A stretch of DNA of 64,000 nt from Thermodesulfobacteriota bacterium (GTDB lineage: Bacteria > Desulfobacterota_D > UBA1144 > Nemesobacterales > UBA2774): NCBI GenBank assembly GCA_965216785.1, contig OZ244197.1, positions 2,508,349 to 2,572,348 of the forward strand. The letters run 5' to 3'. The notes under the pieces were generated by a model. The model made no database searches. It was not told the origin of the DNA and saw only the letters and a list, made by a program, of their open reading frames with translations. This document shows, piece by piece, positions 1-64,000 of the stretch (within the stretch, counting starts at the first letter, position 1; every line of letters begins with the position of its first letter). The translations under genes were made by a program, and so were the position numbers.

Positions 1-1143
1 ATGACGAATAACACAGCCACAACCGCACCGTCAGTCCAAGCCGTATCTGAGGATAATAACACACTCAGGGTAAAAATTAACGGCCGCCTGGACGCCTATA
101 CGACCTCAGGGGCATGGGCACAGTCCGTAAAGGCCCTTTCGGATGCCAAGCCCGCAAATCTGATATTGAACGCAAGCGGTGTGGATTACTGCGACGCCTC
201 GGGTATTTCTCTTTTTATTAAGCTCAGGCTCGAGCAGGAGAAAAGGGGCGGCGAGTTTAATCTAGAAGGTCTATCACCCGAGCTTGAAAAACTCTACAAC
301 CTCTTTGACCCAGAGCAGTTCGCGGAGCACGAAGAGGGGAAAGCGCCTAAGGACGATCCCATAGTCGCGGTGGGTAAAGAGTCTTTTAACTTTTGGGAAG
401 AGCTCAAAGTTCATATTGAGTTTACCGGCAAGGTGACTGTTGGACTCATAAAAGCGGCCACTCATCCGTGGAAGATCAGGTGGCAGGAAGTGCTGATGAC
501 CTCTGAGAAGTTCGGCGCGAACTCCCTTTTCATCATCGCGCTCGTGAATTTCCTGGTGGGACTTGTGATAGCGTTTCAATCCGCCATACCCATGCAGACC
601 TACGGGGCGGAGATTTTCGTCGCCGACCTCGTGGTCATAGCGTATTTCAAAGAGCTTGGCCCCCTGATGACCGCGTTTGTAGTAAACGGACGTTCGGGCT
701 CGGCGTTTGCCGCGGAGCTTGGCACGATGAAAGTAAACGAAGAGCTCGACGCGCTTGATACGATGGGGCTCGACCCCGTGCCATTTTTGGTGATCCCGAA
801 AGTAATCGCGGCGATCTTCATGCTCCCGCTTCTTACTGTGTTCGGGAACCTGTTCGGACTTTTAGGAGCGCTTGTGGTGATGTTCTCGCTTGGGTTTACG
901 TTTCAGACATTTTTAAATCAGATTACAACCGCTGCCACTTACGGGCTTTTGTTATCCGGCCTGTTTAAAACCCTGTTCTTCGCCCTGATTATTGCCGGCG
1001 TAGGCTGCCTTGCGGGTATGAGAGCCACAAAAGGGCCTTCGGCCGTGGGTGACGCGGCTACAAAGGCAGTGGTGATCGGGATAGTACTGATGATATTGGT
1101 AGACGGAATTTTCGGAGTTATATATTACATACTGGGTATATAA
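1..1143 (+). CDS. mlaE: MlaE-family ABC permease with N-terminal STAS domain
   Basis: N-terminal STAS-like segment (VDYCDASG); C-terminal MlaE motifs GRSGSAFAAELGTMKVNEELDALDTMGLDP and VGDAATKAVV; first gene of a four-gene operon; starts at the window edge. Confidence 0.9.
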   Translation: MTNNTATTAPSVQAVSEDNNTLRVKINGRLDAYTTSGAWAQSVKALSDAKPANLILNASGVDYCDASGISLFIKLRLEQEKRGGEFNLEGLSPELEKLYNLFDPEQFAEHEEGKAPKDDPIVAVGKESFNFWEELKVHIEFTGKVTVGLIKAATHPWKIRWQEVLMTSEKFGANSLFIIALVNFLVGLVIAFQSAIPMQTYGAEIFVADLVVIAYFKELGPLMTAFVVNGRSGSAFAAELGTMKVNEELDALDTMGLDPVPFLVIPKVIAAIFMLPLLTVFGNLFGLLGALVVMFSLGFTFQTFLNQITTAATYGLLLSGLFKTLFFALIIAGVGCLAGMRATKGPSAVGDAATKAVVIGIVLMILVDGIFGVIYYILGI

Positions 1144-1144
1144 T

Positions 1145-1936
1145 ATGAGTGAGAGCGTAGAAAATAATAACAGACGCGATAAGATCATTAATGTCGAGGG
1201 CTTCACCGCCGCTTACGGCGAGACGGTCGTTATAGACAATATAACGTTTGATGTCTACAAGGGAGAAAAGTTTATTATTTTAGGCGGCTCAGGGTGCGGC
1301 AAGAGCACGCTCCTAAAACATATGATCGGCCTATACAGACCGGCGAAAGGAAAGATTTTGATTGAGGGACAAAACATCGGAGCGGCATACGGGCAAGGCA
1401 GGATTGAAATTTTAAAGAGCATAGGCGTTGCCTACCAGTCAGGAGCCCTGTTCGGCTCTATGACTGTGATAGAGAACGTGATGCTCCCGCTCGAGGAATA
1501 TACGGACCTCAGCAAAGAGACAAGGGAGCTTGTGGCAAGTATGAAGCTCAACCTGGTGGGACTTACGGGCTCTGAGGACAAGATGCCGGCTGAGCTTAGC
1601 GGAGGAATGATAAAGCGGGCCGCTCTGGCAAGGGCCATGGCACTTGACCCGGATATTTTATTTTTGGATGAGCCTTCTGCGGGACTTGATCCGATCACAT
1701 CCGCAGAGCTCGATCAGCTCATTAACCAGCTCTCTAAGAGCCTTGGAGTAACATTTGTAATTGTCACGCATGAGCTGAACAGTATTTACAATATCGCCGA
1801 CAGGGTTATTATGCTAGATAAGAGCACTAAGGGTATAATAGCAGACGGGAGGCCGGAGTACTTAAGAGACAACTCCACTATTCCGGTAGTGCAGAAGTTC
1901 TTCCTGCGGAAAACAGACGAGCAGCTTGAATCTTAA
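1145..1936 (+). CDS. mlaF: MlaF-family ABC ATP-binding protein
   Basis: Walker A GGSGCGKST, signature LSGGM, Walker B LFLDEPSAGLDP, H-loop VTHEL. Confidence 0.92.
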   Translation: MSESVENNNRRDKIINVEGFTAAYGETVVIDNITFDVYKGEKFIILGGSGCGKSTLLKHMIGLYRPAKGKILIEGQNIGAAYGQGRIEILKSIGVAYQSGALFGSMTVIENVMLPLEEYTDLSKETRELVASMKLNLVGLTGSEDKMPAELSGGMIKRAALARAMALDPDILFLDEPSAGLDPITSAELDQLINQLSKSLGVTFVIVTHELNSIYNIADRVIMLDKSTKGIIADGRPEYLRDNSTIPVVQKFFLRKTDEQLES

Positions 1937-1951
1937 AAGGTAGAAACTATC

Positions 1952-2917
1952 ATGAGCGAAAAACCAAATTATTTTAAGATCGGCCTATTTGTCATACTCG
2001 GCACACTCGTGCTCGCGGCTGCAATAATAATATTCGGCGGCGGTAAGTTTTTCGAGAAAAAATATGTTCTGGAGACCTATTTCGACCAGTCGGTCGAGGG
2101 CCTTAGCGTGGGCTCACCGCTAAAGTTCCAGGGCGTAAAGATAGGCAACGTATCCGAGCTCGGTTTCGTATTTAATGATTATCAAACCGACTATCACTAT
2201 GTACTCGTTAGAGCCGAAACATATCCGGAGAGGAGAATTACCCGAAATAAAAAGCACAGGTTCTTGAGCGACGCGCAGAGAAAAAAGAACCTTGATCAGA
2301 TGATAGCTAAAGGCCTGAGACTCCAGCTCGCGTCCCAGGGAGTTACGGGCCTCGCGTTTTTGAATGCCGTATACCTTGACCCCCAGCGCTACCCGCCGCT
2401 CCCGATAGACTGGAAACCGGAATACATTTACATACCTTCGGCTCCCGGCACAATTACCCTCATCACCCAAACCATCGAGAAGCTCACCGAGACTATCCAG
2501 AGCATTAATTTCAAGGAAATCTCCGACGACATAGAGGAGCTTGTGGTAACGCTCAACAATACGGTGAAAGAGGCCAAGGTGGCACAGGTAAGCGAAGATC
2601 TCCAAAACCTCCTTAAGACCCTAAACAACACTACCGGAGAGCTCGATAAGATACTTAAGAGTAAAGACGTGAAGACCACCTTAACAAATATCTCAGAGAC
2701 CACCGGGCAGCTCAGGAAAACACTTGTTCGCGCGGACAGGCTGATCCAGAACAGAGAGCATAATGTCAAGATCACACTCGATAACATAGAGCGGATCTCA
2801 GAAGACTTAAGGGAGTTCATGACAACGGTGAAGAATTACCCGTCCTGGGTGCTGTTCGGCAACCCGCCGCCCCATTTCATCCAGGAGCTTGAAGGGGAGA
2901 AGGAGGAATCTAAATGA
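1952..2917 (+). CDS. mlaD: MlaD/MCE-domain protein
   Basis: N-terminal TM helix, MCE motif SVEGLSVGSPLKFQGVKIGNV, helical C-terminus, operon context. Confidence 0.88.
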   Translation: MSEKPNYFKIGLFVILGTLVLAAAIIIFGGGKFFEKKYVLETYFDQSVEGLSVGSPLKFQGVKIGNVSELGFVFNDYQTDYHYVLVRAETYPERRITRNKKHRFLSDAQRKKNLDQMIAKGLRLQLASQGVTGLAFLNAVYLDPQRYPPLPIDWKPEYIYIPSAPGTITLITQTIEKLTETIQSINFKEISDDIEELVVTLNNTVKEAKVAQVSEDLQNLLKTLNNTTGELDKILKSKDVKTTLTNISETTGQLRKTLVRADRLIQNREHNVKITLDNIERISEDLREFMTTVKNYPSWVLFGNPPPHFIQELEGEKEESK

Positions 2918-3555
2918 TGCGCTATATTATAATAACATTCATATTACTCTTTAGTGCCGGGTGCGCCAACGTGGATAAACCCTATCCGGAAAGATCATAT
3001 TACCAATTTGAAGTAAGCCACAGCGCAAAACATGCGGCTCCTGTAAAGGGAACCATACTCGGCATAAAAAGGCTCAGCGTTTCCCCCGGGAGTCAGGGGC
3101 TCGAATTCATTTACAGAACAGGAGAGTTCAAGTTCCAGTCAGATTTCTATAACCAATTCTTCAGACCACCGGGAGCTCTGATCACTGAGGAAGTGACCAG
3201 GTGGTTTGCCAATTCCGGGGTATTCGAGGACGTCTTGGGACAGCTCAGCCAAGCCTTTCCAAATTATGTGATCGAGGGCAACATCGTAAACCTATACGGC
3301 GATTTCAGAAACAGCGCCGCCCCAGCGGCAGTACTGGAGATACAGTTTTTCCTGCTCAGGCTCACAGACGATGCGGACACGCCTATAGTGGTTACTAGCG
3401 ACACCTACAGCGTCAGCAAGCCCATATCTTCAAAAGACCCCAAAGCGCTCATGTTGGGCTGGAACCTTGCGCTCGAGGAAATACTCAGCGACTTCCAGGG
3501 CGACGTCATAAACAGCATGCGGGGACAGACCGTAAATTACTCGCAATCTAATTAA
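2914..3555 (+). CDS. ABC-type transport auxiliary lipoprotein (PqiC-like)
   Basis: Lipobox FSAGC; overlaps mlaD stop; typical fourth gene of such operons. Confidence 0.75.
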   Translation: MMRYIIITFILLFSAGCANVDKPYPERSYYQFEVSHSAKHAAPVKGTILGIKRLSVSPGSQGLEFIYRTGEFKFQSDFYNQFFRPPGALITEEVTRWFANSGVFEDVLGQLSQAFPNYVIEGNIVNLYGDFRNSAAPAAVLEIQFFLLRLTDDADTPIVVTSDTYSVSKPISSKDPKALMLGWNLALEEILSDFQGDVINSMRGQTVNYSQSN

Positions 3556-3621
3556 AGCTCTTTCAGGAACCTGTAAACCGCATTATAATACAAACACGAA
3601 ATAAAGATTAAGAGAGGCAAG

Positions 3622-5061
3622 ATGAGGTTTGTATTTATAATCATACTGGTTGTCTTGGGCATCCTCCTGGCGCTGCCTTACTGGTTTGGCATAAACACTG
3701 AAAAAGAATACGGGAACTTGATTAACGACTTCTCGAAAGCGGAGAATATAAACGTAGCCGAAAGGAGCTACGAACGCGGCTGGCTCAGCTCTAAGGCCAG
3801 TACTACATATGTATTTACCGGAAGCGAGGGTGAAATATTTAAGATCCACGACGAGGACACTATTTATCACGGCCCCATACCGCTCGAACCGCTATTTAAA
3901 GGGCAGGTCTCGCCACTTCCCGTACTTGCTGTAATAAATTCAAAAGCAGCGTTAATCCCGGCACCCGACTCTGAGTATGAGGACTTAATTCGCGGACTCC
4001 CGCCCATTATGCACAAAACCGTACTCTCGATGAACGGCGGCGGCGCTACTACCATAAACATGCCGGGAGTTGAGTCTAAACTAGATGAAGACGATGAATA
4101 CTTCACCTGGAGCGGGCTTACAGGGTTAATCAAATTTGAGCCCGGGTTTAAGAATATGGTTACTTTCGTTGAATCAAGCGGGCTCGCTATTAAATCTGAC
4201 GACCTTGAGCTTACCGTAAACGGTGTGGCCGGAGAATCCGATATTACCTATGAAGGTGAGGATTATTCCCTCCCTCTGGGCGGCGCGTTATTCAACGTTG
4301 ATTCTATTTATATCCGCAGTAAAGACAAAGAGACCGGAGAGCTCGAAGACATGTCCGTAAAGAACATAAGCTTCGAGGGCTCGACCGAAGACCTGGACGG
4401 CACCCTTACAAGCGTTCACAGCCTGAGTTTTGACGAGGTAACGTTAGGGGAGCTCACTTACGGCCCCGGCGGTTATAAATTCTCTCTAAGGAATATCGAC
4501 AAGTCTGCATGGAAGAATATTCAGAGAATCCTTCAGGAAGCTAGCAAGCAGCCTGAACAGGAGAGCGATGAAGAATCAAACGAATATCTTGCGGAAATGA
4601 TGGGAGTTCTCCCGGATCTTGTAAGAAAGTCACCTGAGCTCTCGATATCCGATCTCTTTATCGAAACCGGTGAGGGGGAGCTTAGGGGAAGCCTATTTTT
4701 AGCGATCGACGGCACAGGGCTTACAGACCCGGAAATAGCTACGAACCCACTTTTTCTACTTGCTGCAATCACGGCTAATGCAGAGCTTTCGGTTACTAAG
4801 ACCCTCTTAGAAGACGCCCTGCACGGATTTAATACTGAGGAAATTCAGGACGAGATCAACAGCGGCGACCTTGGGCCAATGACAAAAGAAGAGATTGAAA
4901 AGCTTGCCAAAGAGAGAACAACAAAAGATATAGATGAGCTAACCTCGCAGAATGTACTCGTTTTGAAAGAAGACCGCTACGTACTCGTAGCAGAGTACAC
5001 ACCGGGCCAGATATTACTTAACGGCAAACCTCTTGGTCTCGACACGCTTTTGGGACTTTAA
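3622..5061 (+). CDS. YdgA/DUF945-family protein
   Basis: N-terminal anchor followed by PYWFG, YERGWLSS, IYHGPIP and C-terminal LLNGKPL, typical of YdgA. Confidence 0.75.
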   Translation: MRFVFIIILVVLGILLALPYWFGINTEKEYGNLINDFSKAENINVAERSYERGWLSSKASTTYVFTGSEGEIFKIHDEDTIYHGPIPLEPLFKGQVSPLPVLAVINSKAALIPAPDSEYEDLIRGLPPIMHKTVLSMNGGGATTINMPGVESKLDEDDEYFTWSGLTGLIKFEPGFKNMVTFVESSGLAIKSDDLELTVNGVAGESDITYEGEDYSLPLGGALFNVDSIYIRSKDKETGELEDMSVKNISFEGSTEDLDGTLTSVHSLSFDEVTLGELTYGPGGYKFSLRNIDKSAWKNIQRILQEASKQPEQESDEESNEYLAEMMGVLPDLVRKSPELSISDLFIETGEGELRGSLFLAIDGTGLTDPEIATNPLFLLAAITANAELSVTKTLLEDALHGFNTEEIQDEINSGDLGPMTKEEIEKLAKERTTKDIDELTSQNVLVLKEDRYVLVAEYTPGQILLNGKPLGLDTLLGL

Positions 5062-5069
5062 GACTTAGA

Positions 5070-5939
5070 CTAATCCGGTACCGTAAACTTCTCCTCCTGC
5101 TCTCTGTATCCGGACGTATCGACGACGTCCTCAAATTCTGAAAAATCGAGCATACCGCCGTAACCCCGGGTAGTACCGTTTTTACTTAAGTAGGATAGCG
5201 AAGCTTTCATAGCATATGCGGCGGAAAAAAGCCCGGTAAGAGGGTATACGACAATTTTATATCCAAGCTCCTCAAGCTCCTCTGTACTCAATATCGGCGT
5301 CCTGCCACCCTCGACCATGTTAGCGAAGAGCGGAACCTCTGCAAAGGCCTTACCGATCTCCTTTAGCTCCTCGGGCGATTTAGGCGCCTCGACGAATACG
5401 ACATCGGCCCCGGCCTCATAATACGCCCAGCCTCTTTTTATCGCGTCGTCAAGCCCATTAACAGCGTTTGAGTCCGTGCGCCCTATAATGACAAGACCGC
5501 TTTCCCCGGCTGCACCCCTAGCGGCGAGGATCTTCTCGACATGCTCTTCGAGCGGTATCACCTGCTTTCCCTCAAAATGTCCACACTTTTTAGGCCAGAC
5601 CTGATCTTCCAGTATAATCCCGGCGGCCCCGGCTTGTACGGCATCTTCCACAGTCCTAATCACATTCAGCGGGTTTCCGTATCCCGTATCTATGTCGGCC
5701 ACTACAGGGGCCTTAACGGACTTTACGATGCGGCCAATAGACTCCAGCATCTCTGTTGCTGTTACGAAACCGAAGTCGGGCTTTCCGAGCAGCGTTGCGG
5801 AAATACCGAAACCACTTGTAAACAAAACCTCAAACCCGCATTTCTCGGCAATTTTAGCGCTAACGCAGTCATAGACCCCTGGGAGCACTAATATCCCGGA
5901 GCTCTTTAGAATGTCTCTCAGCCTATGTCCGTTATTCAT
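5070..5939 (-). CDS. Isocitrate lyase/PEP mutase family lyase (methylisocitrate/dimethylmalate lyase-like)
   Basis: Motifs PGVYD, DIDTGYG, EDQVWPKKCGH, EAGADVVFVEAP. Confidence 0.85.
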   Translation of the reverse strand: MNNGHRLRDILKSSGILVLPGVYDCVSAKIAEKCGFEVLFTSGFGISATLLGKPDFGFVTATEMLESIGRIVKSVKAPVVADIDTGYGNPLNVIRTVEDAVQAGAAGIILEDQVWPKKCGHFEGKQVIPLEEHVEKILAARGAAGESGLVIIGRTDSNAVNGLDDAIKRGWAYYEAGADVVFVEAPKSPEELKEIGKAFAEVPLFANMVEGGRTPILSTEELEELGYKIVVYPLTGLFSAAYAMKASLSYLSKNGTTRGYGGMLDFSEFEDVVDTSGYREQEEKFTVPD

Positions 5940-5957
5940 TGTTATTTCTCCTTTGTT

Positions 5958-7175
5958 TCATAAAAGCAAAGCCCCGGCAACACTTGCCAGAACGCACCAA
6001 ATTACAACTATAATCGGGGAAACCCGCTGTGTCATCAAGAGCGCAAAACCAACGGCCGCAATTAATATATCCACCCAGCTCCTGACTGCGCTTGTCCATA
6101 CAGGGTCGTAGAGCGCGGCACCAAGGAGTCCTACCACAGCGGCGTTTAAACCCGCTACTGCTCTTAGCGCGGAGGGACGGCTGACAATTGCCTGCCACAT
6201 AGGAAGCACACCTGCCAGCAAAAGGAAGCCCGGAAGAAATATTGATATAAGCGCTACGCCGGCGCCCACTATACCCCCCTGAGCGCCCGGCAGGCTCGCG
6301 CCTAAATACGAGGCGAGCGTAAACATAGGTCCCGGCACCGCCTGCGCCGCGCCGTATCCGGCCAAAAACTCGCTCTGCGATATCCACCCCGGCGATACAA
6401 CCGTATCTTCGAGCAGGGGCAATACCACATGTCCTCCGCCGAATACCAATGCTCCCGCGCGGTAAAACGCGTTCACTACGGGTACCAGCCCTTCTTTACC
6501 ACCTGAGAGAAATGGTAGTCCGAACAGGAGTAAAAAGAATATTACTATTAAGACTGTACCGAGCGCAGGGCTGTATCTTACACTAAGGCCGTCACCTTCA
6601 ACCGCTTGAGCGCTCTTAACGAAAACCAGGCCGAGCGCTGCCCCGATCAAGACCACTAGCAGCTGTATCCACGCCTGGCCCGTGAGCAGGATGACTATTA
6701 CGGCGAATACTGCAATGCCCGCGCGGGGTACATCCGGACACAGCCGCCTGGCCATGCGCAGCACGCCGTCCGCTACAACAGCAAGGGCAACGAGCTTAAG
6801 ACCGTGGATAGCGGCATCTCCGATTGTCCCCGAGATATTTGGAAATATAAGCGCGAAAGCAAATAATATTAAAGCCGAGGGCAGGGTAAACGCCACAAAC
6901 GCGGCAAGCGCGCCTGCCCAACCCGCTCGAAGTAATCCGAGGCTGAAACCCAACTGGCTGCTCGCGGGCCCGGGAAGGAACTGGCATAGCCCCAGGAGCT
7001 GGGCGTAGTCGCTTTCTTTAACCCATCTGCGCCGCTCCACTATCTCACGGTGGAAGTAGCCCAGGTGCGCTATCGGTCCGCCAAATGAAGTAAGCCCGAG
7101 CTTTAGAAAAGTGCTGAGCACCTCTCCCGCGCTTCCTTTGGTCCGGACACTCTCGTTTGAAATATCGCTGCTCAT
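5958..7175 (-). CDS. chrA: Chromate efflux transporter (long-chain CHR family)
   Basis: FLKLGLTSFGGPIAHLGYF, CQFLPGPASSQ, second repeat VFGGGHVVLPLL and QAVPGPMF. Confidence 0.9.
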   Translation of the reverse strand: MSSDISNESVRTKGSAGEVLSTFLKLGLTSFGGPIAHLGYFHREIVERRRWVKESDYAQLLGLCQFLPGPASSQLGFSLGLLRAGWAGALAAFVAFTLPSALILFAFALIFPNISGTIGDAAIHGLKLVALAVVADGVLRMARRLCPDVPRAGIAVFAVIVILLTGQAWIQLLVVLIGAALGLVFVKSAQAVEGDGLSVRYSPALGTVLIVIFFLLLFGLPFLSGGKEGLVPVVNAFYRAGALVFGGGHVVLPLLEDTVVSPGWISQSEFLAGYGAAQAVPGPMFTLASYLGASLPGAQGGIVGAGVALISIFLPGFLLLAGVLPMWQAIVSRPSALRAVAGLNAAVVGLLGAALYDPVWTSAVRSWVDILIAAVGFALLMTQRVSPIIVVIWCVLASVAGALLL

Positions 7176-7265
7176 ATCTGTATCTGAAACGGATTGGAAT
7201 CAATCAGAATACTAATTGGATATATGGGTTCGTTCAAGCGGCTTAATACCGTTTTAACATAAGAA

Positions 7266-7294
7266 TTGCACTCGTTACACGATTATGCTAATGT
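7266..7294 (+). promoter_or_regulatory. Putative sigma70 promoter (TTGCAC-17 nt-TAATGT, extended -10 TG) with a TCGT-TAC-ACGA dyad in the spacer
   Basis: Direct motif match; predicted +1 near 7301. Confidence 0.5.
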
Positions 7295-7300
7295 GAGAAT

Positions 7301-7453
7301 GGGGACAGAGGCGATCCTTCGACGAGCTCAGGATGAGCGGGATGAAATGACGAAATAGGGACGGACCGGAGGGCGAAGCCCGATCGGGGGGAGTAAAATT
7401 AAGAACGGGGACAGAGGCGAGTGCTTCACAGCGATGCCAGGGAGGCTAAAATT
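7301..7453 (+). repeat. Modular GGACAGAGGC repeat array, locus 1 (three units)
   Basis: 7303-7416 matches the reverse complement of 15029-15141 with 3 differences; units begin GGGAC(A/G)GA and end (T/G)AAAT. Confidence 0.85.
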
Positions 7454-7936
7454 AATAAGCCGCGGAAAAAGCAAGACAAGGATGAGGTGCGTAAAAGGGT
7501 CGAGAACGGGCTTAAGAGTAAAGACGTCATCCAGCTCATTTTAGCGCTCGAAGGGGTTAAGATCGACTACGACCACCTGTACTACTACGAGCATACGGGC
7601 CTAGTCGTGCCGTCCCTGAGGAAAGCGCAGGGCAGAGGATACCCAAAACTTTACTCCACAGAAGACTTTATCATACTACGCTGGCTCGTCTCGCTTCAAA
7701 AGAGCGGCGTACCTGTAAGCAGGTTCAGAAGCATACTCGGGTATTTGAAAAAGAAGATGCCCGAAGTGCTGAAGAAACCTCACAATTGGACGCTCGTAAC
7801 AGACGGCAAGTCTGTTCAGTTCAAAGATAACCAGTCGTCACGCAAAGTGGAGGTCATCGAGGACACGGGGCAGTACCTCTTTGCTTTGGACGAAGTAACT
7901 AATGAGACCCGCAAGACACCCAAGAAACGCGGTTAA
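7421..7936 (+). CDS. MerR-like HTH transcriptional regulator
   Basis: YYYEHTGLVVPS...GRGYPKLYSTEDFIILRWLVSLQKSGVPV fits the MerR HTH pattern; the ORF start lies inside the repeat, so the true start is probably downstream. Confidence 0.7.
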   Translation: MLHSDAREAKINKPRKKQDKDEVRKRVENGLKSKDVIQLILALEGVKIDYDHLYYYEHTGLVVPSLRKAQGRGYPKLYSTEDFIILRWLVSLQKSGVPVSRFRSILGYLKKKMPEVLKKPHNWTLVTDGKSVQFKDNQSSRKVEVIEDTGQYLFALDEVTNETRKTPKKRG

Positions 7937-7941
7937 TAAAA

Positions 7942-9186
7942 CTACATAGACTTATTCCCCTCAGCCACAATATCGGGAATGGATGTGAAGGATATCCTCA
8001 TCGGGGCAGATTCCGCAGCTCCGTGCATCGGGGCGTAATAGATGCTGTTCGTACCGTAGCGCTCATTGATGCTGTCAACGGCGATAGCGACTTTGTCCCG
8101 CTTGATCTCTCTTGAAAAGAGCGGGTAGGGGGTCCCCTCGGAGGGAGTGAGGTCATAGAGGGTCATCGATACGCTGAGCGGGGTAAGACCCCGGGGCCTT
8201 TCGGGCCAGACGGAGGAGAAAGCCTCCAGCATTGACTGCGTATCGTTTCTCTTTGTCATTTTTACGGTCTTTTTCCAGCGGAGATCACGGTCAAAGTATC
8301 TAACCTTAACGTCCATGCGGGAGGCGACGTACCCAAGCCTCCTCAGCCTGAACGCGGCCTTGTGTATGAGTCTTACGATCACGGCTCTGGTCTTTTCCTC
8401 TGTCCTCATCTCGGGCGGGAGCACGTGCGAGTGGCCCACGGTCTTTCTGGACGTTTCCGGCTCTGCCAGGTCCTCGCCCCTTATCATGTGCCACCAGCGC
8501 CTGCCTACGACGCTCTGCCATATGTAGGCGAAGTCTCGCTCGGAGAGCTTGAACATCTGCTCTATCGAATGTACGCCGTGCCTCTTTAGCCGGGCGCGCA
8601 TACCCTCACCTATGCCCGGGAGGTCTTGTAAATCAAGCTGATAGAGCTTTTCCGGTAGCTCGTTTTTTGTTATTACGGTAAGGCCGTCGGGCTTTTTCAT
8701 CTCGGCGGCTACTTTGGCCAAAAAGCGGTTGGTCGAGAGCCCGACAGAACAGCGGAGCGACTCGCCTGCTTTTTCGTTAATTGCCCTCTTTACGTCCTTT
8801 GCGAGCCGGAGCGCCTTCTCAAAACCCCTCTGGCTTCCCGTCAGCCTGCAGCACATCTCGTCAATCGACAGCACAGTGTCTACAGGGATAACAGAGTTTA
8901 CGGCCTCTATGATGCTGTGGTGATACTCTACGTAGCGTACGGGCCTTGCCTCGACGATGTTGATCGCGGGGCATAGCTCCTTTGCCAGGCCAACTTTGGT
9001 GCCTGTTTTCACACCGTAGCGCTTGGCCTCGTAGCTTGCAGCTATGCAGCAGGTGGTGTCAGCGTCCACGGGGACAACGGCTGTGGGCTTTCCCCGAAGC
9101 TCGGGGCGCATCTCTTGTTCTACAGAGGCGAAATACGCGTTCATGTCCAGAAACAGCCAGTCAAGAAACTGTTCGTTACGACCCAT
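7942..9186 (-). CDS. dinB: Y-family DNA polymerase (Pol IV/DinB-like)
   Basis: LFLDMNAYFASVEQ, AASYEAKRYGV, SIDE, SVGLSTNRFLAKVA; PLFS near the C-terminus resembles a clamp-binding motif. Confidence 0.88.
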   Translation of the reverse strand: MGRNEQFLDWLFLDMNAYFASVEQEMRPELRGKPTAVVPVDADTTCCIAASYEAKRYGVKTGTKVGLAKELCPAINIVEARPVRYVEYHHSIIEAVNSVIPVDTVLSIDEMCCRLTGSQRGFEKALRLAKDVKRAINEKAGESLRCSVGLSTNRFLAKVAAEMKKPDGLTVITKNELPEKLYQLDLQDLPGIGEGMRARLKRHGVHSIEQMFKLSERDFAYIWQSVVGRRWWHMIRGEDLAEPETSRKTVGHSHVLPPEMRTEEKTRAVIVRLIHKAAFRLRRLGYVASRMDVKVRYFDRDLRWKKTVKMTKRNDTQSMLEAFSSVWPERPRGLTPLSVSMTLYDLTPSEGTPYPLFSREIKRDKVAIAVDSINERYGTNSIYYAPMHGAAESAPMRISFTSIPDIVAEGNKSM

Positions 9187-9284
9187 ATTTTAGATGGTAA
9201 CACGGTTCGAAAAACCTGTCTGGGAGCTTTTTTCGTTTTTGGGAAATTGTAGGAATTAAGGGGGAGGGAGGTTTAAATGCTCTT

Positions 9285-10295
9285 TTATGTTTGGATACCC
9301 TTTTCAAAATTTGATCTTAAATTTTCCAACAATTCTTCCCAATCTATGCAGTAGTAATAATTACCCAAACTAGTCATACTGCTGAAATATTTATTTTTGT
9401 CTAAGGAATCCTTATCGTATCCAAGCCTAAACTTAAGAGAATTGAGAAAGCGCAAATCTAAGTATAATTCCGAGGCTTTATGAGTTTTTTCTTTAATGGC
9501 TAATTTTACTGTTGTGTCAATCTCTATAAGTTGAGCAAACGGAATACCAAAACTATTGAGAGAGATATGGTTCTTAGTATCAGATATGTGAGTTAATGAA
9601 TCCTCATAATATGCGTTACTACCCTGGGTGAATATTGCATAAATATCTAATCCAAGTATCTCGTTATAGACTTTCCTAACATCTTTGACAATATCCAGAA
9701 TATATTCAGGATTATAAGTGTAAGAAACATTGCTTTCGAAGTGACCCACAGTCCAGTTGCTTTTTAGAATCACATTATCCGCAAATGATATAAAAGACAC
9801 ATCAGAATATTTTGCAGCAAGTTTATCAATCGCATCACGTAGATTGATCAGCTTTTCATAATTCAGAAGGCCATTCTTTAATGCATTTTTTACTCCGATC
9901 GCATCGATCCAACAAAATACTGAATATTGCCTCAAATGTAGATGTTCGTACCATGAAGATTTAACAAAAATATGTGGTCTTTCACCATATATTGGACAAC
10001 TCACACATGTGACAAATTGGTCCCTAGGTAGATCAATGGTGACTTCGTGGAAGGTGTACAATACATCTGGAAACCAAGATAGTTCTATTGAGTTCTCATT
10101 GATTCGTCGAGCTACAATATCACTTATAGGGTCTACGGAGACATATTCACGAGTAGAAAAACTATTAAGCATTGCATTCTCATAATCCTGCATCAAACTC
10201 TCATCCATCATATAGGATTCTTCGTTTTTAGGTACTTGGTCGAATTCATGAACTACAAAACTCTCATGCTCAAACATTTGTATAACACTCCACAA
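9285..10295 (-). CDS. Hypothetical protein with a C-terminal class III nucleotidyl-cyclase-like domain (AT-rich)
   Basis: Motif series FCWIDAIGVK / SFADNVIL / AIFTQG / FGIPFAQLIEID / LYLD; likely ATG start at 10277. Confidence 0.55.
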   Translation of the reverse strand: MWSVIQMFEHESFVVHEFDQVPKNEESYMMDESLMQDYENAMLNSFSTREYVSVDPISDIVARRINENSIELSWFPDVLYTFHEVTIDLPRDQFVTCVSCPIYGERPHIFVKSSWYEHLHLRQYSVFCWIDAIGVKNALKNGLLNYEKLINLRDAIDKLAAKYSDVSFISFADNVILKSNWTVGHFESNVSYTYNPEYILDIVKDVRKVYNEILGLDIYAIFTQGSNAYYEDSLTHISDTKNHISLNSFGIPFAQLIEIDTTVKLAIKEKTHKASELYLDLRFLNSLKFRLGYDKDSLDKNKYFSSMTSLGNYYYCIDWEELLENLRSNFEKGIQT

Positions 10296-10302
10296 GAGTA
10301 GT

Positions 10303-11307
10303 TTATGTTTCTAATTGTAAATCATCTGGACTTAGTGCTTCAACTGCTGCAAATCCCTTGGTTTTCTTGAAATTCATATTATGAACAAAATTTTTCATAG
10401 AATCTGAAGGGTCAATCTCATCTAGATTTAATCTTTCTAATGTAGCTCTTGGAATAGCAACAGAGAGTATTGGTTGTTCTTCGATATGGCCTGTGCTTGA
10501 ATTTAATAGATTATCAATTGCAGTCACAACAACAGCATTTACAGGAAGCACAGAAAACAATTCATTCGCAACCCTCAGTACACAGCTACAAATATAATCT
10601 TGATACAGTTCATAATACTTTCCCATGGGCATTTTCTTGTAAGAAACTTTGCCACTTTTTAAAAGGCTTTTTGATTCGTCTGGAATTACATCTTCACCGT
10701 GAACATTGATTGAAGCTTCAATAATACGAGATTCCCCAATTTTAAAATCAAGACCTGAGCCTATTTCGACTATCTCTGAAAATGGGTTTAACTCTTCTAT
10801 GACTTCTAAATATGCATCAACTTCTTTATCAAATAACCTAAGTGCGAGGTTTTTACTATCTTCCCAGTCAGATTTAGCTTTATCGTATTCCTCTAATGCG
10901 AACTCGTACTCATCGTCATCTAAACTTCTGCTTTTTTCGATATCATTGTATAGATCATTCTTCTTTTTTTCTGTTCTCTTAAGCAATTTATCAAACATTC
11001 CGGGTTTATATGTTTCATGCAGGTTCTTCGCATTATCTTCGTTTTTTGAGTTCCGTACTGGTTCAGTAGGCGGCTTTGAATCTCTGATGTCAGCCCAATC
11101 AATCCTCTCTGAGTATTCTTTGTGAACCGATAACAATCTATCTATAAAATTTTCATATACTTCAACTTCATAAGCTGCTTGCTCCATTGCAGCCATTCGT
11201 TCTTCTTGCAACTGTTGTTTCTCAAGCGCTCGTTGTCTTCGTCGAGAGTCTCGCTCAGCAGCTTTAATACTCGAATTCACAGACCTTACAAAACCTTTCC
11301 AACCCAT
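10303..11307 (-). CDS. Hypothetical protein with an N-terminal coiled coil (AT-rich)
   Basis: Long ORF (track start 11367); ATG at 11307 preceded by AGGGGG SD; C-terminal YQDYICSCVLRVANELF...IDPSD...FKKTKGF. Confidence 0.75.
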   Translation of the reverse strand: MGWKGFVRSVNSSIKAAERDSRRRQRALEKQQLQEERMAAMEQAAYEVEVYENFIDRLLSVHKEYSERIDWADIRDSKPPTEPVRNSKNEDNAKNLHETYKPGMFDKLLKRTEKKKNDLYNDIEKSRSLDDDEYEFALEEYDKAKSDWEDSKNLALRLFDKEVDAYLEVIEELNPFSEIVEIGSGLDFKIGESRIIEASINVHGEDVIPDESKSLLKSGKVSYKKMPMGKYYELYQDYICSCVLRVANELFSVLPVNAVVVTAIDNLLNSSTGHIEEQPILSVAIPRATLERLNLDEIDPSDSMKNFVHNMNFKKTKGFAAVEALSPDDLQLET

Positions 11308-11444
11308 TTTAATACCCCCTTTGCAGATATATAAAACAAGAATTACATAATATTTGGGTGAATGCAAAAGTTAAGAAGATAATTGGCAGATTCTCACAAA
11401 CAATACCAAAATATAGGGTTGGTTCTTGCTTCGCTAACTATTTT

Positions 11445-11483
11445 CACCCCCATCCTAACCTTCCCCCGTCAAGGGGGAAGGAA
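11445..11483. repeat. REP-like palindrome CACCCCCATCCTAACCTTCCCCCGTCAAGGGGGAAGGAA
   Basis: 9-bp perfect stem CCTTCCCCC/GGGGGAAGG (11459-11467/11473-11481). Confidence 0.65.
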
Positions 11484-11500
11484 GTATAAGAGAAAGGATG

Positions 11501-11527
11501 AGATTCCGGCTCGTAGGCCGGAATGAC
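11501..11527. repeat. REP-like palindrome AGATTCCGGCTCGTAGGCCGGAATGAC
   Basis: 8-bp perfect stem ATTCCGGC/GCCGGAAT. Confidence 0.6.
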
Positions 11528-11551
11528 TAAATGCTGTGTTAGACTTTTTGT

Positions 11552-12820
11552 ATGGCCAGTCATAGCTTTGACTACCTAATAATAGGCGCCGGGATATTGG
11601 GCTCGGCGGTAGCGTACTCCCTTTCAAAAAGGCTGAATGAAAGGGGCAAGGGGGTCAGCATAGGAGTTTTGGACCCGGACCTCGAGGGAGAGCACTCTTC
11701 CACCCTTAAAAATGCGGGAGGAGTGAGGGCTACCTGGAGGAACCGTGCCAATATCTCCCTGTGTAAATTCTCTATAGAGTTCTATGAAACGATCGCAAGC
11801 GAGATACAGTTCAGAAAGCTCGGCTACTACTGGATGCACGGCGAGCGCTCCTGGGAAGAGGTAAATGAGAACTATCCGCTGTACAAGGAATACGGCTTGC
11901 CCACAGAGCTTCACCCGCCCGGGAAAATCCCGGAGCTAATGCCCTTTGTTGATAACTTAGAGGGGATCGCCGGGCTTTCGGTATCCAGAAGAGCAGGGCT
12001 CATAGACCATTATTCTCTAAGGCAGCTATACAGAAAAGGGGCGCGGGAAATGGGAGTTAGGTTTTTTGACCGCTACTACGTCGACTCTATGTCCCTTGAA
12101 GGATCCTGCGTTACGAAAGTCACCGCATTTGACCTTACAAGCAGAGGCCAGCAAGCCGGGGGGTTGCACGATGCCGTAAAAGAACTTCTCGTAACAGGAG
12201 ACGCGGGTGAGGGGGGAAGCATAGCCGAGTTTACATGCGGCACTCTCATAAACACCTCCGGCGCCTGGGCGCCCAGGATCTCCGCTCTTTATGGATTTAA
12301 CGACGAAGAGATAAAACCAAGGAGACGGCAAATGGTGGTAATGAAGAGCCAGGACGTCGATCTATCCTCTTATGGAATGGTAATAGACACATCGGATATA
12401 TATTTTCATAAAGAATCGGGGGACATTCTCGCCGGCTACTCCAACATGGACGAGCCCTACGGCTACAACTTTGAATTCAGCTTCGGCGGAACGGACGAGG
12501 AAAGCCAATTTGTAAAATACATCTGGGAGCCGCTATCTAAACGAATGAGCGGGTTCGAAAAGGTAAAGCTTGTAAGGGGATGGGCCGGGATTTACGCAGA
12601 GACGCCCGACCGCTCTGGGTATCTGGGAAAGGTGCCGGGCCTTGATAACGTGTATGAGTGCGCGGGTCATACCGGAAGGGGGCTTATGATCTCCTACGGC
12701 GCGGGGGAGGCGCTCACGGACCTCATTGTCGAGGGAGAGTTCCGAGAAGGGCTCGAGCATACGCATGATCTATCAAGGGAAAGACCCTCGGGCAAGCAGT
12801 ACGAAGGACTCCACTTATAG
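11552..12820 (+). CDS. FAD-dependent oxidoreductase (DAO/sarcosine oxidase beta-like)
   Basis: IIGAGILG dinucleotide-binding motif, STLKNAGGVR, INTSGAWA, ECAGHTGRGLM. Confidence 0.85.
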   Translation: MASHSFDYLIIGAGILGSAVAYSLSKRLNERGKGVSIGVLDPDLEGEHSSTLKNAGGVRATWRNRANISLCKFSIEFYETIASEIQFRKLGYYWMHGERSWEEVNENYPLYKEYGLPTELHPPGKIPELMPFVDNLEGIAGLSVSRRAGLIDHYSLRQLYRKGAREMGVRFFDRYYVDSMSLEGSCVTKVTAFDLTSRGQQAGGLHDAVKELLVTGDAGEGGSIAEFTCGTLINTSGAWAPRISALYGFNDEEIKPRRRQMVVMKSQDVDLSSYGMVIDTSDIYFHKESGDILAGYSNMDEPYGYNFEFSFGGTDEESQFVKYIWEPLSKRMSGFEKVKLVRGWAGIYAETPDRSGYLGKVPGLDNVYECAGHTGRGLMISYGAGEALTDLIVEGEFREGLEHTHDLSRERPSGKQYEGLHL

Positions 12821-12828
12821 CCGCGGCG

Positions 12829-13137
12829 CTACAGCTCGATCTGAATAGAGTCTCCGTCAATGACTACTTTATAACACCCAACGTTCTCTTCTGCCGGGGG
12901 CGTGAGTACTTCACCCGAGGTTATGTCAAACTTCGCCCCGTGCCAGGGGCAGGTGACAGTGTGTCCGTCAAGCTCGCCTTCACACAAGGGCCCGCCCACA
13001 TGAGTGCATTCGTTATCTATAGCGAAGAACTGTCCGCCCGAATTAAATAGGGCTATTTCCTTGCCGTCGACCTCGACAAGCTTCGCTTCACCATCTGTAA
13101 TTTCTCCAACTTTAGCTACCTCTACAGATTCAGCCAC
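12829..13137 (-). CDS. Rieske [2Fe-2S] ferredoxin
   Basis: CTHVGGPL and CPWHGAKFD Rieske boxes. Confidence 0.9.
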   Translation of the reverse strand: MAESVEVAKVGEITDGEAKLVEVDGKEIALFNSGGQFFAIDNECTHVGGPLCEGELDGHTVTCPWHGAKFDITSGEVLTPPAEENVGCYKVVIDGDSIQIEL

Positions 13138-13151
13138 TGGATTTCTCCCTA

Positions 13152-13478
13152 TTATTCGTCCATAAACTGTATTGCTTCCTCAAACTCCTCGGCCATCCCC
13201 GGGTGTCCGTGCCTATTGGCCGCTTCTATGCCTTTTACGTAGGCTTCCCTCGCCATCTCGGGCTGCCCTAGGTTCATGTGGCACTCGGCCAGTATCCTGT
13301 ACACAGCGCCCTCATCGTCTTTGATATTCAGGTACTCGTGTATAGCGGCCACAGCCTCTTCATACATCTCGGATTTGTAGTACTCGTTTGCGAGCCCGAA
13401 CCGCCCGAGCGGGTTTTGCGGGTCTCTTTCAATCATTGCTTTTAGCGCGTCTATTTTACTGCCGGTCAATTTTATCAC
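13152..13478 (-). CDS. Small TPR-repeat protein
   Basis: DPQNPLGRFGLANEY, YRILAECH...AREAYVKGI...GHPGMAEEF. Confidence 0.75.
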   Translation of the reverse strand: MIKLTGSKIDALKAMIERDPQNPLGRFGLANEYYKSEMYEEAVAAIHEYLNIKDDEGAVYRILAECHMNLGQPEMAREAYVKGIEAANRHGHPGMAEEFEEAIQFMDE

Positions 13479-13588
13479 CTGTTGTTTGTAGTTTGATAAA
13501 TATATTACACAGATTGTTCCCCTGAATAAAATCCTGCAATTGACTGTTTGACTTAATCCTGCATAATTGAGAGCTACTTAATCAGCTC

Positions 13589-14146
13589 ATGAACCACTCA
13601 ATAAGATATAAATTAATGGACTTCCTGTTCCAGGCAATTGCCGTTAGGCAGTACCTGATCTTCTCGGGCTGCTTCTTTGTTCTCACGGCTCTTGTAATGT
13701 TTATACTAAACGCTCAGATTATGCCCGCGGACTGCCCGGGAATGATATCACTTGAGCTAGCCTTCACAAAAGGAGCGCTGGGAGAGATTGTAAACGCGTG
13801 CGGCGCCGGCGGGGTGAGGGCGCACCAGGTAATGATTTGGGTCGATTATATATTCATTATCTCCTACGTCGGATTCCTCGGGAACCTGCTGGGCTCTTTA
13901 GTTAGGCACATCGAGTATGAAAAGGCGCTTCTGTACTTTTCCCTACCCATTTACGCTGGCGTGCTGGACGTCATAGAGAATACGCTTCTGCTGATCGAGC
14001 TTTCAGATACACAGAGCCTCAGCGGCATTCTGATATTTCTGGCTTCTATAGCCGCGCTGGTAAAATTCCTGCTTCTCATAGCGGCTATAGCTATCACGAT
14101 TTACTATCTGTTCGAGCTTATTACAAAGAGGGCGGATTCAAGCTAG
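13589..14146 (+). CDS. Hypothetical membrane protein (about four TM segments)
   Basis: Hydrophobic segments with ISLELAFT, DYIFIISY and AGVLDVIEN. Confidence 0.75.
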   Translation: MNHSIRYKLMDFLFQAIAVRQYLIFSGCFFVLTALVMFILNAQIMPADCPGMISLELAFTKGALGEIVNACGAGGVRAHQVMIWVDYIFIISYVGFLGNLLGSLVRHIEYEKALLYFSLPIYAGVLDVIENTLLLIELSDTQSLSGILIFLASIAALVKFLLLIAAIAITIYYLFELITKRADSS

Positions 14147-14967
14147 GCTATTCCGTTTCGCATTGAGAACTTCACAAGATCGACCAGGTTATGAATTTCG
14201 AGCTTTTTCATGATGTTGGCCCTGTGGGTCTCGACCGTCTTTACGCTTTAAGACAGCTCCTCGGCAATACCCGAATTACTCAAACCGCTCGTAATTAACA
14301 CGAGCAACCTCTGCTCCTTGGCGCTAAGCGTGTTGTACCGATCGTGCTCTTTATCAAAGTCTTTAATAATGGTATCCGGCGCCAGATACATCGGGCTTTC
14401 GTAAACAAAGTTGTTTTCCACCACTGTCGGGTGTGTTTTCATGATCGAAATTAGATCCTGGGAGCTTATTTTATTTACAGGATACTGGTTCATCATTATT
14501 AGAGATTTCTCCATACATAGCTTGTTTAAAAATGCTTTCTTCCAAAGCCTCTCTTTATTGCTCAGGAAATAAAATAAATAGCTGTACATCACAAGCACCC
14601 TCACTGGGCTCCGTCCCTTCTCTAGTACTTTATCAAGACTAATCCTGAGATTAGAGACAATAGTGCTCGCTCTTTTATTCTCTTTTACAGAGTTTTTGAT
14701 AATTATTTCTTCATAGGCCTTCGCACTCCCGTTTTCAGTACGTATTACACCGTTTCCTTCAAGCCTTGAGATAAGCTCTAGGGGCGCACGACGGTCGGAT
14801 ATAACAACACAAGTCAATTTACACTTGATAGAGTGTGCAAGAAACTTGGCGGCTATCTCGTAACACTCTGTATCGTTGTAATACAGATGACATAAGTGCT
14901 CATGTGCTTTAAGCGTGGGTAAGTACTGGAATATTGACTGTTGCATGTTTAATTTATTCCCAGGCAT
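14143..14967 (-). pseudogene. MEDS-like sensor plus LuxR HTH regulator interrupted by an in-frame TAA
   Basis: HEHLCHLYY MEDS-like start; LSAKEQRLLVLITSGLSNSGIAEELS, then TAA at 14248-14250, then in-frame SVKTVETHRANIMKKLEIHNLVDLVKFSMRNGIA-TAG ending at 14143. Confidence 0.75.
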
Positions 14968-15285
14968 CGCTCGTTCTAATTTTATTCCTGCTCTCGCTCA
15001 CACGCCTCGTTCACTCGCGGTCCCCAGTCTCTGTCCCCATTCTTAATTTTACTCCCCCGATCGGGCTTCGCCCTCCGGTCCGTCCCCATTTCGTCATTTC
15101 ATCCCGCTCATCCTGAGCTCGTCGAAGGATCGCCTCTGTCCATTTATTTTATCCTACGGGCATCGCTCCAAAGCGCTCGCCTCTGTCCATTTATTTTATT
15201 CCCGCCCCGGCATCGCTTGTTCTAATTTTATTCCAGCTCTCGCTCACACACTTCGTTCACTCGCAGCCCCCAGCCTCTGTCCCCA
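14950..15285 (-). repeat. Modular GGACAGAGGC repeat array, locus 2 (about seven units)
   Basis: Repeated CTCTGTCC on the + strand; internal near-duplicate segments 14950-15040 and about 15195-15285; begins right after the TAA at 15286-15288. Confidence 0.85.
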
Positions 15286-15830
15286 TTACATCTTATCAAT
15301 CGTATCTTTAATAATCAGAGCGGCGTTATGGATAGAGTCAATCCTTCGCAGCACCTCGGCATCGTCTCCGGGCGCCCCTTCCTCGAGGAATAATTCGGTA
15401 CTCCCGATAATTGCGGCAAGGGCATTTTCCGTCTCCTCAATCAGCTTCCTCTGAGTTCTGTGTTTATGGAGCGCAATCTCGATTGTCGTATAAAGATCCG
15501 TTTCTTGAAACGGTTTTAATATGTAACCGTAAGGATTTGTGGTCTTTGCCCTCTTAAGGGTCTTTTCATTCGAATAAGCCGTAAGGAATATGACGGGGAT
15601 GTTATAAAGCGCGCTCGTATAACCTTAGCAGCCTCGGTGCCGTCCATCTTACCCTCCAGCATAATGTCCATTAGAACAATTTCAGGCTCAGTGCGCTCCG
15701 AAAGCTCAATCGCCTCCTCAGCCGAGCGAGCGATACCCGTTACCGAATATCCAAGGTTTTGAAGTGTTTCCTCAATATCCTTTGCGACTATAATTTCGTC
15801 TTCCACTACAAGTACTTTGATCATTTTCAT
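15286..15830 (-). pseudogene. Response regulator (REC plus DHp-like tail) with a 2-nt frameshift near 15604-15606
   Basis: VLVVEDE...VLMDIMLEG...DG in one frame; NIPVIFLTAYSNEKTLKRAKTTNPYGYILKPF... continues in another frame from 15603 to the TAA at 15286. Confidence 0.8.
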
Positions 15831-15850
15831 TTATTCACCATTGAATATTG

Positions 15851-16942
15851 TTAAGCTGCGAATTCGAGTCTGAACTCGGTTTTTTCATTACGTAAGAGCG
15901 ATATCTTCCCCCTGAGCTGTCTGGATAGCGACGTAACAAGCTCTAGCCCTAATGTGCCTGAATTGTCGATATCCAGATCCTCTGGGAACTTCACTCCGTT
16001 ATTGCTTACGCTCAGATAATATTTATTCCCTTCCTTTCTGAAATCAATTTTAATCTCGCCCTGCGGATGATTTTCATCATACCCGGATCTTGGAAAACCG
16101 TGGATAATCGCATTAGATACTAGCTCGTTAACAACCAGACCGCACGGGATCGCGGTATTTAAATCCAGATATATGCTCTGTGAATCCATAACGAAATTTA
16201 TATAACCGCCGCCCACGCCGTATGAGTGAAAGAGATAGTTGGTTATATTTCTCATATACGCCGTGAAATCAATTTTTGAAAGATCCTTCGATCTGTAAAG
16301 CCCTTCATGTAGAGTGGCTATGGACCTAATACGGTTCTTACTCTCGTTAAAAGACGCGACTGCGTCTTGGTCTCGTATTTGTCTTGACTGCAGATTCAGG
16401 AGACTAGATATTATCTGAAGGTTATTTTTTACCCTGTGGTGTATCTCTTTAAACAGCACATCCTTTTCTTTCAAAGACTGTTTTAATTCTTTCTCAATGT
16501 AGCGGCGTTCGAGGATTTCTTTAATCAAAAGTATATTCGCGTTCTTTAACTCGGAATCGTCAAAACGCTCCCGCTCACCAGAACCCTCATCATTCTCTTT
16601 ACCGCGATATGGAGATACATAATGCCCGGAACCCAATTTCAAGCTCTCAATTCTGAGAATTAAATCGTCTTTTACGTATCCAAACTTGCTTCTCAGGCTC
16701 TTAAAATCTTCACCGTAAAGCTCATCGCCCTTTTTAGTACCCATTAAGTTATCAAGCTTGATACCGATATCATTTATCTCAGACAATATATATGAGAGCT
16801 CTGCCAGCTCGCCATTATAGGCGCTTTTTCCCCCAGAACCACCGTTAGCACTGTTATTATCACAGTCTTTTTTTATTTGAATGTTCTGCTCGTCTTCAGA
16901 CTTTTTCATTAGATAGGAAATTTCCGGATAATTTTTATTCAC
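15851..16942 (-). CDS. HisKA_2/HWE-type sensor histidine kinase with no recognisable sensor domain
   Basis: KEIHHRVKNNLQIISSLL H-box, NELVSNAIIHGF N-box, SNNGV and GTLGLELV G-boxes. Confidence 0.88.
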   Translation of the reverse strand: MNKNYPEISYLMKKSEDEQNIQIKKDCDNNSANGGSGGKSAYNGELAELSYILSEINDIGIKLDNLMGTKKGDELYGEDFKSLRSKFGYVKDDLILRIESLKLGSGHYVSPYRGKENDEGSGERERFDDSELKNANILLIKEILERRYIEKELKQSLKEKDVLFKEIHHRVKNNLQIISSLLNLQSRQIRDQDAVASFNESKNRIRSIATLHEGLYRSKDLSKIDFTAYMRNITNYLFHSYGVGGGYINFVMDSQSIYLDLNTAIPCGLVVNELVSNAIIHGFPRSGYDENHPQGEIKIDFRKEGNKYYLSVSNNGVKFPEDLDIDNSGTLGLELVTSLSRQLRGKISLLRNEKTEFRLEFAA

Positions 16943-17478
16943 AATGTCATTAAAGATTTTTGGTATAGCAAATATTCTAGCATATAAAACAGTTTATATG
17001 CCAGTATATTTGAAAAATCAATAGTTTTATATATTACCCAACTACTAGACATAACAGGCTGTTATCATTGCATAATAATGAAATATATACATAGTCACCC
17101 TAATTAAAATACAGCAAACACCCCATTGCCGCCTAGATGGGTTTTGCTATTGGAGTATAAACGGAAATTGAGGAGCCTTAGTATATTAGGTTATTTTTGA
17201 TCCATGGAGAAAAATACATACAGTCTGATTGTATATAGCGTCAGAAAGAGTAATGGCATAGAATATACTTTAAGTATATGACATAAGTATCTGTAACAAT
17301 AGCATATATGTATTTATTCCATATTCTTTGTCAAATACTTTTTAACATTTAGCAAAAAATACCGTTTGTGCGGGAATTGCTAACATTCATTATTGTCACT
17401 CCCCATTGCTCTCACACTTCATACGTGCTAGAATGTAAACTCCTTAAATTATCATATAATACAAGGAGGTTCGGTGTG

Positions 17479-18390
17479 ATGGGAACAAGTATAGGAATGG
17501 GTAAACCGGGCAGAGGCCTGGTTATAACGGTAGTGTTTTTAGGTTTTGCGCTTCTGGCGGGTTGCGCTAATCACCAGTCTGTAAACGACTTCAGCATGGG
17601 GACTTCTGAATTTGCGAGCTCATACGATAGTATGTATCCCGGCAGTTACGATACATGCCTTTCTACCGCTGAGATCAGAAACATAATCATGGAGCTCGGG
17701 GAAACACCCTCGAGATCTCCGCTAACTCAATTAAGTGACGACAAAGCTCAGTGCGCAGGGTTCAACTCCGCGACAGAGGCTTTTAGCCAAACATCAATCG
17801 GGTTATACGATTTCAGCAAGGCGCTGGAGCTGGTTGCCACAAGGAGCCAGCTGGGCTCAATCAATGAAGCTCAGTTCATACCCCAGTTCTCGGGAATTGA
17901 CGAGAGTGCGGCAGAACAAGTACCGGAGCTCGGCGCTCACAGAGAGGAGATTGCTCAGGTCAATACATGGAAGGATTATTTCCAAAGCTTTTTTGTTCAG
18001 AAAACTCCCCAGGAGATGATACTTGAGACTAACCCTCAGGTTACCGCGACACTCGCTCTTTTGAGCGTATTTTCAGATATTTACCAGGTGCAGCTCGACA
18101 ACTACGAGAGGAACATAAAAGTGTTGGATACTCTTCTTTACGATGTACAGTCTGAAGACCCAGTGAAAAGAACTTTTGTCATGAACCGTTCAAGAGATCA
18201 AAATAGCCGGCAGCAACTTCTGAAGAACTATAACGAGGCGCTTCAGGCGGTGAAAGATTCCTACAAGAAAATTTACGAGCGCTCTGAGCTAACGAACCCT
18301 CATTATAAAGACCCTATATTCCAGCAGGACATGAAAGAGTTCTTGATCAAGATATCTAACCTTATACAGCAGTCAAAAATTATTTCGTAG
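17479..18390 (+). CDS. Hypothetical lipoprotein
   Basis: AGGAGG SD at about 17464-17469, hydrophobic stretch with lipobox LLAGC; ORF track opens at 17368. Confidence 0.7.
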   Translation: MGTSIGMGKPGRGLVITVVFLGFALLAGCANHQSVNDFSMGTSEFASSYDSMYPGSYDTCLSTAEIRNIIMELGETPSRSPLTQLSDDKAQCAGFNSATEAFSQTSIGLYDFSKALELVATRSQLGSINEAQFIPQFSGIDESAAEQVPELGAHREEIAQVNTWKDYFQSFFVQKTPQEMILETNPQVTATLALLSVFSDIYQVQLDNYERNIKVLDTLLYDVQSEDPVKRTFVMNRSRDQNSRQQLLKNYNEALQAVKDSYKKIYERSELTNPHYKDPIFQQDMKEFLIKISNLIQQSKIIS

Positions 18391-18412
18391 TTTTTTTGAT
18401 ATAAAAAAATAT

Positions 18413-18438
18413 ACGCCCCGCGCTCCTGTGCGGGGCGT
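18413..18438. terminator. Probable bidirectional intrinsic terminator
   Basis: 9-bp perfect stem ACGCCCCGC/GCGGGGCGT between convergent genes with A/T-rich flanks. Confidence 0.65.
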
Positions 18439-18440
18439 TA

Positions 18441-19535
18441 TTAATTCTTATTTTCGTAAGTAACTCTGTATATAGAGCCTGTAAAATCATCCGAAATATA
18501 AAGCTCACCTTCCCCTCCCACTAAGACATCTACGGGTCTTCCCGTGCGCTTACCGCCCTTGAGCCAGCCGCTCGCAAAATCCTTCACCTCAACAGGCTTC
18601 CCGTCTTTCATGCTTACACGTACTACCTTATACCCCGTAGGCACCGTACGGTTCCAGGAGCCGTGATAGGCAATAAATAAATCGCCCTTATAATCATCCG
18701 GAAACATAGCGCCCTCATAAAACGTGAGGCCGAGCGGAGCGGAATGCGCTTGAAGCTCAACCGCAGGCGCAATAGTGTCGACGCACTTTTTGGGATCGTC
18801 ATAGTCAGGGTCTGGTATCTTGTCCCCGTAACAGTATGGCCAACCATAGTCCTTTCCCTCTCTTACTATATTCACTTCATCAGGGGGAAGGTTATCACCC
18901 AGCCAGTCCCTTCCGTTATCAGTAGCCCAAAGCTCCCCTGTAGCCCCATGCCATGTAAGCCCGACCGAATTTCTGAGACCTGTGGCATATATCTCAAAAC
19001 CCGTTCCATCCGGATTAAAGCGCATTATGGTTGCGCGCCTTTTATCTTCTTCTATGCATACGTTGCACGTAGAGCCCATAGACAGATACATCTTTTTGTC
19101 GGGACCGAACCCAAGAGTCTTTGTAAAGTGCCCCTTTGTCGGAAGCCCCGGTATAAGTATCTCTTTCTCACCAGGGGACTTGTCCGCGCCCTCATATTTA
19201 AACCTGACCACTTGATCCGTCTCGCCAACATAAAGATAACCGTCATGAAATGCAATACTGTTCGGCCTCTTAAGCCCTGTAGCAAATTTATTAACACTGT
19301 CAGAGCGCCCGTCGCCGTTTTTATCTGGCAGCGCTATAACCGCGCCCCCGCCCATGTCGGCCACGAACAGCACTCCGTCCGGGCTCATAGCCATAAACCT
19401 CGGGTTATCCATACCCCCCGCGTATTCCTCTATCTTAAATCCCCCGGGCAGATTGATTTCATCCAGGGAAGAATATGCATCAATTGGCAATATGACAGAT
19501 ATGGTCAATATAAAGTATATTAAACGTATTCTCAT
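18441..19535 (-). CDS. Glucose/sorbosone dehydrogenase family (PQQ beta-propeller) protein
   Basis: YATGLRNSVG, DNGRDWLGDNLPPDEVN, YGWPYC, AHSAPLGLTFY, GRPVDV. Confidence 0.85.
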   Translation of the reverse strand: MRIRLIYFILTISVILPIDAYSSLDEINLPGGFKIEEYAGGMDNPRFMAMSPDGVLFVADMGGGAVIALPDKNGDGRSDSVNKFATGLKRPNSIAFHDGYLYVGETDQVVRFKYEGADKSPGEKEILIPGLPTKGHFTKTLGFGPDKKMYLSMGSTCNVCIEEDKRRATIMRFNPDGTGFEIYATGLRNSVGLTWHGATGELWATDNGRDWLGDNLPPDEVNIVREGKDYGWPYCYGDKIPDPDYDDPKKCVDTIAPAVELQAHSAPLGLTFYEGAMFPDDYKGDLFIAYHGSWNRTVPTGYKVVRVSMKDGKPVEVKDFASGWLKGGKRTGRPVDVLVGGEGELYISDDFTGSIYRVTYENKN

Positions 19536-19585
19536 AAGTGATAAGCTCTTACCAAGTTTTCTTTTTTCCGGACATAAAATCCGAT

Positions 19586-20311
19586 TTATTCCATATCAAG
19601 CTGTTTTTCTAGATCGAGCAGCATATCTAAGTCAAAAGTCTGCTCAAACACATTTACTGTTTTAGTATGCCTTCTGTTAAAGACTTGTGAAAATGCCCTT
19701 ACTACGGAATCCTCCGCGTCCGTCATATCGATCTCACCCCTTTTTGCGAGCCATCTCTGTACGGAGGTCATTTGAACGTCAGGGATGCCGCAAGGCACAA
19801 TCTTATCAAAATAACTGAGGTCAGTGTTCACGTTTAACGCGAACCCGTGATAGGTAATCCAGCGTTTCACCCCAACTCCGATTGAGGCGATTTTATGCCA
19901 CTTCACCCATACCCCGGTTACATCCTCAATCCTTCTTGCTTTTATACTGTAATCTTCAAGCGCGGAAATTATCACCTCTTCCAAAGCCCTCAAGTACTTG
20001 TGTACGTCCCGTCCCATATTGCTTAGGTCCATAATAGGGTAGCCCACCAGCTGCCCCGGGCCGTGAAAAGTTATATCGCCGCCCCTGCTGATTACCTCAA
20101 GCTTAATCCCTTCTTTTGCAAGATACTCTTCAGCCGCTAGTAAATTTCCCATATTACCGCGCCTACCGATGGTGAAAGTGGGGGGATGCTCGAGCAACAA
20201 AAGGGTATCTTCTATCTCACCCTTCTTTCTTCGCTCCAATAGATCGAGCTGAATCCCAAGAGCCTTATCATAAGGCACGAGCCCGAGCTTATATACCTTA
20301 AAATTATCCAT
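19586..20311 (-). CDS. lipB: Lipoyl(octanoyl) transferase
   Basis: LLLEHPPTFTIG, SRGGDITFHGPGQLVGYPI, KIASIG, HGFALN, IVPCG. Confidence 0.93.
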   Translation of the reverse strand: MDNFKVYKLGLVPYDKALGIQLDLLERRKKGEIEDTLLLLEHPPTFTIGRRGNMGNLLAAEEYLAKEGIKLEVISRGGDITFHGPGQLVGYPIMDLSNMGRDVHKYLRALEEVIISALEDYSIKARRIEDVTGVWVKWHKIASIGVGVKRWITYHGFALNVNTDLSYFDKIVPCGIPDVQMTSVQRWLAKRGEIDMTDAEDSVVRAFSQVFNRRHTKTVNVFEQTFDLDMLLDLEKQLDME

Positions 20312-20414
20312 TACTATATTTTAGCCTGAAAACATACCACACGTAAGGGTTTTTAATTAAAAACTGAAATAGAAGAGATTCTCTAGGTAGGAATTAAAGG
20401 AAGAGTCGTGGCAG

Positions 20415-21890
20415 CTATATATTCCTTGCCCGTCCCATAGCAGCCAGCGCGGCCTCCATAACAGCCTCTGAAAGAGTAGGGTGGGCATGGGATGTGACGG
20501 CTATTTCGTAAGGAGTAGTCTCAAGCGTTCTTCCTACGGCAACTTCGGCTATTAGCTCTGTTGCTCCGTGTCCTATTATATGAGTACCCAGTATTTCTCC
20601 CGTTTTTTTATCCGATATCATCTTTACAAACCCATCTGTCTCGCCTGTGCCTACAGCTTTACCTACGGCTTTAAACGGGAATTTCCCGACGCTGTACTCA
20701 TAACCTTTTTCCTTCACTTCCTCTTCTGTCATTCCAAGGGTAGCAATCTCGGGCTGGCAGTATACACATCCCGGAATGTTTCCGTAGTGTACTTTACTCT
20801 TAAGCCCCGCCATCATCTCAACGGCAGCTACACCCTCTTCAGAAGCTTTATGCGCAAGCAGGGGTGGCCCGATTACGTCCCCTATAGCGTAAATATTACT
20901 AGAAGTAGTCATATATGAATCATCTGTTTTAATAAACCCCCGCTCATCTAGCTCGATTCGCGCGTCGCTTAAGCCGATATCACCTGTTTTCTTATAAAAG
21001 CTAAGAGATGTGGGAGCGTCATTAGCTACCGGGCGTCTCCCGACAGCCACAAGCACCATCGATGCTGAAACCGTGGATTCAGTGCCCTTTTTAATGTCTT
21101 CAAGTATTACATCAACTGTTTTACGTTTCTTGTTGATATCTTTATATTTTGTGCCGGTCATAATGGTCATTCCACTTTTCTTAAACGACCTTTCAAGATC
21201 TCTAGCTACATCTCTATCCGCACCAGGCAGCAGATGATCCATCATTTCGACTATCGTCACCTTACTTCCGAACGAATTATATACATACGCGAACTCAGCC
21301 CCTATATACCCGCCTCCGATTACAACAACAGAGGGCGGCACTTCAGGATGAAAAATCGCCTCATCGCTTGTCATTACCAGCTTTCCGTCTACTTCAAGAC
21401 CCGGAAGCGTTACCGGGACAGACCCGGTTGCGATTAATATTTTCTCTGTATCGATCTCAACCTGATCCTTCTCGCCCGTAACCCCGACCTTGCCGTTTGT
21501 TATTATCTTTCCAACACCGTTAAACAGTGTGATTTTGTTTTTGTTAAAAAGGTACTCAACCCCTTTTGTGAGCTTATCCGACGCGCCCCTGCTCTTATCG
21601 ATAACTTTAGAGAAGTCATAAGAAAGTCCTTTATGTGTTATACCGAACTCACTGGATTTCTTGAAATATTCATAAACTTCCGCGCATTTTAATATGGATT
21701 TTGACGGTATACATCCCCAATTGAGACATACGCCGCCCGGTCTGTCGCGCTCTATTATAGCGACCTTCATTCCAAGCTGCGCGGCTCTGATAGCTCCAAT
21801 ATATCCCCCGGGTCCCGATCCAATAACTGTTAAATCGAATTTTTCCATAGTAGGAGTTATTATATATTCAATCGCTTTAGCGTCAATCAA
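20415..21890 (-). CDS. lpdA: Dihydrolipoyl dehydrogenase (E3), copy 1
   Basis: GSGPGGY, GGVCLNWGCIPSK redox disulfide, HAHPTLSEA. Confidence 0.92.
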   Translation of the reverse strand: MIDAKAIEYIITPTMEKFDLTVIGSGPGGYIGAIRAAQLGMKVAIIERDRPGGVCLNWGCIPSKSILKCAEVYEYFKKSSEFGITHKGLSYDFSKVIDKSRGASDKLTKGVEYLFNKNKITLFNGVGKIITNGKVGVTGEKDQVEIDTEKILIATGSVPVTLPGLEVDGKLVMTSDEAIFHPEVPPSVVVIGGGYIGAEFAYVYNSFGSKVTIVEMMDHLLPGADRDVARDLERSFKKSGMTIMTGTKYKDINKKRKTVDVILEDIKKGTESTVSASMVLVAVGRRPVANDAPTSLSFYKKTGDIGLSDARIELDERGFIKTDDSYMTTSSNIYAIGDVIGPPLLAHKASEEGVAAVEMMAGLKSKVHYGNIPGCVYCQPEIATLGMTEEEVKEKGYEYSVGKFPFKAVGKAVGTGETDGFVKMISDKKTGEILGTHIIGHGATELIAEVAVGRTLETTPYEIAVTSHAHPTLSEAVMEAALAAMGRARNI

Positions 21891-22094
21891 TTCAACTCAA
21901 ATCCCGCTCTCCGCAGCCCACGCTTCAATCAAACATGAAAGGTATTATGAACCTGTTATGCTGGTAATTTACTCTAATATTGAGATTATCATTGACTTGT
22001 TTTGAGGCCTTGCTGTAATATTTCAATGGGGGGTGGTTAACGGCAGGGCCGGGGCTAAATACAAAGGGGTTCTGTACACTATTAAGGGCAAGAT

Positions 22095-24779
22095 ATGCAA
22101 AAGAAAAAAGACGCTGAAATTAGAAAATCCCAAATTGAAGAGCAGGAGAACCGTGAATGGTTTGAATCACTAGACTACGTGCTCAGCTCCGGCGGCCCTG
22201 AGAGAGCGGAAAGGCTTTTGAAAGAGCTTCAGACACACGCTCAGAAAAGCGGATTGAAGCTTCCTTTCTCTGCCAATACTCCTTACATCAATACGATTCC
22301 CGTAGAAGAACAGCTCCCTTACCCCGGTGACCCGGCGATAGAATGGAACATCAGGAGCCTAATACGATGGAACGCTATGGCTATGGTGGTTCGCGCGAAT
22401 AAGATTGAAGAGGGAATAGGAGGACACATTTCCACATTTGCCTCAGCGGCAGCGCTATACGACGTTGCTTTTAACCATTTTCTGAGGGGAAGGACCGAAG
22501 ATCATGAGGGAGACATCGTATATATACAGGGGCACGCCGCTCCCGGGATTTACGCAAGGGCGTATCTTGAAGGAAGGCTAAGCATCGAGGATCTTCAGAA
22601 CTTCAGACAAGAAACCGGACCTAATTCAGGGCTTTCATCATACCCTCATCCATGGCTCATGCCCGATTTTTGGCAGTTCCCTACTGTGTCGATGGGCTTA
22701 AGCCCCATCATGGCCATCTATCAGGCCCGCTTCAACCGCTACCTCGAAGACAGGGGAATCAAGAAACCCTCAGACGCAAAGGTCTGGGCCTTTCTTGGAG
22801 ACGGTGAGTGCGACGAGCCTGAATCACTCGGAGCCATCACGCTGGCTTGTAGGGAGATGCTTGACAACCTGATTTTCGTAGTCAACTGTAACCTCCAGCG
22901 TCTGGACGGTCCTGTAAGGGGAAACGGGAAAATAATCCAGGAGCTCGAAGCCATATTCAGGGGCGCGGGCTGGAACGTCATAAAATTAATATGGGGAAGC
23001 AACTGGGACCCGCTGCTCGCGAAAGATAAAACAGGGGTTCTGAAAAGACGGATGGCCGACGCGCTGGACGGCGATTATCAAAAATACTCCGTTGCCTCGG
23101 GCGAATATATTCGCAGCCATTTTTTCGGGAGAGAGCCCGAGCTGCTTGAGATGGTCAAGGACCTCACGGACGAACAGCTCCAGAAGCTAAGGCGCGGCGG
23201 ACACGACCCGGAAAAGATATACTCAGCATACAAGATGGCTGTTGAGAACAAAGGCTCTCCCACAGTGATACTCGCCAAAACGATCAAGGGATACGGACTC
23301 GGCGAGGCCGGCGAAGGCAGGAACATCACCCACCAGCAGAAAAAGCTGAACGAAGATGAGCTGAGGATCTTTAAGACCCGTTTCGATATTCCAATATCGG
23401 ATGAAGACGTAGCCAGAGCGCCATTCTATAAACCTCCTAAAAGCAGCCCTGAAATAAAATATTTACTCAAAAGAAGAAAAGACCTGGGGGGCTTTCTACC
23501 CAAAAGAGAAATAAGCGGTCCCACCGTAAAACCCCCGTCCGACAAGGTGTTCGATGAGTTCTATAAAGGCTCGGGGAAGAGGGAGTTCGCAACCACTATG
23601 GCTGTTGTGCGGATGATCAGCAAGCTCCTAAAGGATAAAAATATAGGCAAGTACATAGTACCCATCATCCCTGACGAAGCGCGTACGTTCGGCATGGAGT
23701 CGCTCTTCAGGCAGGTGGGCATATATTCCCACGTTGGGCAGCTCTACGAGCCTGTAGACGCTGAAACACTTCTATATTATAAAGAAGCCGTGGACGGACA
23801 GATACTGGAAGAAGGTATTACGGAGGCAGGCTCCATGTCCTCATTCATAGCTGCAGGCACATCATACGCAACACATGGGATCGATATGATACCGTTTTTT
23901 ATTTATTACTCGATGTTCGGTTTTCAAAGAATCGGCGATCTGGTCTGGGCCGCGGGCGATATGAAGACAAAGGGGTTTTTACTGGGAGGCACTTCCGGGC
24001 GCACGACTCTTGCTGGTGAGGGACTACAGCACCAGGACGGCCAGAGCCACCTGCTGGCGTACCCTGTGCCGAACCTTAAAGCCTACGACCCGGCGTTCGC
24101 GTATGAGCTTGCAGAGATCATCCGTGACGGTATAAAACGCATGTACGTTGACCGTAAAGACCTGTTCTATTACATAACGGTTATGAATGAGCCTTACCTC
24201 CATCCCCCGATGCCCGAAGGCGCAAGGGACGGGATATTGAAAGGTATGTATAAATTCAGAGAGGCTGAAGACGAGAAAGCCGAGCTCAGGGCGCAGCTAT
24301 TCGGAAGCGGGGCGATCCTGAACGAAGTGCTCCGCGCGCAGGAAGTACTCCAGGAAAAATACGGAGTTTCAGCGGACGTCTGGAGCGTCACTAGCTACAA
24401 GGAGCTATACCGTGACGGTCTTGAAAAAGAGCGCTGGAATATGCTCCATCCATCAGAGATAAAGAGGGTACCGTATATAAGTGAGTGCGTTAAAGACTCA
24501 CCCGGGGTATTCGTCGCTGCTTCTGACTACGTAATGGCTCTTCCGGACTCAATATCACAGTGGCTTCCGCGCCCTCTGGTAACACTCGGTACGGACGGCT
24601 ACGGACGCAGCGGAAGCCGTAGGGGACTCAGGGACTTCTTTGAGGTTGACTGGCGCTACGTAACACTTGCGGTACTGGCATCGCTCACGTGGGAGAAAAA
24701 GATTAAAACGGACGTCGTAGAAAAAGCGATTAAGGAGCTTGAAATTAATCCCAGCAAAGCAAATCCCATATTATCTTAG
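22095..24779 (+). CDS. aceE: Pyruvate dehydrogenase E1, homodimeric type
   Basis: IRWNAMAMV, GGHISTFAS, LSSYPHPWLMPDFWQFPTVSMGL, GDGECDEPES, EGLQHQDG. Confidence 0.96.
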   Translation: MQKKKDAEIRKSQIEEQENREWFESLDYVLSSGGPERAERLLKELQTHAQKSGLKLPFSANTPYINTIPVEEQLPYPGDPAIEWNIRSLIRWNAMAMVVRANKIEEGIGGHISTFASAAALYDVAFNHFLRGRTEDHEGDIVYIQGHAAPGIYARAYLEGRLSIEDLQNFRQETGPNSGLSSYPHPWLMPDFWQFPTVSMGLSPIMAIYQARFNRYLEDRGIKKPSDAKVWAFLGDGECDEPESLGAITLACREMLDNLIFVVNCNLQRLDGPVRGNGKIIQELEAIFRGAGWNVIKLIWGSNWDPLLAKDKTGVLKRRMADALDGDYQKYSVASGEYIRSHFFGREPELLEMVKDLTDEQLQKLRRGGHDPEKIYSAYKMAVENKGSPTVILAKTIKGYGLGEAGEGRNITHQQKKLNEDELRIFKTRFDIPISDEDVARAPFYKPPKSSPEIKYLLKRRKDLGGFLPKREISGPTVKPPSDKVFDEFYKGSGKREFATTMAVVRMISKLLKDKNIGKYIVPIIPDEARTFGMESLFRQVGIYSHVGQLYEPVDAETLLYYKEAVDGQILEEGITEAGSMSSFIAAGTSYATHGIDMIPFFIYYSMFGFQRIGDLVWAAGDMKTKGFLLGGTSGRTTLAGEGLQHQDGQSHLLAYPVPNLKAYDPAFAYELAEIIRDGIKRMYVDRKDLFYYITVMNEPYLHPPMPEGARDGILKGMYKFREAEDEKAELRAQLFGSGAILNEVLRAQEVLQEKYGVSADVWSVTSYKELYRDGLEKERWNMLHPSEIKRVPYISECVKDSPGVFVAASDYVMALPDSISQWLPRPLVTLGTDGYGRSGSRRGLRDFFEVDWRYVTLAVLASLTWEKKIKTDVVEKAIKELEINPSKANPILS

Positions 24780-24854
24780 ATCAACTTACGCGTCAGCTGT
24801 GGATGTAATACATCATGGAACTGATAGGGCAACAGACTAAAGGGCGGAAGCGAA

Positions 24855-26282
24855 ATGACGATTGAATATAAACTACCGGAATTAGGTGAAGACATTGAGA
24901 CGGGAGAGGTTGTAAGCGTATACGTCTCTCCCGGCGACTCGGTCGCGGAAGAACAGCCGCTTATGGAGATCGAGACCGATAAGGCCGCAATTGAAGTCCC
25001 TTCTCCCGCAGCGGGTGTGATTAAATCAGTGCACGTCGCGGACGGCGAGACTATACAGGTTGGCCAGCTGCTCGTGACGATAGAAGACGGTCAAGGCAAC
25101 GGAAAGGAAGCTGAGACAGTACCGGCTTCAAAGGAAGAAGTAGTAGAAGCAGAAATAAAAGAACCTGAGAAGGAAATAAAAAAGGAAGAGACAGATGAGA
25201 CCGCTCTTGAACTTGATTTTAATAAGAAAAAAGCAAAAGCAGAAGAAGAGGAAGAGATAGAAACCGCACCTGTCCCGGAAGAAGAAAAGAAAACTGAGGA
25301 AAAAGAAGAACCTGAAGAAGAAAAAGAAGTAAAAGCAACCGAGATTAAAAAAGCCCCATCACAGCTGGTTCCGGCTTCACCTACGGTGAGAAGACTTGCC
25401 CGGGAGCTTGGGATCGATATTAACACAGTCACAGGCACAGGGCCCGGAGGGCGTATTTCCGAAGCGGACCTGCGGGCAGGCACCGGCACCGAGAAGAAAA
25501 CGAAAGCGCCTGTTACTAAAACTCCGGCACCCGCAAACAAGACACCTGATAAAACAAAAACAGAGACCAAACCAAAGCCCGGCAAGCAAGAGCGCGTGAA
25601 GATGTCCAAGGTAAGAAGGCTTACAGCTGAGCGGCTTACTGACGCCTGGAAAGCCCCGCACGTAACCCAGTACGACAAGGCGGATATTACAGAGCTTGAG
25701 GGTCTCAGAAAACAGTTCGGGAAGTCCGTAGGCAAGGCCGGCGGCAAGCTCACCATGACATCTATTCTCATTAAAGTCGTGGCCAAAACACTAAAAGAAT
25801 TCCCTGAGGTAAACGCGAGCGTCGACATGGAAAACAGTGAAATCGTATACAAGCATTTCTATAACATAGGCATTGCGGTAGATACAGAGAGAGGTCTTCT
25901 GGTACCTGTCGTTAAAGACGCGGATAAAAAGAATATTACAGAGCTGTCTGTGGAGCTTGCGGATATTTCCGAGCGCGCCCGGACAAAGAAAATTACAGCT
26001 GACGAGTTGAGGGGCGGCACGTTTACCATCACCAACCTTGGAGGCATAGGAGGCACGTATTTCTCCCCTGTTCTGAACGCGCCCGAGGTAGGCATACTGG
26101 GGGTTTCGCGCTCACAGATGGAGCCCGTATACGTGGAAGAGGAGTTTGTCCCAAGACTCATGCTCCCGCTTTCACTTTCCTACGACCACAGGCTCGTAGA
26201 CGGAGCAAACGCCATCAGGTTCCTGCGCCGGGTGATCGAGAGGCTAGAAGAGCCCCACAGCTGGTTCCTTAAGGTAAATTGA
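24855..26282 (+). CDS. aceF: Dihydrolipoamide acetyltransferase E2 (one lipoyl domain)
   Basis: Lipoyl motif IETDKAAIEVPS, E3-binding ASPTVRRLARELGIDI, catalytic SYDHRLVDG. Confidence 0.92.
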   Translation: MTIEYKLPELGEDIETGEVVSVYVSPGDSVAEEQPLMEIETDKAAIEVPSPAAGVIKSVHVADGETIQVGQLLVTIEDGQGNGKEAETVPASKEEVVEAEIKEPEKEIKKEETDETALELDFNKKKAKAEEEEEIETAPVPEEEKKTEEKEEPEEEKEVKATEIKKAPSQLVPASPTVRRLARELGIDINTVTGTGPGGRISEADLRAGTGTEKKTKAPVTKTPAPANKTPDKTKTETKPKPGKQERVKMSKVRRLTAERLTDAWKAPHVTQYDKADITELEGLRKQFGKSVGKAGGKLTMTSILIKVVAKTLKEFPEVNASVDMENSEIVYKHFYNIGIAVDTERGLLVPVVKDADKKNITELSVELADISERARTKKITADELRGGTFTITNLGGIGGTYFSPVLNAPEVGILGVSRSQMEPVYVEEEFVPRLMLPLSLSYDHRLVDGANAIRFLRRVIERLEEPHSWFLKVN

Positions 26283-26316
26283 TGGACATACTATATAGTG
26301 CATCACCGGAATACTC

Positions 26317-27744
26317 ATGAGCGATAAAAAAAACTCTACAGACGTTGTTATTGTCGGCGCGGGCCCGGGGGGTTATCCGTGCGCTTTTCTTGCCGCGGAC
26401 TTGGGTCTCAAAGTCACTTTGATAGACCCCGAGGAGAACCCGGGCGGAGTGTGTCTCTACAGAGGGTGTATCCCCTCAAAAGCGCTACTTCACTCCGCGA
26501 AAGTAATCACGGAAGCAGAGCATGCATCGAGCTTAGGCATCGAGTTCGGCAAGCCGAAAATAAATATAGAAAAACTAAGGGGCTGGAAAGAGCAGGTAGT
26601 GCAAAAGCTCGTACGAGGGCTGGGACAGCTCTCAAAGCAGCGCAATATTTCCTACATTAGGGGAAGAGCGGAGTTCAAGGATTCAAACACGCTGATTATT
26701 AAAAAAGAGGACGGTGGGGAAGATGAGCTGACATTTAAGCGCGCGGTCATCGCAACCGGCTCCCGCCCGTCCACTATTCCCTCATTCCCGAAGTCCCCGG
26801 ACATCCTTAATTCCACTACGGCTCTCGACCTCCCGGAGATTCCGGAGACAATGTTAGTGGTAGGCGGCGGGTACATAGGGCTCGAGCTCGGAACTGTTTA
26901 CTCATCTCTTGGAACCAGTGTATCTGTCGTCGAGATGACCTCTGGACTTATGCCCGGAGTGGACAGGGATTTGGTTCGCGTTCTCCAAAAGAGCTCGGAG
27001 AGTATTTTCAAGGAAATAATGCTAGATACAAAGGTAGTTGGAATTGAGGAAGCAGGGAATGGTTTAACAGTCAGCTTTGAAGGTAAAGACGGTGAGAAGA
27101 CACAAAATAGTTTTGATAAAGTGCTGGTTTCAGTGGGCAGAAAGCCAAACTCTGAAGAGCTTGGGCTTGAGAATACCAATATAGAGATCGACAAAGCAGG
27201 GTTCATTAAGGTAAATGAGGAGAGGGAAACTACCGAGCCCGGGATATACGCCATCGGAGATGTTGCGGGCGAGCCGATGCTAGCTCACAAAGCAACGCAC
27301 GAAGGCAGGGTAGTGGCAGAGGTACTCGCAGGGAAACCGCATACTTTTAACCCCGCCGCGATACCGGCAGTGGTCTTTACCGACCCGGAGATCGCATGGT
27401 GCGGCCTTACCGAAACCGAAGCCAAAGAAAATAAAATCTCTGTAAAAGTAGCCCGCTTCCCCTGGGGCGCGTCCGGCAGGGCAAAAACACTTGACCGTCA
27501 GGACGGCGCCACAAAGCTCCTGGTAGACCCGGATACAGAGCGGGTGCTCGGTATGGGCATAGTAGGCCCGGGAGCCGGAGAGCTGATAGCCGAAGGCGTG
27601 CTTGCCATAGAGATGGCGGCCCTCGCCTCAGACATCGAGCTCAGCATACACCCCCATCCCACATTGTCAGAGACCGTTATGGAATCCGCAGAGGTTTTCT
27701 ACGGTCACAGCACACACGTATATAAACCAAAGAGGAACCGTTAG
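26317..27744 (+). CDS. lpdA: Dihydrolipoyl dehydrogenase (E3), copy 2
   Basis: GAGPGGY, GGVCLYRGCIPSK, IHPHPTLSET. Confidence 0.93.
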   Translation: MSDKKNSTDVVIVGAGPGGYPCAFLAADLGLKVTLIDPEENPGGVCLYRGCIPSKALLHSAKVITEAEHASSLGIEFGKPKINIEKLRGWKEQVVQKLVRGLGQLSKQRNISYIRGRAEFKDSNTLIIKKEDGGEDELTFKRAVIATGSRPSTIPSFPKSPDILNSTTALDLPEIPETMLVVGGGYIGLELGTVYSSLGTSVSVVEMTSGLMPGVDRDLVRVLQKSSESIFKEIMLDTKVVGIEEAGNGLTVSFEGKDGEKTQNSFDKVLVSVGRKPNSEELGLENTNIEIDKAGFIKVNEERETTEPGIYAIGDVAGEPMLAHKATHEGRVVAEVLAGKPHTFNPAAIPAVVFTDPEIAWCGLTETEAKENKISVKVARFPWGASGRAKTLDRQDGATKLLVDPDTERVLGMGIVGPGAGELIAEGVLAIEMAALASDIELSIHPHPTLSETVMESAEVFYGHSTHVYKPKRNR

Positions 27745-27765
27745 CTTTCTATAACAGGCCGGACC

Positions 27766-37611: not shown

Positions 37612-38300
37612 GTAACCAATCACGAGAGGAAATATTGCATAAAGTACGTAAGGGTCTATCAACCGTACAGGACACTGCGCAGATCCTTCCTGACGACAGA
37701 GATTTCTCTAAAGAGGCTAAGGAATTAGCAGAGAACCTCACTAATCTGCAAGATAAACTCGTCGAGCAATTTACGGCAGAGGTAGAAAATGTAAACACAA
37801 CTGTCTTAAGAGCTCAGAATTCAAAGAAGCTCATACAATCTATTGCTAAGCTCACGAAAGAAAAGCAGGCGAAATCTTTCGCGGTCTGGGAAACCTCTTA
37901 TCTAAAAGAGCTCGGACTGAAAGAGACGCTGAAAAAAGAAGGGTTAAAACTCGTAACCGTGAAGAACAAAAACCGCCTCGCCAAAGCTGACATCGGTATC
38001 ACGGAAATAGACTACGCCATAGCCGATACCGGCACGCTTGTGCTGCTCACGGATAGAAATCAGCCACGCGGGGTGTCACTGCTGCCGCCGATACATTTGG
38101 CAATAGTGCGTCCTGAAAACATAGTCGGCAATATCAGAGAGCTGTTTATTTTGCTGAAAGATAGGATCGATAGATCAGGAGATATTAAAAGCTGTATGAC
38201 GTTTATAACAGGCCCCAGCAGAACCGCAGACATAGAGCTTAACCTCACACTCGGAGTCCACGGCCCGAAAGAGCTGTTTGTCATTATAACAAAATCCTAA
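37608..38300 (+). CDS. lutC: LUD-domain protein LutC/YkgG
   Basis: IADTGTL, SLLPPIH, ITGPSRTADIELNLTLGVHGP. Confidence 0.9.
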   Translation: MSNQSREEILHKVRKGLSTVQDTAQILPDDRDFSKEAKELAENLTNLQDKLVEQFTAEVENVNTTVLRAQNSKKLIQSIAKLTKEKQAKSFAVWETSYLKELGLKETLKKEGLKLVTVKNKNRLAKADIGITEIDYAIADTGTLVLLTDRNQPRGVSLLPPIHLAIVRPENIVGNIRELFILLKDRIDRSGDIKSCMTFITGPSRTADIELNLTLGVHGPKELFVIITKS

Positions 38301-38323
38301 TTAACAAGCCATATGGTATCTTC

Positions 38324-38698
38324 TTAAAAACAGACAAACTGCACTTCTGGATCAGAACTAATTAGCCCTGTTGGCATTCCGTTCATACCAATCTCTATCT
38401 CACTGAAAAAACGTAATGTGCCACAGTCAAGGGTATTACAATCTATAGAGATACATTCACTATCCTCTGGTGGGATAAAAAAATCTGCGGCTAACGAAAT
38501 CCCACTGTCATCAGGTGGGAATGTTGCGCCACAAAAAAATGGTTCACAGACATTAATTATATCTTCAGCCAGACATTCCGAATTCATTATTTTCTCATTT
38601 GGTACACAATCTATATTATCGCTACTCCCATTATCACTACACCCGCCGTACAACGAGATTAGCAACAAAGGAACAATTAGATAAGCAATAAACTTAAT
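38324..38698 (-). CDS. Cys-rich lipoprotein; start is either ATT (38698) or lost
   Basis: TAAGGAGG SD then ATT-AAG-TTT giving IKFIAYLIVPLLLISLYGGC; Cys module shared with the upstream gene; ORF track starts at TTG 38668. Confidence 0.65.
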   Translation of the reverse strand: MKFIAYLIVPLLLISLYGGCSDNGSSDNIDCVPNEKIMNSECLAEDIINVCEPFFCGATFPPDDSGISLAADFFIPPEDSECISIDCNTLDCGTLRFFSEIEIGMNGMPTGLISSDPEVQFVCF

Positions 38699-38709
38699 TA
38701 TCCGCCTCC

Positions 38710-39627
38710 TTATTCAACAACTAAAGTGCAGCTAACTACTCTATCTTCACCGTCAACATTTATAATACCTTCTGGTAAGAGATTATTTTCCATAAGTGTA
38801 ATATCGGTGATGATTCCGGATACAGTATCAATGTTAAAATTTCCTATCTCGATCTCTTCACAACTTACGCTGGTACAATCTAAAGCAGTGCAATTAGGCT
38901 CGGTCATGTCTATTGTTCCACCCAGGAAGCTACAGGGTGTATTCTCGCATCTATTAAGCAAGGATTCCGCCAGACATTCGGAATTTGGAAAATTGAAAAC
39001 TGAATTACAAACATCTTCCACTCTGATAAAACTCACAGGGACATCTCTTTTCACCACCTCGACTACAGAGGAGCCAAAAAACCTAGCTTCAGATGATTCT
39101 AAATCGCTATTAGTATCAGTTATGACTGCTATGAGCTCAGTTCCGAATTCAAGAATAGTTACTACCTCGGTGCCGAATTGCCTTGTTCCTTTCAAAGAAA
39201 TAATGACCATATTCTCAGAAAAGTTCACATCTGGAATATCAAAAATATTATCTTTAAAGAAGCAGCTGTTTCGAAATCTATTCCAATCATGTTGTGTCTT
39301 TATTACAAGCCCACTATCTTCCCAGCGGCATTCGGGAGGTAAGAATGGAAGAAATATTGACCGGCCTAAAGTTCTAACTATTTCATTAAAATCTAATTGC
39401 CGGAGGAAGTCCGGACGGTTTTCCTGCTCTTGGATTATCTCTCCAATAGTTCTATCGTTCACTGAGGAGGTGCTGCCACCTTCATTTTCATCAAAGCAGG
39501 GGTTAGAAGATAACTCTGAGAAGCACCTGTTAATGGTATCTTGATCACCACCCCCATTACCACAGCTGCCGTAGAGTGATAGTAATAAAAACGGAATGAG
39601 AAAAATAAGAACGTATTTCATTATCAT
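38710..39627 (-). CDS. Cys-rich lipoprotein with a PrcB_C-like central segment
   Basis: Lipobox LYGSC; DVNFSENMVIISLKG...SSVVEVVKRDVPVSF resembles PrcB_C; C-terminal NSECLAE Cys module. Confidence 0.65.
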   Translation of the reverse strand: MIMKYVLIFLIPFLLLSLYGSCGNGGGDQDTINRCFSELSSNPCFDENEGGSTSSVNDRTIGEIIQEQENRPDFLRQLDFNEIVRTLGRSIFLPFLPPECRWEDSGLVIKTQHDWNRFRNSCFFKDNIFDIPDVNFSENMVIISLKGTRQFGTEVVTILEFGTELIAVITDTNSDLESSEARFFGSSVVEVVKRDVPVSFIRVEDVCNSVFNFPNSECLAESLLNRCENTPCSFLGGTIDMTEPNCTALDCTSVSCEEIEIGNFNIDTVSGIITDITLMENNLLPEGIINVDGEDRVVSCTLVVE

Positions 39628-39686
39628 CCCCTAATACAAGAGTGCCATAAAATAAATTAAATACAACACTAAAAAAGTAAGGGGAT

Positions 39687-40406
39687 TTACGAGTCTTTCA
39701 TCCAGTCTCTGGCGTCAAATTCTTTGCCATTTTCACCAATCGACTCGTCTGAAGCCAGGTAGACGAAAACGGGGGAAATATCGAGCGGGGTAGGGAGGGT
39801 ATTTGGGTCTTCCTCGGGGTAAGCGCCTGCTCTCATATCGGTCCTGGTACCTCCTGGGTTTACTGAATTAACTCTAACTTTATAAGGCTCCATCTCCTGG
39901 GCGAGTATCTGAGTGAGCGCTTCAACACCGAATTTTGAAGCGGAGTAAGCTCCCCATTCTTTTCTTCCTTCTCTGCCCACAGTAGAGCTTACATTGATGA
40001 TTGAGCTATTTTCAGACTTTATTAATAAAGGGAGTAGGGCTTTTGTGACGAAAAACTGTGCGTTAAGGTTAATATGTATTACTTCTTCCCATAAATCCTC
40101 TGGATAATCCATTATCTTAGCTTTGATTCCTAATATACTGGCATTATTAACCAATATATCCAGTTTGCCCCATTTTTCTTCAATTTCAGCGGCCAGGCGC
40201 TTTACATCATCCTTATTGGTTATATCAGCGCTGACAAAGCTGATATCTCCGTACTCAGACAGCTCCTCATGAGCGGCCTGAAGCGAGTCCTCATTGCGTC
40301 CGCAAATAATTACCTCGGCTCCTTGCCTTAAATAAGCCTCGGCAATGCCTTTACCAATTCCTTTACTACCACCTGTAATCAGTGCTTTTTTGTCTTTGAG
40401 TTTCAT
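39687..40406 (-). CDS. SDR-family oxidoreductase (YciK-like)
   Basis: TGGSKGIG, NNAS, YSASK, NPGGTRTDMRAGAYP. Confidence 0.9.
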   Translation of the reverse strand: MKLKDKKALITGGSKGIGKGIAEAYLRQGAEVIICGRNEDSLQAAHEELSEYGDISFVSADITNKDDVKRLAAEIEEKWGKLDILVNNASILGIKAKIMDYPEDLWEEVIHINLNAQFFVTKALLPLLIKSENSSIINVSSTVGREGRKEWGAYSASKFGVEALTQILAQEMEPYKVRVNSVNPGGTRTDMRAGAYPEEDPNTLPTPLDISPVFVYLASDESIGENGKEFDARDWMKDS

Positions 40407-40456
40407 AGCCAGAGAATATTACCCGTAAATTAAAGATGTGGAAGCACCTGTATATC

Positions 40457-41158
40457 TTACTTATTTCGCTTTTCGTATGCTTCATCCACACTCTTATGCA
40501 TCGTTAACAGCTTTGGTAGGCCTATGGTAAAATCCCAAAGCGCGTTTAGTCCGGATCGCATTAATACTCTAATGGCAAGCGGAATAGAAGGTGCGCCAGG
40601 CTCGAAATGGTCTTGCTCGTGGATTTCATTTCTTCCTTCAGACAGCACTTTTTGAACATTAGGCGGCATGTTCCAGTCGCTCCTGAAAATAACAGTGCCT
40701 TCAGGGTTTATTATATAAACCGCGTCCGGAAAAGAGCCGTAAAGCTTATGCGCGTTCCCGTTAAGCGTATCTACTAGAATTGTCCTACGCTCGTTTTCTT
40801 CACCGGACAGTCTTTTAGCGTGTTTTATTTTTTCCTCAATCGATGTCTGGTGCGGAACGTTCGAGCCGGGATGCGCTTCTCTTACATATAGGACTAGGAA
40901 CCGGACGTCCTTAAACTCCTCGGCCAATACGTTCATCTTCTTGATATTTCCGACGTACATCGGACACGAGAAACTTCCGGTTTCTAGCACTAGCCAGGCT
41001 CCAAAGTAATCCGACAGCTTTACTTTCTCACCGTCAAGTGCGAACGCTTCGAAATCCTGGACTTTTTCTCCAGGCTTTGGACCTTTGAAATCGAAGAAAT
41101 TATAGTATTCCGGTTTGAACTTGCAGTAATTATATTCTTCAGTACTTGTATCGGTCAT
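40457..41158 (-). CDS. Thioredoxin-fold protein of the iodothyronine deiodinase-like family
   Basis: LVLETGSFSCPMY and FLVLYVREAHPG motifs. Confidence 0.65.
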   Translation of the reverse strand: MTDTSTEEYNYCKFKPEYYNFFDFKGPKPGEKVQDFEAFALDGEKVKLSDYFGAWLVLETGSFSCPMYVGNIKKMNVLAEEFKDVRFLVLYVREAHPGSNVPHQTSIEEKIKHAKRLSGEENERRTILVDTLNGNAHKLYGSFPDAVYIINPEGTVIFRSDWNMPPNVQKVLSEGRNEIHEQDHFEPGAPSIPLAIRVLMRSGLNALWDFTIGLPKLLTMHKSVDEAYEKRNK

Positions 41159-41263
41159 TTAATTGCTTCTCCCTCCATGGATATTTAACTAATATTACGT
41201 CCTAAACTCTGAATCTCATAATGAGGTGATTTGTGAAAGTTAATAGGTAACATATAAGCAATT

Positions 41264-41593
41264 ATGGACAAAAAAGTTGATGAATATATAGATAAGCAAA
41301 AAACTCCTCAAAAAGAAGTTTGCAGGAAGCTAAGGGAGATTATTTTCAAAACTTTTCCTGAAATTCAAGAAGAGATGAAATGGGGAGTGCCGTCTTACGA
41401 GAATGGCAAATATTATTTTGTCGGGCTTAAAAACCATGTGAATCTTGGTTTTTCATTAAAAGGATTATCAAAAGAGGAAATTGCTCTTTTTGATGGTGGT
41501 GGAAAAACGATGAAACATATAAAGATTAACTCTTTGAAAGATATTGACGAGAAGAGGGTTATTAAGTTGCTAAAGATGGTAAAGAATAAATAA
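41264..41593 (+). CDS. DUF1801/YdhG-like protein
   Basis: VDEYI, LREII, EEMKWGVPSY, HVNLGF, MKHIKI. Confidence 0.8.
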   Translation: MDKKVDEYIDKQKTPQKEVCRKLREIIFKTFPEIQEEMKWGVPSYENGKYYFVGLKNHVNLGFSLKGLSKEEIALFDGGGKTMKHIKINSLKDIDEKRVIKLLKMVKNK

Positions 41594-41650
41594 TTCCTAT
41601 CAGTAAGGGGCTGAACCGCATAACCTCAGCGGCTTAGATATTAAAATATT

Positions 41651-42328
41651 CTAATCTGTTTTCACTTCCACATCAGTGAACCATACTCTGAAATTTTCAT
41701 CCACCCCTTTGTGGTCTAGAGAAATTATAATAGGGCCGAATTTTTGGTTATCTTCCCATGTGGAAACTCTTGTGGGCTCATCAGCGCCGCCGCGGCGGTA
41801 TATCCACTGTAATATCATATAATTTTCATCTATATAGAGCTCGTAAACATCTCCGGGAGTATAGCCTCCCGTATCCGGATATATTACTTTGACCCTTGTT
41901 GTAAGTCCGCTTCCTAGCGGCAAATTTACCTTTTCTTCATCAACTTCGACTCTAATCCCTTCATCCCAAACCAGATGGAAGGGGAACACGAGCCAGTACT
42001 GATCGTTTATGAACCATGAGTCAACTTCTTTTAACTTATCCGGATCTTTAGAAAGAATGTCTCTATTATAAGAAACGTCCTGTTTAACGCCGTCGATTTC
42101 AAGAAGCCTCACTTTATTTTCTTTAGGCATCCACGCCCAGGAGCGCTTTACTTTCTGGTGTCCGATCTTCGCGTTAAACGTATAGCTTAACTCTATAACT
42201 TCGTCGAAGTCTTCGATCCCGTACGCCTGAGCAATTTTCTTACCAATCTCAGACTCAACCGCTTGAGACTCGCTCAGCGAGCAAAGAATGAATAGAGATA
42301 TTGTAACAATCCAAAACTGTTTTTTCAT
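41651..42328 (-). CDS. Hypothetical exported protein
   Basis: Signal peptide; WFINDQYWLVFPFHL and GGYTPGD segments. Confidence 0.75.
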   Translation of the reverse strand: MKKQFWIVTISLFILCSLSESQAVESEIGKKIAQAYGIEDFDEVIELSYTFNAKIGHQKVKRSWAWMPKENKVRLLEIDGVKQDVSYNRDILSKDPDKLKEVDSWFINDQYWLVFPFHLVWDEGIRVEVDEEKVNLPLGSGLTTRVKVIYPDTGGYTPGDVYELYIDENYMILQWIYRRGGADEPTRVSTWEDNQKFGPIIISLDHKGVDENFRVWFTDVEVKTD

Positions 42329-42419
42329 GAGATATCCGCCTTGTATATATTGTAACTTTGATAATATCCTATCTTACTTTTAGGCACAAATTCAGCATAT
42401 TTTACATGATACCGACATA

Positions 42420-42447
42420 AAGTCCGATAAGGTATATTATGTAAACT
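42420..42447 (+). other. dif site (XerC/XerD recombination site): AAGTCCGATAA-GGTATA-TTATGTAAACT
   Basis: 11-6-11 layout; right arm identical to the B. subtilis dif arm TTATGTAAACT; spacer differs by one base from E. coli TGTATA; intergenic. Confidence 0.85.
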
Positions 42448-42576
42448 AACAATTCATACAATTATTCCAATACTCTCTACAACGGGATCACTGGACTTGT
42501 GAGAAGTAGTCCCCGGCTACGAGAACAAGTAACGTTCAAAAAAAGAGGCTCATTTATTACCTGAAAAGATTTGTGT

Positions 42577-43011
42577 TTACCTCTTTGCAGCTCTTTTAGT
42601 AGTTTTCTTAGCCGTTGTTCTTTTGGTTGTTTTTGTAGCCGCTCTTTTAGTAGTCTTTCTAGGCTTGCTGGCCGCTCTGCGTTTGGGTTTTTCATTTTCC
42701 TCAAGCGCTTTCTTACCACCCTCGACAGCGCCCAGCGCCGCAAACTGCATGACTTTTGTAGCTTTATTCAGGACATCAGCTGAGTTTTTCATAATATCGG
42801 CCGTTGAATCGCTTACTTTTTTAGCGACATCTTCAGACAACTTTGTAAAATGACTTTTTCTAGTCATACCAATTTTATTGCTTAAATTGATAATATCATC
42901 TCTGATATCTTCAAAATGCTGCATGATGTCTTGCATGCTTTTATCTTTTGGCTTAGTTGATTTCCTAGCCCTACTCGTTTTAGCAGTCCTGCCGGTTTTA
43001 CTTGTTGCCAT
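42577..43011 (-). CDS. Basic protein with a helical core and a histone H1-like K/T/A-rich tail
   Basis: C-terminal KTTKRAATKTTKRTTAKKTTKRAAKR; GGAGG SD. Confidence 0.7.
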   Translation of the reverse strand: MATSKTGRTAKTSRARKSTKPKDKSMQDIMQHFEDIRDDIINLSNKIGMTRKSHFTKLSEDVAKKVSDSTADIMKNSADVLNKATKVMQFAALGAVEGGKKALEENEKPKRRAASKPRKTTKRAATKTTKRTTAKKTTKRAAKR

Positions 43012-43195
43012 CTTAAACCTCCGTACTTTGTAGTTTTTGTTCTGAGCCTATGTCACTGCTTAAAAACATTATAATAAAATAATTAGGAACTGCCTAGCAA
43101 GCAACTCTATTTATCATTGATATATAAACAAATATTTCTTGATTCGGAATACTTAGAGTTTGATAAAGAGGCTAAGAGTTTAAGAGCTCAAAGGT

Positions 43196-44269
43196 TTATT
43201 GACCCTTGGTTTTTATTATTGTTACGTGGCCCATTTTACGCCCGGCGCGGGCTTCTGATTTTCCGTAGAGATGTATACACGCGCCGTCTTTTCTATAGTA
43301 CTTCTTAATTTTCTCGACCTCTGATCCTATGAGGTTTATCATCACAGCGTCAGAGTGGCGCTCGGACGAGCCTACAGGGAGACCGCACACAGTGCGTACG
43401 TGCTGCCCGAACTGTGAGACGGCGCAGGCGTCTATGGTCAAGTGGCCCGAGTTATGGGTGCGGGGAGCAATCTCGTTTGCCAGAATGCGCCCGTCCTTTG
43501 TGACGAACATCTCTAGCGCAAGCACTCCTACAAGTCTCACTTTCCGAGCCAGCAGCAGCGCCTTGTCCCTGGCCTGCTTTGCCAAATCCTCGGGTATGCC
43601 CGCCGGCAAGGTACTTTGCGAGAGAATGTGATTTTTATGATCGTTCAACATAGGGCCGTAAATAGCTGTCTGCCGCTTTACATCCCTTGCAACGATGACT
43701 GATATCTCGCAGTCAAAATCAATGGGCTCTTCCGCTATAAGTTCATTTGAGCCGAGCTTCTTCCAGCTCTTTTTCGGTGAGTCCCCTGCCCTGTGAACAA
43801 GCTGCCCTTTGCCATCATAACCGAACCGGGTGGTTTTTAAAATAACATCACCGAGTCCCATATCACGGACCGCGGCACCTATATCTTCTGCTTTCCTTAC
43901 AGGCGCCCATCTCGCCGTGGGGATGCCTATATCGTTTAAAAACTGTTTCTCTTTAATCCTGTTCTGTGATATTTCAAGAAGTTTATCGTCGGGGTAGACT
44001 GGTTTAATATCTTGAATGTAGCGGACGGTTTCATACGGAATGTTCTCGAACTCGTAAGAGACCACATCCACGCTCTCGGCAAATGCCCTTAGTTTTCTTT
44101 TATTGTCGTAAGCTCCTACGAAAGTTCTGTCCGCTACCTGGCCCGCCGGGCTGTCTTGCTCAGGACAGTATATATGCACCTTGATACCGAGCTCTGCCGC
44201 CGCCAATGCGCTCATCCGCCCGAGCTGCCCTCCCCCTAATATCCCCAGCGTTTTAGTTTCGAAACTCAT
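43196..44269 (-). CDS. purK: N5-CAIR synthetase
   Basis: [44 protein letters not shown]. Confidence 0.95.
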
Positions 44270-44796
44270 GACTTCTTTTTGCGTGGGGTAGCCGGGGATT
44301 TTTTATTAGGCCTGATCTTAATACTCGCTGTTTGCTTTTTACGGAATGCCTCAAGCTTCTCGGCCACTTTATTGTCCTCTGTCGACAGGATAGACGCCGC
44401 CAGGAGGGCCGCGTTCTTAGCCCCCGCTGTGCCTATGGCGAGCGTGCCTACGGGTATGCCACCCGGCATCTGCACGATGGAAAGGAGACTGTCTAGCCCC
44501 TTTAATGTTCTGCTCTCGACCGGAACTCCAAGTACAGGGAGAGTAGTCATGCTGGCCGCCATTCCGGGAAGATGGGCGGCTCCCCCTGCGCCCGCGATGA
44601 TAACTTTTAGACCGCGCTCCCGAGCTGTCTTGGCATATTCGTACAAGCGGTCTGGAGTACGGTGGGCCGAGACTATTTTAGTCTCATATGGTATTTTCAG
44701 CCCGTCGAGCGATTCCGCCGCGTGCTTCATAGTTTCCCAGTCGGACTGAGAGCCCATAATGATCCCTATTAGTGGCCTGCGTTTTGAAATGGTCAT
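44266..44796 (-). CDS. purE: N5-CAIR mutase
   Basis: [39 protein letters not shown]. Confidence 0.96.
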
Positions 44797-44970
44797 ATCC
44801 GTGCGCTCAGATGTGAAAAATAAAAAAGATGTTACGGAAAATAACTCAAAAAGTCAAAAGGGCCAAAATTAGAATAACCCGGCGCTCTACCATGCAACGG
44901 GCACACTCAAATATTAATATGACAATCAATTCACTTGATGATGACAGGCCGATAGTCTATCTTAAGGATT

Positions 44971-45900
44971 ATGCTAAGAACCAAGCATAAAGATAATATC
45001 TACTTCATAACCCAGCCTGATCATGCGGCGGTGTCCGGGTATTTCGCTGCGCACTGGGGAAACGACGAGTTCACGCGTCCCGGGTATTACGCTCCCAGCA
45101 AAGACCCTGAGCAACTCCGTGCTGAAACTGTACTGGGCATTGCCGAGCACGATAACGGCTGGTGGGAATGGGAAGCGACTCTCGGAGAGGATGCAGAGGA
45201 CGGCCTGCCCAAGGGCCTTACAACGGTACTCAAGAACCAGGAAGAAGGGATGAACAGATGGAGGCTCGGGATACCGAGGCTGAGTGAGAAACATCCCTAC
45301 GCTAGCCTCCTTATCAGCTACCACGCCTATTGGCTCTACGCTCACTCAAGTAGAGCCGAGACGAACGAAGCGTTCATTCACCCCCTGTTCTGGAAAGGCA
45401 CAGACCTCTATGCTGAGGACTCAAAACCCGGATTAGAAGGAGAGGCCCTTGAGAACGCGCTTAAATTTGTAGAGGAAGTAAGAGGCTTACAAGAAAGTCT
45501 GAAATCACAGATAAATGCGAACGAAAATAAAAACGACTGGCTGAGCGACGGCAACTTACTGCCGCACGCAAGACTGATACAACTGCTGGACGGGCTTTCG
45601 CTCTCAATATGCTCGAACCTCATCCCGGCCAGTGATGGAGAATCAAAGGGCCTTGGGCAGGACGAATTTAACCTACTGAACGTGCCGAGGAAGAGCTGGG
45701 ACGACCGTGTGGCAATGAAAGTATATCCCAAGGGAGAGAGGAATATCGGGCTTGACCCCTACCCCTTCGATTTAGACCCTCTCAGAGTAAGCGTTCCTAC
45801 CAGGATTGTAGAAGGCCCGGCAGATAAACCCTTGTGCCTCTACCCCTTCTGGCATTCCATACCCCTGCAGCTGATCGAGTATGAATTCAGCTCTGGTTGA
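44971..45900 (+). CDS. DUF3891-family protein
   Basis: ITQPDHAAVSG, AEHDNGW, LLISYH, LDGLSL. Confidence 0.75.
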   Translation: MLRTKHKDNIYFITQPDHAAVSGYFAAHWGNDEFTRPGYYAPSKDPEQLRAETVLGIAEHDNGWWEWEATLGEDAEDGLPKGLTTVLKNQEEGMNRWRLGIPRLSEKHPYASLLISYHAYWLYAHSSRAETNEAFIHPLFWKGTDLYAEDSKPGLEGEALENALKFVEEVRGLQESLKSQINANENKNDWLSDGNLLPHARLIQLLDGLSLSICSNLIPASDGESKGLGQDEFNLLNVPRKSWDDRVAMKVYPKGERNIGLDPYPFDLDPLRVSVPTRIVEGPADKPLCLYPFWHSIPLQLIEYEFSSG

Positions 45901-46017
45901 CGCATTTCTTCTACATAAGCTAAAGCGTAAAATTAAGTAACCCCCTTGAACAAGTCGGGATAAGTTATTATATTTACTCTAATTTACTTTTAATATTTCT
46001 TGGTCGAGGAAAGATCT

Positions 46018-46380
46018 ATGCCGATATACGAATATGAGTGTAAAAACTGCGGAATCCAATTAGAAGAGCTTCAGAGCTTCAGCGACCCGCCCCTTAAAAA
46101 GTGCCCTAACTGTAAAAAGAATAAGCTTGAAAAGATGATATCGCTATCATCGTTTAAACTAGAAGGCACCGGCTGGTACGCCACTGATTATGTGAAAAAA
46201 CCGGGCATTCCGCCTCAAGCAGCCGACCAGAAAAACCCTGCCGTTTCTGACGGCGACGGAAAAGCGGACGGCGCAGCTAAAACAGTTGCAGAATCGGGCA
46301 GCCCTTCGAGTCCGAGCGAGACATTTAAGTCGATAGAAAAAGAGACCAAGAAAGCGAAGTCCAAAGCCAAATCGGCTTAA
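46018..46380 (+). CDS. FmdB-family zinc-ribbon protein
   Basis: MPIYEYECKNCG...CPNC...FKLEGTGWYATDY. Confidence 0.85.
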   Translation: MPIYEYECKNCGIQLEELQSFSDPPLKKCPNCKKNKLEKMISLSSFKLEGTGWYATDYVKKPGIPPQAADQKNPAVSDGDGKADGAAKTVAESGSPSSPSETFKSIEKETKKAKSKAKSA

Positions 46381-46499
46381 AGTTTTAGTCACCCTCCCCT
46401 ACCGAAAGAAAGTTTTCTCTTTGATACTGTAAAAGATTATTGTACTTACCCCCATGTATTGAGACTTCCATAATTTTAGGTTTATAATAGATACCCATT

Positions 46500-47291
46500 A
46501 TGGATATGGGAATAAAAGACAAAGTTGCCATAGTAGCCGCATCGAGCAAAGGCCTGGGTAAGGCTGTAGCTATGGGGCTTGCACACGAGGGCGTGAAAGT
46601 GACAATCTGCGCCCGTGGTGAAGATGAGCTTAAAAAGACTGCCAGTGAGATCGAATCCGAGACCGGAGCTCAAGTGCTGGCTGTACCATGCGATGTTTCC
46701 AAATCAGAGGAAATAGAAAACGTAGTCGCAGAGACAGTTAATAAATTTGGGACTGTTGACATAATGGTGAATAACGCGGGAGGCCCTCCTGTAGGGTTGT
46801 TCGAGGAGTTTTCCCTCGATGATTGGCACAAGGCAGTCGAGCTTAACCTCTTTAGCACCATCACATTCTCTAAGCTAGTCATCCCTTATATGAAAAAGAG
46901 CAACTGGGGCAGGATTATTAATATGACCTCCTACACCGTAAAGGAGCCTGTGGACGGTCTTATACTGTCAAACACAGTAAGAGCTGGAATAACAGGACTC
47001 ACCAAGACATTATCTAACGAGCTTGGGCCTCATAACATTCTTGTGAATAACGTAAGCCCGGGAAGGATCCATACGGACAGAATCACACAGCTTGCCCAGG
47101 AGAGAGCTAAACGAAGCGGAGCAAGCTTTGAAGAGGCGCTTAAGAGCATGGACGACGGTATACCGCTTGGAAGAGTCGGGCAGCCCCGCGAGTTCGCAAA
47201 CCTGGTAGTTTTTCTTGCCTCAGAGCGCGCGAGCTACATTACAGGCGATACGATACTAATCGACGGCGGACTAAGTAAAGGAATCATGTAG
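46500..47291 (+). CDS. SDR-family oxidoreductase
   Basis: AASSKGLG, VNNAGGPP, SNTVRAG, PGRIHTDR. Confidence 0.9.
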   Translation: MDMGIKDKVAIVAASSKGLGKAVAMGLAHEGVKVTICARGEDELKKTASEIESETGAQVLAVPCDVSKSEEIENVVAETVNKFGTVDIMVNNAGGPPVGLFEEFSLDDWHKAVELNLFSTITFSKLVIPYMKKSNWGRIINMTSYTVKEPVDGLILSNTVRAGITGLTKTLSNELGPHNILVNNVSPGRIHTDRITQLAQERAKRSGASFEEALKSMDDGIPLGRVGQPREFANLVVFLASERASYITGDTILIDGGLSKGIM

Positions 47292-47298
47292 CCAGGGA

Positions 47299-47799
47299 AT
47301 GAAACTCTACCCTCCACAAAAAAACATGTCTGTACTCTATCTGGCTTTGGCATGTCTTCTTTATTATTTCATCGCAACAGGGTTGCTGTCATCCAATACA
47401 TATATATACAATACGGAATATACATAGTATGTAGAGTTATATAAAGATGGCCGCTCTATAATGCATGTTATAGATACATCCTCTGTAAAGGATATATTCG
47501 ATAGATATAATATTGAAATAAAGAACGGCGACAAAATTATTATAGACGAAGACGGCAGCATTAAAACCGGGAGGATAAGCGGCGTCAAAAGCTTATCTCT
47601 AGGTGTCCCAATCGGGATTAACTCCGCCCCGGCTAAGGACCTTACTGCTCTTCCCGGAATCGGGAGCAAAACAGCAGAGCGCATTATCACCTACAGGGAA
47701 AACTCAGGGGGCTTTAAAAGCCTTGAAGAGATAGATAACGTTGTGGGAATCGGCGAAAAAACTCTGGAGTCTCTAAAGGGCAAGATAAGCCTTGACTAG
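47299..47799 (+). pseudogene. comEA: ComEA-like HhH DNA-binding protein with an in-frame TAG after the membrane anchor
   Basis: ATG at 47299, hydrophobic VLYLALACLLYYFIATGLL, TAG at 47425-47427, then in-frame INSAPAKDLTALPGIGSKTAERII...VVGIGEK. Confidence 0.7.
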
Positions 47800-50513
47800 C
47801 GTCTCAGCAGAAAATCTATTTCGGTCTCTGTTTCGTTCTTCGGAAGACCGTAATCACTCGGCACATATCCGGGGTCCGTGCCAAACTCCCCGCTGTCAAT
47901 CATCACTCTGTCTCTTAAGGAATCCAGCACGTTTTCCCTAAGCGAATCGATGCTGTAGGGCACATTTCCGTATGGAGTACTTACGGTTTTTATGCGCGAA
48001 GGCTTTTTGAATTTGCCCCCGGGGTATTTCTCTAAAGCCTCCTCCATAAAGTCTATCCATATCGGGAGCGCGGCCCTCGAGCCCGCTTCCTTTTTACCGA
48101 TTGGTTTATGGTCGTCACGCCCTACCCAAACCGCTGTTGTGATACGAGGGCTGAACCCCACAAACCACGCGTCCGTGTATTCGTTCGTAGTCCCCGTCTT
48201 TCCGCCCAATGGGGCCTTTGAAGTGAGCCTTGCGGCCCTTCTGCCCGTGCCTTCTTTAATTACAGCTTGAAGTAGATCTGACATTATGTACGCGGTCTCG
48301 GGGCTTAGAGTCTGTTTTTCTTCCCCGCCCGACAAGAAGTCCACTGAGCCAGAGCGGACCAGCTCGAGAAACTCAGCTGGGTTAAAAAACTTATATTCAC
48401 TTGAGTCCGAGGCAAAACCTTCTGAATCCGAAAGCTCATTTTCCTCTAAAAATTCTGAATCAAACTTAGCCTGATCGGGGTCCCTGCCCTTCTTCTTCGC
48501 GAGCGCTCTGATTATATTTAGTCTTTTGGCCTCGCGGTCCGCCTTTAAAGATTCTTCTTTGGATACAAACTGCCCGCCCGTGTTATCCTCGACAATTCTC
48601 CCGTTACGGTCATATATCCTGAGGATGAATACCGGCTCTACAAGCTTCCCTTCGTTCGCAAACACGTTATATGCCTTAACCATTTCCATCACTTTTACGT
48701 CGGCGCCGCCGAGCGCAAGTGAGGGATAGGGGTTGAACTTGGTCTCAAAACCGAAGTTCTTCGCATAGCTAACCACATACTTGGGATCAATATCGAGCAT
48801 CAGCCTGATGGTCGCGAGGTTTCTGGACTTGGCAAGAGCCGTTCTTAAAACTATTGCACCCAGGTAGTTACCGTCGTAGTTCTGCGGCGCCCAGTCCTTG
48901 ATGACTATAGGCATATCATACAGAACAGATGTCTCGGTGTAGCCTTTGTCAATAGCCGCAGAGTAAACAATCGGTTTAAACGCCGAGCCCGGCTGCCTTA
49001 CAGCCTGCACTGTCCTATTAAATTGTGAGGACCTGTAATCAAACCCTCCGACAAGCGCTCTAATATTGCCGCCAGTGTCCATAGCGACCAGAGCGGCTTG
49101 TGTCTCAGGGGCATAATTTAATACGTACTCATATTCTCCGCCTGAGGATTCCATCGCTTTAATTTTTATGACATCGCCTTTTTTAAGGTTTTTAGTTACG
49201 AGGCTTAATCCTCTGTAGCCGTCTGCAGGCACGTACTTTTCTGTGTAAGGAGAGCTTAGTCCGGGAACCGGCTTACCGAGCTTGGGGCTTACGGCATAGC
49301 GAAGCTCCCCCTTTATATCTCCAATCGCAATCTCTGCCGTATAGAGAACCGCTGCTTCATCTTGAGATTTATCGTCTTTTATTTCAGATTGCTCGTTTTT
49401 TGTTATTGAGGTCACTACAGCTTTGTACTCATCACCCGCTTTAATATCCACTATGTTCTGGGCGCTTAAGTATTTTTTAACCTGGGTGTCGTTTGAAAGG
49501 TTTTTGACCACGACTCTGCGGCCTCGTCTCGACTCTAAGTCCACTAGCCCTCTCTTAACAGCCCACTGCGCTTCAAGGTTCAGGTCTACGTCAAGAGTAG
49601 TAAATACGGTGTAACCCCCGTTTATGAATTCCTCTGTGCCGACAGTGTTTTCAAGATAGCGTCTTACGTGCTCCACAAAATAAGGAGCGAGCTTGGAGTT
49701 CACTCTCAAGCGGGGCTTAATGTCTATTTCAAAACTCTCAGCCTCAACTCTTTCGTCCTCTGTAATAAACCCTCCCTCCATCATTCTCCTGAGAACCGTT
49801 TTTTGCCTCTCAAGCGCGCGCTCAGGGTGGTTACGAGGTGAATAGTACTCGGGTTTTTGCGGCAGTCCGGCAAGCAGCGCGGCCTCCGCAAGATTTATAT
49901 CCTTGGCCGATTTACCGAAATAATTTTGGCTTGCAACCTCAATCCCATGCGCTCCGTCAGCCAGATAAATGTGATTTAGATATAGAAATAGAATCTCTTC
50001 CTTTGAAAGGTTATTCTCGATCCTGTGGGCAAGTATCGCCTCTTTTATCTTTCTTGTAAGAGTGCGCTCGGGGGTCAGGATAATATTCTTGATCACCTGC
50101 TGGGTTATCGTGCTTGCGCCTCTTACCCAATCGCCCTCCTGAATGTTCTCAAACATAGCGGCGATAATACTCTTTACGTCGACCCCTTCGTGCTCGAAAA
50201 AGCGGCGGTCCTCAACAGCGATAAAAGCATTTCTCACATGAGTGGGGATATTTTCATACCGAATGATTTTCCTTCTTTCTGCGGCGAATTCTCCAATTAA
50301 TGTCCCGTCCGCTGAGTACACTTCGCTCTTTAGCCGGGGCTTATAACCTGTCACGACAGTGAAATCGGGCAGGTCGCGAGTATAGTACTTATATCCCGCG
50401 TACAGGGCCAGAATCCCAGCTACCAGGAGTATAAAAAAAGCGGCGATAAAGAACATTAACGCCTTGCTTTTTCTGGGTTTTGATTTAAATTTTACTTTCT
50501 TTTTCTTAGCCAT
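47796..50513 (-). CDS. mrcA: Penicillin-binding protein 1A (class A PBP)
   Basis: AVEDRRFFEHEGVD, GASTITQQ, RKIKE; transpeptidase RQPGSAFKP, SRN, GKTGT; likely ATG at 50513 (track start 50567). Confidence 0.92.
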   Translation of the reverse strand: MAKKKKVKFKSKPRKSKALMFFIAAFFILLVAGILALYAGYKYYTRDLPDFTVVTGYKPRLKSEVYSADGTLIGEFAAERRKIIRYENIPTHVRNAFIAVEDRRFFEHEGVDVKSIIAAMFENIQEGDWVRGASTITQQVIKNIILTPERTLTRKIKEAILAHRIENNLSKEEILFLYLNHIYLADGAHGIEVASQNYFGKSAKDINLAEAALLAGLPQKPEYYSPRNHPERALERQKTVLRRMMEGGFITEDERVEAESFEIDIKPRLRVNSKLAPYFVEHVRRYLENTVGTEEFINGGYTVFTTLDVDLNLEAQWAVKRGLVDLESRRGRRVVVKNLSNDTQVKKYLSAQNIVDIKAGDEYKAVVTSITKNEQSEIKDDKSQDEAAVLYTAEIAIGDIKGELRYAVSPKLGKPVPGLSSPYTEKYVPADGYRGLSLVTKNLKKGDVIKIKAMESSGGEYEYVLNYAPETQAALVAMDTGGNIRALVGGFDYRSSQFNRTVQAVRQPGSAFKPIVYSAAIDKGYTETSVLYDMPIVIKDWAPQNYDGNYLGAIVLRTALAKSRNLATIRLMLDIDPKYVVSYAKNFGFETKFNPYPSLALGGADVKVMEMVKAYNVFANEGKLVEPVFILRIYDRNGRIVEDNTGGQFVSKEESLKADREAKRLNIIRALAKKKGRDPDQAKFDSEFLEENELSDSEGFASDSSEYKFFNPAEFLELVRSGSVDFLSGGEEKQTLSPETAYIMSDLLQAVIKEGTGRRAARLTSKAPLGGKTGTTNEYTDAWFVGFSPRITTAVWVGRDDHKPIGKKEAGSRAALPIWIDFMEEALEKYPGGKFKKPSRIKTVSTPYGNVPYSIDSLRENVLDSLRDRVMIDSGEFGTDPGYVPSDYGLPKNETETEIDFLLRR

Positions 50514-50625
50514 TAGATTCGACGCTGTCCGCTCAGAGGCAATTGAGTGGGAATGAAAATTAAACATAATTATACCTGAGATAAAGCGGTTTTATAAAGC
50601 TTTAAATTCGCCGGGTTTAAATTTC

Positions 50626-50835
50626 ATGGAACAGAAAAATACTGAAGAGGCACTTACGCTGGATACATATATTAAAGGCGTAAAAGACCAAGAGATAAAG
50701 GGCATACTGCTTAAGCTCAAGAACGAAATACGTAGAACGGACGCTGACAAGAACACAATTGAAGCAGTTATTGCCTCATTAAAAGATAAAAACATCACCA
50801 TAGCCGAGGAAGTGCTAAACTTAATCCAGGACTAA
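50626..50835 (+). CDS. Small hypothetical helical protein
   Basis: 69-aa ORF with amphipathic helical pattern, divergent from PBP1A. Confidence 0.55.
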   Translation: MEQKNTEEALTLDTYIKGVKDQEIKGILLKLKNEIRRTDADKNTIEAVIASLKDKNITIAEEVLNLIQD

Positions 50836-50940
50836 TGTGGACAGAGGCGAGCGTCTTTGCGCGATGCCGGGGATTAAAATTGGCTACAGAGGCTGGGGGC
50901 AGCGAGCGAACGTACTGCGTGAGCGAGAGCAGGATAAAAT
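50836..50940 (+). repeat. Modular GGACAGAGGC repeat array, locus 3 (two units)
   Basis: GGACAGAGGCGAGCG...GCGATGCC...TAAAAT and ACAGAGGCTGGGGGC.GCGAG.GAACG...GTGAGCGAGAGC.GGATAAAAT match modules in locus 2. Confidence 0.8.
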
Positions 50941-51019
50941 CAACCGTGCAGCTGTGCCGGGGCTATATTACCGGCAGGCAATCAACGGCACATAGTACTA
51001 TTCTTAGGAATACAAAATT

Positions 51020-51958
51020 ATGAATGCTCAAAAGAATACGGCAGACAGCATACTTGACTTAATAGGCGGAACACCTGTTATAAAGCTCCACAATATAGCC
51101 ACCGATGACTCTGCCGCCATATGGGCAAAGCTCGAGAACCTGAACCCCGCGGGCAGCACAAAAGAGAGAATATCTCTAAGAATGATAGAAAGCGCTGAGA
51201 AAAAAGGACTCATTACCCCCGGGAAAACAGTAATTATCGAGGCCACGAGCGGTAACACCGGCATAGGCCTTGCGCTTGTATCCGCGCTTAAAGGCTACGA
51301 TCTTATCCTTACCATGCCAGCAGGAAAGAGTTTTGAGAGAAGGCAGCTGCTTTCAGCTTACGGGGCTGAGGTTATTTTGACCCCTGCCGAAGAGCTCATG
51401 GAAGGCGCGGTCACAAAAGCCAAAGAAATAGCGGCCGAGCGCCCGGACTCTATAATGTTAAGCCAATACGAAAACCCTGAAAACCCAGAAGCGCACCGCC
51501 TCGGTACAGGGGCGGAGATAATAGAGCAGGTACCTCCCCCCATAGACGCCTTTGTTTCGACCGTCGGCACAGGAGGCACGTTAAGCGGAGTCGGAAGCGC
51601 TCTCAGAGAGAAGTACCCTAACGTGCGCCTAGTCGCTGTTGAACCTGCCGAATCCGCGGTGCTTTCGGGAGAGGAGCCCCATATGCACGATATACAGGGC
51701 ATTGGCCCCGGGTTCATCCCCCCTATACTGGACTCAGATATGTATGACGAGATAATTCAGGTATCGGCAAGTGAAGCAGCCGAGTTTGCAAGAGAAATTG
51801 CTCTTAAAGAAGGGCTTTTAGTCGGTATTTCATCGGGCGCGTCAGGGTATGCGGCCCTTAAAATTGCAAAAAGGCTTGGCCCGGGTAAACAGGTAGTTAC
51901 AATTTTCTGCGATACAGGCGAGCGCTATTTAAGCACTGGACTTTTCGGAAACGAATAA
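51020..51958 (+). CDS. cysK: Cysteine synthase A family
   Basis: AKLENLNPAGSTKER, IEATSGNTGIGLA, VGTGGT, IQGIG, DTGERYLST. Confidence 0.9.
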   Translation: MNAQKNTADSILDLIGGTPVIKLHNIATDDSAAIWAKLENLNPAGSTKERISLRMIESAEKKGLITPGKTVIIEATSGNTGIGLALVSALKGYDLILTMPAGKSFERRQLLSAYGAEVILTPAEELMEGAVTKAKEIAAERPDSIMLSQYENPENPEAHRLGTGAEIIEQVPPPIDAFVSTVGTGGTLSGVGSALREKYPNVRLVAVEPAESAVLSGEEPHMHDIQGIGPGFIPPILDSDMYDEIIQVSASEAAEFAREIALKEGLLVGISSGASGYAALKIAKRLGPGKQVVTIFCDTGERYLSTGLFGNE

Positions 51959-52163
51959 TATATTAAGTTTAGGATAGTATATGCTTTATTGTGAGGAAAT
52001 GGTGACAGTCCAAGCACAAAGCATACAGGGACAGCGGGAATGCAATAAAAACGAGCGTTTCACAGCAGTAGAGAGGAATTAGTAGTGTTTGATAATGACG
52101 GCTATATGTGGTATCTTTGAGTATGCTTTCCTGCAGTTATATTTTAAATTATACGAGGTCTAA

Positions 52164-54059
52164 GTGAACAGCCAATTATTTAAAAATTTAGTACTATGGT
52201 TGGTAATTTTTGTAGCAATAATAGCTTTATACCAACTTGTGCATACCCCTAGAGTCGCTACTCTCGAAATCCCTTATAGCGAGTTTTTAGAATATGTGGA
52301 TAAGGGTGATGTAAAGGAGCTCGAATTTAAGGGCGAGCAAATAACGGGTGAGTTTTCAAGCCCTGTTGGAGAGAGTTCTGATACGGGCTTTAAAACAGTC
52401 GGTCCCGCAAGCGAAGACCTCCTGAAAACCCTTGAAGAAAAAGGTGTTTCATTTAAATTCGATGCCAATAAAGAAGGCTCGCTTACTCATATCCTTCTCA
52501 ACTGGGCTCCGCTGATTCTTCTTATAGTCATTATGGTTTTCTTTATGCGTCAGCTGCAGGCGGGCGGCACGAAGGCTATGTCTTTTGGTAAAAACAAAGC
52601 CAGAATGCTTTCTGAAAATCAAAACAAGATCACATTTAAAGACGTTGCAGGCGTAGACGAGGCGAAAGAGGAAGTCCAGGAGATTGTGGAGTTCCTGAAG
52701 AGCCCTAAGAAATTTACCAAGATCGGAGGCCGCATACCAAAGGGTATTCTGCTTGTAGGTCCTCCTGGGACGGGTAAAACCCTTCTGGCAAAAGCCATAG
52801 CCGGTGAGGCGGGTGTGCCGTTCTTTATTATTAGCGGCAGCGACTTTGTTGAAATGTTTGTAGGAGTAGGTGCGTCAAGGGTCAGGGACCTTTTCGTTCA
52901 GGCTAAGCGCCACGCTCCCTGCATTATCTTCGTCGACGAGCTTGACGCCGTAGGCAGGCACAGGGGTGCTGGGCTCGGCGGAGGACACGACGAGAGAGAG
53001 CAGACGCTAAACCAGCTGCTTGTTGAGATGGACGGTTTTGAATCCAACGAAGGGATTATTGTGATGGCGGCGACCAACCGCCCCGACGTGCTTGACCCCG
53101 CTCTTCTAAGGCCGGGCCGGTTTGACCGGCAGGTTGTAGTTCCGAGACCCGACGTAAGAGGAAGAGAAGAGATTCTGAAAGTGCATTCTAAAAACACTCC
53201 GCTTGATAGCGATGTCGAGCTTTCCGTAATCGCGCGGTCCACTCCGGGCTTTTCAGGCGCGGACCTTGAGAACCTCGTGAACGAATCGGCCCTTCATGCG
53301 GCAAGGCAAAGCAGAGCAAAAATCTCGATGCAGGACTTTGAGTTCGCAAAAGACAAAGTCATTATGGGTGTTGAGAGAAAGAGCATGATAATAAGCGACT
53401 CGGAAAGAAAAATCACCGCATACCACGAAGCGGGCCATGCGCTTGTAGCAAAGCTGACGCCGGGAACAGACCCGATTCACAAGGTCACCATTATACCGAG
53501 AGGAATGGCGCTTGGAGTAACACAGCAGCTGCCTATTGAAGACAAATACACGCTTTCCAGAACGAGCCTTAACGGGACAATCAAAGTCCTGCTCGGAGGA
53601 AGAGCCGCCGAGGAAATAGTATTTGGCGAGCGCACGAGCGGCGCAGGGAACGACCTTGACCGTGTTACGGATATCGCGCGCCGAATGGTGTGTGAATGGG
53701 GAATGAGTGAAAAAGTTGGTCCCGTTACGTTTGGCAAAGGTGAAGACCAGATTTTCTTGGGCAAAGAGATATCAAAACCCAAAGACTATAGCGAAGAGAC
53801 AGCTATTGAAATTGATAGCGAGATACGCTCTATTGTCACGGACAATTATTCAAAAGCGAAATCTACTCTTGAAGATAATATTGACTTACTTCACAAGCTT
53901 GCCGAGATGCTCCTCGATAAGGAAGTCATAGACGGAAAAGAGCTCGATGAGCTCGTTAGTAGCCACAAGCCCCAAAAAGATTATCCCTCCCCTTGGCAAA
54001 ACCCGACCACAGAAGGGTCGGTAGCCTTTAGGAGCAGTAATAATTCTGAAGACGCTTGA
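52164..54059 (+). CDS. ftsH: ATP-dependent zinc metalloprotease FtsH
   Basis: [41 protein letters not shown]. Confidence 0.97.
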
Positions 54060-54179
54060 TCCGCAGTACTTATTACTTACGGCGCGGTGTATCGGGGTTC
54101 TCTAATTTTGAATAGACAACGGAGCCGATTTACATTTTTGGCTCCGACTATATAAGTAAATCCCTTTAGCGAGGCAGAA

Positions 54180-55100
54180 ATGTTGCGTGAGAATGCGGCT
54201 AACTCAAAAATCGGTCTGGAAGATGAAACGGGAACCTCTGTTTTAAATACCCATCTGTTCAAGTGCAGGGACACCGAGTTTGACCTGAGTTTAAGGACTC
54301 ACATAATGGGAGTGCTGAATACGACGCCCGACTCCTTTTATGACGGAGGGAATTACTCGCAGATAGATGCAGCTTTAAAACACGTGGAAAAAATGATAGA
54401 GGAAGGCGCGGATATTATAGACATAGGCGGTGAATCCACCCGCCCGGGCTCCCTACCCGTCTCAGCCAAAGAAGAGCTGGAAAGGGTGATACCGGTCATA
54501 AAGGAAATAAGAAAACGTTTTGACATACCGCTATCCATTGATACAACGAAATCAGAGGTCGCCCTCAGGGCGCTGGAGGAAGGCGTGAAGATTGTTAACG
54601 ACATAAGCGCTCTCACTTTTGACCCGGAAATCGCAGACGCAGCATCTAAATACGGAGCAGGACTTGTTCTGAGCCACACTACTTCGAGACCCCGCGATAT
54701 GCAGAGCAAAACCAGTTACGGCTCTCTTATCGAAGACATTAAGCTCCCTCTTCGAATTTCAGTAAAACTGGCTGAGCACAGAGGCGTGCGTCCGCGCTCT
54801 ATTGTTGTAGACCCAGGATTTGGTTTTGGAAAAACAGTAGAGCAGAATTTAGCTATTCTTAAGCACTTAAACTCTTTCCTAGAACTCGGCAAACCTATAT
54901 TAATCGGGACTTCAAACAAGTCATTTATCGGCAAAGTCCTTGATGCGGAGGCAGGAGATAGAACCGAAGGCACGGCGGCCACGGTAGCGGTCGGTATACT
55001 AAATGGGGCTTCCATAATACGAGTACATGAAACGGGGTATATGAAACGCGTATCCCAAATGATTGATGCAATACTTAATGTTAGTCACGAAACTTATTGA
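54180..55100 (+). CDS. folP: Dihydropteroate synthase
   Basis: MGVLNTTPDSFYDGG, IDIGGESTRPG, DPGFGFGK, SNKSF, IRVHE. Confidence 0.94.
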   Translation: MLRENAANSKIGLEDETGTSVLNTHLFKCRDTEFDLSLRTHIMGVLNTTPDSFYDGGNYSQIDAALKHVEKMIEEGADIIDIGGESTRPGSLPVSAKEELERVIPVIKEIRKRFDIPLSIDTTKSEVALRALEEGVKIVNDISALTFDPEIADAASKYGAGLVLSHTTSRPRDMQSKTSYGSLIEDIKLPLRISVKLAEHRGVRPRSIVVDPGFGFGKTVEQNLAILKHLNSFLELGKPILIGTSNKSFIGKVLDAEAGDRTEGTAATVAVGILNGASIIRVHETGYMKRVSQMIDAILNVSHETY

Positions 55101-55135
55101 AATGTCTTAACTTTTTCTAAGTTTTAAGTTATAAT

Positions 55136-55948
55136 TTGATTATGCTCGACGCTATAATTAATTACCGCTACGTTTGGGATACTCTCGACATCGTACTTGT
55201 CGCATTCGTAATATATTATGCGCTAAGGATAATAGAGGGCACAAGAGCAGTTCAGATACTGTTCGGACTGGTACTTCTAGTAGTGCTTTATTACTTCTCT
55301 CAAAGAGGTCTTTTCACTCTCAACTGGATACTCGGGCAGTTCCTGGGATCGATAATATTAATAGTGGTGATACTTTTCCAGCACGACATTCGCCGGGGCC
55401 TTGCGGCAATCGGAAGGAGACCTTTTTTACTAAAACTCTCTCCAGGCAAGTCAAAACAGCTCTATGCCGAAGAAGTTGTAAAAGCGGCGAGCTACCTGGC
55501 CAATAGACATATAGGCGCGCTCATAGCGATTGAAAGGAACAACAGCTTATCTGACTTTATAGAAATAGGTATGAGGATCGACGCGCTCGTGTCAAGAGAG
55601 CTTATAATCAGCATATTCAACCCCGCCTCCCCTCTTCACGACGGCGGGATAATCATAGTAGGCAACAGGATCGTTTCCGCGGGCTCGTTTTTCCCGCTTG
55701 TTACCGACCCCGATCTTGAGAGGGAGCTCGGAACGAGACATAGGGCGGCAATCGGGCTCTCAGCCGAGACAGATGCAATGGTAATTGCCGTTTCCGAAGA
55801 GACCGGCACCATTTCCCTTGCCTCTGGGGGCGAGATCACCAGGGGACTCGACGCGACAGCTCTTAACAACAAGCTTCAGGAACTCCTTGGCATAAAAAAG
55901 CCCGATCAGCCTAAACAAGTTGCGATAACTAACAAAGAGGAGAGCTAA
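55136..55948 (+). CDS. cdaA: Diadenylate cyclase CdaA
   Basis: Three TM helices, SPLHDGG, LGTRHRAAIG, VSEETG. Confidence 0.93.
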   Translation: MIMLDAIINYRYVWDTLDIVLVAFVIYYALRIIEGTRAVQILFGLVLLVVLYYFSQRGLFTLNWILGQFLGSIILIVVILFQHDIRRGLAAIGRRPFLLKLSPGKSKQLYAEEVVKAASYLANRHIGALIAIERNNSLSDFIEIGMRIDALVSRELIISIFNPASPLHDGGIIIVGNRIVSAGSFFPLVTDPDLERELGTRHRAAIGLSAETDAMVIAVSEETGTISLASGGEITRGLDATALNNKLQELLGIKKPDQPKQVAITNKEES

Positions 55949-55973
55949 GAGCAAACACCTTTAGGGTATAGAT

Positions 55974-56954
55974 ATGGTGGACTGGTTAAAAAAACCCTAT
56001 CAATCAGATAGCGGCAATACTAATAAAGCAAAAACTCCTTTCTTCTCGGACATGGGAAAGAAGCTCCTTGCTGTGGTAATCGCCATATCGCTTTGGATGG
56101 TAGCAAACCTGCAGCACGACGTAGATAAAAATGTGAATATAGATATTAACTATGCGAATCTGCCCCCAGGACTTGTTATAGCCAACAATCCGCCGGAAAA
56201 GCTCACAGTAAGAATGAGAGGCCCCAGAAGTCAGCTGCCCTCAGCCAACTCAGAGACTATGTTATTTACAATCGATCTCTCAAACCTTGGCGAAGGCATG
56301 TCACGGTTTGATATAACCACGGATCAGATTATTCCACCCAGGGACGTACAGGTCACGGGCATAAGCCCGGCTGAGATAGAGATCGATATAGACAAGCTTA
56401 GCGATAAGAACGTAAAAGTCGTGCCTTCTTTAGGACCGCTCGAGCCAGGGTATGAAATTATCGGCGAGCCCGAAGTAGTGCCGTCAGAGATCATGGTCCG
56501 CGGCCCTGAAAGCCTGATAAATAAAATCAACAGCATAACTACAGACCCTGTGGATCTAAAGGGAGAAAGGTCGAAATTTACCATAGAAGTGCCGCTCCGC
56601 TCCCCCTACTCTCTTGTTAAAGTGGTAGGCAACAACACAGTGCGAGTTACAGTGGACATAGCGGAAAGGACACTGGAGAAAGAATTTAACAACCTTGCGA
56701 TAAACTTTGTTAACTTCGACGATTTTGATTTTGAAACAGACGGTAATATCGTTACCGAGATCTCATTCGAAGGCCCTTTCAGCATAATCAACAACCTCAG
56801 CAGCGAAGACATAGAGCTCTTCGTTGACGGAAGCGATATTAGTAATAACAGCAACAAGACTCATAAACTAAAAGTCAGCGTCGATTATCCTCACAAGGAA
56901 TTACTCAAGTTAAAGAGTCAATCCCCAAAGACAATCGAGATAAAATTAAACTGA
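55974..56954 (+). CDS. cdaR: CdaR/YbbR-domain protein
   Basis: KLLAVVIAISLW anchor, YbbR-like repeats, position between cdaA and glmM. Confidence 0.8.
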   Translation: MVDWLKKPYQSDSGNTNKAKTPFFSDMGKKLLAVVIAISLWMVANLQHDVDKNVNIDINYANLPPGLVIANNPPEKLTVRMRGPRSQLPSANSETMLFTIDLSNLGEGMSRFDITTDQIIPPRDVQVTGISPAEIEIDIDKLSDKNVKVVPSLGPLEPGYEIIGEPEVVPSEIMVRGPESLINKINSITTDPVDLKGERSKFTIEVPLRSPYSLVKVVGNNTVRVTVDIAERTLEKEFNNLAINFVNFDDFDFETDGNIVTEISFEGPFSIINNLSSEDIELFVDGSDISNNSNKTHKLKVSVDYPHKELLKLKSQSPKTIEIKLN

Positions 56955-56968
56955 GCGGGAGAATCAGC

Positions 56969-58342
56969 TTGGAGATTAAACAAAGACGCCTCTTCGGCAC
57001 AGACGGCATCAGGGGTGTAGCCAACAGTGAACCAATGACGCCCGAGATGAGCCTAAGGCTCGGGAAGGCACTCACTCATAGCCTGAAACAAAATAAGACT
57101 GATACCAAAAGACCAAAAATCGTTATAGGCAAGGACACCAGGCTCTCGGGGTATATGTTCGAGCAGGCTCTGTCTTCAGGCATAGCTTCAATGGGTGCGG
57201 ATGTTCTGTTAGTGGGTCCACTCCCCACACCTGCTATTGCGTTCATTACTTCCAGCATGCGGGCCGATGCCGGCATTGTCATTTCCGCATCTCATAACCC
57301 CTACCAGGATAACGGCATTAAAATATTTGACCGTCACGGTTTTAAGCTCCCCGATGAAAGAGAGATTGAGATTGAGGAGCTCATGAATAACGGAGATGCA
57401 GACCAGGTAAAAAGCTCCCCGAACGACATAGGTAAAGCATACAGGATTGACGACGCTCAGGGGCGCTACGTTGTATTTGTAAAGAACTCTTTCCCCGAAG
57501 ACCTAACTTTAGACGACGTGCGCTTAGTGCTCGACTGCGCAAACGGCGCTGCGTACAAGGTAGCGCCCACAGTGTTTCAGGAGCTTGGCGCGGAGCTCGT
57601 TACTATCGGTGTAAACCCGGACGGCGAAAATATCAACACCGAGTGCGGATCACTGAACCCCGAGCTTCTCTGCCAAGAAGTGCTCGATACCGGCTCCCAA
57701 GTCGGTATAGCCCTTGACGGTGACGCAGACAGGGTCATATTCTCCGATGAAAAGGGCAACATCGTAGACGGTGACAAAATCATAGCCATCTGCGCGACCG
57801 AGATGATAGAGAACGGGACTCTGCGCGGGAACGCGGTAGTTACTACCCTAATGAGCAATATGGCTCTTGAGAAATATATAACGGACAAGGGACTCGAATT
57901 CATTCGCACTCAGGTAGGAGACCGATACGTGGTCGAAGAAATGCGCAGGAGAAATTGTAATTTGGGAGGCGAGCAGTCCGGCCACATAATATTCCTTGAC
58001 CACACAACTACCGGCGACGGTACGCTAGCGGCACTTCAGCTGTTGGCGATTATGAAAAGAAAGGAGAAAACCCTTTCCGAGCTAGCTCGCATTTTCGATC
58101 TCTACCCCCAGGTATTATTAAATCTAAAGGTAAGGGAAAAGAAGAACCTCTCTGACATTCCGGGACTAAGCAAGCTGCTAGGCGAGCAGGAGAACCGCTT
58201 AAACGGCAAGGGCCGCATTAATATCAGATATTCAGGCACAGAGCCCATTGCAAGGGTTATGGTAGAAGGCGAAAACGACACTCTCATTAACGAGATAGCG
58301 GCGACGCTTACGGATAAGATTAGAAAAGAAATAGGAGCTTGA
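56969..58342 (+). CDS. glmM: Phosphoglucosamine mutase
   Basis: [36 protein letters not shown]. Confidence 0.95.
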
Positions 58343-59061
58343 TACAGATGCCGAAATTGAATGTAAATATAGATCATGTAGCGACCATAAGACAGGCAAG
58401 AGGCGGGGTCGAGCCAGATCCTGTGGCCGCCGCCGTGCTTGCTGAGCTCTCGGGGGCCGACGGTATTGTCGTACATTTGAGAGAAGATCGAAGACACATC
58501 CAGGACAGAGACTTAAGACTCCTAAGAGAGACAGTAAAAACAAAGCTCAATATGGAAATGGCCGCAACTGAGGAAATGGTGCAGATAGCAAAAGCGGTGC
58601 TGCCCGACATGGTAACCCTTGTGCCCGAGAAAAGAAAGGAGCTTACTACCGAGGGGGGCCTTGATGTTAAGGGTAGCTATAAAAACGTGTCGCGCACTGT
58701 TAGAGAGTTAAAGACAAGCGGGATCTTCGTGAGCCTCTTCATCGATCCGGACCAAGAGCAGATAAAGATATCTAAAGAAGCGGGCGCCCACATGGTAGAG
58801 CTCCACACTGGCAATTATTCCGACGCGGCGAATGAAGACGAAATGGAGCGTGAGCTTGATAAGATCGAAAGTGCGGTTCACGCGGCGGTAAAAGCAGGCC
58901 TAAGAGTTGCCGCCGGGCACGGGCTTGACTACAAGAACACTGAATACGTAGCTCAGTTCGAGGACATAGAAGAGCTTAACATCGGCCACAGCATTGTCTC
59001 AAGAGCAGTTCTTGTCGGTATGGAAAAAGCCGTAAGCGATATGCTTATACTCTGCAGCTAA
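58339..59061 (+). CDS. pdxJ: Pyridoxine 5'-phosphate synthase
   Basis: [45 protein letters not shown]. Confidence 0.95.
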
Positions 59062-59086
59062 TTCCGTCAATCAAACACAACAAGCA

Positions 59087-59176
59087 GTCATTGCGAGGTT
59101 CCAAAGGAGCCGCGGCAATCCCCAACAAAAACAGGATCAATCAATCCCCGAAGCTTTCGAAGGGCTCAGGACAAAC
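59087..59176. repeat. REP-like elements (GTCATTGCGAG...GCAATCCCC copy plus CTTTCGA...GCTCAGGACAAAC)
   Basis: 59087-59123 matches 33778-33814 at both ends; 59154-59176 resembles the CTTCGA...GCTCAGGA core of the 7301 array. Confidence 0.6.
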
Positions 59177-59241
59177 TGGATCAGTCTCCTTAAATTAACA
59201 ACTAGGAAATGGAACAATACAGAAGTTTCAATAAGTTTAAT

Positions 59242-59703
59242 CTAAGATTCGCTACAGGAAGAGCAAAGCCCGTAAATCTGGAGCTTATGGTCTTTTACGT
59301 TAAATTGGTTTAATTTCGCTATCTGGTTCAGACAAAGCTCAATCTGTGTATTGGCAAACTCATATACATTCCCGCAGTTAGTGCATATCATATGATGATG
59401 GTGCTCTGTCTCAGAGCGTATGGGCTCGTAACGCGCCTTGCCGTCACCAAAGTCCCTTTCTGCGGCGATACCGGACTCTCTGAATAACTTGAGTGTCCTG
59501 TACACTGTAGCAAAGCCTATCTTAGGGTGGTTCTTTTTTATATTCTCGTAAAACTCCTCAACGGTAACGTGCTTACCCATATAATTATTAAAGAACTCGT
59601 CAAAGATAACATCTCTTTGCTTCGTTGACTTAAGCTGCATTCTCGAAATATAATCGTTAAGTGTTTTTCTTCGTTCCATTTTTCTTTTTGCCACAGGTGT
59701 CAT
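59242..59703 (-). CDS. fur: Fur-family transcriptional regulator
   Basis: TKQR, IGFATVYRTL, HHHHMICTNCG, CSSC. Confidence 0.88.
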   Translation of the reverse strand: MTPVAKRKMERRKTLNDYISRMQLKSTKQRDVIFDEFFNNYMGKHVTVEEFYENIKKNHPKIGFATVYRTLKLFRESGIAAERDFGDGKARYEPIRSETEHHHHMICTNCGNVYEFANTQIELCLNQIAKLNQFNVKDHKLQIYGLCSSCSES

Positions 59704-59720
59704 ATTTTATTCCTCTTTCC

Positions 59721-59739
59721 GATATTGAATATAATTATC
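59721..59739. promoter_or_regulatory. Putative Fur box upstream of fur
   Basis: GATATTGAATATAATTATC matches 15 of 19 positions of GATAATGATAATCATTATC. Confidence 0.55.
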
Positions 59740-59860
59740 AATAATAACCTAAAGAGGATAAAATATCAAGAGGTCAAAGCTACTATTTGCAAATCATTAC
59801 CATTACGGTCTTTTTAATTGTGATATAATACCCAAGACCTCTTCCAAAGATAAATATAAC

Positions 59861-61114
59861 ATGCCTCAAAACCCTATACTATATCTAAACTCTCTCGGCC
59901 TTCATAAAGTAAAACCCGGCCTGGAAAGAATAAAGAAGATACTTGGAGCCCTCAATAACCCTGAGCAAAAGGTTCCTGGAATCATTGTCGCCGGCACTAA
60001 CGGTAAAGGCTCGGTTTCAGCCTCAATTTCCGCAGTACTATGCGAGGCAGGTTATAAAACGGGTCTCTACACCTCCCCTCATTTGATAAATCTTAATGAG
60101 AGAATCAGAATTAATGGAGAAAAGATAAAGGAAAAAGAGCTCACTGATTATATCGAACGGGTTAGAAGCGCGTCTGAAAAGAGCGCTGTAGAGCCGAGTT
60201 CTTTTGAGGTGCTCACTGCCTGCGCATATCTATATTTTGCCGATAACGACAATGATTTTAATATCCTTGAAGTAGGCTTGGGTGGAAGGTGGGACGCGAC
60301 GAACGTCATTAAACCTCTAGTGTCCGTAATCACCAATATTTCTGCTGACCATACCGAGTACCTGGGGGACAGTCTTTCGGAAATAGCCGCTGAAAAGGCT
60401 TGTATTATTAAACCCGCCACACCTGTAGTAACCGGAGCACGGGATGAAGCACTCGAAGTAGTAAAGAGCGAAGCAATTAAACACTCTTGCGAGCTATACA
60501 TATCCGGCAAAGACTTTAAACTGACCCACACCGCAGACAAGGGGCTATGTTATATGGGTAATATATGGAATATAGGCAATATTACATCCACCTTAAAAGG
60601 ATTGTACCAATATGAGAATCTGGCTCTCGCCGTAAAGGTCTTGGAGAAGCTCGCAGAGTCGGGACAAATAAAACTTGAAGTACAAACATTAAGAGAAGGT
60701 CTCTCCAATATCAACTGGGAGGGAAGGTTTCAGATCGTTAGAGATACCCCTCCCCTTATCCTGGACAGCGCTCACAATTCTGGCGCCGCAAAGGCTCTCA
60801 TCTCTTCGCTTACAGACAATTATCCGGGTGTTAAGTTTACGTTTCTGATTGCTATGCTTGAAGATAAAGACCACGGCGCGTTTATAAATGAAATAGCTCA
60901 GAATGCAGCTAAGATAATTATTACAAAAGCGCCGTCCGAAAGGAGTGCGGATACAAAGGCTTTATATAATTTTGCCAAAGAGCATACTAATAATGTTGTG
61001 ATTATAGAGGATTACGAAGAGGCATACAGTGGTTTAATCAAAAACGGCGCACCCGGATGCGTCACAGGATCGCTTTACTTAATTGGTGCGCTCCTGGATT
61101 TTACTTCTGAATAG
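59861..61114 (+). CDS. folC: Folylpolyglutamate synthase/dihydrofolate synthase
   Basis: VAGTNGKGS, YTSPHL, LEVGLGGRWDATN, WEGRFQ, LDSAHN, GSLYLIG. Confidence 0.94.
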   Translation: MPQNPILYLNSLGLHKVKPGLERIKKILGALNNPEQKVPGIIVAGTNGKGSVSASISAVLCEAGYKTGLYTSPHLINLNERIRINGEKIKEKELTDYIERVRSASEKSAVEPSSFEVLTACAYLYFADNDNDFNILEVGLGGRWDATNVIKPLVSVITNISADHTEYLGDSLSEIAAEKACIIKPATPVVTGARDEALEVVKSEAIKHSCELYISGKDFKLTHTADKGLCYMGNIWNIGNITSTLKGLYQYENLALAVKVLEKLAESGQIKLEVQTLREGLSNINWEGRFQIVRDTPPLILDSAHNSGAAKALISSLTDNYPGVKFTFLIAMLEDKDHGAFINEIAQNAAKIIITKAPSERSADTKALYNFAKEHTNNVVIIEDYEEAYSGLIKNGAPGCVTGSLYLIGALLDFTSE

Positions 61115-61216
61115 GTTCCAGATATATAAAAATCTAAACTCTATATAAATCAAATTTATGGTTTCTATGAATAAATTCATGTGCTAGCATTTAAATCACA
61201 AAGGAGAGTGTGAATT

Positions 61217-62254
61217 ATGCCCAAAGTTGGAATAGTGCTGGACAAGCTCTATGTAGATCACGATAACGGCATGGGCCATCCCGAGACCCATGAGAGGATT
61301 CTTGCCATCGTGGACATGCTCAATTTTACTAAGCTCATAGACGAAGTCGTGAAGATCACGCCGAGAGACGCGACCAAAGAAGAAATCACACTAGTACATA
61401 CGGCAGAGCATTTTGATAAGATGGCTTCCACGAAAGGTAAACCCAAAGTGTTTTTGGACGCAGACACCTCCACTTGCCCGGTTTCTTTTGACGCTGCCGT
61501 AAGAGCCTCAGGCGGCATGCTATCCGCAATTGATAGCATTCTGGAAGGAGAAGTAGACAGAGCTATGCCGCTCGTAAGACCCCCCGGGCATCACGCAGAG
61601 GCCGACAGGGCTATGGGGTTTTGTCTATTTAACCACGTCGCCGTGGGCGCCGCATACCTAACACGCATAAAAGGGCTCAGCCGCGTGCTCGTAGTAGACT
61701 GGGATTTACACCATGGAAACGGAACGCAGCATATGTTTTATGACGACCCCTCTGTGCTTTACTTCTCCACACACCAGCACCCCTTTTACCCCGGCACCGG
61801 CAGCCTCAACGAAAAAGGAAGCGGAGAGGGAGAAGGCTATAATATTAATGTCCCCCTGCCCCCGGGTATGGGAGACTCAGAGTACATTAAGATATTCACC
61901 GAGATATTAGCTCCTGTAGTAAAGCAATTTAAACCTGAGTTTATTCTGGTTTCTGCAGGTTTCGACACATTCCTGGAAGACCCTCTAGGAGGCATGAAAG
62001 TCACCCCCGAAGGGTTCGCCAAGCAGACGAGATTCCTAACAGACCTTGCCGATAAGTACTGCCGAGGCAAGGTTGTGTTCATTTTGGAAGGCGGCTACAA
62101 CCTAGACGGCCTGTGGATATCGAGCAAAGAAGTAGTCGAAGAGCTGCTTGACAAAAAGAAAAGTGATTACAGTGTACTAGAAGACACTGCTCAAGTAGAT
62201 TCTATTATAGAAAATGTAAAAAAAGAGTACTCAAAATACTGGGATTTTAGCTGA
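61217..62254 (+). CDS. Histone deacetylase-family (AcuC/AphA-like) protein
   Basis: HPETHER, RPPGHHA, GFCLFN, DWDLHHGNGTQ, SAGFD, LEGGY. Confidence 0.92.
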   Translation: MPKVGIVLDKLYVDHDNGMGHPETHERILAIVDMLNFTKLIDEVVKITPRDATKEEITLVHTAEHFDKMASTKGKPKVFLDADTSTCPVSFDAAVRASGGMLSAIDSILEGEVDRAMPLVRPPGHHAEADRAMGFCLFNHVAVGAAYLTRIKGLSRVLVVDWDLHHGNGTQHMFYDDPSVLYFSTHQHPFYPGTGSLNEKGSGEGEGYNINVPLPPGMGDSEYIKIFTEILAPVVKQFKPEFILVSAGFDTFLEDPLGGMKVTPEGFAKQTRFLTDLADKYCRGKVVFILEGGYNLDGLWISSKEVVEELLDKKKSDYSVLEDTAQVDSIIENVKKEYSKYWDFS

Positions 62255-63086
62255 CCCTGCTCTTACGCATCTCTTTTCTATAGTCCTTTCCCTCAAGATA
62301 CATAAACTCGCACATCTCATAGAGCCTTGAAGCGATCCTCTCCCCTATCCTGACCTCAAGAATCTCCTTATCCTCACCTATCTCCCTTGCAATGTCAGAG
62401 GAGATATAATTTGTTGTAATTACGGTTTTCTTTGAAGAGTTATAACGTTTGGATATGAGCTGGTCCAGTATGTTAAGTTCCCATTCGTTACTCCTTCCCT
62501 TACCAAGCTCATCTATCACCAGAACCTCTGTCTCTATAAGAGGGACTATAACTTCATTTTCAGGAGTACCTTCAGAGTAGGCCTGTTTTAACTCTGAGAG
62601 AAGATAAAAGAAGTCTTTAAACATGCATCTCACACCGTGATAAAGCGTAAGCTCGGAAATCGTTCCGATAGCAAGGTGTGTTTTGCCCAAACCGGACGGA
62701 CCCATTAACAAAAAACCCTTTTTAGTAGGGTATTTCTTAACAAATTCGTTCTTTGCGTATGTAAGCGCGTGTTGAAGGGGTTTATTTATTTTCCTCGGAT
62801 CGAGTCCCGCGTCCACCTGAAGAACGCGTGAATACTTAGCGGGCACGCCCGCCAGGTTATAGAGCTTAACGTTTCTCCTGACTACGCCGCAGAGACTGCA
62901 TGGGGCAACATAGGAGTAACCGCTTTTTTTCTGAGACAATACGCTTCCCGACCCCCCGCACTCAACACAGTGCTCGATACAGCTGCAAAGCTCCGCGCGT
63001 GCATATGTCTCGCCCTCTAATACGTGAAACCCCGAATAGTGACAATCGTCACAGCCCACCTGCTGTCTTTTAATCTCCATACTCAC
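62247..63086 (-). CDS. DnaC/DnaI/IstB-like AAA+ ATPase with an eight-Cys N-terminal zinc-binding region
   Basis: CDDC, CSC, CVEC, CSLC; Walker A GPSGLGKTHL; Walker B VLVIDELG; TTVITTN-like motif; RIASRL. Confidence 0.85.
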   Translation of the reverse strand: MSMEIKRQQVGCDDCHYSGFHVLEGETYARAELCSCIEHCVECGGSGSVLSQKKSGYSYVAPCSLCGVVRRNVKLYNLAGVPAKYSRVLQVDAGLDPRKINKPLQHALTYAKNEFVKKYPTKKGFLLMGPSGLGKTHLAIGTISELTLYHGVRCMFKDFFYLLSELKQAYSEGTPENEVIVPLIETEVLVIDELGKGRSNEWELNILDQLISKRYNSSKKTVITTNYISSDIAREIGEDKEILEVRIGERIASRLYEMCEFMYLEGKDYRKEMRKSRVS

Positions 63087-63088
63087 CG

Positions 63089-63745
63089 TCAGTCGTAACT
63101 ATACAAATACTTAACTCCATACTTATTATGAATGATTTCATTCCGAAATGATATAACGCTCTCAGAAAACGCCTTCTCCGTCATGTAGCGCCCCCTTCCC
63201 TTCACCCTAGTTTCAGCATCGAGCGCAATCGTGCTCCTTTCCTCTTCAGGAAGAGCATTAAAGAATTTCTCCAAGCAATCAGCCTCAATAGACAGAATCC
63301 TGCCTAGGACATTCTCTTCGGGGGCTCCTTCCAAGTCCAAAACCCTGTTTCTCAGCATTATATAATAATCACGCACATCTGTCCTTTTCTCCTCGTTTAT
63401 ATAGCCGCCTAGCTTTTGTGCGGCTTCGCCGATAATCCCCGTGTGTTCCTTATTTGATTCCTCAGATATTTTCCTCTCTTTTAAGGGGCTGTACTCCTCT
63501 ATACTCTCCTCGATAAATGAAGAACACTGCTTCATGCTTCTTACTCTATTCTTCCCATCGTCATCATCTGCATTTAGCTTCTCAAATGCCCTACTTATTC
63601 CCCGGAGCACAACCTCTTTAGGTATTTGTCTGTCCCGGAGCTTCGATATCACCGTGTAGTCCTCAGAAGAGAGCATAATCCCCTCCCCCGCTAGCGAGAG
63701 AAAATACTTCTCCACATCCCTAATATACCCGCCGCTATCAGTCAT
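63089..63745 (-). CDS. Hypothetical protein with a DnaD-like N-terminal helical domain
   Basis: VEKYF...MLSSEDYTVISKLRDRQIPKEVVLRGISRAF resembles the DnaD/DnaB_2 pattern; 2 nt upstream of the ATPase. Confidence 0.55.
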   Translation of the reverse strand: MTDSGGYIRDVEKYFLSLAGEGIMLSSEDYTVISKLRDRQIPKEVVLRGISRAFEKLNADDDDGKNRVRSMKQCSSFIEESIEEYSPLKERKISEESNKEHTGIIGEAAQKLGGYINEEKRTDVRDYYIMLRNRVLDLEGAPEENVLGRILSIEADCLEKFFNALPEEERSTIALDAETRVKGRGRYMTEKAFSESVISFRNEIIHNKYGVKYLYSYD

Positions 63746-64000
63746 CGTTTCCCTGGGCCAGCCCCCTCATCTCAGCTATTGTCTCGGTATAATCAGATGT
63801 GCCGAAGATTCCCGAGCCTGAGACTATTACGTCAGCGCCCGCATCGGCAATCAGTTTTACGTTGTCTAACTTTATGCCTCCGTCGACTTGAATCAGGGGT
63901 CTATGATCCCGCCCGTCAATAATCTCGCGCAGCCTACTTACCTTGGGCGCCATTGAGGGAATGAACTTTTGTCCCGGAAAGCCTGGCTCAACGGTCATTA
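63738..64000 (-). CDS. rpe: Ribulose-phosphate 3-epimerase, C-terminal part (truncated by the window edge)
   Basis: MTVEPGFPGQKF, IQVDGGI, AGADVIVSGS. Confidence 0.9.
   Translation of the reverse strand, partial: MTVEPGFPGQKFIPSMAPKVSRLREIIDGRDHRPLIQVDGGIKLDNVKLIADAGADVIVSGSGIFGTSDYTETIAEMRGLAQGNDD

Follow-up and report, generated by a model that had tools for sequence, protein, structure and literature searches.

A 64-kb stretch of DNA (hereafter the window) holds three intergenic arrays of short units that share constant ends and carry a few recurring internal modules in changing order. A first-pass annotation had likened them to a cassette array or to units processed from RNA, which raises the question of whether they represent a new kind of system or a repeat family of a familiar sort.

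Three arrays of a single unit type

Read directly from the sequence, the arrays span 7299-7452 (+), 14952-15286 (-) and 50835-50940 (+). The first-pass annotation was right in calling three modular arrays here, and the orders it gave, A-B-C for array 1, D-C'-C-A-B-D-C' for array 2 and C-D for array 3, were all correct. Profile HMMs trained on the units of relatives and run over the 64 kb identified exactly 12 units in these arrays (two A, two B, three C, two truncated C' and three D; Table 1), and beyond them no match with E < 0.05 anywhere in the window. All 12 share the head (AT)GGGGACAGAGGC and the tail GGAATAAAAT. The head motif GGACAGAGGC occurs six times exactly, never outside the arrays; with one mismatch allowed there were 13 matches against 3.4 ± 1.8 expected, a number reached in none of 100 shuffles. 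Arrays 1 and 2 have an A-B block in common (7303-7416 and the reverse complement of 15029-15141), which matches over an 88-nt arm (99%) and a 30-nt arm (97%) offset by a one-base indel, in agreement with the three differences counted earlier.

Table 1. Repeat units of the window and one unoccupied site
Feature	Position (strand)	HMM match	Head	Hairpin or core	Tail	Remark
Array 1, unit A	7299..7348 (+)	7303-7345	ATGGGGACAGAGGC (7299-7312)	AUCCU...AGGAU	GGGATGAAAT	
Array 1, unit B	7357..7399 (+)	7358-7402	AGGGACGGACC, degenerate	CCGG-A-GGGC-GAA-GCCC-GA-UCGG	GGGGGGAGTAAAAT	
Array 1, unit C	7407..7452 (+)	7409-7452	GGGGACAGAGGC	GAGTGCTTCACAGCGATGCC	AGGGAGGCTAAAAT	also flagged: sigma-70-like site TTCACA-16-TAAAAT
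Array 2, first D	15225..15286 (-)	15225-15272				head ATG and upstream gene's TAA stop (15288-15286) share A at 15286
Array 2, first C'	15193..15218 (-)	15196-15217				3' half of C plus tail
Array 2, unit C	15146..15190 (-)	15147-15188	ATGGACAGAGGC, two G shorter than usual			
Array 2, unit A	15096..15143 (-)	15099-15141				near-identical to 7299-7348
Array 2, unit B	15046..15089 (-)	15042-15088				near-identical to 7357-7399
Array 2, second D	14979..15040 (-)	14979-15026	GGACAGAGAC			
Array 2, terminal C'	14952..14972 (-)	14951-14971			GGGAATAAAT	tail 5 nt upstream of MEDS-domain gene's likely true start codon (14946-14944)
Array 3, unit C	50835..50880 (+)	50839-50879				head ATG and TAA stop (50833-50835) of a 69-aa ORF share A at 50835
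Array 3, unit D	50881..50940 (+)	50894-50939	TGGCTACAGAGGC, degenerate			
Unoccupied site	13540..13588 (+)					promoter-like TTGACT-16-CATAAT, 20-nt leader, ATG at 13589

The basic unit is about 45-60 nt long and consists of the G-rich head GGGGACAGAGGC, a short subfamily-specific hairpin, a G-run and the A/T-rich tail GGAATAAAAT(YAGAA). Modules A to D were shown to be diverged subfamilies of this one unit type, the heads of B and D being degenerate copies of the common head; the analogy with a cassette array found no support. The arrays are strand-asymmetric (65-71% purine). No array contains an inverted repeat of ≥8 nt; terminal inverted repeats and long palindromes are absent, and head GGGGACAGAGGC and tail GGAATAAAAT are not complementary. 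REP palindromes and MITE inverted ends were thus looked for in the arrays and dismissed.

Taken whole, the arrays gave folds no better than those of their shuffled versions (z = +0.9 to +1.05), and neither this nor the GGA counts below spoke in favour of units being processed from RNA. Each unit carries one short core hairpin. Across 19 copies, that of B has eight pairs (100% of cells paired), three of them with compensatory changes and none broken, and its G-U pair is kept in all 19; its covariation score (0.425 versus 0.132 when shuffled) was reached in 0 of 500 shuffles. The A hairpin has seven pairs, its outer stem changing from C-G to U-A in the window copies, and a nested inner hairpin in some A copies co-varies too. 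The D hairpin has one compensatory pair, and the stems of C units were fixed by the query, because the loci were fetched with family-specific patterns that bias the sample. In all four unit types, folding favours the sense over the antisense strand. Across subfamilies and species, conservation is higher in head and tail than in the cores, which could equally reflect a function at the RNA level or in protein binding.

Such hairpins could suggest a protein sponge, with the units as GGA decoys of the CsrA/RsmA type, or arrays of small, CRISPR-like RNAs processed at the constant junction. Indeed, the A units of the window carry CAGGAUG in the loop of a possible GCUC-AGGAU-GAGC hairpin, and the constant stretch from tail to head spans about 30 nt. 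GGA counts in the three arrays, however, equal the compositional expectation (9 versus 7.0 ± 2.0, 17 versus 15.8 ± 3.0 and 3 versus 4.2 ± 1.6), and CAGGATG becomes CAGGGTG in relatives in step with its stem partner, so that it reflects a stem and not a conserved loop motif. Furthermore, the 'spacers' recur, no cas-like gene was seen next to arrays and no CsrA homologue in the sample, and Rfam gave no match. The lack of GGA enrichment, the change of CAGGATG with its stem and the negative search for a CsrA homologue in the sample led us to reject a GGA sponge, and we find any explanation of this kind hardly credible.

Distribution and turnover in Candidatus Dadabacteria

Among 185,579 GTDB species genomes, the C-module pattern returned 47 loci in only two genomes, both MAGs of Candidatus Dadabacteria, and a core-independent head...tail pattern added 20 further metagenome loci; a single match on a viral contig was a chance match in unrelated sequence and was discarded. 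The window comes from a different species than those sampled (~82-84% identity to syntenic contigs). The search of relatives that had been proposed for the modules thus yielded 47 + 20 loci with varied module orders: across the window and these 67 related loci, arrays comprise one to eight units and mix A, B, C and D in many ways. A search of Rfam 15 was negative both for the whole window at gathering score and for arrays 1 and 2 at E ≤ 1, and a literature search returned no paper on Dadabacteria repeats, in line with the earlier suggestion of an undescribed system. The repeats make up a non-autonomous family without previous description, found in a small group of uncultured Candidatus Dadabacteria species. 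The arrays break MAG assemblies: many C-module loci lie at contig ends, and many copies do so in SZUA-126.

Ten comparisons of presence, copy number or order at orthologous sites were made in all. In L059 and L060, syntenic metagenome contigs of a related species (~84% identity), a ~230-nt array C-C-C-B-C' directly follows CATAATT, whereas the equivalent window site (13568) is unoccupied. Locus L023 has a 1-nt spacer where L042, from a different species, has 211 nt containing an array, and upstream of ruvB one unit in L023 compares with three in L042. B and C were added after ..GAAAT in L030, a site unoccupied in L065; an array follows ..GAAAAT in L046, where L059 is unoccupied; and the leader of array 1's gene carries A-B-C in the window versus D-C-D-B/C in L046. 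Empty-site alleles were therefore found where the first-pass annotation had suggested looking for them (e.g. window 13568, L023, L065 and L059), although in these comparisons, made without an outgroup, 'unoccupied' sites could be deletions and not the ancestral state. Judged from these alignments of related species, arrays have evidently been gained, lost, expanded and recomposed, and the notion of constant ends with reshuffled modules stood up, since module order, copy number and presence all differ between species. The first-pass annotation had named cataloguing, genome-wide occurrence in random orientation and a lack of order polymorphism as arguments against its reading; the family is not catalogued and its order is polymorphic, but it does occur genome-wide, with an orientation bias that is only moderate. 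Because copy number and order vary between related species, the arrays might be used like VNTR markers to type this uncultured lineage.

Most copies are unique (53 distinct sequences among 61 C units), and there is therefore no sign of a recent burst. Identical adjacent units occur at L008, L013, L018 and L042, a hybrid B/C unit in L046 is joined at the shared GTGCGAT, and D-C' is a conserved composite that is present in relatives too. Five occupied/unoccupied comparisons revealed no consistent target duplication; the junctions showed only microhomology of AT and GGGG. Host processes alone (slippage, unequal crossing-over, ectopic gene conversion and microhomology template switching at AAT/GGGG) could account for the identical tandem neighbours, for the head-bounded A-B block, 97-99% identical between arrays 7.6 kb apart, for the hybrid unit and the recurring composite, for the AT and GGGG microhomology at the folK and L030/L065 junctions, and for the age and divergence of most copies. 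Microhomology alone, however, would have difficulty seeding units at many unrelated loci, another repeat's loop and two coding genes among them, and a passive minisatellite would not be expected to preserve head and tail nearly so well. We consider an origin in host processes only to be possible, albeit with clear reservations.

Insertion sites, expression signals and the inserting activity

The left flanks of 42 first heads have A at -4 in 27 cases and T at -3 in 33, with no conservation further upstream. In 7 of 33 arrays the ATG of the first head overlaps the upstream stop codon in the form TAATG (0.47 expected, p = 6e-7), and in three of these the next gene beyond the array is convergent. 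Single units also lie within the loop of a GATGAGATTCCGG..CCGGAATGACA hairpin repeat (L023, L025). Most family copies are intergenic; in-frame insertions of one to three 45-60-nt units were found in three genomes in folK (L001, L002, L051), which encodes an enzyme of folate biosynthesis, and in an RDD-family gene (L065). In either gene the flanking protein stays in frame before and after the insert, and the inserts all read in one frame (GQRRASHSDAG). In folK of L002, the insert runs exactly from GGGG to TAAAAT, at native AGAT/GGGG.

The overlap with stop codons would be expected if each unit were a mini-ORF, with its ATG in the head and its TAA in the tail, that relays ribosomes from an upstream stop to a downstream start. 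A head-C-tail unit can indeed read ATG GGG ACA ... GAA TAA (14 codons), and for MIRUs, insertion at start codons together with a coupled ORF has been described (PMC12548453). Yet about one third of the internal heads have CAGGGG, TAGGGG or AGAGGA instead of an ATG, one and the same module is read in different frames because its head varies between ATGGGGACAG and ATGGACAG from copy to copy, tail-length variants shift the TAA out of frame, and the three stop-abutting arrays that face a convergent gene have nothing to couple. Differing frames, heads missing the ATG and a tail TAA that is often out of frame led us to reject mini-ORF coding, and MIRU-like coupling as a whole seems very unlikely.

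In the window, all arrays point in the direction of the downstream gene, as had been noted, but this observation is weak, as the genes on the two sides of array 1 are divergent, so that an array there would point towards a downstream gene whichever way it ran. Nor is it general: in the wider sample, with gene calls from a crude ORF filter at related loci, 15 arrays between co-directional genes were sense and 6 antisense (p = 0.078), and a strict orientation rule was dropped as not significant. Sigma-70-like TTCACA-16/18-TAAAAT is found in 17 of 53 C units and in no A, B or D unit, so that a portable promoter would be a side effect at most and was discarded as an explanation. The tail AGGAATAAAAT abuts start codons in several genes (window 14952-14946, L041, L042 and L018) and, from its sequence and position, can putatively act as the Shine-Dalgarno region of the next gene. 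The arrays also create spurious ORFs at 7328-7474 (-), 14934-15116 (+) and 50835-51023 (+) and can mislead the choice of start codons: in the ORF of the MEDS-domain gene, the earliest ATG (14967) falls within a repeat unit, and translation more probably begins at 14946.

Units of this kind could be selected at the RNA level as mRNA modules, with their spread being secondary, for example as portable ribosome-binding sites, as standby sites, or as intercistronic elements for stabilisation or processing, in which an A/U-rich linker prone to cleavage follows a GC hairpin. The better folding of the sense strand with the invariant G-U pair of B, the moderate sense bias, the tails at start codons, the position of arrays in leaders just downstream of promoter-like sites, and one leader occupied in two species despite different unit composition are all consistent with such a role. 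By contrast, G-rich strands fold better from composition alone, whole arrays are not structured, six arrays between co-directional genes are antisense, and arrays are present or absent at orthologous housekeeping-gene sites with no compensating element; in-frame gene insertions and nesting in another repeat are typical of selfish DNA. We therefore regard selection as RNA modules as unlikely.

No candidate enzyme was found among the window ORFs, in keeping with the earlier placement of the enzyme outside it; the genes flanking the window arrays are ordinary housekeeping or regulatory ones, and a PADLOC scan of the window's ORFs of no assigned function returned nothing. All-against-all clustering of 348 ORFs revealed no recurrent multi-copy gene near arrays, only ABC transporters, epimerases and dehydrogenases. 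A RAYT or TnpA(Y1) gene, one of the kinds that had been proposed to be looked for beside the arrays, was not detected either: tblastn and phmmer searches with approximate queries found no Y1/RAYT/IS200 homologue in the sampled loci, which come from at least five genomes and, at 0.48 Mb, cover only a small part of each (best E-values 0.14-0.17, the best matches lying inside an FAD-oxidoreductase gene).

Elements of the IS200/IS605 group insert 3' of a target of 4-5 nt, which they do not duplicate. A dedicated HUH/Y1 enzyme of the RAYT or IS200/IS605 type, encoded elsewhere, that recognises hairpin and head and inserts 3' of ..AAT would fit the asymmetric ends without inverted repeats, the lack of visible target duplication, the co-varying hairpin, the A/T-rich flank ending in AT before the head and the conservation of the head across subfamilies and species; as the tail recreates the target, head-to-tail arrays would follow naturally. 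Apart from the negative homologue search in 0.48 Mb, this sub-hypothesis on who does the inserting is at odds with the direct orientation of the units, where RAYT-associated REPs typically form inverted pairs, with the lack of a GTAG or CGTC tag and with the single short hairpin per unit, and we put it forward only tentatively.

Our preferred account, which we hold to be reasonably probable, is that of lineage-specific, small, non-autonomous, strand-asymmetric interspersed repeats that insert 3' of ..AAT and are then reshuffled. Units would insert 3' of an A/T-rich ..AAT site beside a G-run, without terminal inverted repeats or clear target duplication. The unit tail, ending in ..AAAAT, would recreate the insertion target, so that head-to-tail growth of mixed arrays would be expected. 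TAA(T) stops, -10-like boxes and A/T-rich translation-initiation regions would be further such targets, which could explain arrays right after stops and right before starts. Later, local tandem duplication and, with the shared heads as anchors, ectopic recombination or gene conversion may have produced the shuffled orders, the hybrid units and the A-B block (97-99%) of arrays 1 and 2. Insertion could be the work of a single-strand HUH/Y1-type enzyme whose gene lies elsewhere, or of host repair driven by microhomology. The moderate sense bias we infer to stem from purifying selection: the sense RNA would be G-rich and C-poor with one stop-free frame, and its terminal AGGA with an A/T spacer may serve as a ribosome-binding site, while the antisense RNA would be C-rich and Rho-prone. 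A strand-specific mechanism that recognises head and hairpin and inserts exactly at ..AAT/GG (stops, -10 boxes, start regions, earlier tails) would make the family a directional, non-palindromic, self-targeting class of mini-elements. We think this rather improbable; if true, it would amount to a MIRU-like mobile element outside Actinobacteria, with intercistronic arrays, an ability to enter genes in frame and its own enzyme.

Comparison with known repeat systems

REP/BIME elements of Enterobacteria, Pseudomonas and Stenotrophomonas are presumed to be non-autonomous (PMC3184786). Like them, the Dadabacteria family consists of short, G+C-rich stem-loop units that occur in many copies in intergenic DNA, most of it transcribed, and that form mosaics of few unit types with short linkers in arrays that vary between relatives. 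In contrast to REPs, the units have no 20-40-nt palindrome (stems of at most eight interrupted pairs), are all direct and not alternating or in inverted pairs, and show a strong purine strand asymmetry. REPs also bear a conserved GTAG or CGTC tag at one palindrome end (PMC3733652), whereas neither tag is conserved in our unit catalogues and alignments, where the conserved 5' sequence is GGGGACAGAGGC; and REPs often flank a RAYT gene, of which approximate queries found none in 0.48 Mb here. The lack of terminal inverted repeats sets the units apart from MITEs.

BOX elements of Streptococcus (boxA-boxB(n)-boxC) have distinct boxA and boxC ends that enclose a variable number of boxB (PMC3049150), with further modules in S. 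suis. Both families are modular composites whose internal modules vary in number and permutation, and both are intergenic, transcribed and able to create or extend ORFs (PMC3049150). The terminal modules of BOX, however, have inverted-repeat ends and target duplications, whereas every Dadabacteria unit bears the same head and tail, there are no special terminal modules, and the sequences are not similar. The family consequently does not fit the REP, MITE or BOX definitions.

With MIRUs it shares non-palindromic units of tens of bases in direct tandem between operon genes, with copy numbers varying between relatives; direct tandem intergenic units of 40-100 bp characterise MIRUs, and those found here measure 45-60 nt, head to tail. 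The ATG of a MIRU overlaps a flanking stop or start codon (PMC12548453), and the head ATG does so with a stop in the 7 of 33 arrays described above. Unlike MIRUs, the units have no conserved reading frame and no universal ATG, exist in antisense copies, carry co-varying hairpins and belong to an unrelated host lineage. Rickettsia palindromic elements insert in frame into protein-coding genes and leave the frame intact (PMC3184786), as the Dadabacteria units do in folK of three genomes and in the RDD-family protein, but they are palindromic and 100-150 nt long, whereas the inserts here are non-palindromic and made of 45-60-nt units. Putative promoter or ribosome-binding signals in some units recall Correia elements and Neisseria REP2 (cf. 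PMC3184786), although here only part of one subfamily carries them, and Correia elements, being inverted-repeat MITEs, have a TA duplication. The 'inserts' are four recurring hairpin types and not unique as in CRISPR arrays or integrons, their neighbours are housekeeping or regulatory genes, and head and tail form no attC-like inverted ends.

With its directional, purine-rich, self-stacking units and their in-frame tolerance inside folK, the family offers a test case for the spread of non-palindromic mini-repeats and a useful one for how transcription and translation filter repeat orientation. On present evidence it is not a new kind of system: rather than a new RNA or cassette system, it behaves like selfish non-autonomous DNA of the REP/BIME, BOX and MIRU kind.

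Units and hairpins of the three arrays

Direct reading of the three regions showed head-to-tail units on the strand named in the first-pass annotation, and the module orders it had proposed (A-B-C, D-C'-C-A-B-D-C' and C-D) were correct. Its claim that the A-B block of array 1 is the reverse complement of that in array 2 also held, the match consisting of an 88-nt arm (99% identity) and a 30-nt arm (97%) separated by a one-base offset. The sequence GGACAGAGGC has six exact copies in the window, every one of them within the arrays, and 13 matches when one mismatch is permitted (3.4 ± 1.8 expected). Profile HMMs built from related copies and run over the whole window found exactly 12 units, namely two A, two B, three C, two truncated C' and three D, and no further match with E < 0.05.

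All four 'modules' prove to be subfamilies of a single unit, consisting of (A/T)AT, GGGGACAGAGGC, a core, a G-run and GGAATAAAAT, often followed by YAGAA. Degenerate heads open B (GGGGACGGACC) and D (TGGGGGCAGCGAG), while GYGCGAT is common to B and C, and a B/C hybrid joined at this motif is present in the syntenic contig L046. The purine share of the arrays was 65-71% on the unit strand. No inverted repeats ≥8 nt were found in the arrays, which folded slightly worse than shuffles; this rules out both REP-type palindromes and inverted-repeat MITEs. A short hairpin is nevertheless present in every unit core. That of B has eight pairs, with 152/152 cells paired and compensatory changes in three pairs (CG/GC; CG/UA/GC; GC/AU); its covariation was 0.425 compared with 0.132 in shuffles, a value reached by 0/500 of them, and fell to ≤0.09 in controls with the 3' partners moved by 1-3 columns. 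In the outer stem of A, C-G has become U-A in the window copies, and in some relatives A carries an extra co-varying inner hairpin (GCACAC/GTGTGC, GGACAC/GTGTCC, GTGCAC/GTGCAC). The D hairpin is weak, with one compensatory pair, and the C stem was uninformative for covariation because the search pattern had fixed it. For all four unit types the unit strand folded better than its complement, a preference that composition alone also gives to G-rich strands.

Several features adjoin the arrays (see table). The promoter-like sequence just 5' of array 1 is conserved, which puts the beginning of the arrays close to where transcription of the small unknown gene (7421/7482-7936) is predicted to start. 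For the MEDS-domain gene 3' of array 2, ATG 14946, 5 nt past the tail GGGAATAAAT, is the more likely start. The response-regulator gene upstream of array 2 has its receiver N-terminus in one frame and the remainder (..YNIPVIFLTAYSNEKTLKRAK..IIKDTIDKM*) in another, and is either a pseudogene or the product of a sequencing error.

Coordinates of arrays, genic insertions and neighbouring features (window coordinates unless a locus is named)
Feature	Position (strand)	Remark
Array 1	7299-7452 (+)	
Array 2	14952-15286 (-)	
Array 3	50835-50940 (+)	
TTGCAC-17-TAATGT, TG before	7265-7296; L046:38-68	conserved window/SZUA-126; 5' of array 1 and counterpart
TTCACA-16-TAAAAT	7425-7452	in C unit; sigma-70-like, 10/12 matches
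Longest-ORF start, MEDS-domain gene	14944-14967 (-)	ATG 14967, within last C' unit
Split response-regulator gene	15286-15830 (-)	directly upstream of array 2; frameshift near 15600
Spurious ORFs crossing arrays	7328-7474 (-); 14934-15116 (+); 50835-51023 (+)	
GC-rich stretch	50941-50995	hairpin potential (GTGCCGGGGC..., ...CGGCAC); between array 3 and cysK-like gene; outside the repeat family
Two-ORF stretch	9238-11533	2.3 kb; low G+C (~0.40); ORFs 9285-10295 and 10303-11367, both (-)
Hairpin GTCATTGCGAGG..GCGGCAATCCCCA	33778-33815; 59087-59124	other family, two copies
Hairpin GATGAGATTCCGG..CCGGAATGAC	11497-11528	other family
Hairpin CCCC..GGGG	11447-11485	other family
folK (HPPK) genes with in-frame inserts	L002:1932-2597 (+); L001:3433-4044 (-); L051:857-1471 (+)	between KLGR and WGPR(T/I)IDLD
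Zinc-ribbon/RDD-family membrane protein gene with in-frame units	L065:4156-5202 (-)	units in linker

Distribution and turnover among relatives

Among 185,579 species genomes, the pattern GGACAGAGGCGAGYG-N5-9-GCGATGCC matched 47 stretches, all in two MAGs of Candidatus Dadabacteria (a class within Thermodesulfobacteriota), SZUA-126 and UBA2774, and many at contig ends. A second pattern, which ignored the core and required only a head and a tail 18-45 nt apart, added 20 metagenome loci and gave only a chance match in viral contigs. Contigs of both MAGs often begin or end within an array or carry N runs there (L003, L004, L007, L010, L012, L013, L016, L024 and others); the repeats thus evidently fragment short-read MAG assemblies. 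The window shares 82-84% DNA identity with the syntenic contigs L046, L059 and L060, and its neighbouring genes ∼82% protein identity, which places it in a separate species within this group. Syntenic loci compared in pairs were 81-90% identical (duplicates 100%), indicating at least five species-level populations. There was no Rfam match, and we found no paper on repeats in the Dadabacteria lineage.

Array content varied at orthologous sites, with ten comparisons of this type. In the window, the gene at 13589 has an unoccupied leader, which in L059 and L060 holds ∼230 nt (C-C-C-B-C') directly 3' of a shared promoter-like TTGACT-16-CATAAT. The junction upstream of ruvC measures 1 nt in L023 versus 211 nt, including an array, in L042, and ruvB is preceded by one unit in the former versus three in the latter. 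Similarly, B+C follow ..AATAAAATKAGRAAAT in L030 and are missing in L065, and the small unknown gene is preceded by A-B-C in the window versus D-C-D-B/C in L046. Between the divergent dinB and DAO genes, L059 has only a minimal spacer, L046 has two arrays and the window has a 2.3-kb stretch. As L059, L060 and L046 all lack this stretch in the syntenic spacer, it is probably an inserted island, and its two ORFs had no Pfam or PADLOC match. Identical neighbouring units in L008, L013, L018 and L042 argue for local tandem duplication, and the near-identical A-B block of arrays 1 and 2, bounded by heads, points to ectopic conversion between arrays.

Insertion site and orientation

Upstream of 42 array-initial heads, the flank is conserved only for A at -4 (27/42) and T at -3 (33/42). 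Since ..AAAT flanks both alleles in occupied/unoccupied pairs, GGGG is the probable start of the element and 3' of ..AAT its probable point of insertion. The 'unoccupied' sites might instead be deletions, and no target duplication was seen. Insertion 3' of ..AAT would let a unit stack behind an earlier tail, itself ending in ..AAAAT, and would predict arrays just 3' of -10-like boxes and, more often than by chance, an array ATG overlapping the TAA stop of an upstream gene. This overlap was found in 7/33 arrays, compared with 0.47 expected (p = 6e-7); the RuvB stop is at the same codon as in the ortholog lacking an array at this site.

Within genes, the folK inserts differ in length and composition across three genomes, and together with those of the RDD-family protein all read in one frame, GQRRASHSDAG. 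The L002 insert has GGGG and TAAAAT as its exact ends and is seated at the native junction of AGAT and GGGG. In L023 and L025, single units occupy the loop of another type of hairpin repeat (GATGAGATTCCGG..CCGGAATGACA). Counterparts of the window's other hairpin repeats (see table) often adjoin arrays in relatives.

The first-pass annotation had all arrays pointing the same way as the downstream gene. This stood for array 2, which is sense between co-directional genes; array 1 is uninformative because its flanking genes are divergent, and array 3 is sense only if a 69-aa ORF is real. As a general rule it reduces to a moderate bias at most, with 15 sense and 6 antisense arrays between co-directional genes at non-duplicate loci (p = 0.078). 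Genic insertions were sense in 4/4 cases. Rho or translation effects are a plausible cause of the sense bias. Sense array RNA is G-rich and C-poor, which makes it a poor site for Rho loading; it also has one open frame and an end in AGGA plus an A/T spacer. Antisense array RNA would be C-rich.

Functional readings and relation to known families

Mini-ORFs were rejected, as the reading frame is not conserved, and so was a CsrA-type sponge, given no GGA enrichment and a CAGGATG that forms a co-varying stem and no loop motif. Sigma-70-like TTCACA-16/18-TAAAAT occurred in 17/53 distinct C units from the related loci (L001-L067) and in none of A, B or D, making this promoter-like site a by-product at most, which could create outward promoters. 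A few genes, among them the MEDS-domain gene 3' of array 2, have the tail as their sole Shine–Dalgarno-like sequence, and the arrays might have been exapted to stabilise mRNA or to direct its processing. Their neighbours in the window are ordinary (chromate transporter, small unknown protein, DinB-type polymerase, MEDS-domain protein, response regulator and histidine kinase, PBP1, CysK-like, FtsH), and no gene family recurs beside arrays. No Y1, RAYT or IS200 homologue was found in the 0.48 Mb sampled, a weak negative because the queries were approximate. Insertion may be driven either by an enzyme or by repair.

The repeat family is real, lineage-specific and undescribed, yet ordinary in kind; its apparently directional and self-stacking insertion is the more interesting question. 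According to published descriptions of BIME, BOX, MIRU and RPE (PMC3184786, PMC3049150, PMC12548453), it resembles BIMEs in combining a few hairpin types into mosaics, BOX in being modular and variable, MIRU in having direct tandem units that lie between cistrons and touch stop and start codons, and RPE in its in-frame genic insertions. The defining features of each known family were lacking here: the units have neither a palindrome nor a GTAG/CGTC tag, their ends are not inverted, and special terminal modules and a conserved ORF are absent. We therefore class it as a new family among the 'small interspersed mosaic repeats'.

What the first reader, a model, noticed from the sequence alone, without database searches (positions are those of the whole stretch)
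42420..42447. Chromosomal dif site with a strand switch of KOPS-like octamers: the window likely spans the replication terminus
Seen: AAGTCCGATAA-GGTATA-TTATGTAAACT has the 11-6-11 dif layout. A by-eye scan for GGGNAGGG found + strand copies left of it at 6879, 8123, 9261, 29562, 30247, 36389, 37349 and 39788, with one opposite copy at 13941. Right of it I found only - strand copies (CCCTNCCC) at 43784, 46392, 48482, 53985, 54451, 60748, 61854, 63193 and 63681. The counts may be incomplete. Established: E. coli FtsK reads GGGNAGGG pointing toward dif, and the right arm here equals the B. subtilis dif arm. Inference: this lineage combines a Bacillus-like XerD arm with the E. coli-type KOPS, and this is the true chromosomal dif rather than a mobile pdif.
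Basis: partly seen in the sequence, partly recalled or inferred. Interest (0 to 1): 0.75.

Follow-up and report, generated by a model that had tools for sequence, protein, structure and literature searches.

The report
Ordinary chromosomal dif site with KOPS switch
This is a normal chromosome-dimer resolution site (dif), sitting exactly where the FtsK-guiding GGGNAGGG motifs change direction; the feature is real, but it is a textbook one that many bacterial phyla share in the same form.

Summary
AAGTCCGATAA-GGTATA-TTATGTAAACT is at 42420-42447 and occurs once in the window. GGGNAGGG occurs 21 times against 7.6 expected. Left of the site there are 8 copies on + and 1 on -. Among about 97,600 one-N octamers it is the motif most polarised about the site. 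The polarity does not follow gene strand.

The core TCCGATAA-N6-TTATGTAAACT is found in at least 120 genomes of many phyla, nearly always once per contig. In 119 of those loci GGGNAGGG points at it 177:23 and GC skew flips there. Four related contigs keep the site in the same gene neighbourhood (HIT-lutABC on one side in all four; SDR-PBP1A on the other in two). Only the 28 bp align between the genes.

Two parts of the interpretation fail. The window is not from a Bacillus-like lineage: it is a diderm chromosome, and its nearest sampled relatives are Thermodesulfobacteriota MAGs. The "Bacillus" arm plus "E. coli" KOPS pairing is the common state, not a lineage peculiarity. The predicted GC-skew inflection is also absent from the window. 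Xer and FtsK genes and genome-wide uniqueness could not be tested. Verdict: a genuine but ordinary dif/KOPS junction of low interest.

The parts
42420..42447 (+). 28-bp dif site, AAGTCCGATAA-GGTATA-TTATGTAAACT (11-6-11)
   Evidence: unique in the window and intergenic; the same 19-base core is present in at least 120 genomes; it is the only conserved block in the intergenic alignment with four relatives.
42420..42430 (+). Left arm AAGTCCGATAA, the presumed XerC-binding half
   Evidence: Assigned by analogy with E. coli dif (own knowledge). Positions 4-11 were fixed by the search pattern in 119 sites, and the outer 3 positions vary.
42431..42436 (+). Central region GGTATA, the presumed strand-exchange spacer
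   Evidence: columns 12-17 vary among the 119 sites, with a preference for TATA at columns 14-17. L041, L064 and L077 carry the identical GGTATA.
42437..42447 (+). Right arm TTATGTAAACT, the presumed XerD-binding half
   Evidence: Position 42443 is T instead of A in the 99%-identical contigs L001 and L002.
6879..6886 (+). GGGCAGGG, points toward dif
8123..8130 (+). GGGTAGGG, points toward dif
9261..9268 (+). GGGGAGGG, points toward dif
13941..13948 (-). GGGTAGGG, the only copy pointing away from dif
29562..29569 (+). GGGCAGGG, points toward dif
30247..30254 (+). GGGAAGGG, points toward dif
36389..36396 (+). GGGCAGGG, points toward dif
37349..37356 (+). GGGTAGGG, points toward dif
39788..39795 (+). 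GGGTAGGG, the last + copy before dif
43784..43791 (-). GGGCAGGG, the first - copy after dif, points toward dif
44228..44235 (-).
45757..45764 (-).
46392..46399 (-). GGGGAGGG, points toward dif
48120..48127 (-).
48482..48489 (-). GGGCAGGG, points toward dif
53985..53992 (-). GGGGAGGG, points toward dif, inside a + strand gene (ftsH)
54451..54458 (-). GGGTAGGG, points toward dif, inside a + strand gene (folP)
60748..60755 (-). GGGGAGGG, points toward dif
61854..61861 (-). GGGCAGGG, points toward dif
63193..63200 (-). GGGAAGGG, points toward dif
63681..63688 (-). GGGGAGGG, points toward dif
33845..38300 (.). Left synteny anchor: HIT-family gene, a 357-aa ORF and lutABC. The same genes lie beside dif in relatives.
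   Evidence: Pfam. (tblastn): lutB is 74% identical in L028 and 64-66% in L014, L077 and L113, and in each of them it lies next to the dif core.
46500..50567 (.). Right synteny anchor: SDR, an HhH protein and PBP1A. The SDR and PBP1A lie on the other side of dif in L014 and L077.
   Evidence: Pfam. SDR 57% and PBP1A 47-48% identical in L014 and L077, across dif from lutC.

Best explanation
The 28-bp site at 42420-42447 is the chromosome's XerCD-type dif site, where chromosome dimers are resolved.

Inferred mechanism, by analogy with E. coli (PMC2800217, PMC3130261, PMC3384302):
- One tyrosine recombinase (XerC-like) binds the left arm AAGTCCGATAA and another (XerD-like) binds the right arm TTATGTAAACT.
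- Strand exchange takes place across the 6-bp centre GGTATA.
- At cell division the septal FtsK translocase loads on GGGNAGGG octamers and reads them 5'->3' as 'this way to dif'. It pumps DNA from either arm until it meets XerCD-dif, and there it switches on recombination.

Shown here: the site, its uniqueness in the window, the abrupt reversal of a strongly over-represented GGGNAGGG at the site, its conservation in position in relatives, and the same arrangement around the same core in 119 other genomes.

Inferred: which proteins bind, that FtsK of this organism reads GGGNAGGG, and that replication forks also meet here.
For: - Site and uniqueness.
- GGGNAGGG: 21 copies against 7.6 expected, 20 of 21 pointing at the site. 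The switch interval 39788-43784 contains the site.
- Rank: first of about 97,630 one-N octamers and first of 56 same-composition arrangements.
- Not a gene-strand effect: 9 copies lie on the coding strand, 10 on the opposite strand and 2 between genes. On the right arm most genes are on + while every copy is on -.
- Not a base-skew effect: raw GC skew is -0.021 on the left and -0.010 on the right. With the KOPS copies masked, G-rich oligomers are 31:29 on the left arm while GGGNAGGG there is 8:1.
- B. subtilis SRS GAGAAGGG (1:2), L. lactis GAAGAAG (9:5) and E. coli Chi (1:4) show no clear polarity.
- Comparative: the core TCCGATAA-N6-TTATGTAAACT is in at least 120 genome contigs, once each except L027. 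Around 119 of them GGGNAGGG points inward 177:23. GC skew flips there, +0.031 left and -0.051 right; among the 39 loci with at least 2 kb on both sides the paired p is 1.4e-6.
- Synteny: HIT-lutABC lies beside dif in L028, L014, L077 and L113, with IleRS beyond it in L014. SDR and PBP1A lie on the other side of dif in L014 and L077. Only the 28 bp align in the intergenic region.
- In the 2,085,004-bp chromosome of L077 the site lies at about 1,043,330, which is 50.0% of the record.
- Chromosomal context: IleRS, PDH complex, PBP1A, FtsH, FolP, GlmM, PdxJ, PurEK, Mla.
- The sequence is identical in an independent assembly of the same organism.
Against: - No GC-skew inflection at the site within the window. 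The gene-strand-corrected side term for GC3 is +0.025 +/- 0.015. Fourfold-site skew is negative on both sides, -0.055 left and -0.075 right.
- No xerC, xerD or ftsK in the 64 kb.
- Uniqueness and polarity were tested over 64 kb only.
- Nothing biochemical was tested.
Confidence: 0.9

Rival explanations
1. The site is a genuine dif and KOPS junction, but replication forks do not usually meet here. The compositional switch point would lie outside the window, so segregation polarity and replication polarity are uncoupled locally.
For: Fourfold-degenerate GC skew of the + strand is negative on both sides of dif, -0.055 and -0.075. AT skew is positive on both sides. The regression intercepts are -0.039 +/- 0.009 (all positions) and -0.074 +/- 0.015 (GC3), with no significant side term. 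With KOPS copies masked, G-rich oligomers are unskewed on the left (31:29) but skewed on the right (5:19). Such uncoupling is documented in a P. aeruginosa strain with unequal arms (PMC6199493, title and abstract seen).
Against: The test is weak. It rests on 61 genes. The + strand genes are mostly highly expressed housekeeping operons (PDH, IleRS, ftsH-folP-glmM), so codon preference could mimic an offset. The side terms that exist go in the expected direction (Fisher p = 0.014). In 119 other genomes with the same core the skew does flip at the site.
Confidence: 0.15
2. The site is a dif-like attachment or resolution site of a mobile element (an IMEX att site or a plasmid pdif module), not the chromosomal dif.
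For: The genes next to it are of unknown function and lie in a low-GC stretch (0.38-0.42 at 38-44 kb). One nearby gene is strain-variable.
Against: There is no second dif-like site in 64 kb. No integrase, phage or plasmid genes are nearby. The position is syntenic in relatives that share only 55-75% protein identity. The window is full of housekeeping genes. No exact match was found in viral contigs, and plasmid matches of the 261-bp region were at chance level.
Confidence: 0.03
3. The GGGNAGGG polarity is a by-product of general G-richness of leading strands or of coding bias. It is not a motif read by FtsK.
For: The 55 other arrangements of six G, one A and one N are pooled 72% toward dif in the window and 70% in the 119 loci. 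G-rich words in general are therefore somewhat polar.
Against: GGGNAGGG is the extreme of its class: 95% in the window and 89% in the 119 loci. It is 2.8-fold over-represented. It is independent of gene strand. It is 8:1 on the left arm, where masked G-rich oligomers are 31:29. Single-base GC skew in the window is about zero.
Confidence: 0.06

Closest known systems
E. coli XerCD/dif with FtsK and KOPS (GGGNAGGG)
   Same: The 11-6-11 layout with inner ATAA/TTAT, 19/28 identity to E. coli dif (5/6 in the centre, 9/11 in the XerD arm; E. coli sequence from memory, compared). The same octamer consensus converges on the site. Skew is 0.95 here against 0.91 genome-wide and 1.0 in the dif region of E. 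coli (PMC3384302, Table 1, read).
   Different: The left arm matches at only 5/11. The motif is about four times denser here, 1 per 3 kb against 1 per 12.6 kb (PMC3384302). The proteins were not seen. No GC-skew flip is visible in the window.
Bacillus subtilis dif (CodV/RipX) with SpoIIIE/SftA and SRS (GAGAAGGG)
   Same: The right arm is identical at 11/11 and overall identity is 22/28 (B. subtilis sequence from memory).
   Different: The SRS GAGAAGGG is not polar here (1:2). The organism is a diderm with no Firmicute-like gene-strand bias. The shared arm is pan-bacterial, not Bacillus-specific (PMC3025954).
Predicted dif sites of many phyla (Kono et al. 2011, PMC3025954) and AIMS (Hendrickson and Lawrence; PMC5993296)
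   Same: A single conserved 28-bp site at the replichore junction. Strand-biased octamers become denser and more biased toward it. The Firmicutes-type profile fits Acidobacteria, Nitrospirae, Chlorobi and others. This site has the same core as at least 120 such genomes.
   Different: Nothing of substance. The outer three bases of the left arm (AAG) and the centre GGTATA are one combination among many.
pdif modules and IMEX elements that exploit Xer
   Same: They use the same kind of 28-bp XerC/XerD site.
   Different: Those come as pairs or multiples flanking cargo, or on plasmids or phages. Here there is one site in a syntenic housekeeping context.

Membership tests
XerCD-type chromosomal dif site | 28 bp made of two 11-bp partly palindromic arms around a 6-bp centre, similar to established dif sites | tested here: met
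   22/28 to B. subtilis and 19/28 to E. coli (reference sequences from memory); an identical 19-base core is present in at least 120 genomes.
XerCD-type chromosomal dif site | One copy per chromosome | tested here: inconclusive
   Unique within 64 kb. The rest of the genome is not available. In other genomes the core was found once per contig in 119 of 120 loci.
XerCD-type chromosomal dif site | Lies at the junction of replichore polarity, shown by convergence of skewed octamers | tested here: met
   20:1, and the switch interval 39788-43784 contains the site.
XerCD-type chromosomal dif site | Lies at or near the GC-skew shift point | tested here: not met
   no sign change at the site within the window. 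The test is underpowered and confounded by gene content. Genome-wide cumulative skew is not computable here.
XerCD-type chromosomal dif site | Conserved in position and sequence among relatives while the flanks diverge | tested here: met
   synteny with L028, L014, L077 and L113, and only the 28 bp align in the intergenic region. L001 and L002 differ by one base in the right arm.
XerCD-type chromosomal dif site | Cognate XerC and XerD recombinases encoded in the genome, which bind and recombine the site | not testable with these tools
   No tyrosine recombinase in the window.
KOPS (FtsK-orienting polar sequences) | Octamer strongly biased to the leading strand, pointing to dif from both arms | tested here: met
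KOPS (FtsK-orienting polar sequences) | Over-represented relative to composition | tested here: met
   21 against 7.61 +/- 2.95, and 0 of 100 shuffles reached 21.
KOPS (FtsK-orienting polar sequences) | Bias exceeds what base skew and gene orientation explain | tested here: met
KOPS (FtsK-orienting polar sequences) | Recognised by the gamma domain of the organism's FtsK | not testable with these tools
   ftsK is not in the window.
pdif module / IMEX att site | Two or more dif-like sites bracketing cargo, or location on a plasmid or phage | tested here: not met
   Housekeeping context.

The most novel reading that the evidence does not exclude
In this genome the junction of segregation polarity (dif plus GGGNAGGG) may not coincide with the junction of replication-linked base composition. 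Fourfold-site GC and AT skews have the same sign on both sides of dif across the whole 64 kb. Forks may therefore usually meet tens of kb or more to the left of dif, or this lineage may have almost no replicative skew while still keeping a dense, sharply polar KOPS system.
Probability: 0.12. Interest if true: 0.35.

Novelty: new member of a known kind. Interest (0 to 1): 0.13.

Why it matters
Knowing the dif site fixes the terminus end of both chromosome arms for this organism. That helps genome orientation, replichore-aware analyses and growth-rate estimates from coverage. It adds no new biology: the site, the motif and their arrangement are the standard ones. The one useful correction is that the 'Bacillus-type' dif arm and the 'E. 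coli-type' KOPS are not properties of those two lineages. They occur together across many phyla: 119 genomes here, 177:23.

Tried and rejected
- GC skew as a terminus marker. I tried the raw profile, a regression with gene strand, fourfold-degenerate sites and intergenic DNA, and left/right totals. None shows a flip at dif in the window. I treat this as uninformative rather than contrary, because the same measure does flip at the same core in 119 other genomes.
- Other polar motifs. B. subtilis SRS, L. lactis GAAGAAG and E. coli Chi show no clear polarity.
- Rfam and tRNA scans of the window: nothing found, so no rRNA or tRNA to place the organism.
- Naming the organism. Run labels are coded, and the look-up by protein returned only two metagenome contigs. 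Placement rests on Pfam content and on the nearest dif-bearing loci.
- Mobile-element reading. An exact scan of viral contigs gave 0 hits. A blastn search against plasmids gave only chance-level hits that did not cover dif usefully.
- NCBIfam on ten ORFs without a Pfam match, including the two beside dif: no family for nine of them.
- L027, the one genome contig with two direct copies of the core 3.46 kb apart. I looked for an integrated Xer-exploiting element, but the genes between the copies are metabolic (UbiE-type methyltransferase, flavoprotein, HD hydrolase, pilin-like), not phage-like. Left unexplained.

Full report
**1. The observation**

The sequence AAGTCCGATAA-GGTATA-TTATGTAAACT is at 42420-42447 on the + strand.
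- It is unique in the window even with three mismatches allowed, and none is expected by chance.
- When both strands are scored for arm matches, the runner-up sites reach only 15 of 22 positions.
- It lies between two - strand ORFs, 41651-42328 and 42577-43011.

Three more - strand copies lie right of the site, at 44228, 45757 and 48120.
- The total is 21 copies against 7.61 +/- 2.95 in dinucleotide-preserving shuffles. No shuffle out of 100 reached 21.
- Left of the site there are 8 copies on + and 1 on -. Right of it there are 0 on + and 12 on -.
- The only partition with a single misfit puts the switch between 39788 and 43784, which contains the site.

**2. Is the polarity special?**

I scored every octamer with one N (about 97,630 motifs) for polarity about 42420-42447, with no prior motif in mind. 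GGGNAGGG came first at 20:1, p = 1e-5. Among the 56 arrangements of six G, one A and one N it is also the most polar.

It is not a coding-strand effect.
- Nine copies lie on the coding strand, ten on the opposite strand and two between genes.
- On the right arm most genes are on + while every copy is on -.

It is not a base-skew effect.
- Overall + strand GC skew is -0.021 left of the site and -0.010 right of it.
- With the KOPS copies masked, other G-rich oligomers are 31:29 on the left arm, where GGGNAGGG is 8:1.

B. subtilis SRS GAGAAGGG (1:2), L. lactis GAAGAAG (9:5) and E. coli Chi (1:4) show no clear polarity.

**3. GC skew**

- The sliding profile follows gene strand. In a weighted regression the gene-strand term is 0.099 +/- 0.008.
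- The side-of-dif term is 0.002 +/- 0.008 for all positions and +0.025 +/- 0.015 for third codon positions.
- At fourfold-degenerate sites, averaging + and - genes to cancel coding effects gives -0.055 on the left and -0.075 on the right. There is no sign change.

The sample is 61 genes. The + strand genes are mostly highly expressed housekeeping operons, so codon preference may produce the offset. I therefore count this as 'not met in the window, underpowered'. I keep as a minor rival the possibility that forks meet elsewhere.

**4. What kind of DNA this is**

Pfam annotation shows a chromosomal housekeeping region:
- MlaE/F/D, a Y-family polymerase, an AceE-type PDH complex with E2 and E3, and lipoate ligase.
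- IleRS, lutABC, purE and purK, PBP1A.
- ftsH-folP-cdaA-ybbR-glmM, pdxJ, fur, a FolC-type ligase and a deacetylase.

The Mla system and pdxJ point to a diderm. Gene-strand bias is weak, with 19 + and 21 - genes on the left and 13 + and 8 - on the right. That is unlike Bacillus. No tyrosine recombinase or FtsK is encoded in the window. No tRNA or Rfam family is present.

**5. Relatives**

They come from Acidobacteriota, Thermodesulfobacteriota and other 'delta' groups, Myxococcota, Ignavibacteria, Fibrobacter, Bacteroidota, Nitrospira and many Bacillota. There is one copy per contig except in L027.

I oriented 119 of these loci on the site.
- GGGNAGGG points at the site 177:23 overall. By group: delta 76:8, Acidobacteriota 38:10, Bacillota 18:3, Myxococcota 6:0, Ignavibacteria 5:0, and the nearest relative L028 5:0.
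- Mean + strand GC skew is +0.031 on the left and -0.051 on the right. Among the 39 loci with at least 2 kb on both sides the paired p is 1.4e-6.

So this core is a true terminus dif across phyla, and the octamer goes with it across phyla.

Four loci are related to the window itself: L028 (an unclassified MAG) and the Thermodesulfobacteriota MAGs L014, L077 and L113.
- LutB is 74% identical in L028 and 64-66% in the other three. HIT-lutABC lies beside dif in all four, with IleRS beyond it in L014.
- In L014 and L077 the SDR and PBP1A genes lie on the other side of dif, as in the window.
- In the window an extra 4 kb sits on each side between these anchors and dif.
- In the intergenic alignment only the 28 bp are conserved.
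- In the 2,085,004-bp chromosome record of L077 the site is at about 1,043,330, or 50.0% of the record. This is suggestive only, because I could not check where that record starts.

Two metagenome contigs 99% identical to the window (L001, L002) carry the site with one change, A to T at 42443, giving TTATGTTAACT. No other base differs for 170 bp to the left of the site or more than 100 bp to its right. E. coli dif also has T at that position (own knowledge).

An independent assembly of the same organism reproduces the window across the site without differences.

**6. Mechanism**

By analogy with E. coli (PMC2800217, PMC3130261, PMC2680272, PMC3384302):
- XerC-like and XerD-like recombinases bind the left and right arms and exchange strands across GGTATA.
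- FtsK at the septum loads on GGGNAGGG in one orientation and translocates toward the point where the motif reverses.
- It stops at XerCD-dif and activates XerD.

The anatomy is shown here. The protein assignments are inferred.

**7. Comparison and novelty**

Nolivos et al. 2012 (PMC3384302) give a GGGNAGGG skew of 0.91 genome-wide and 1.0 near dif in E. coli, at 1 per 12.6 kb. Here the skew is 0.95 at 1 per 3 kb, so the motif is denser but of the same kind.

They also report that GGGCAGGG behaves as an architecture-imparting sequence in most Proteobacteria. Kono et al. 2011 (PMC3025954) predicted dif in 641 strains of 16 phyla. They noted that the Firmicutes-type profile is the one that transfers to Acidobacteria, Nitrospirae, Chlorobi and others.

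The lineage is not Bacillus-like in any case. This is a new instance of a known kind.

**8. Rivals**

- A mobile att or pdif site is very unlikely. There is one site, syntenic and in a housekeeping context, with no integrase and no viral or plasmid counterpart.
- A composition artefact for the octamer is unlikely.
- A fork-meeting point displaced from dif remains possible at about 0.15. It needs the whole chromosome or marker-frequency data.

**9. Verdict**

It is wrong on the lineage-specific combination and unproven on the GC-skew terminus. The finding is an ordinary feature of low interest.

Noticed in passing
window 42443 (position 24 of dif); L001 about 9886, L002 about 3008: Metagenome contigs 99% identical to the window carry T instead of A in the right (XerD) arm, giving TTATGTTAACT. 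No other base differs for 170 bp to the left of the site or more than 100 bp to its right. E. coli dif also has T at this position.
   Followed up: partly
window 38621-39558: A 938-bp segment is replaced by 15 bp in a bioreactor-metagenome strain (run X5, contig L001). It holds most of a 305-aa Cys-rich ORF with a signal or lipoprotein-like N-terminus (38710-39627, -) that has no Pfam or NCBIfam match. It is a strain-variable gene 3 kb from dif.
   Followed up: partly
window 42577-43011 (-): The ORF right next to dif encodes a 144-aa protein with Lys/Arg/Thr/Ala-rich tails (…KKTTKRAAKR), reminiscent of histone-H1-like or phasin-like basic proteins. It has no family match.
   Followed up: partly
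window 41651-42328 (-); L028 1233-1622: The 225-aa secreted protein of unknown function on the other side of dif is also the dif-proximal gene in the nearest relative L028 (59% identity over 130 aa). It has no Pfam or NCBIfam match.
   Followed up: partly
window 1-64000: Fourfold-site GC skew of the + strand is negative and AT skew positive on both sides of dif (GC4 -0.055 and -0.075). With KOPS copies masked, G-rich oligomers are unskewed on the left (31:29) and skewed on the right (5:19). Either the genome's replicative skew is very weak, or its switch point is not at dif.
   Followed up: partly
window 9285-11367: This is a low-GC patch (0.36-0.40 against 0.47 overall) with two ORFs of 336 and 354 aa that have no family match. 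It is probably acquired DNA. The only wrongly oriented GGGNAGGG (13941) lies 2.6 kb to its right.
   Followed up: no
window 62247-63998 (-): An IstB/DnaC-like AAA+ ATPase (279 aa; every NCBIfam match is below its family cut-off) follows a 218-aa ORF of unknown function and a truncated ORF at the window edge. This may be a helicase-loader pair of a mobile or prophage replication module. The GGGNAGGG copies inside it are nevertheless correctly oriented.
   Followed up: partly
L027 2998-3022 and 6455-6479 (both -): This is the only one of 120 genome contigs with two direct copies of the dif core, 3.46 kb apart, with different centres (TTAATT and TTAAAG). The genes between them are metabolic (UbiE-type methyltransferase, flavoprotein, HD hydrolase, pilin-like), not phage-like. 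A duplicated dif bracketing ordinary genes is unexplained.
   Followed up: partly
window 38255-38284, 39213-39242, 42268-42297, 46053-46082: In the isolate run X1, Logan unitigs break at these four points. At 38255 there is a low-depth alternative path (depth 19 against 343). This suggests minor variants or short repeats in the culture around the strain-variable gene.
   Followed up: no
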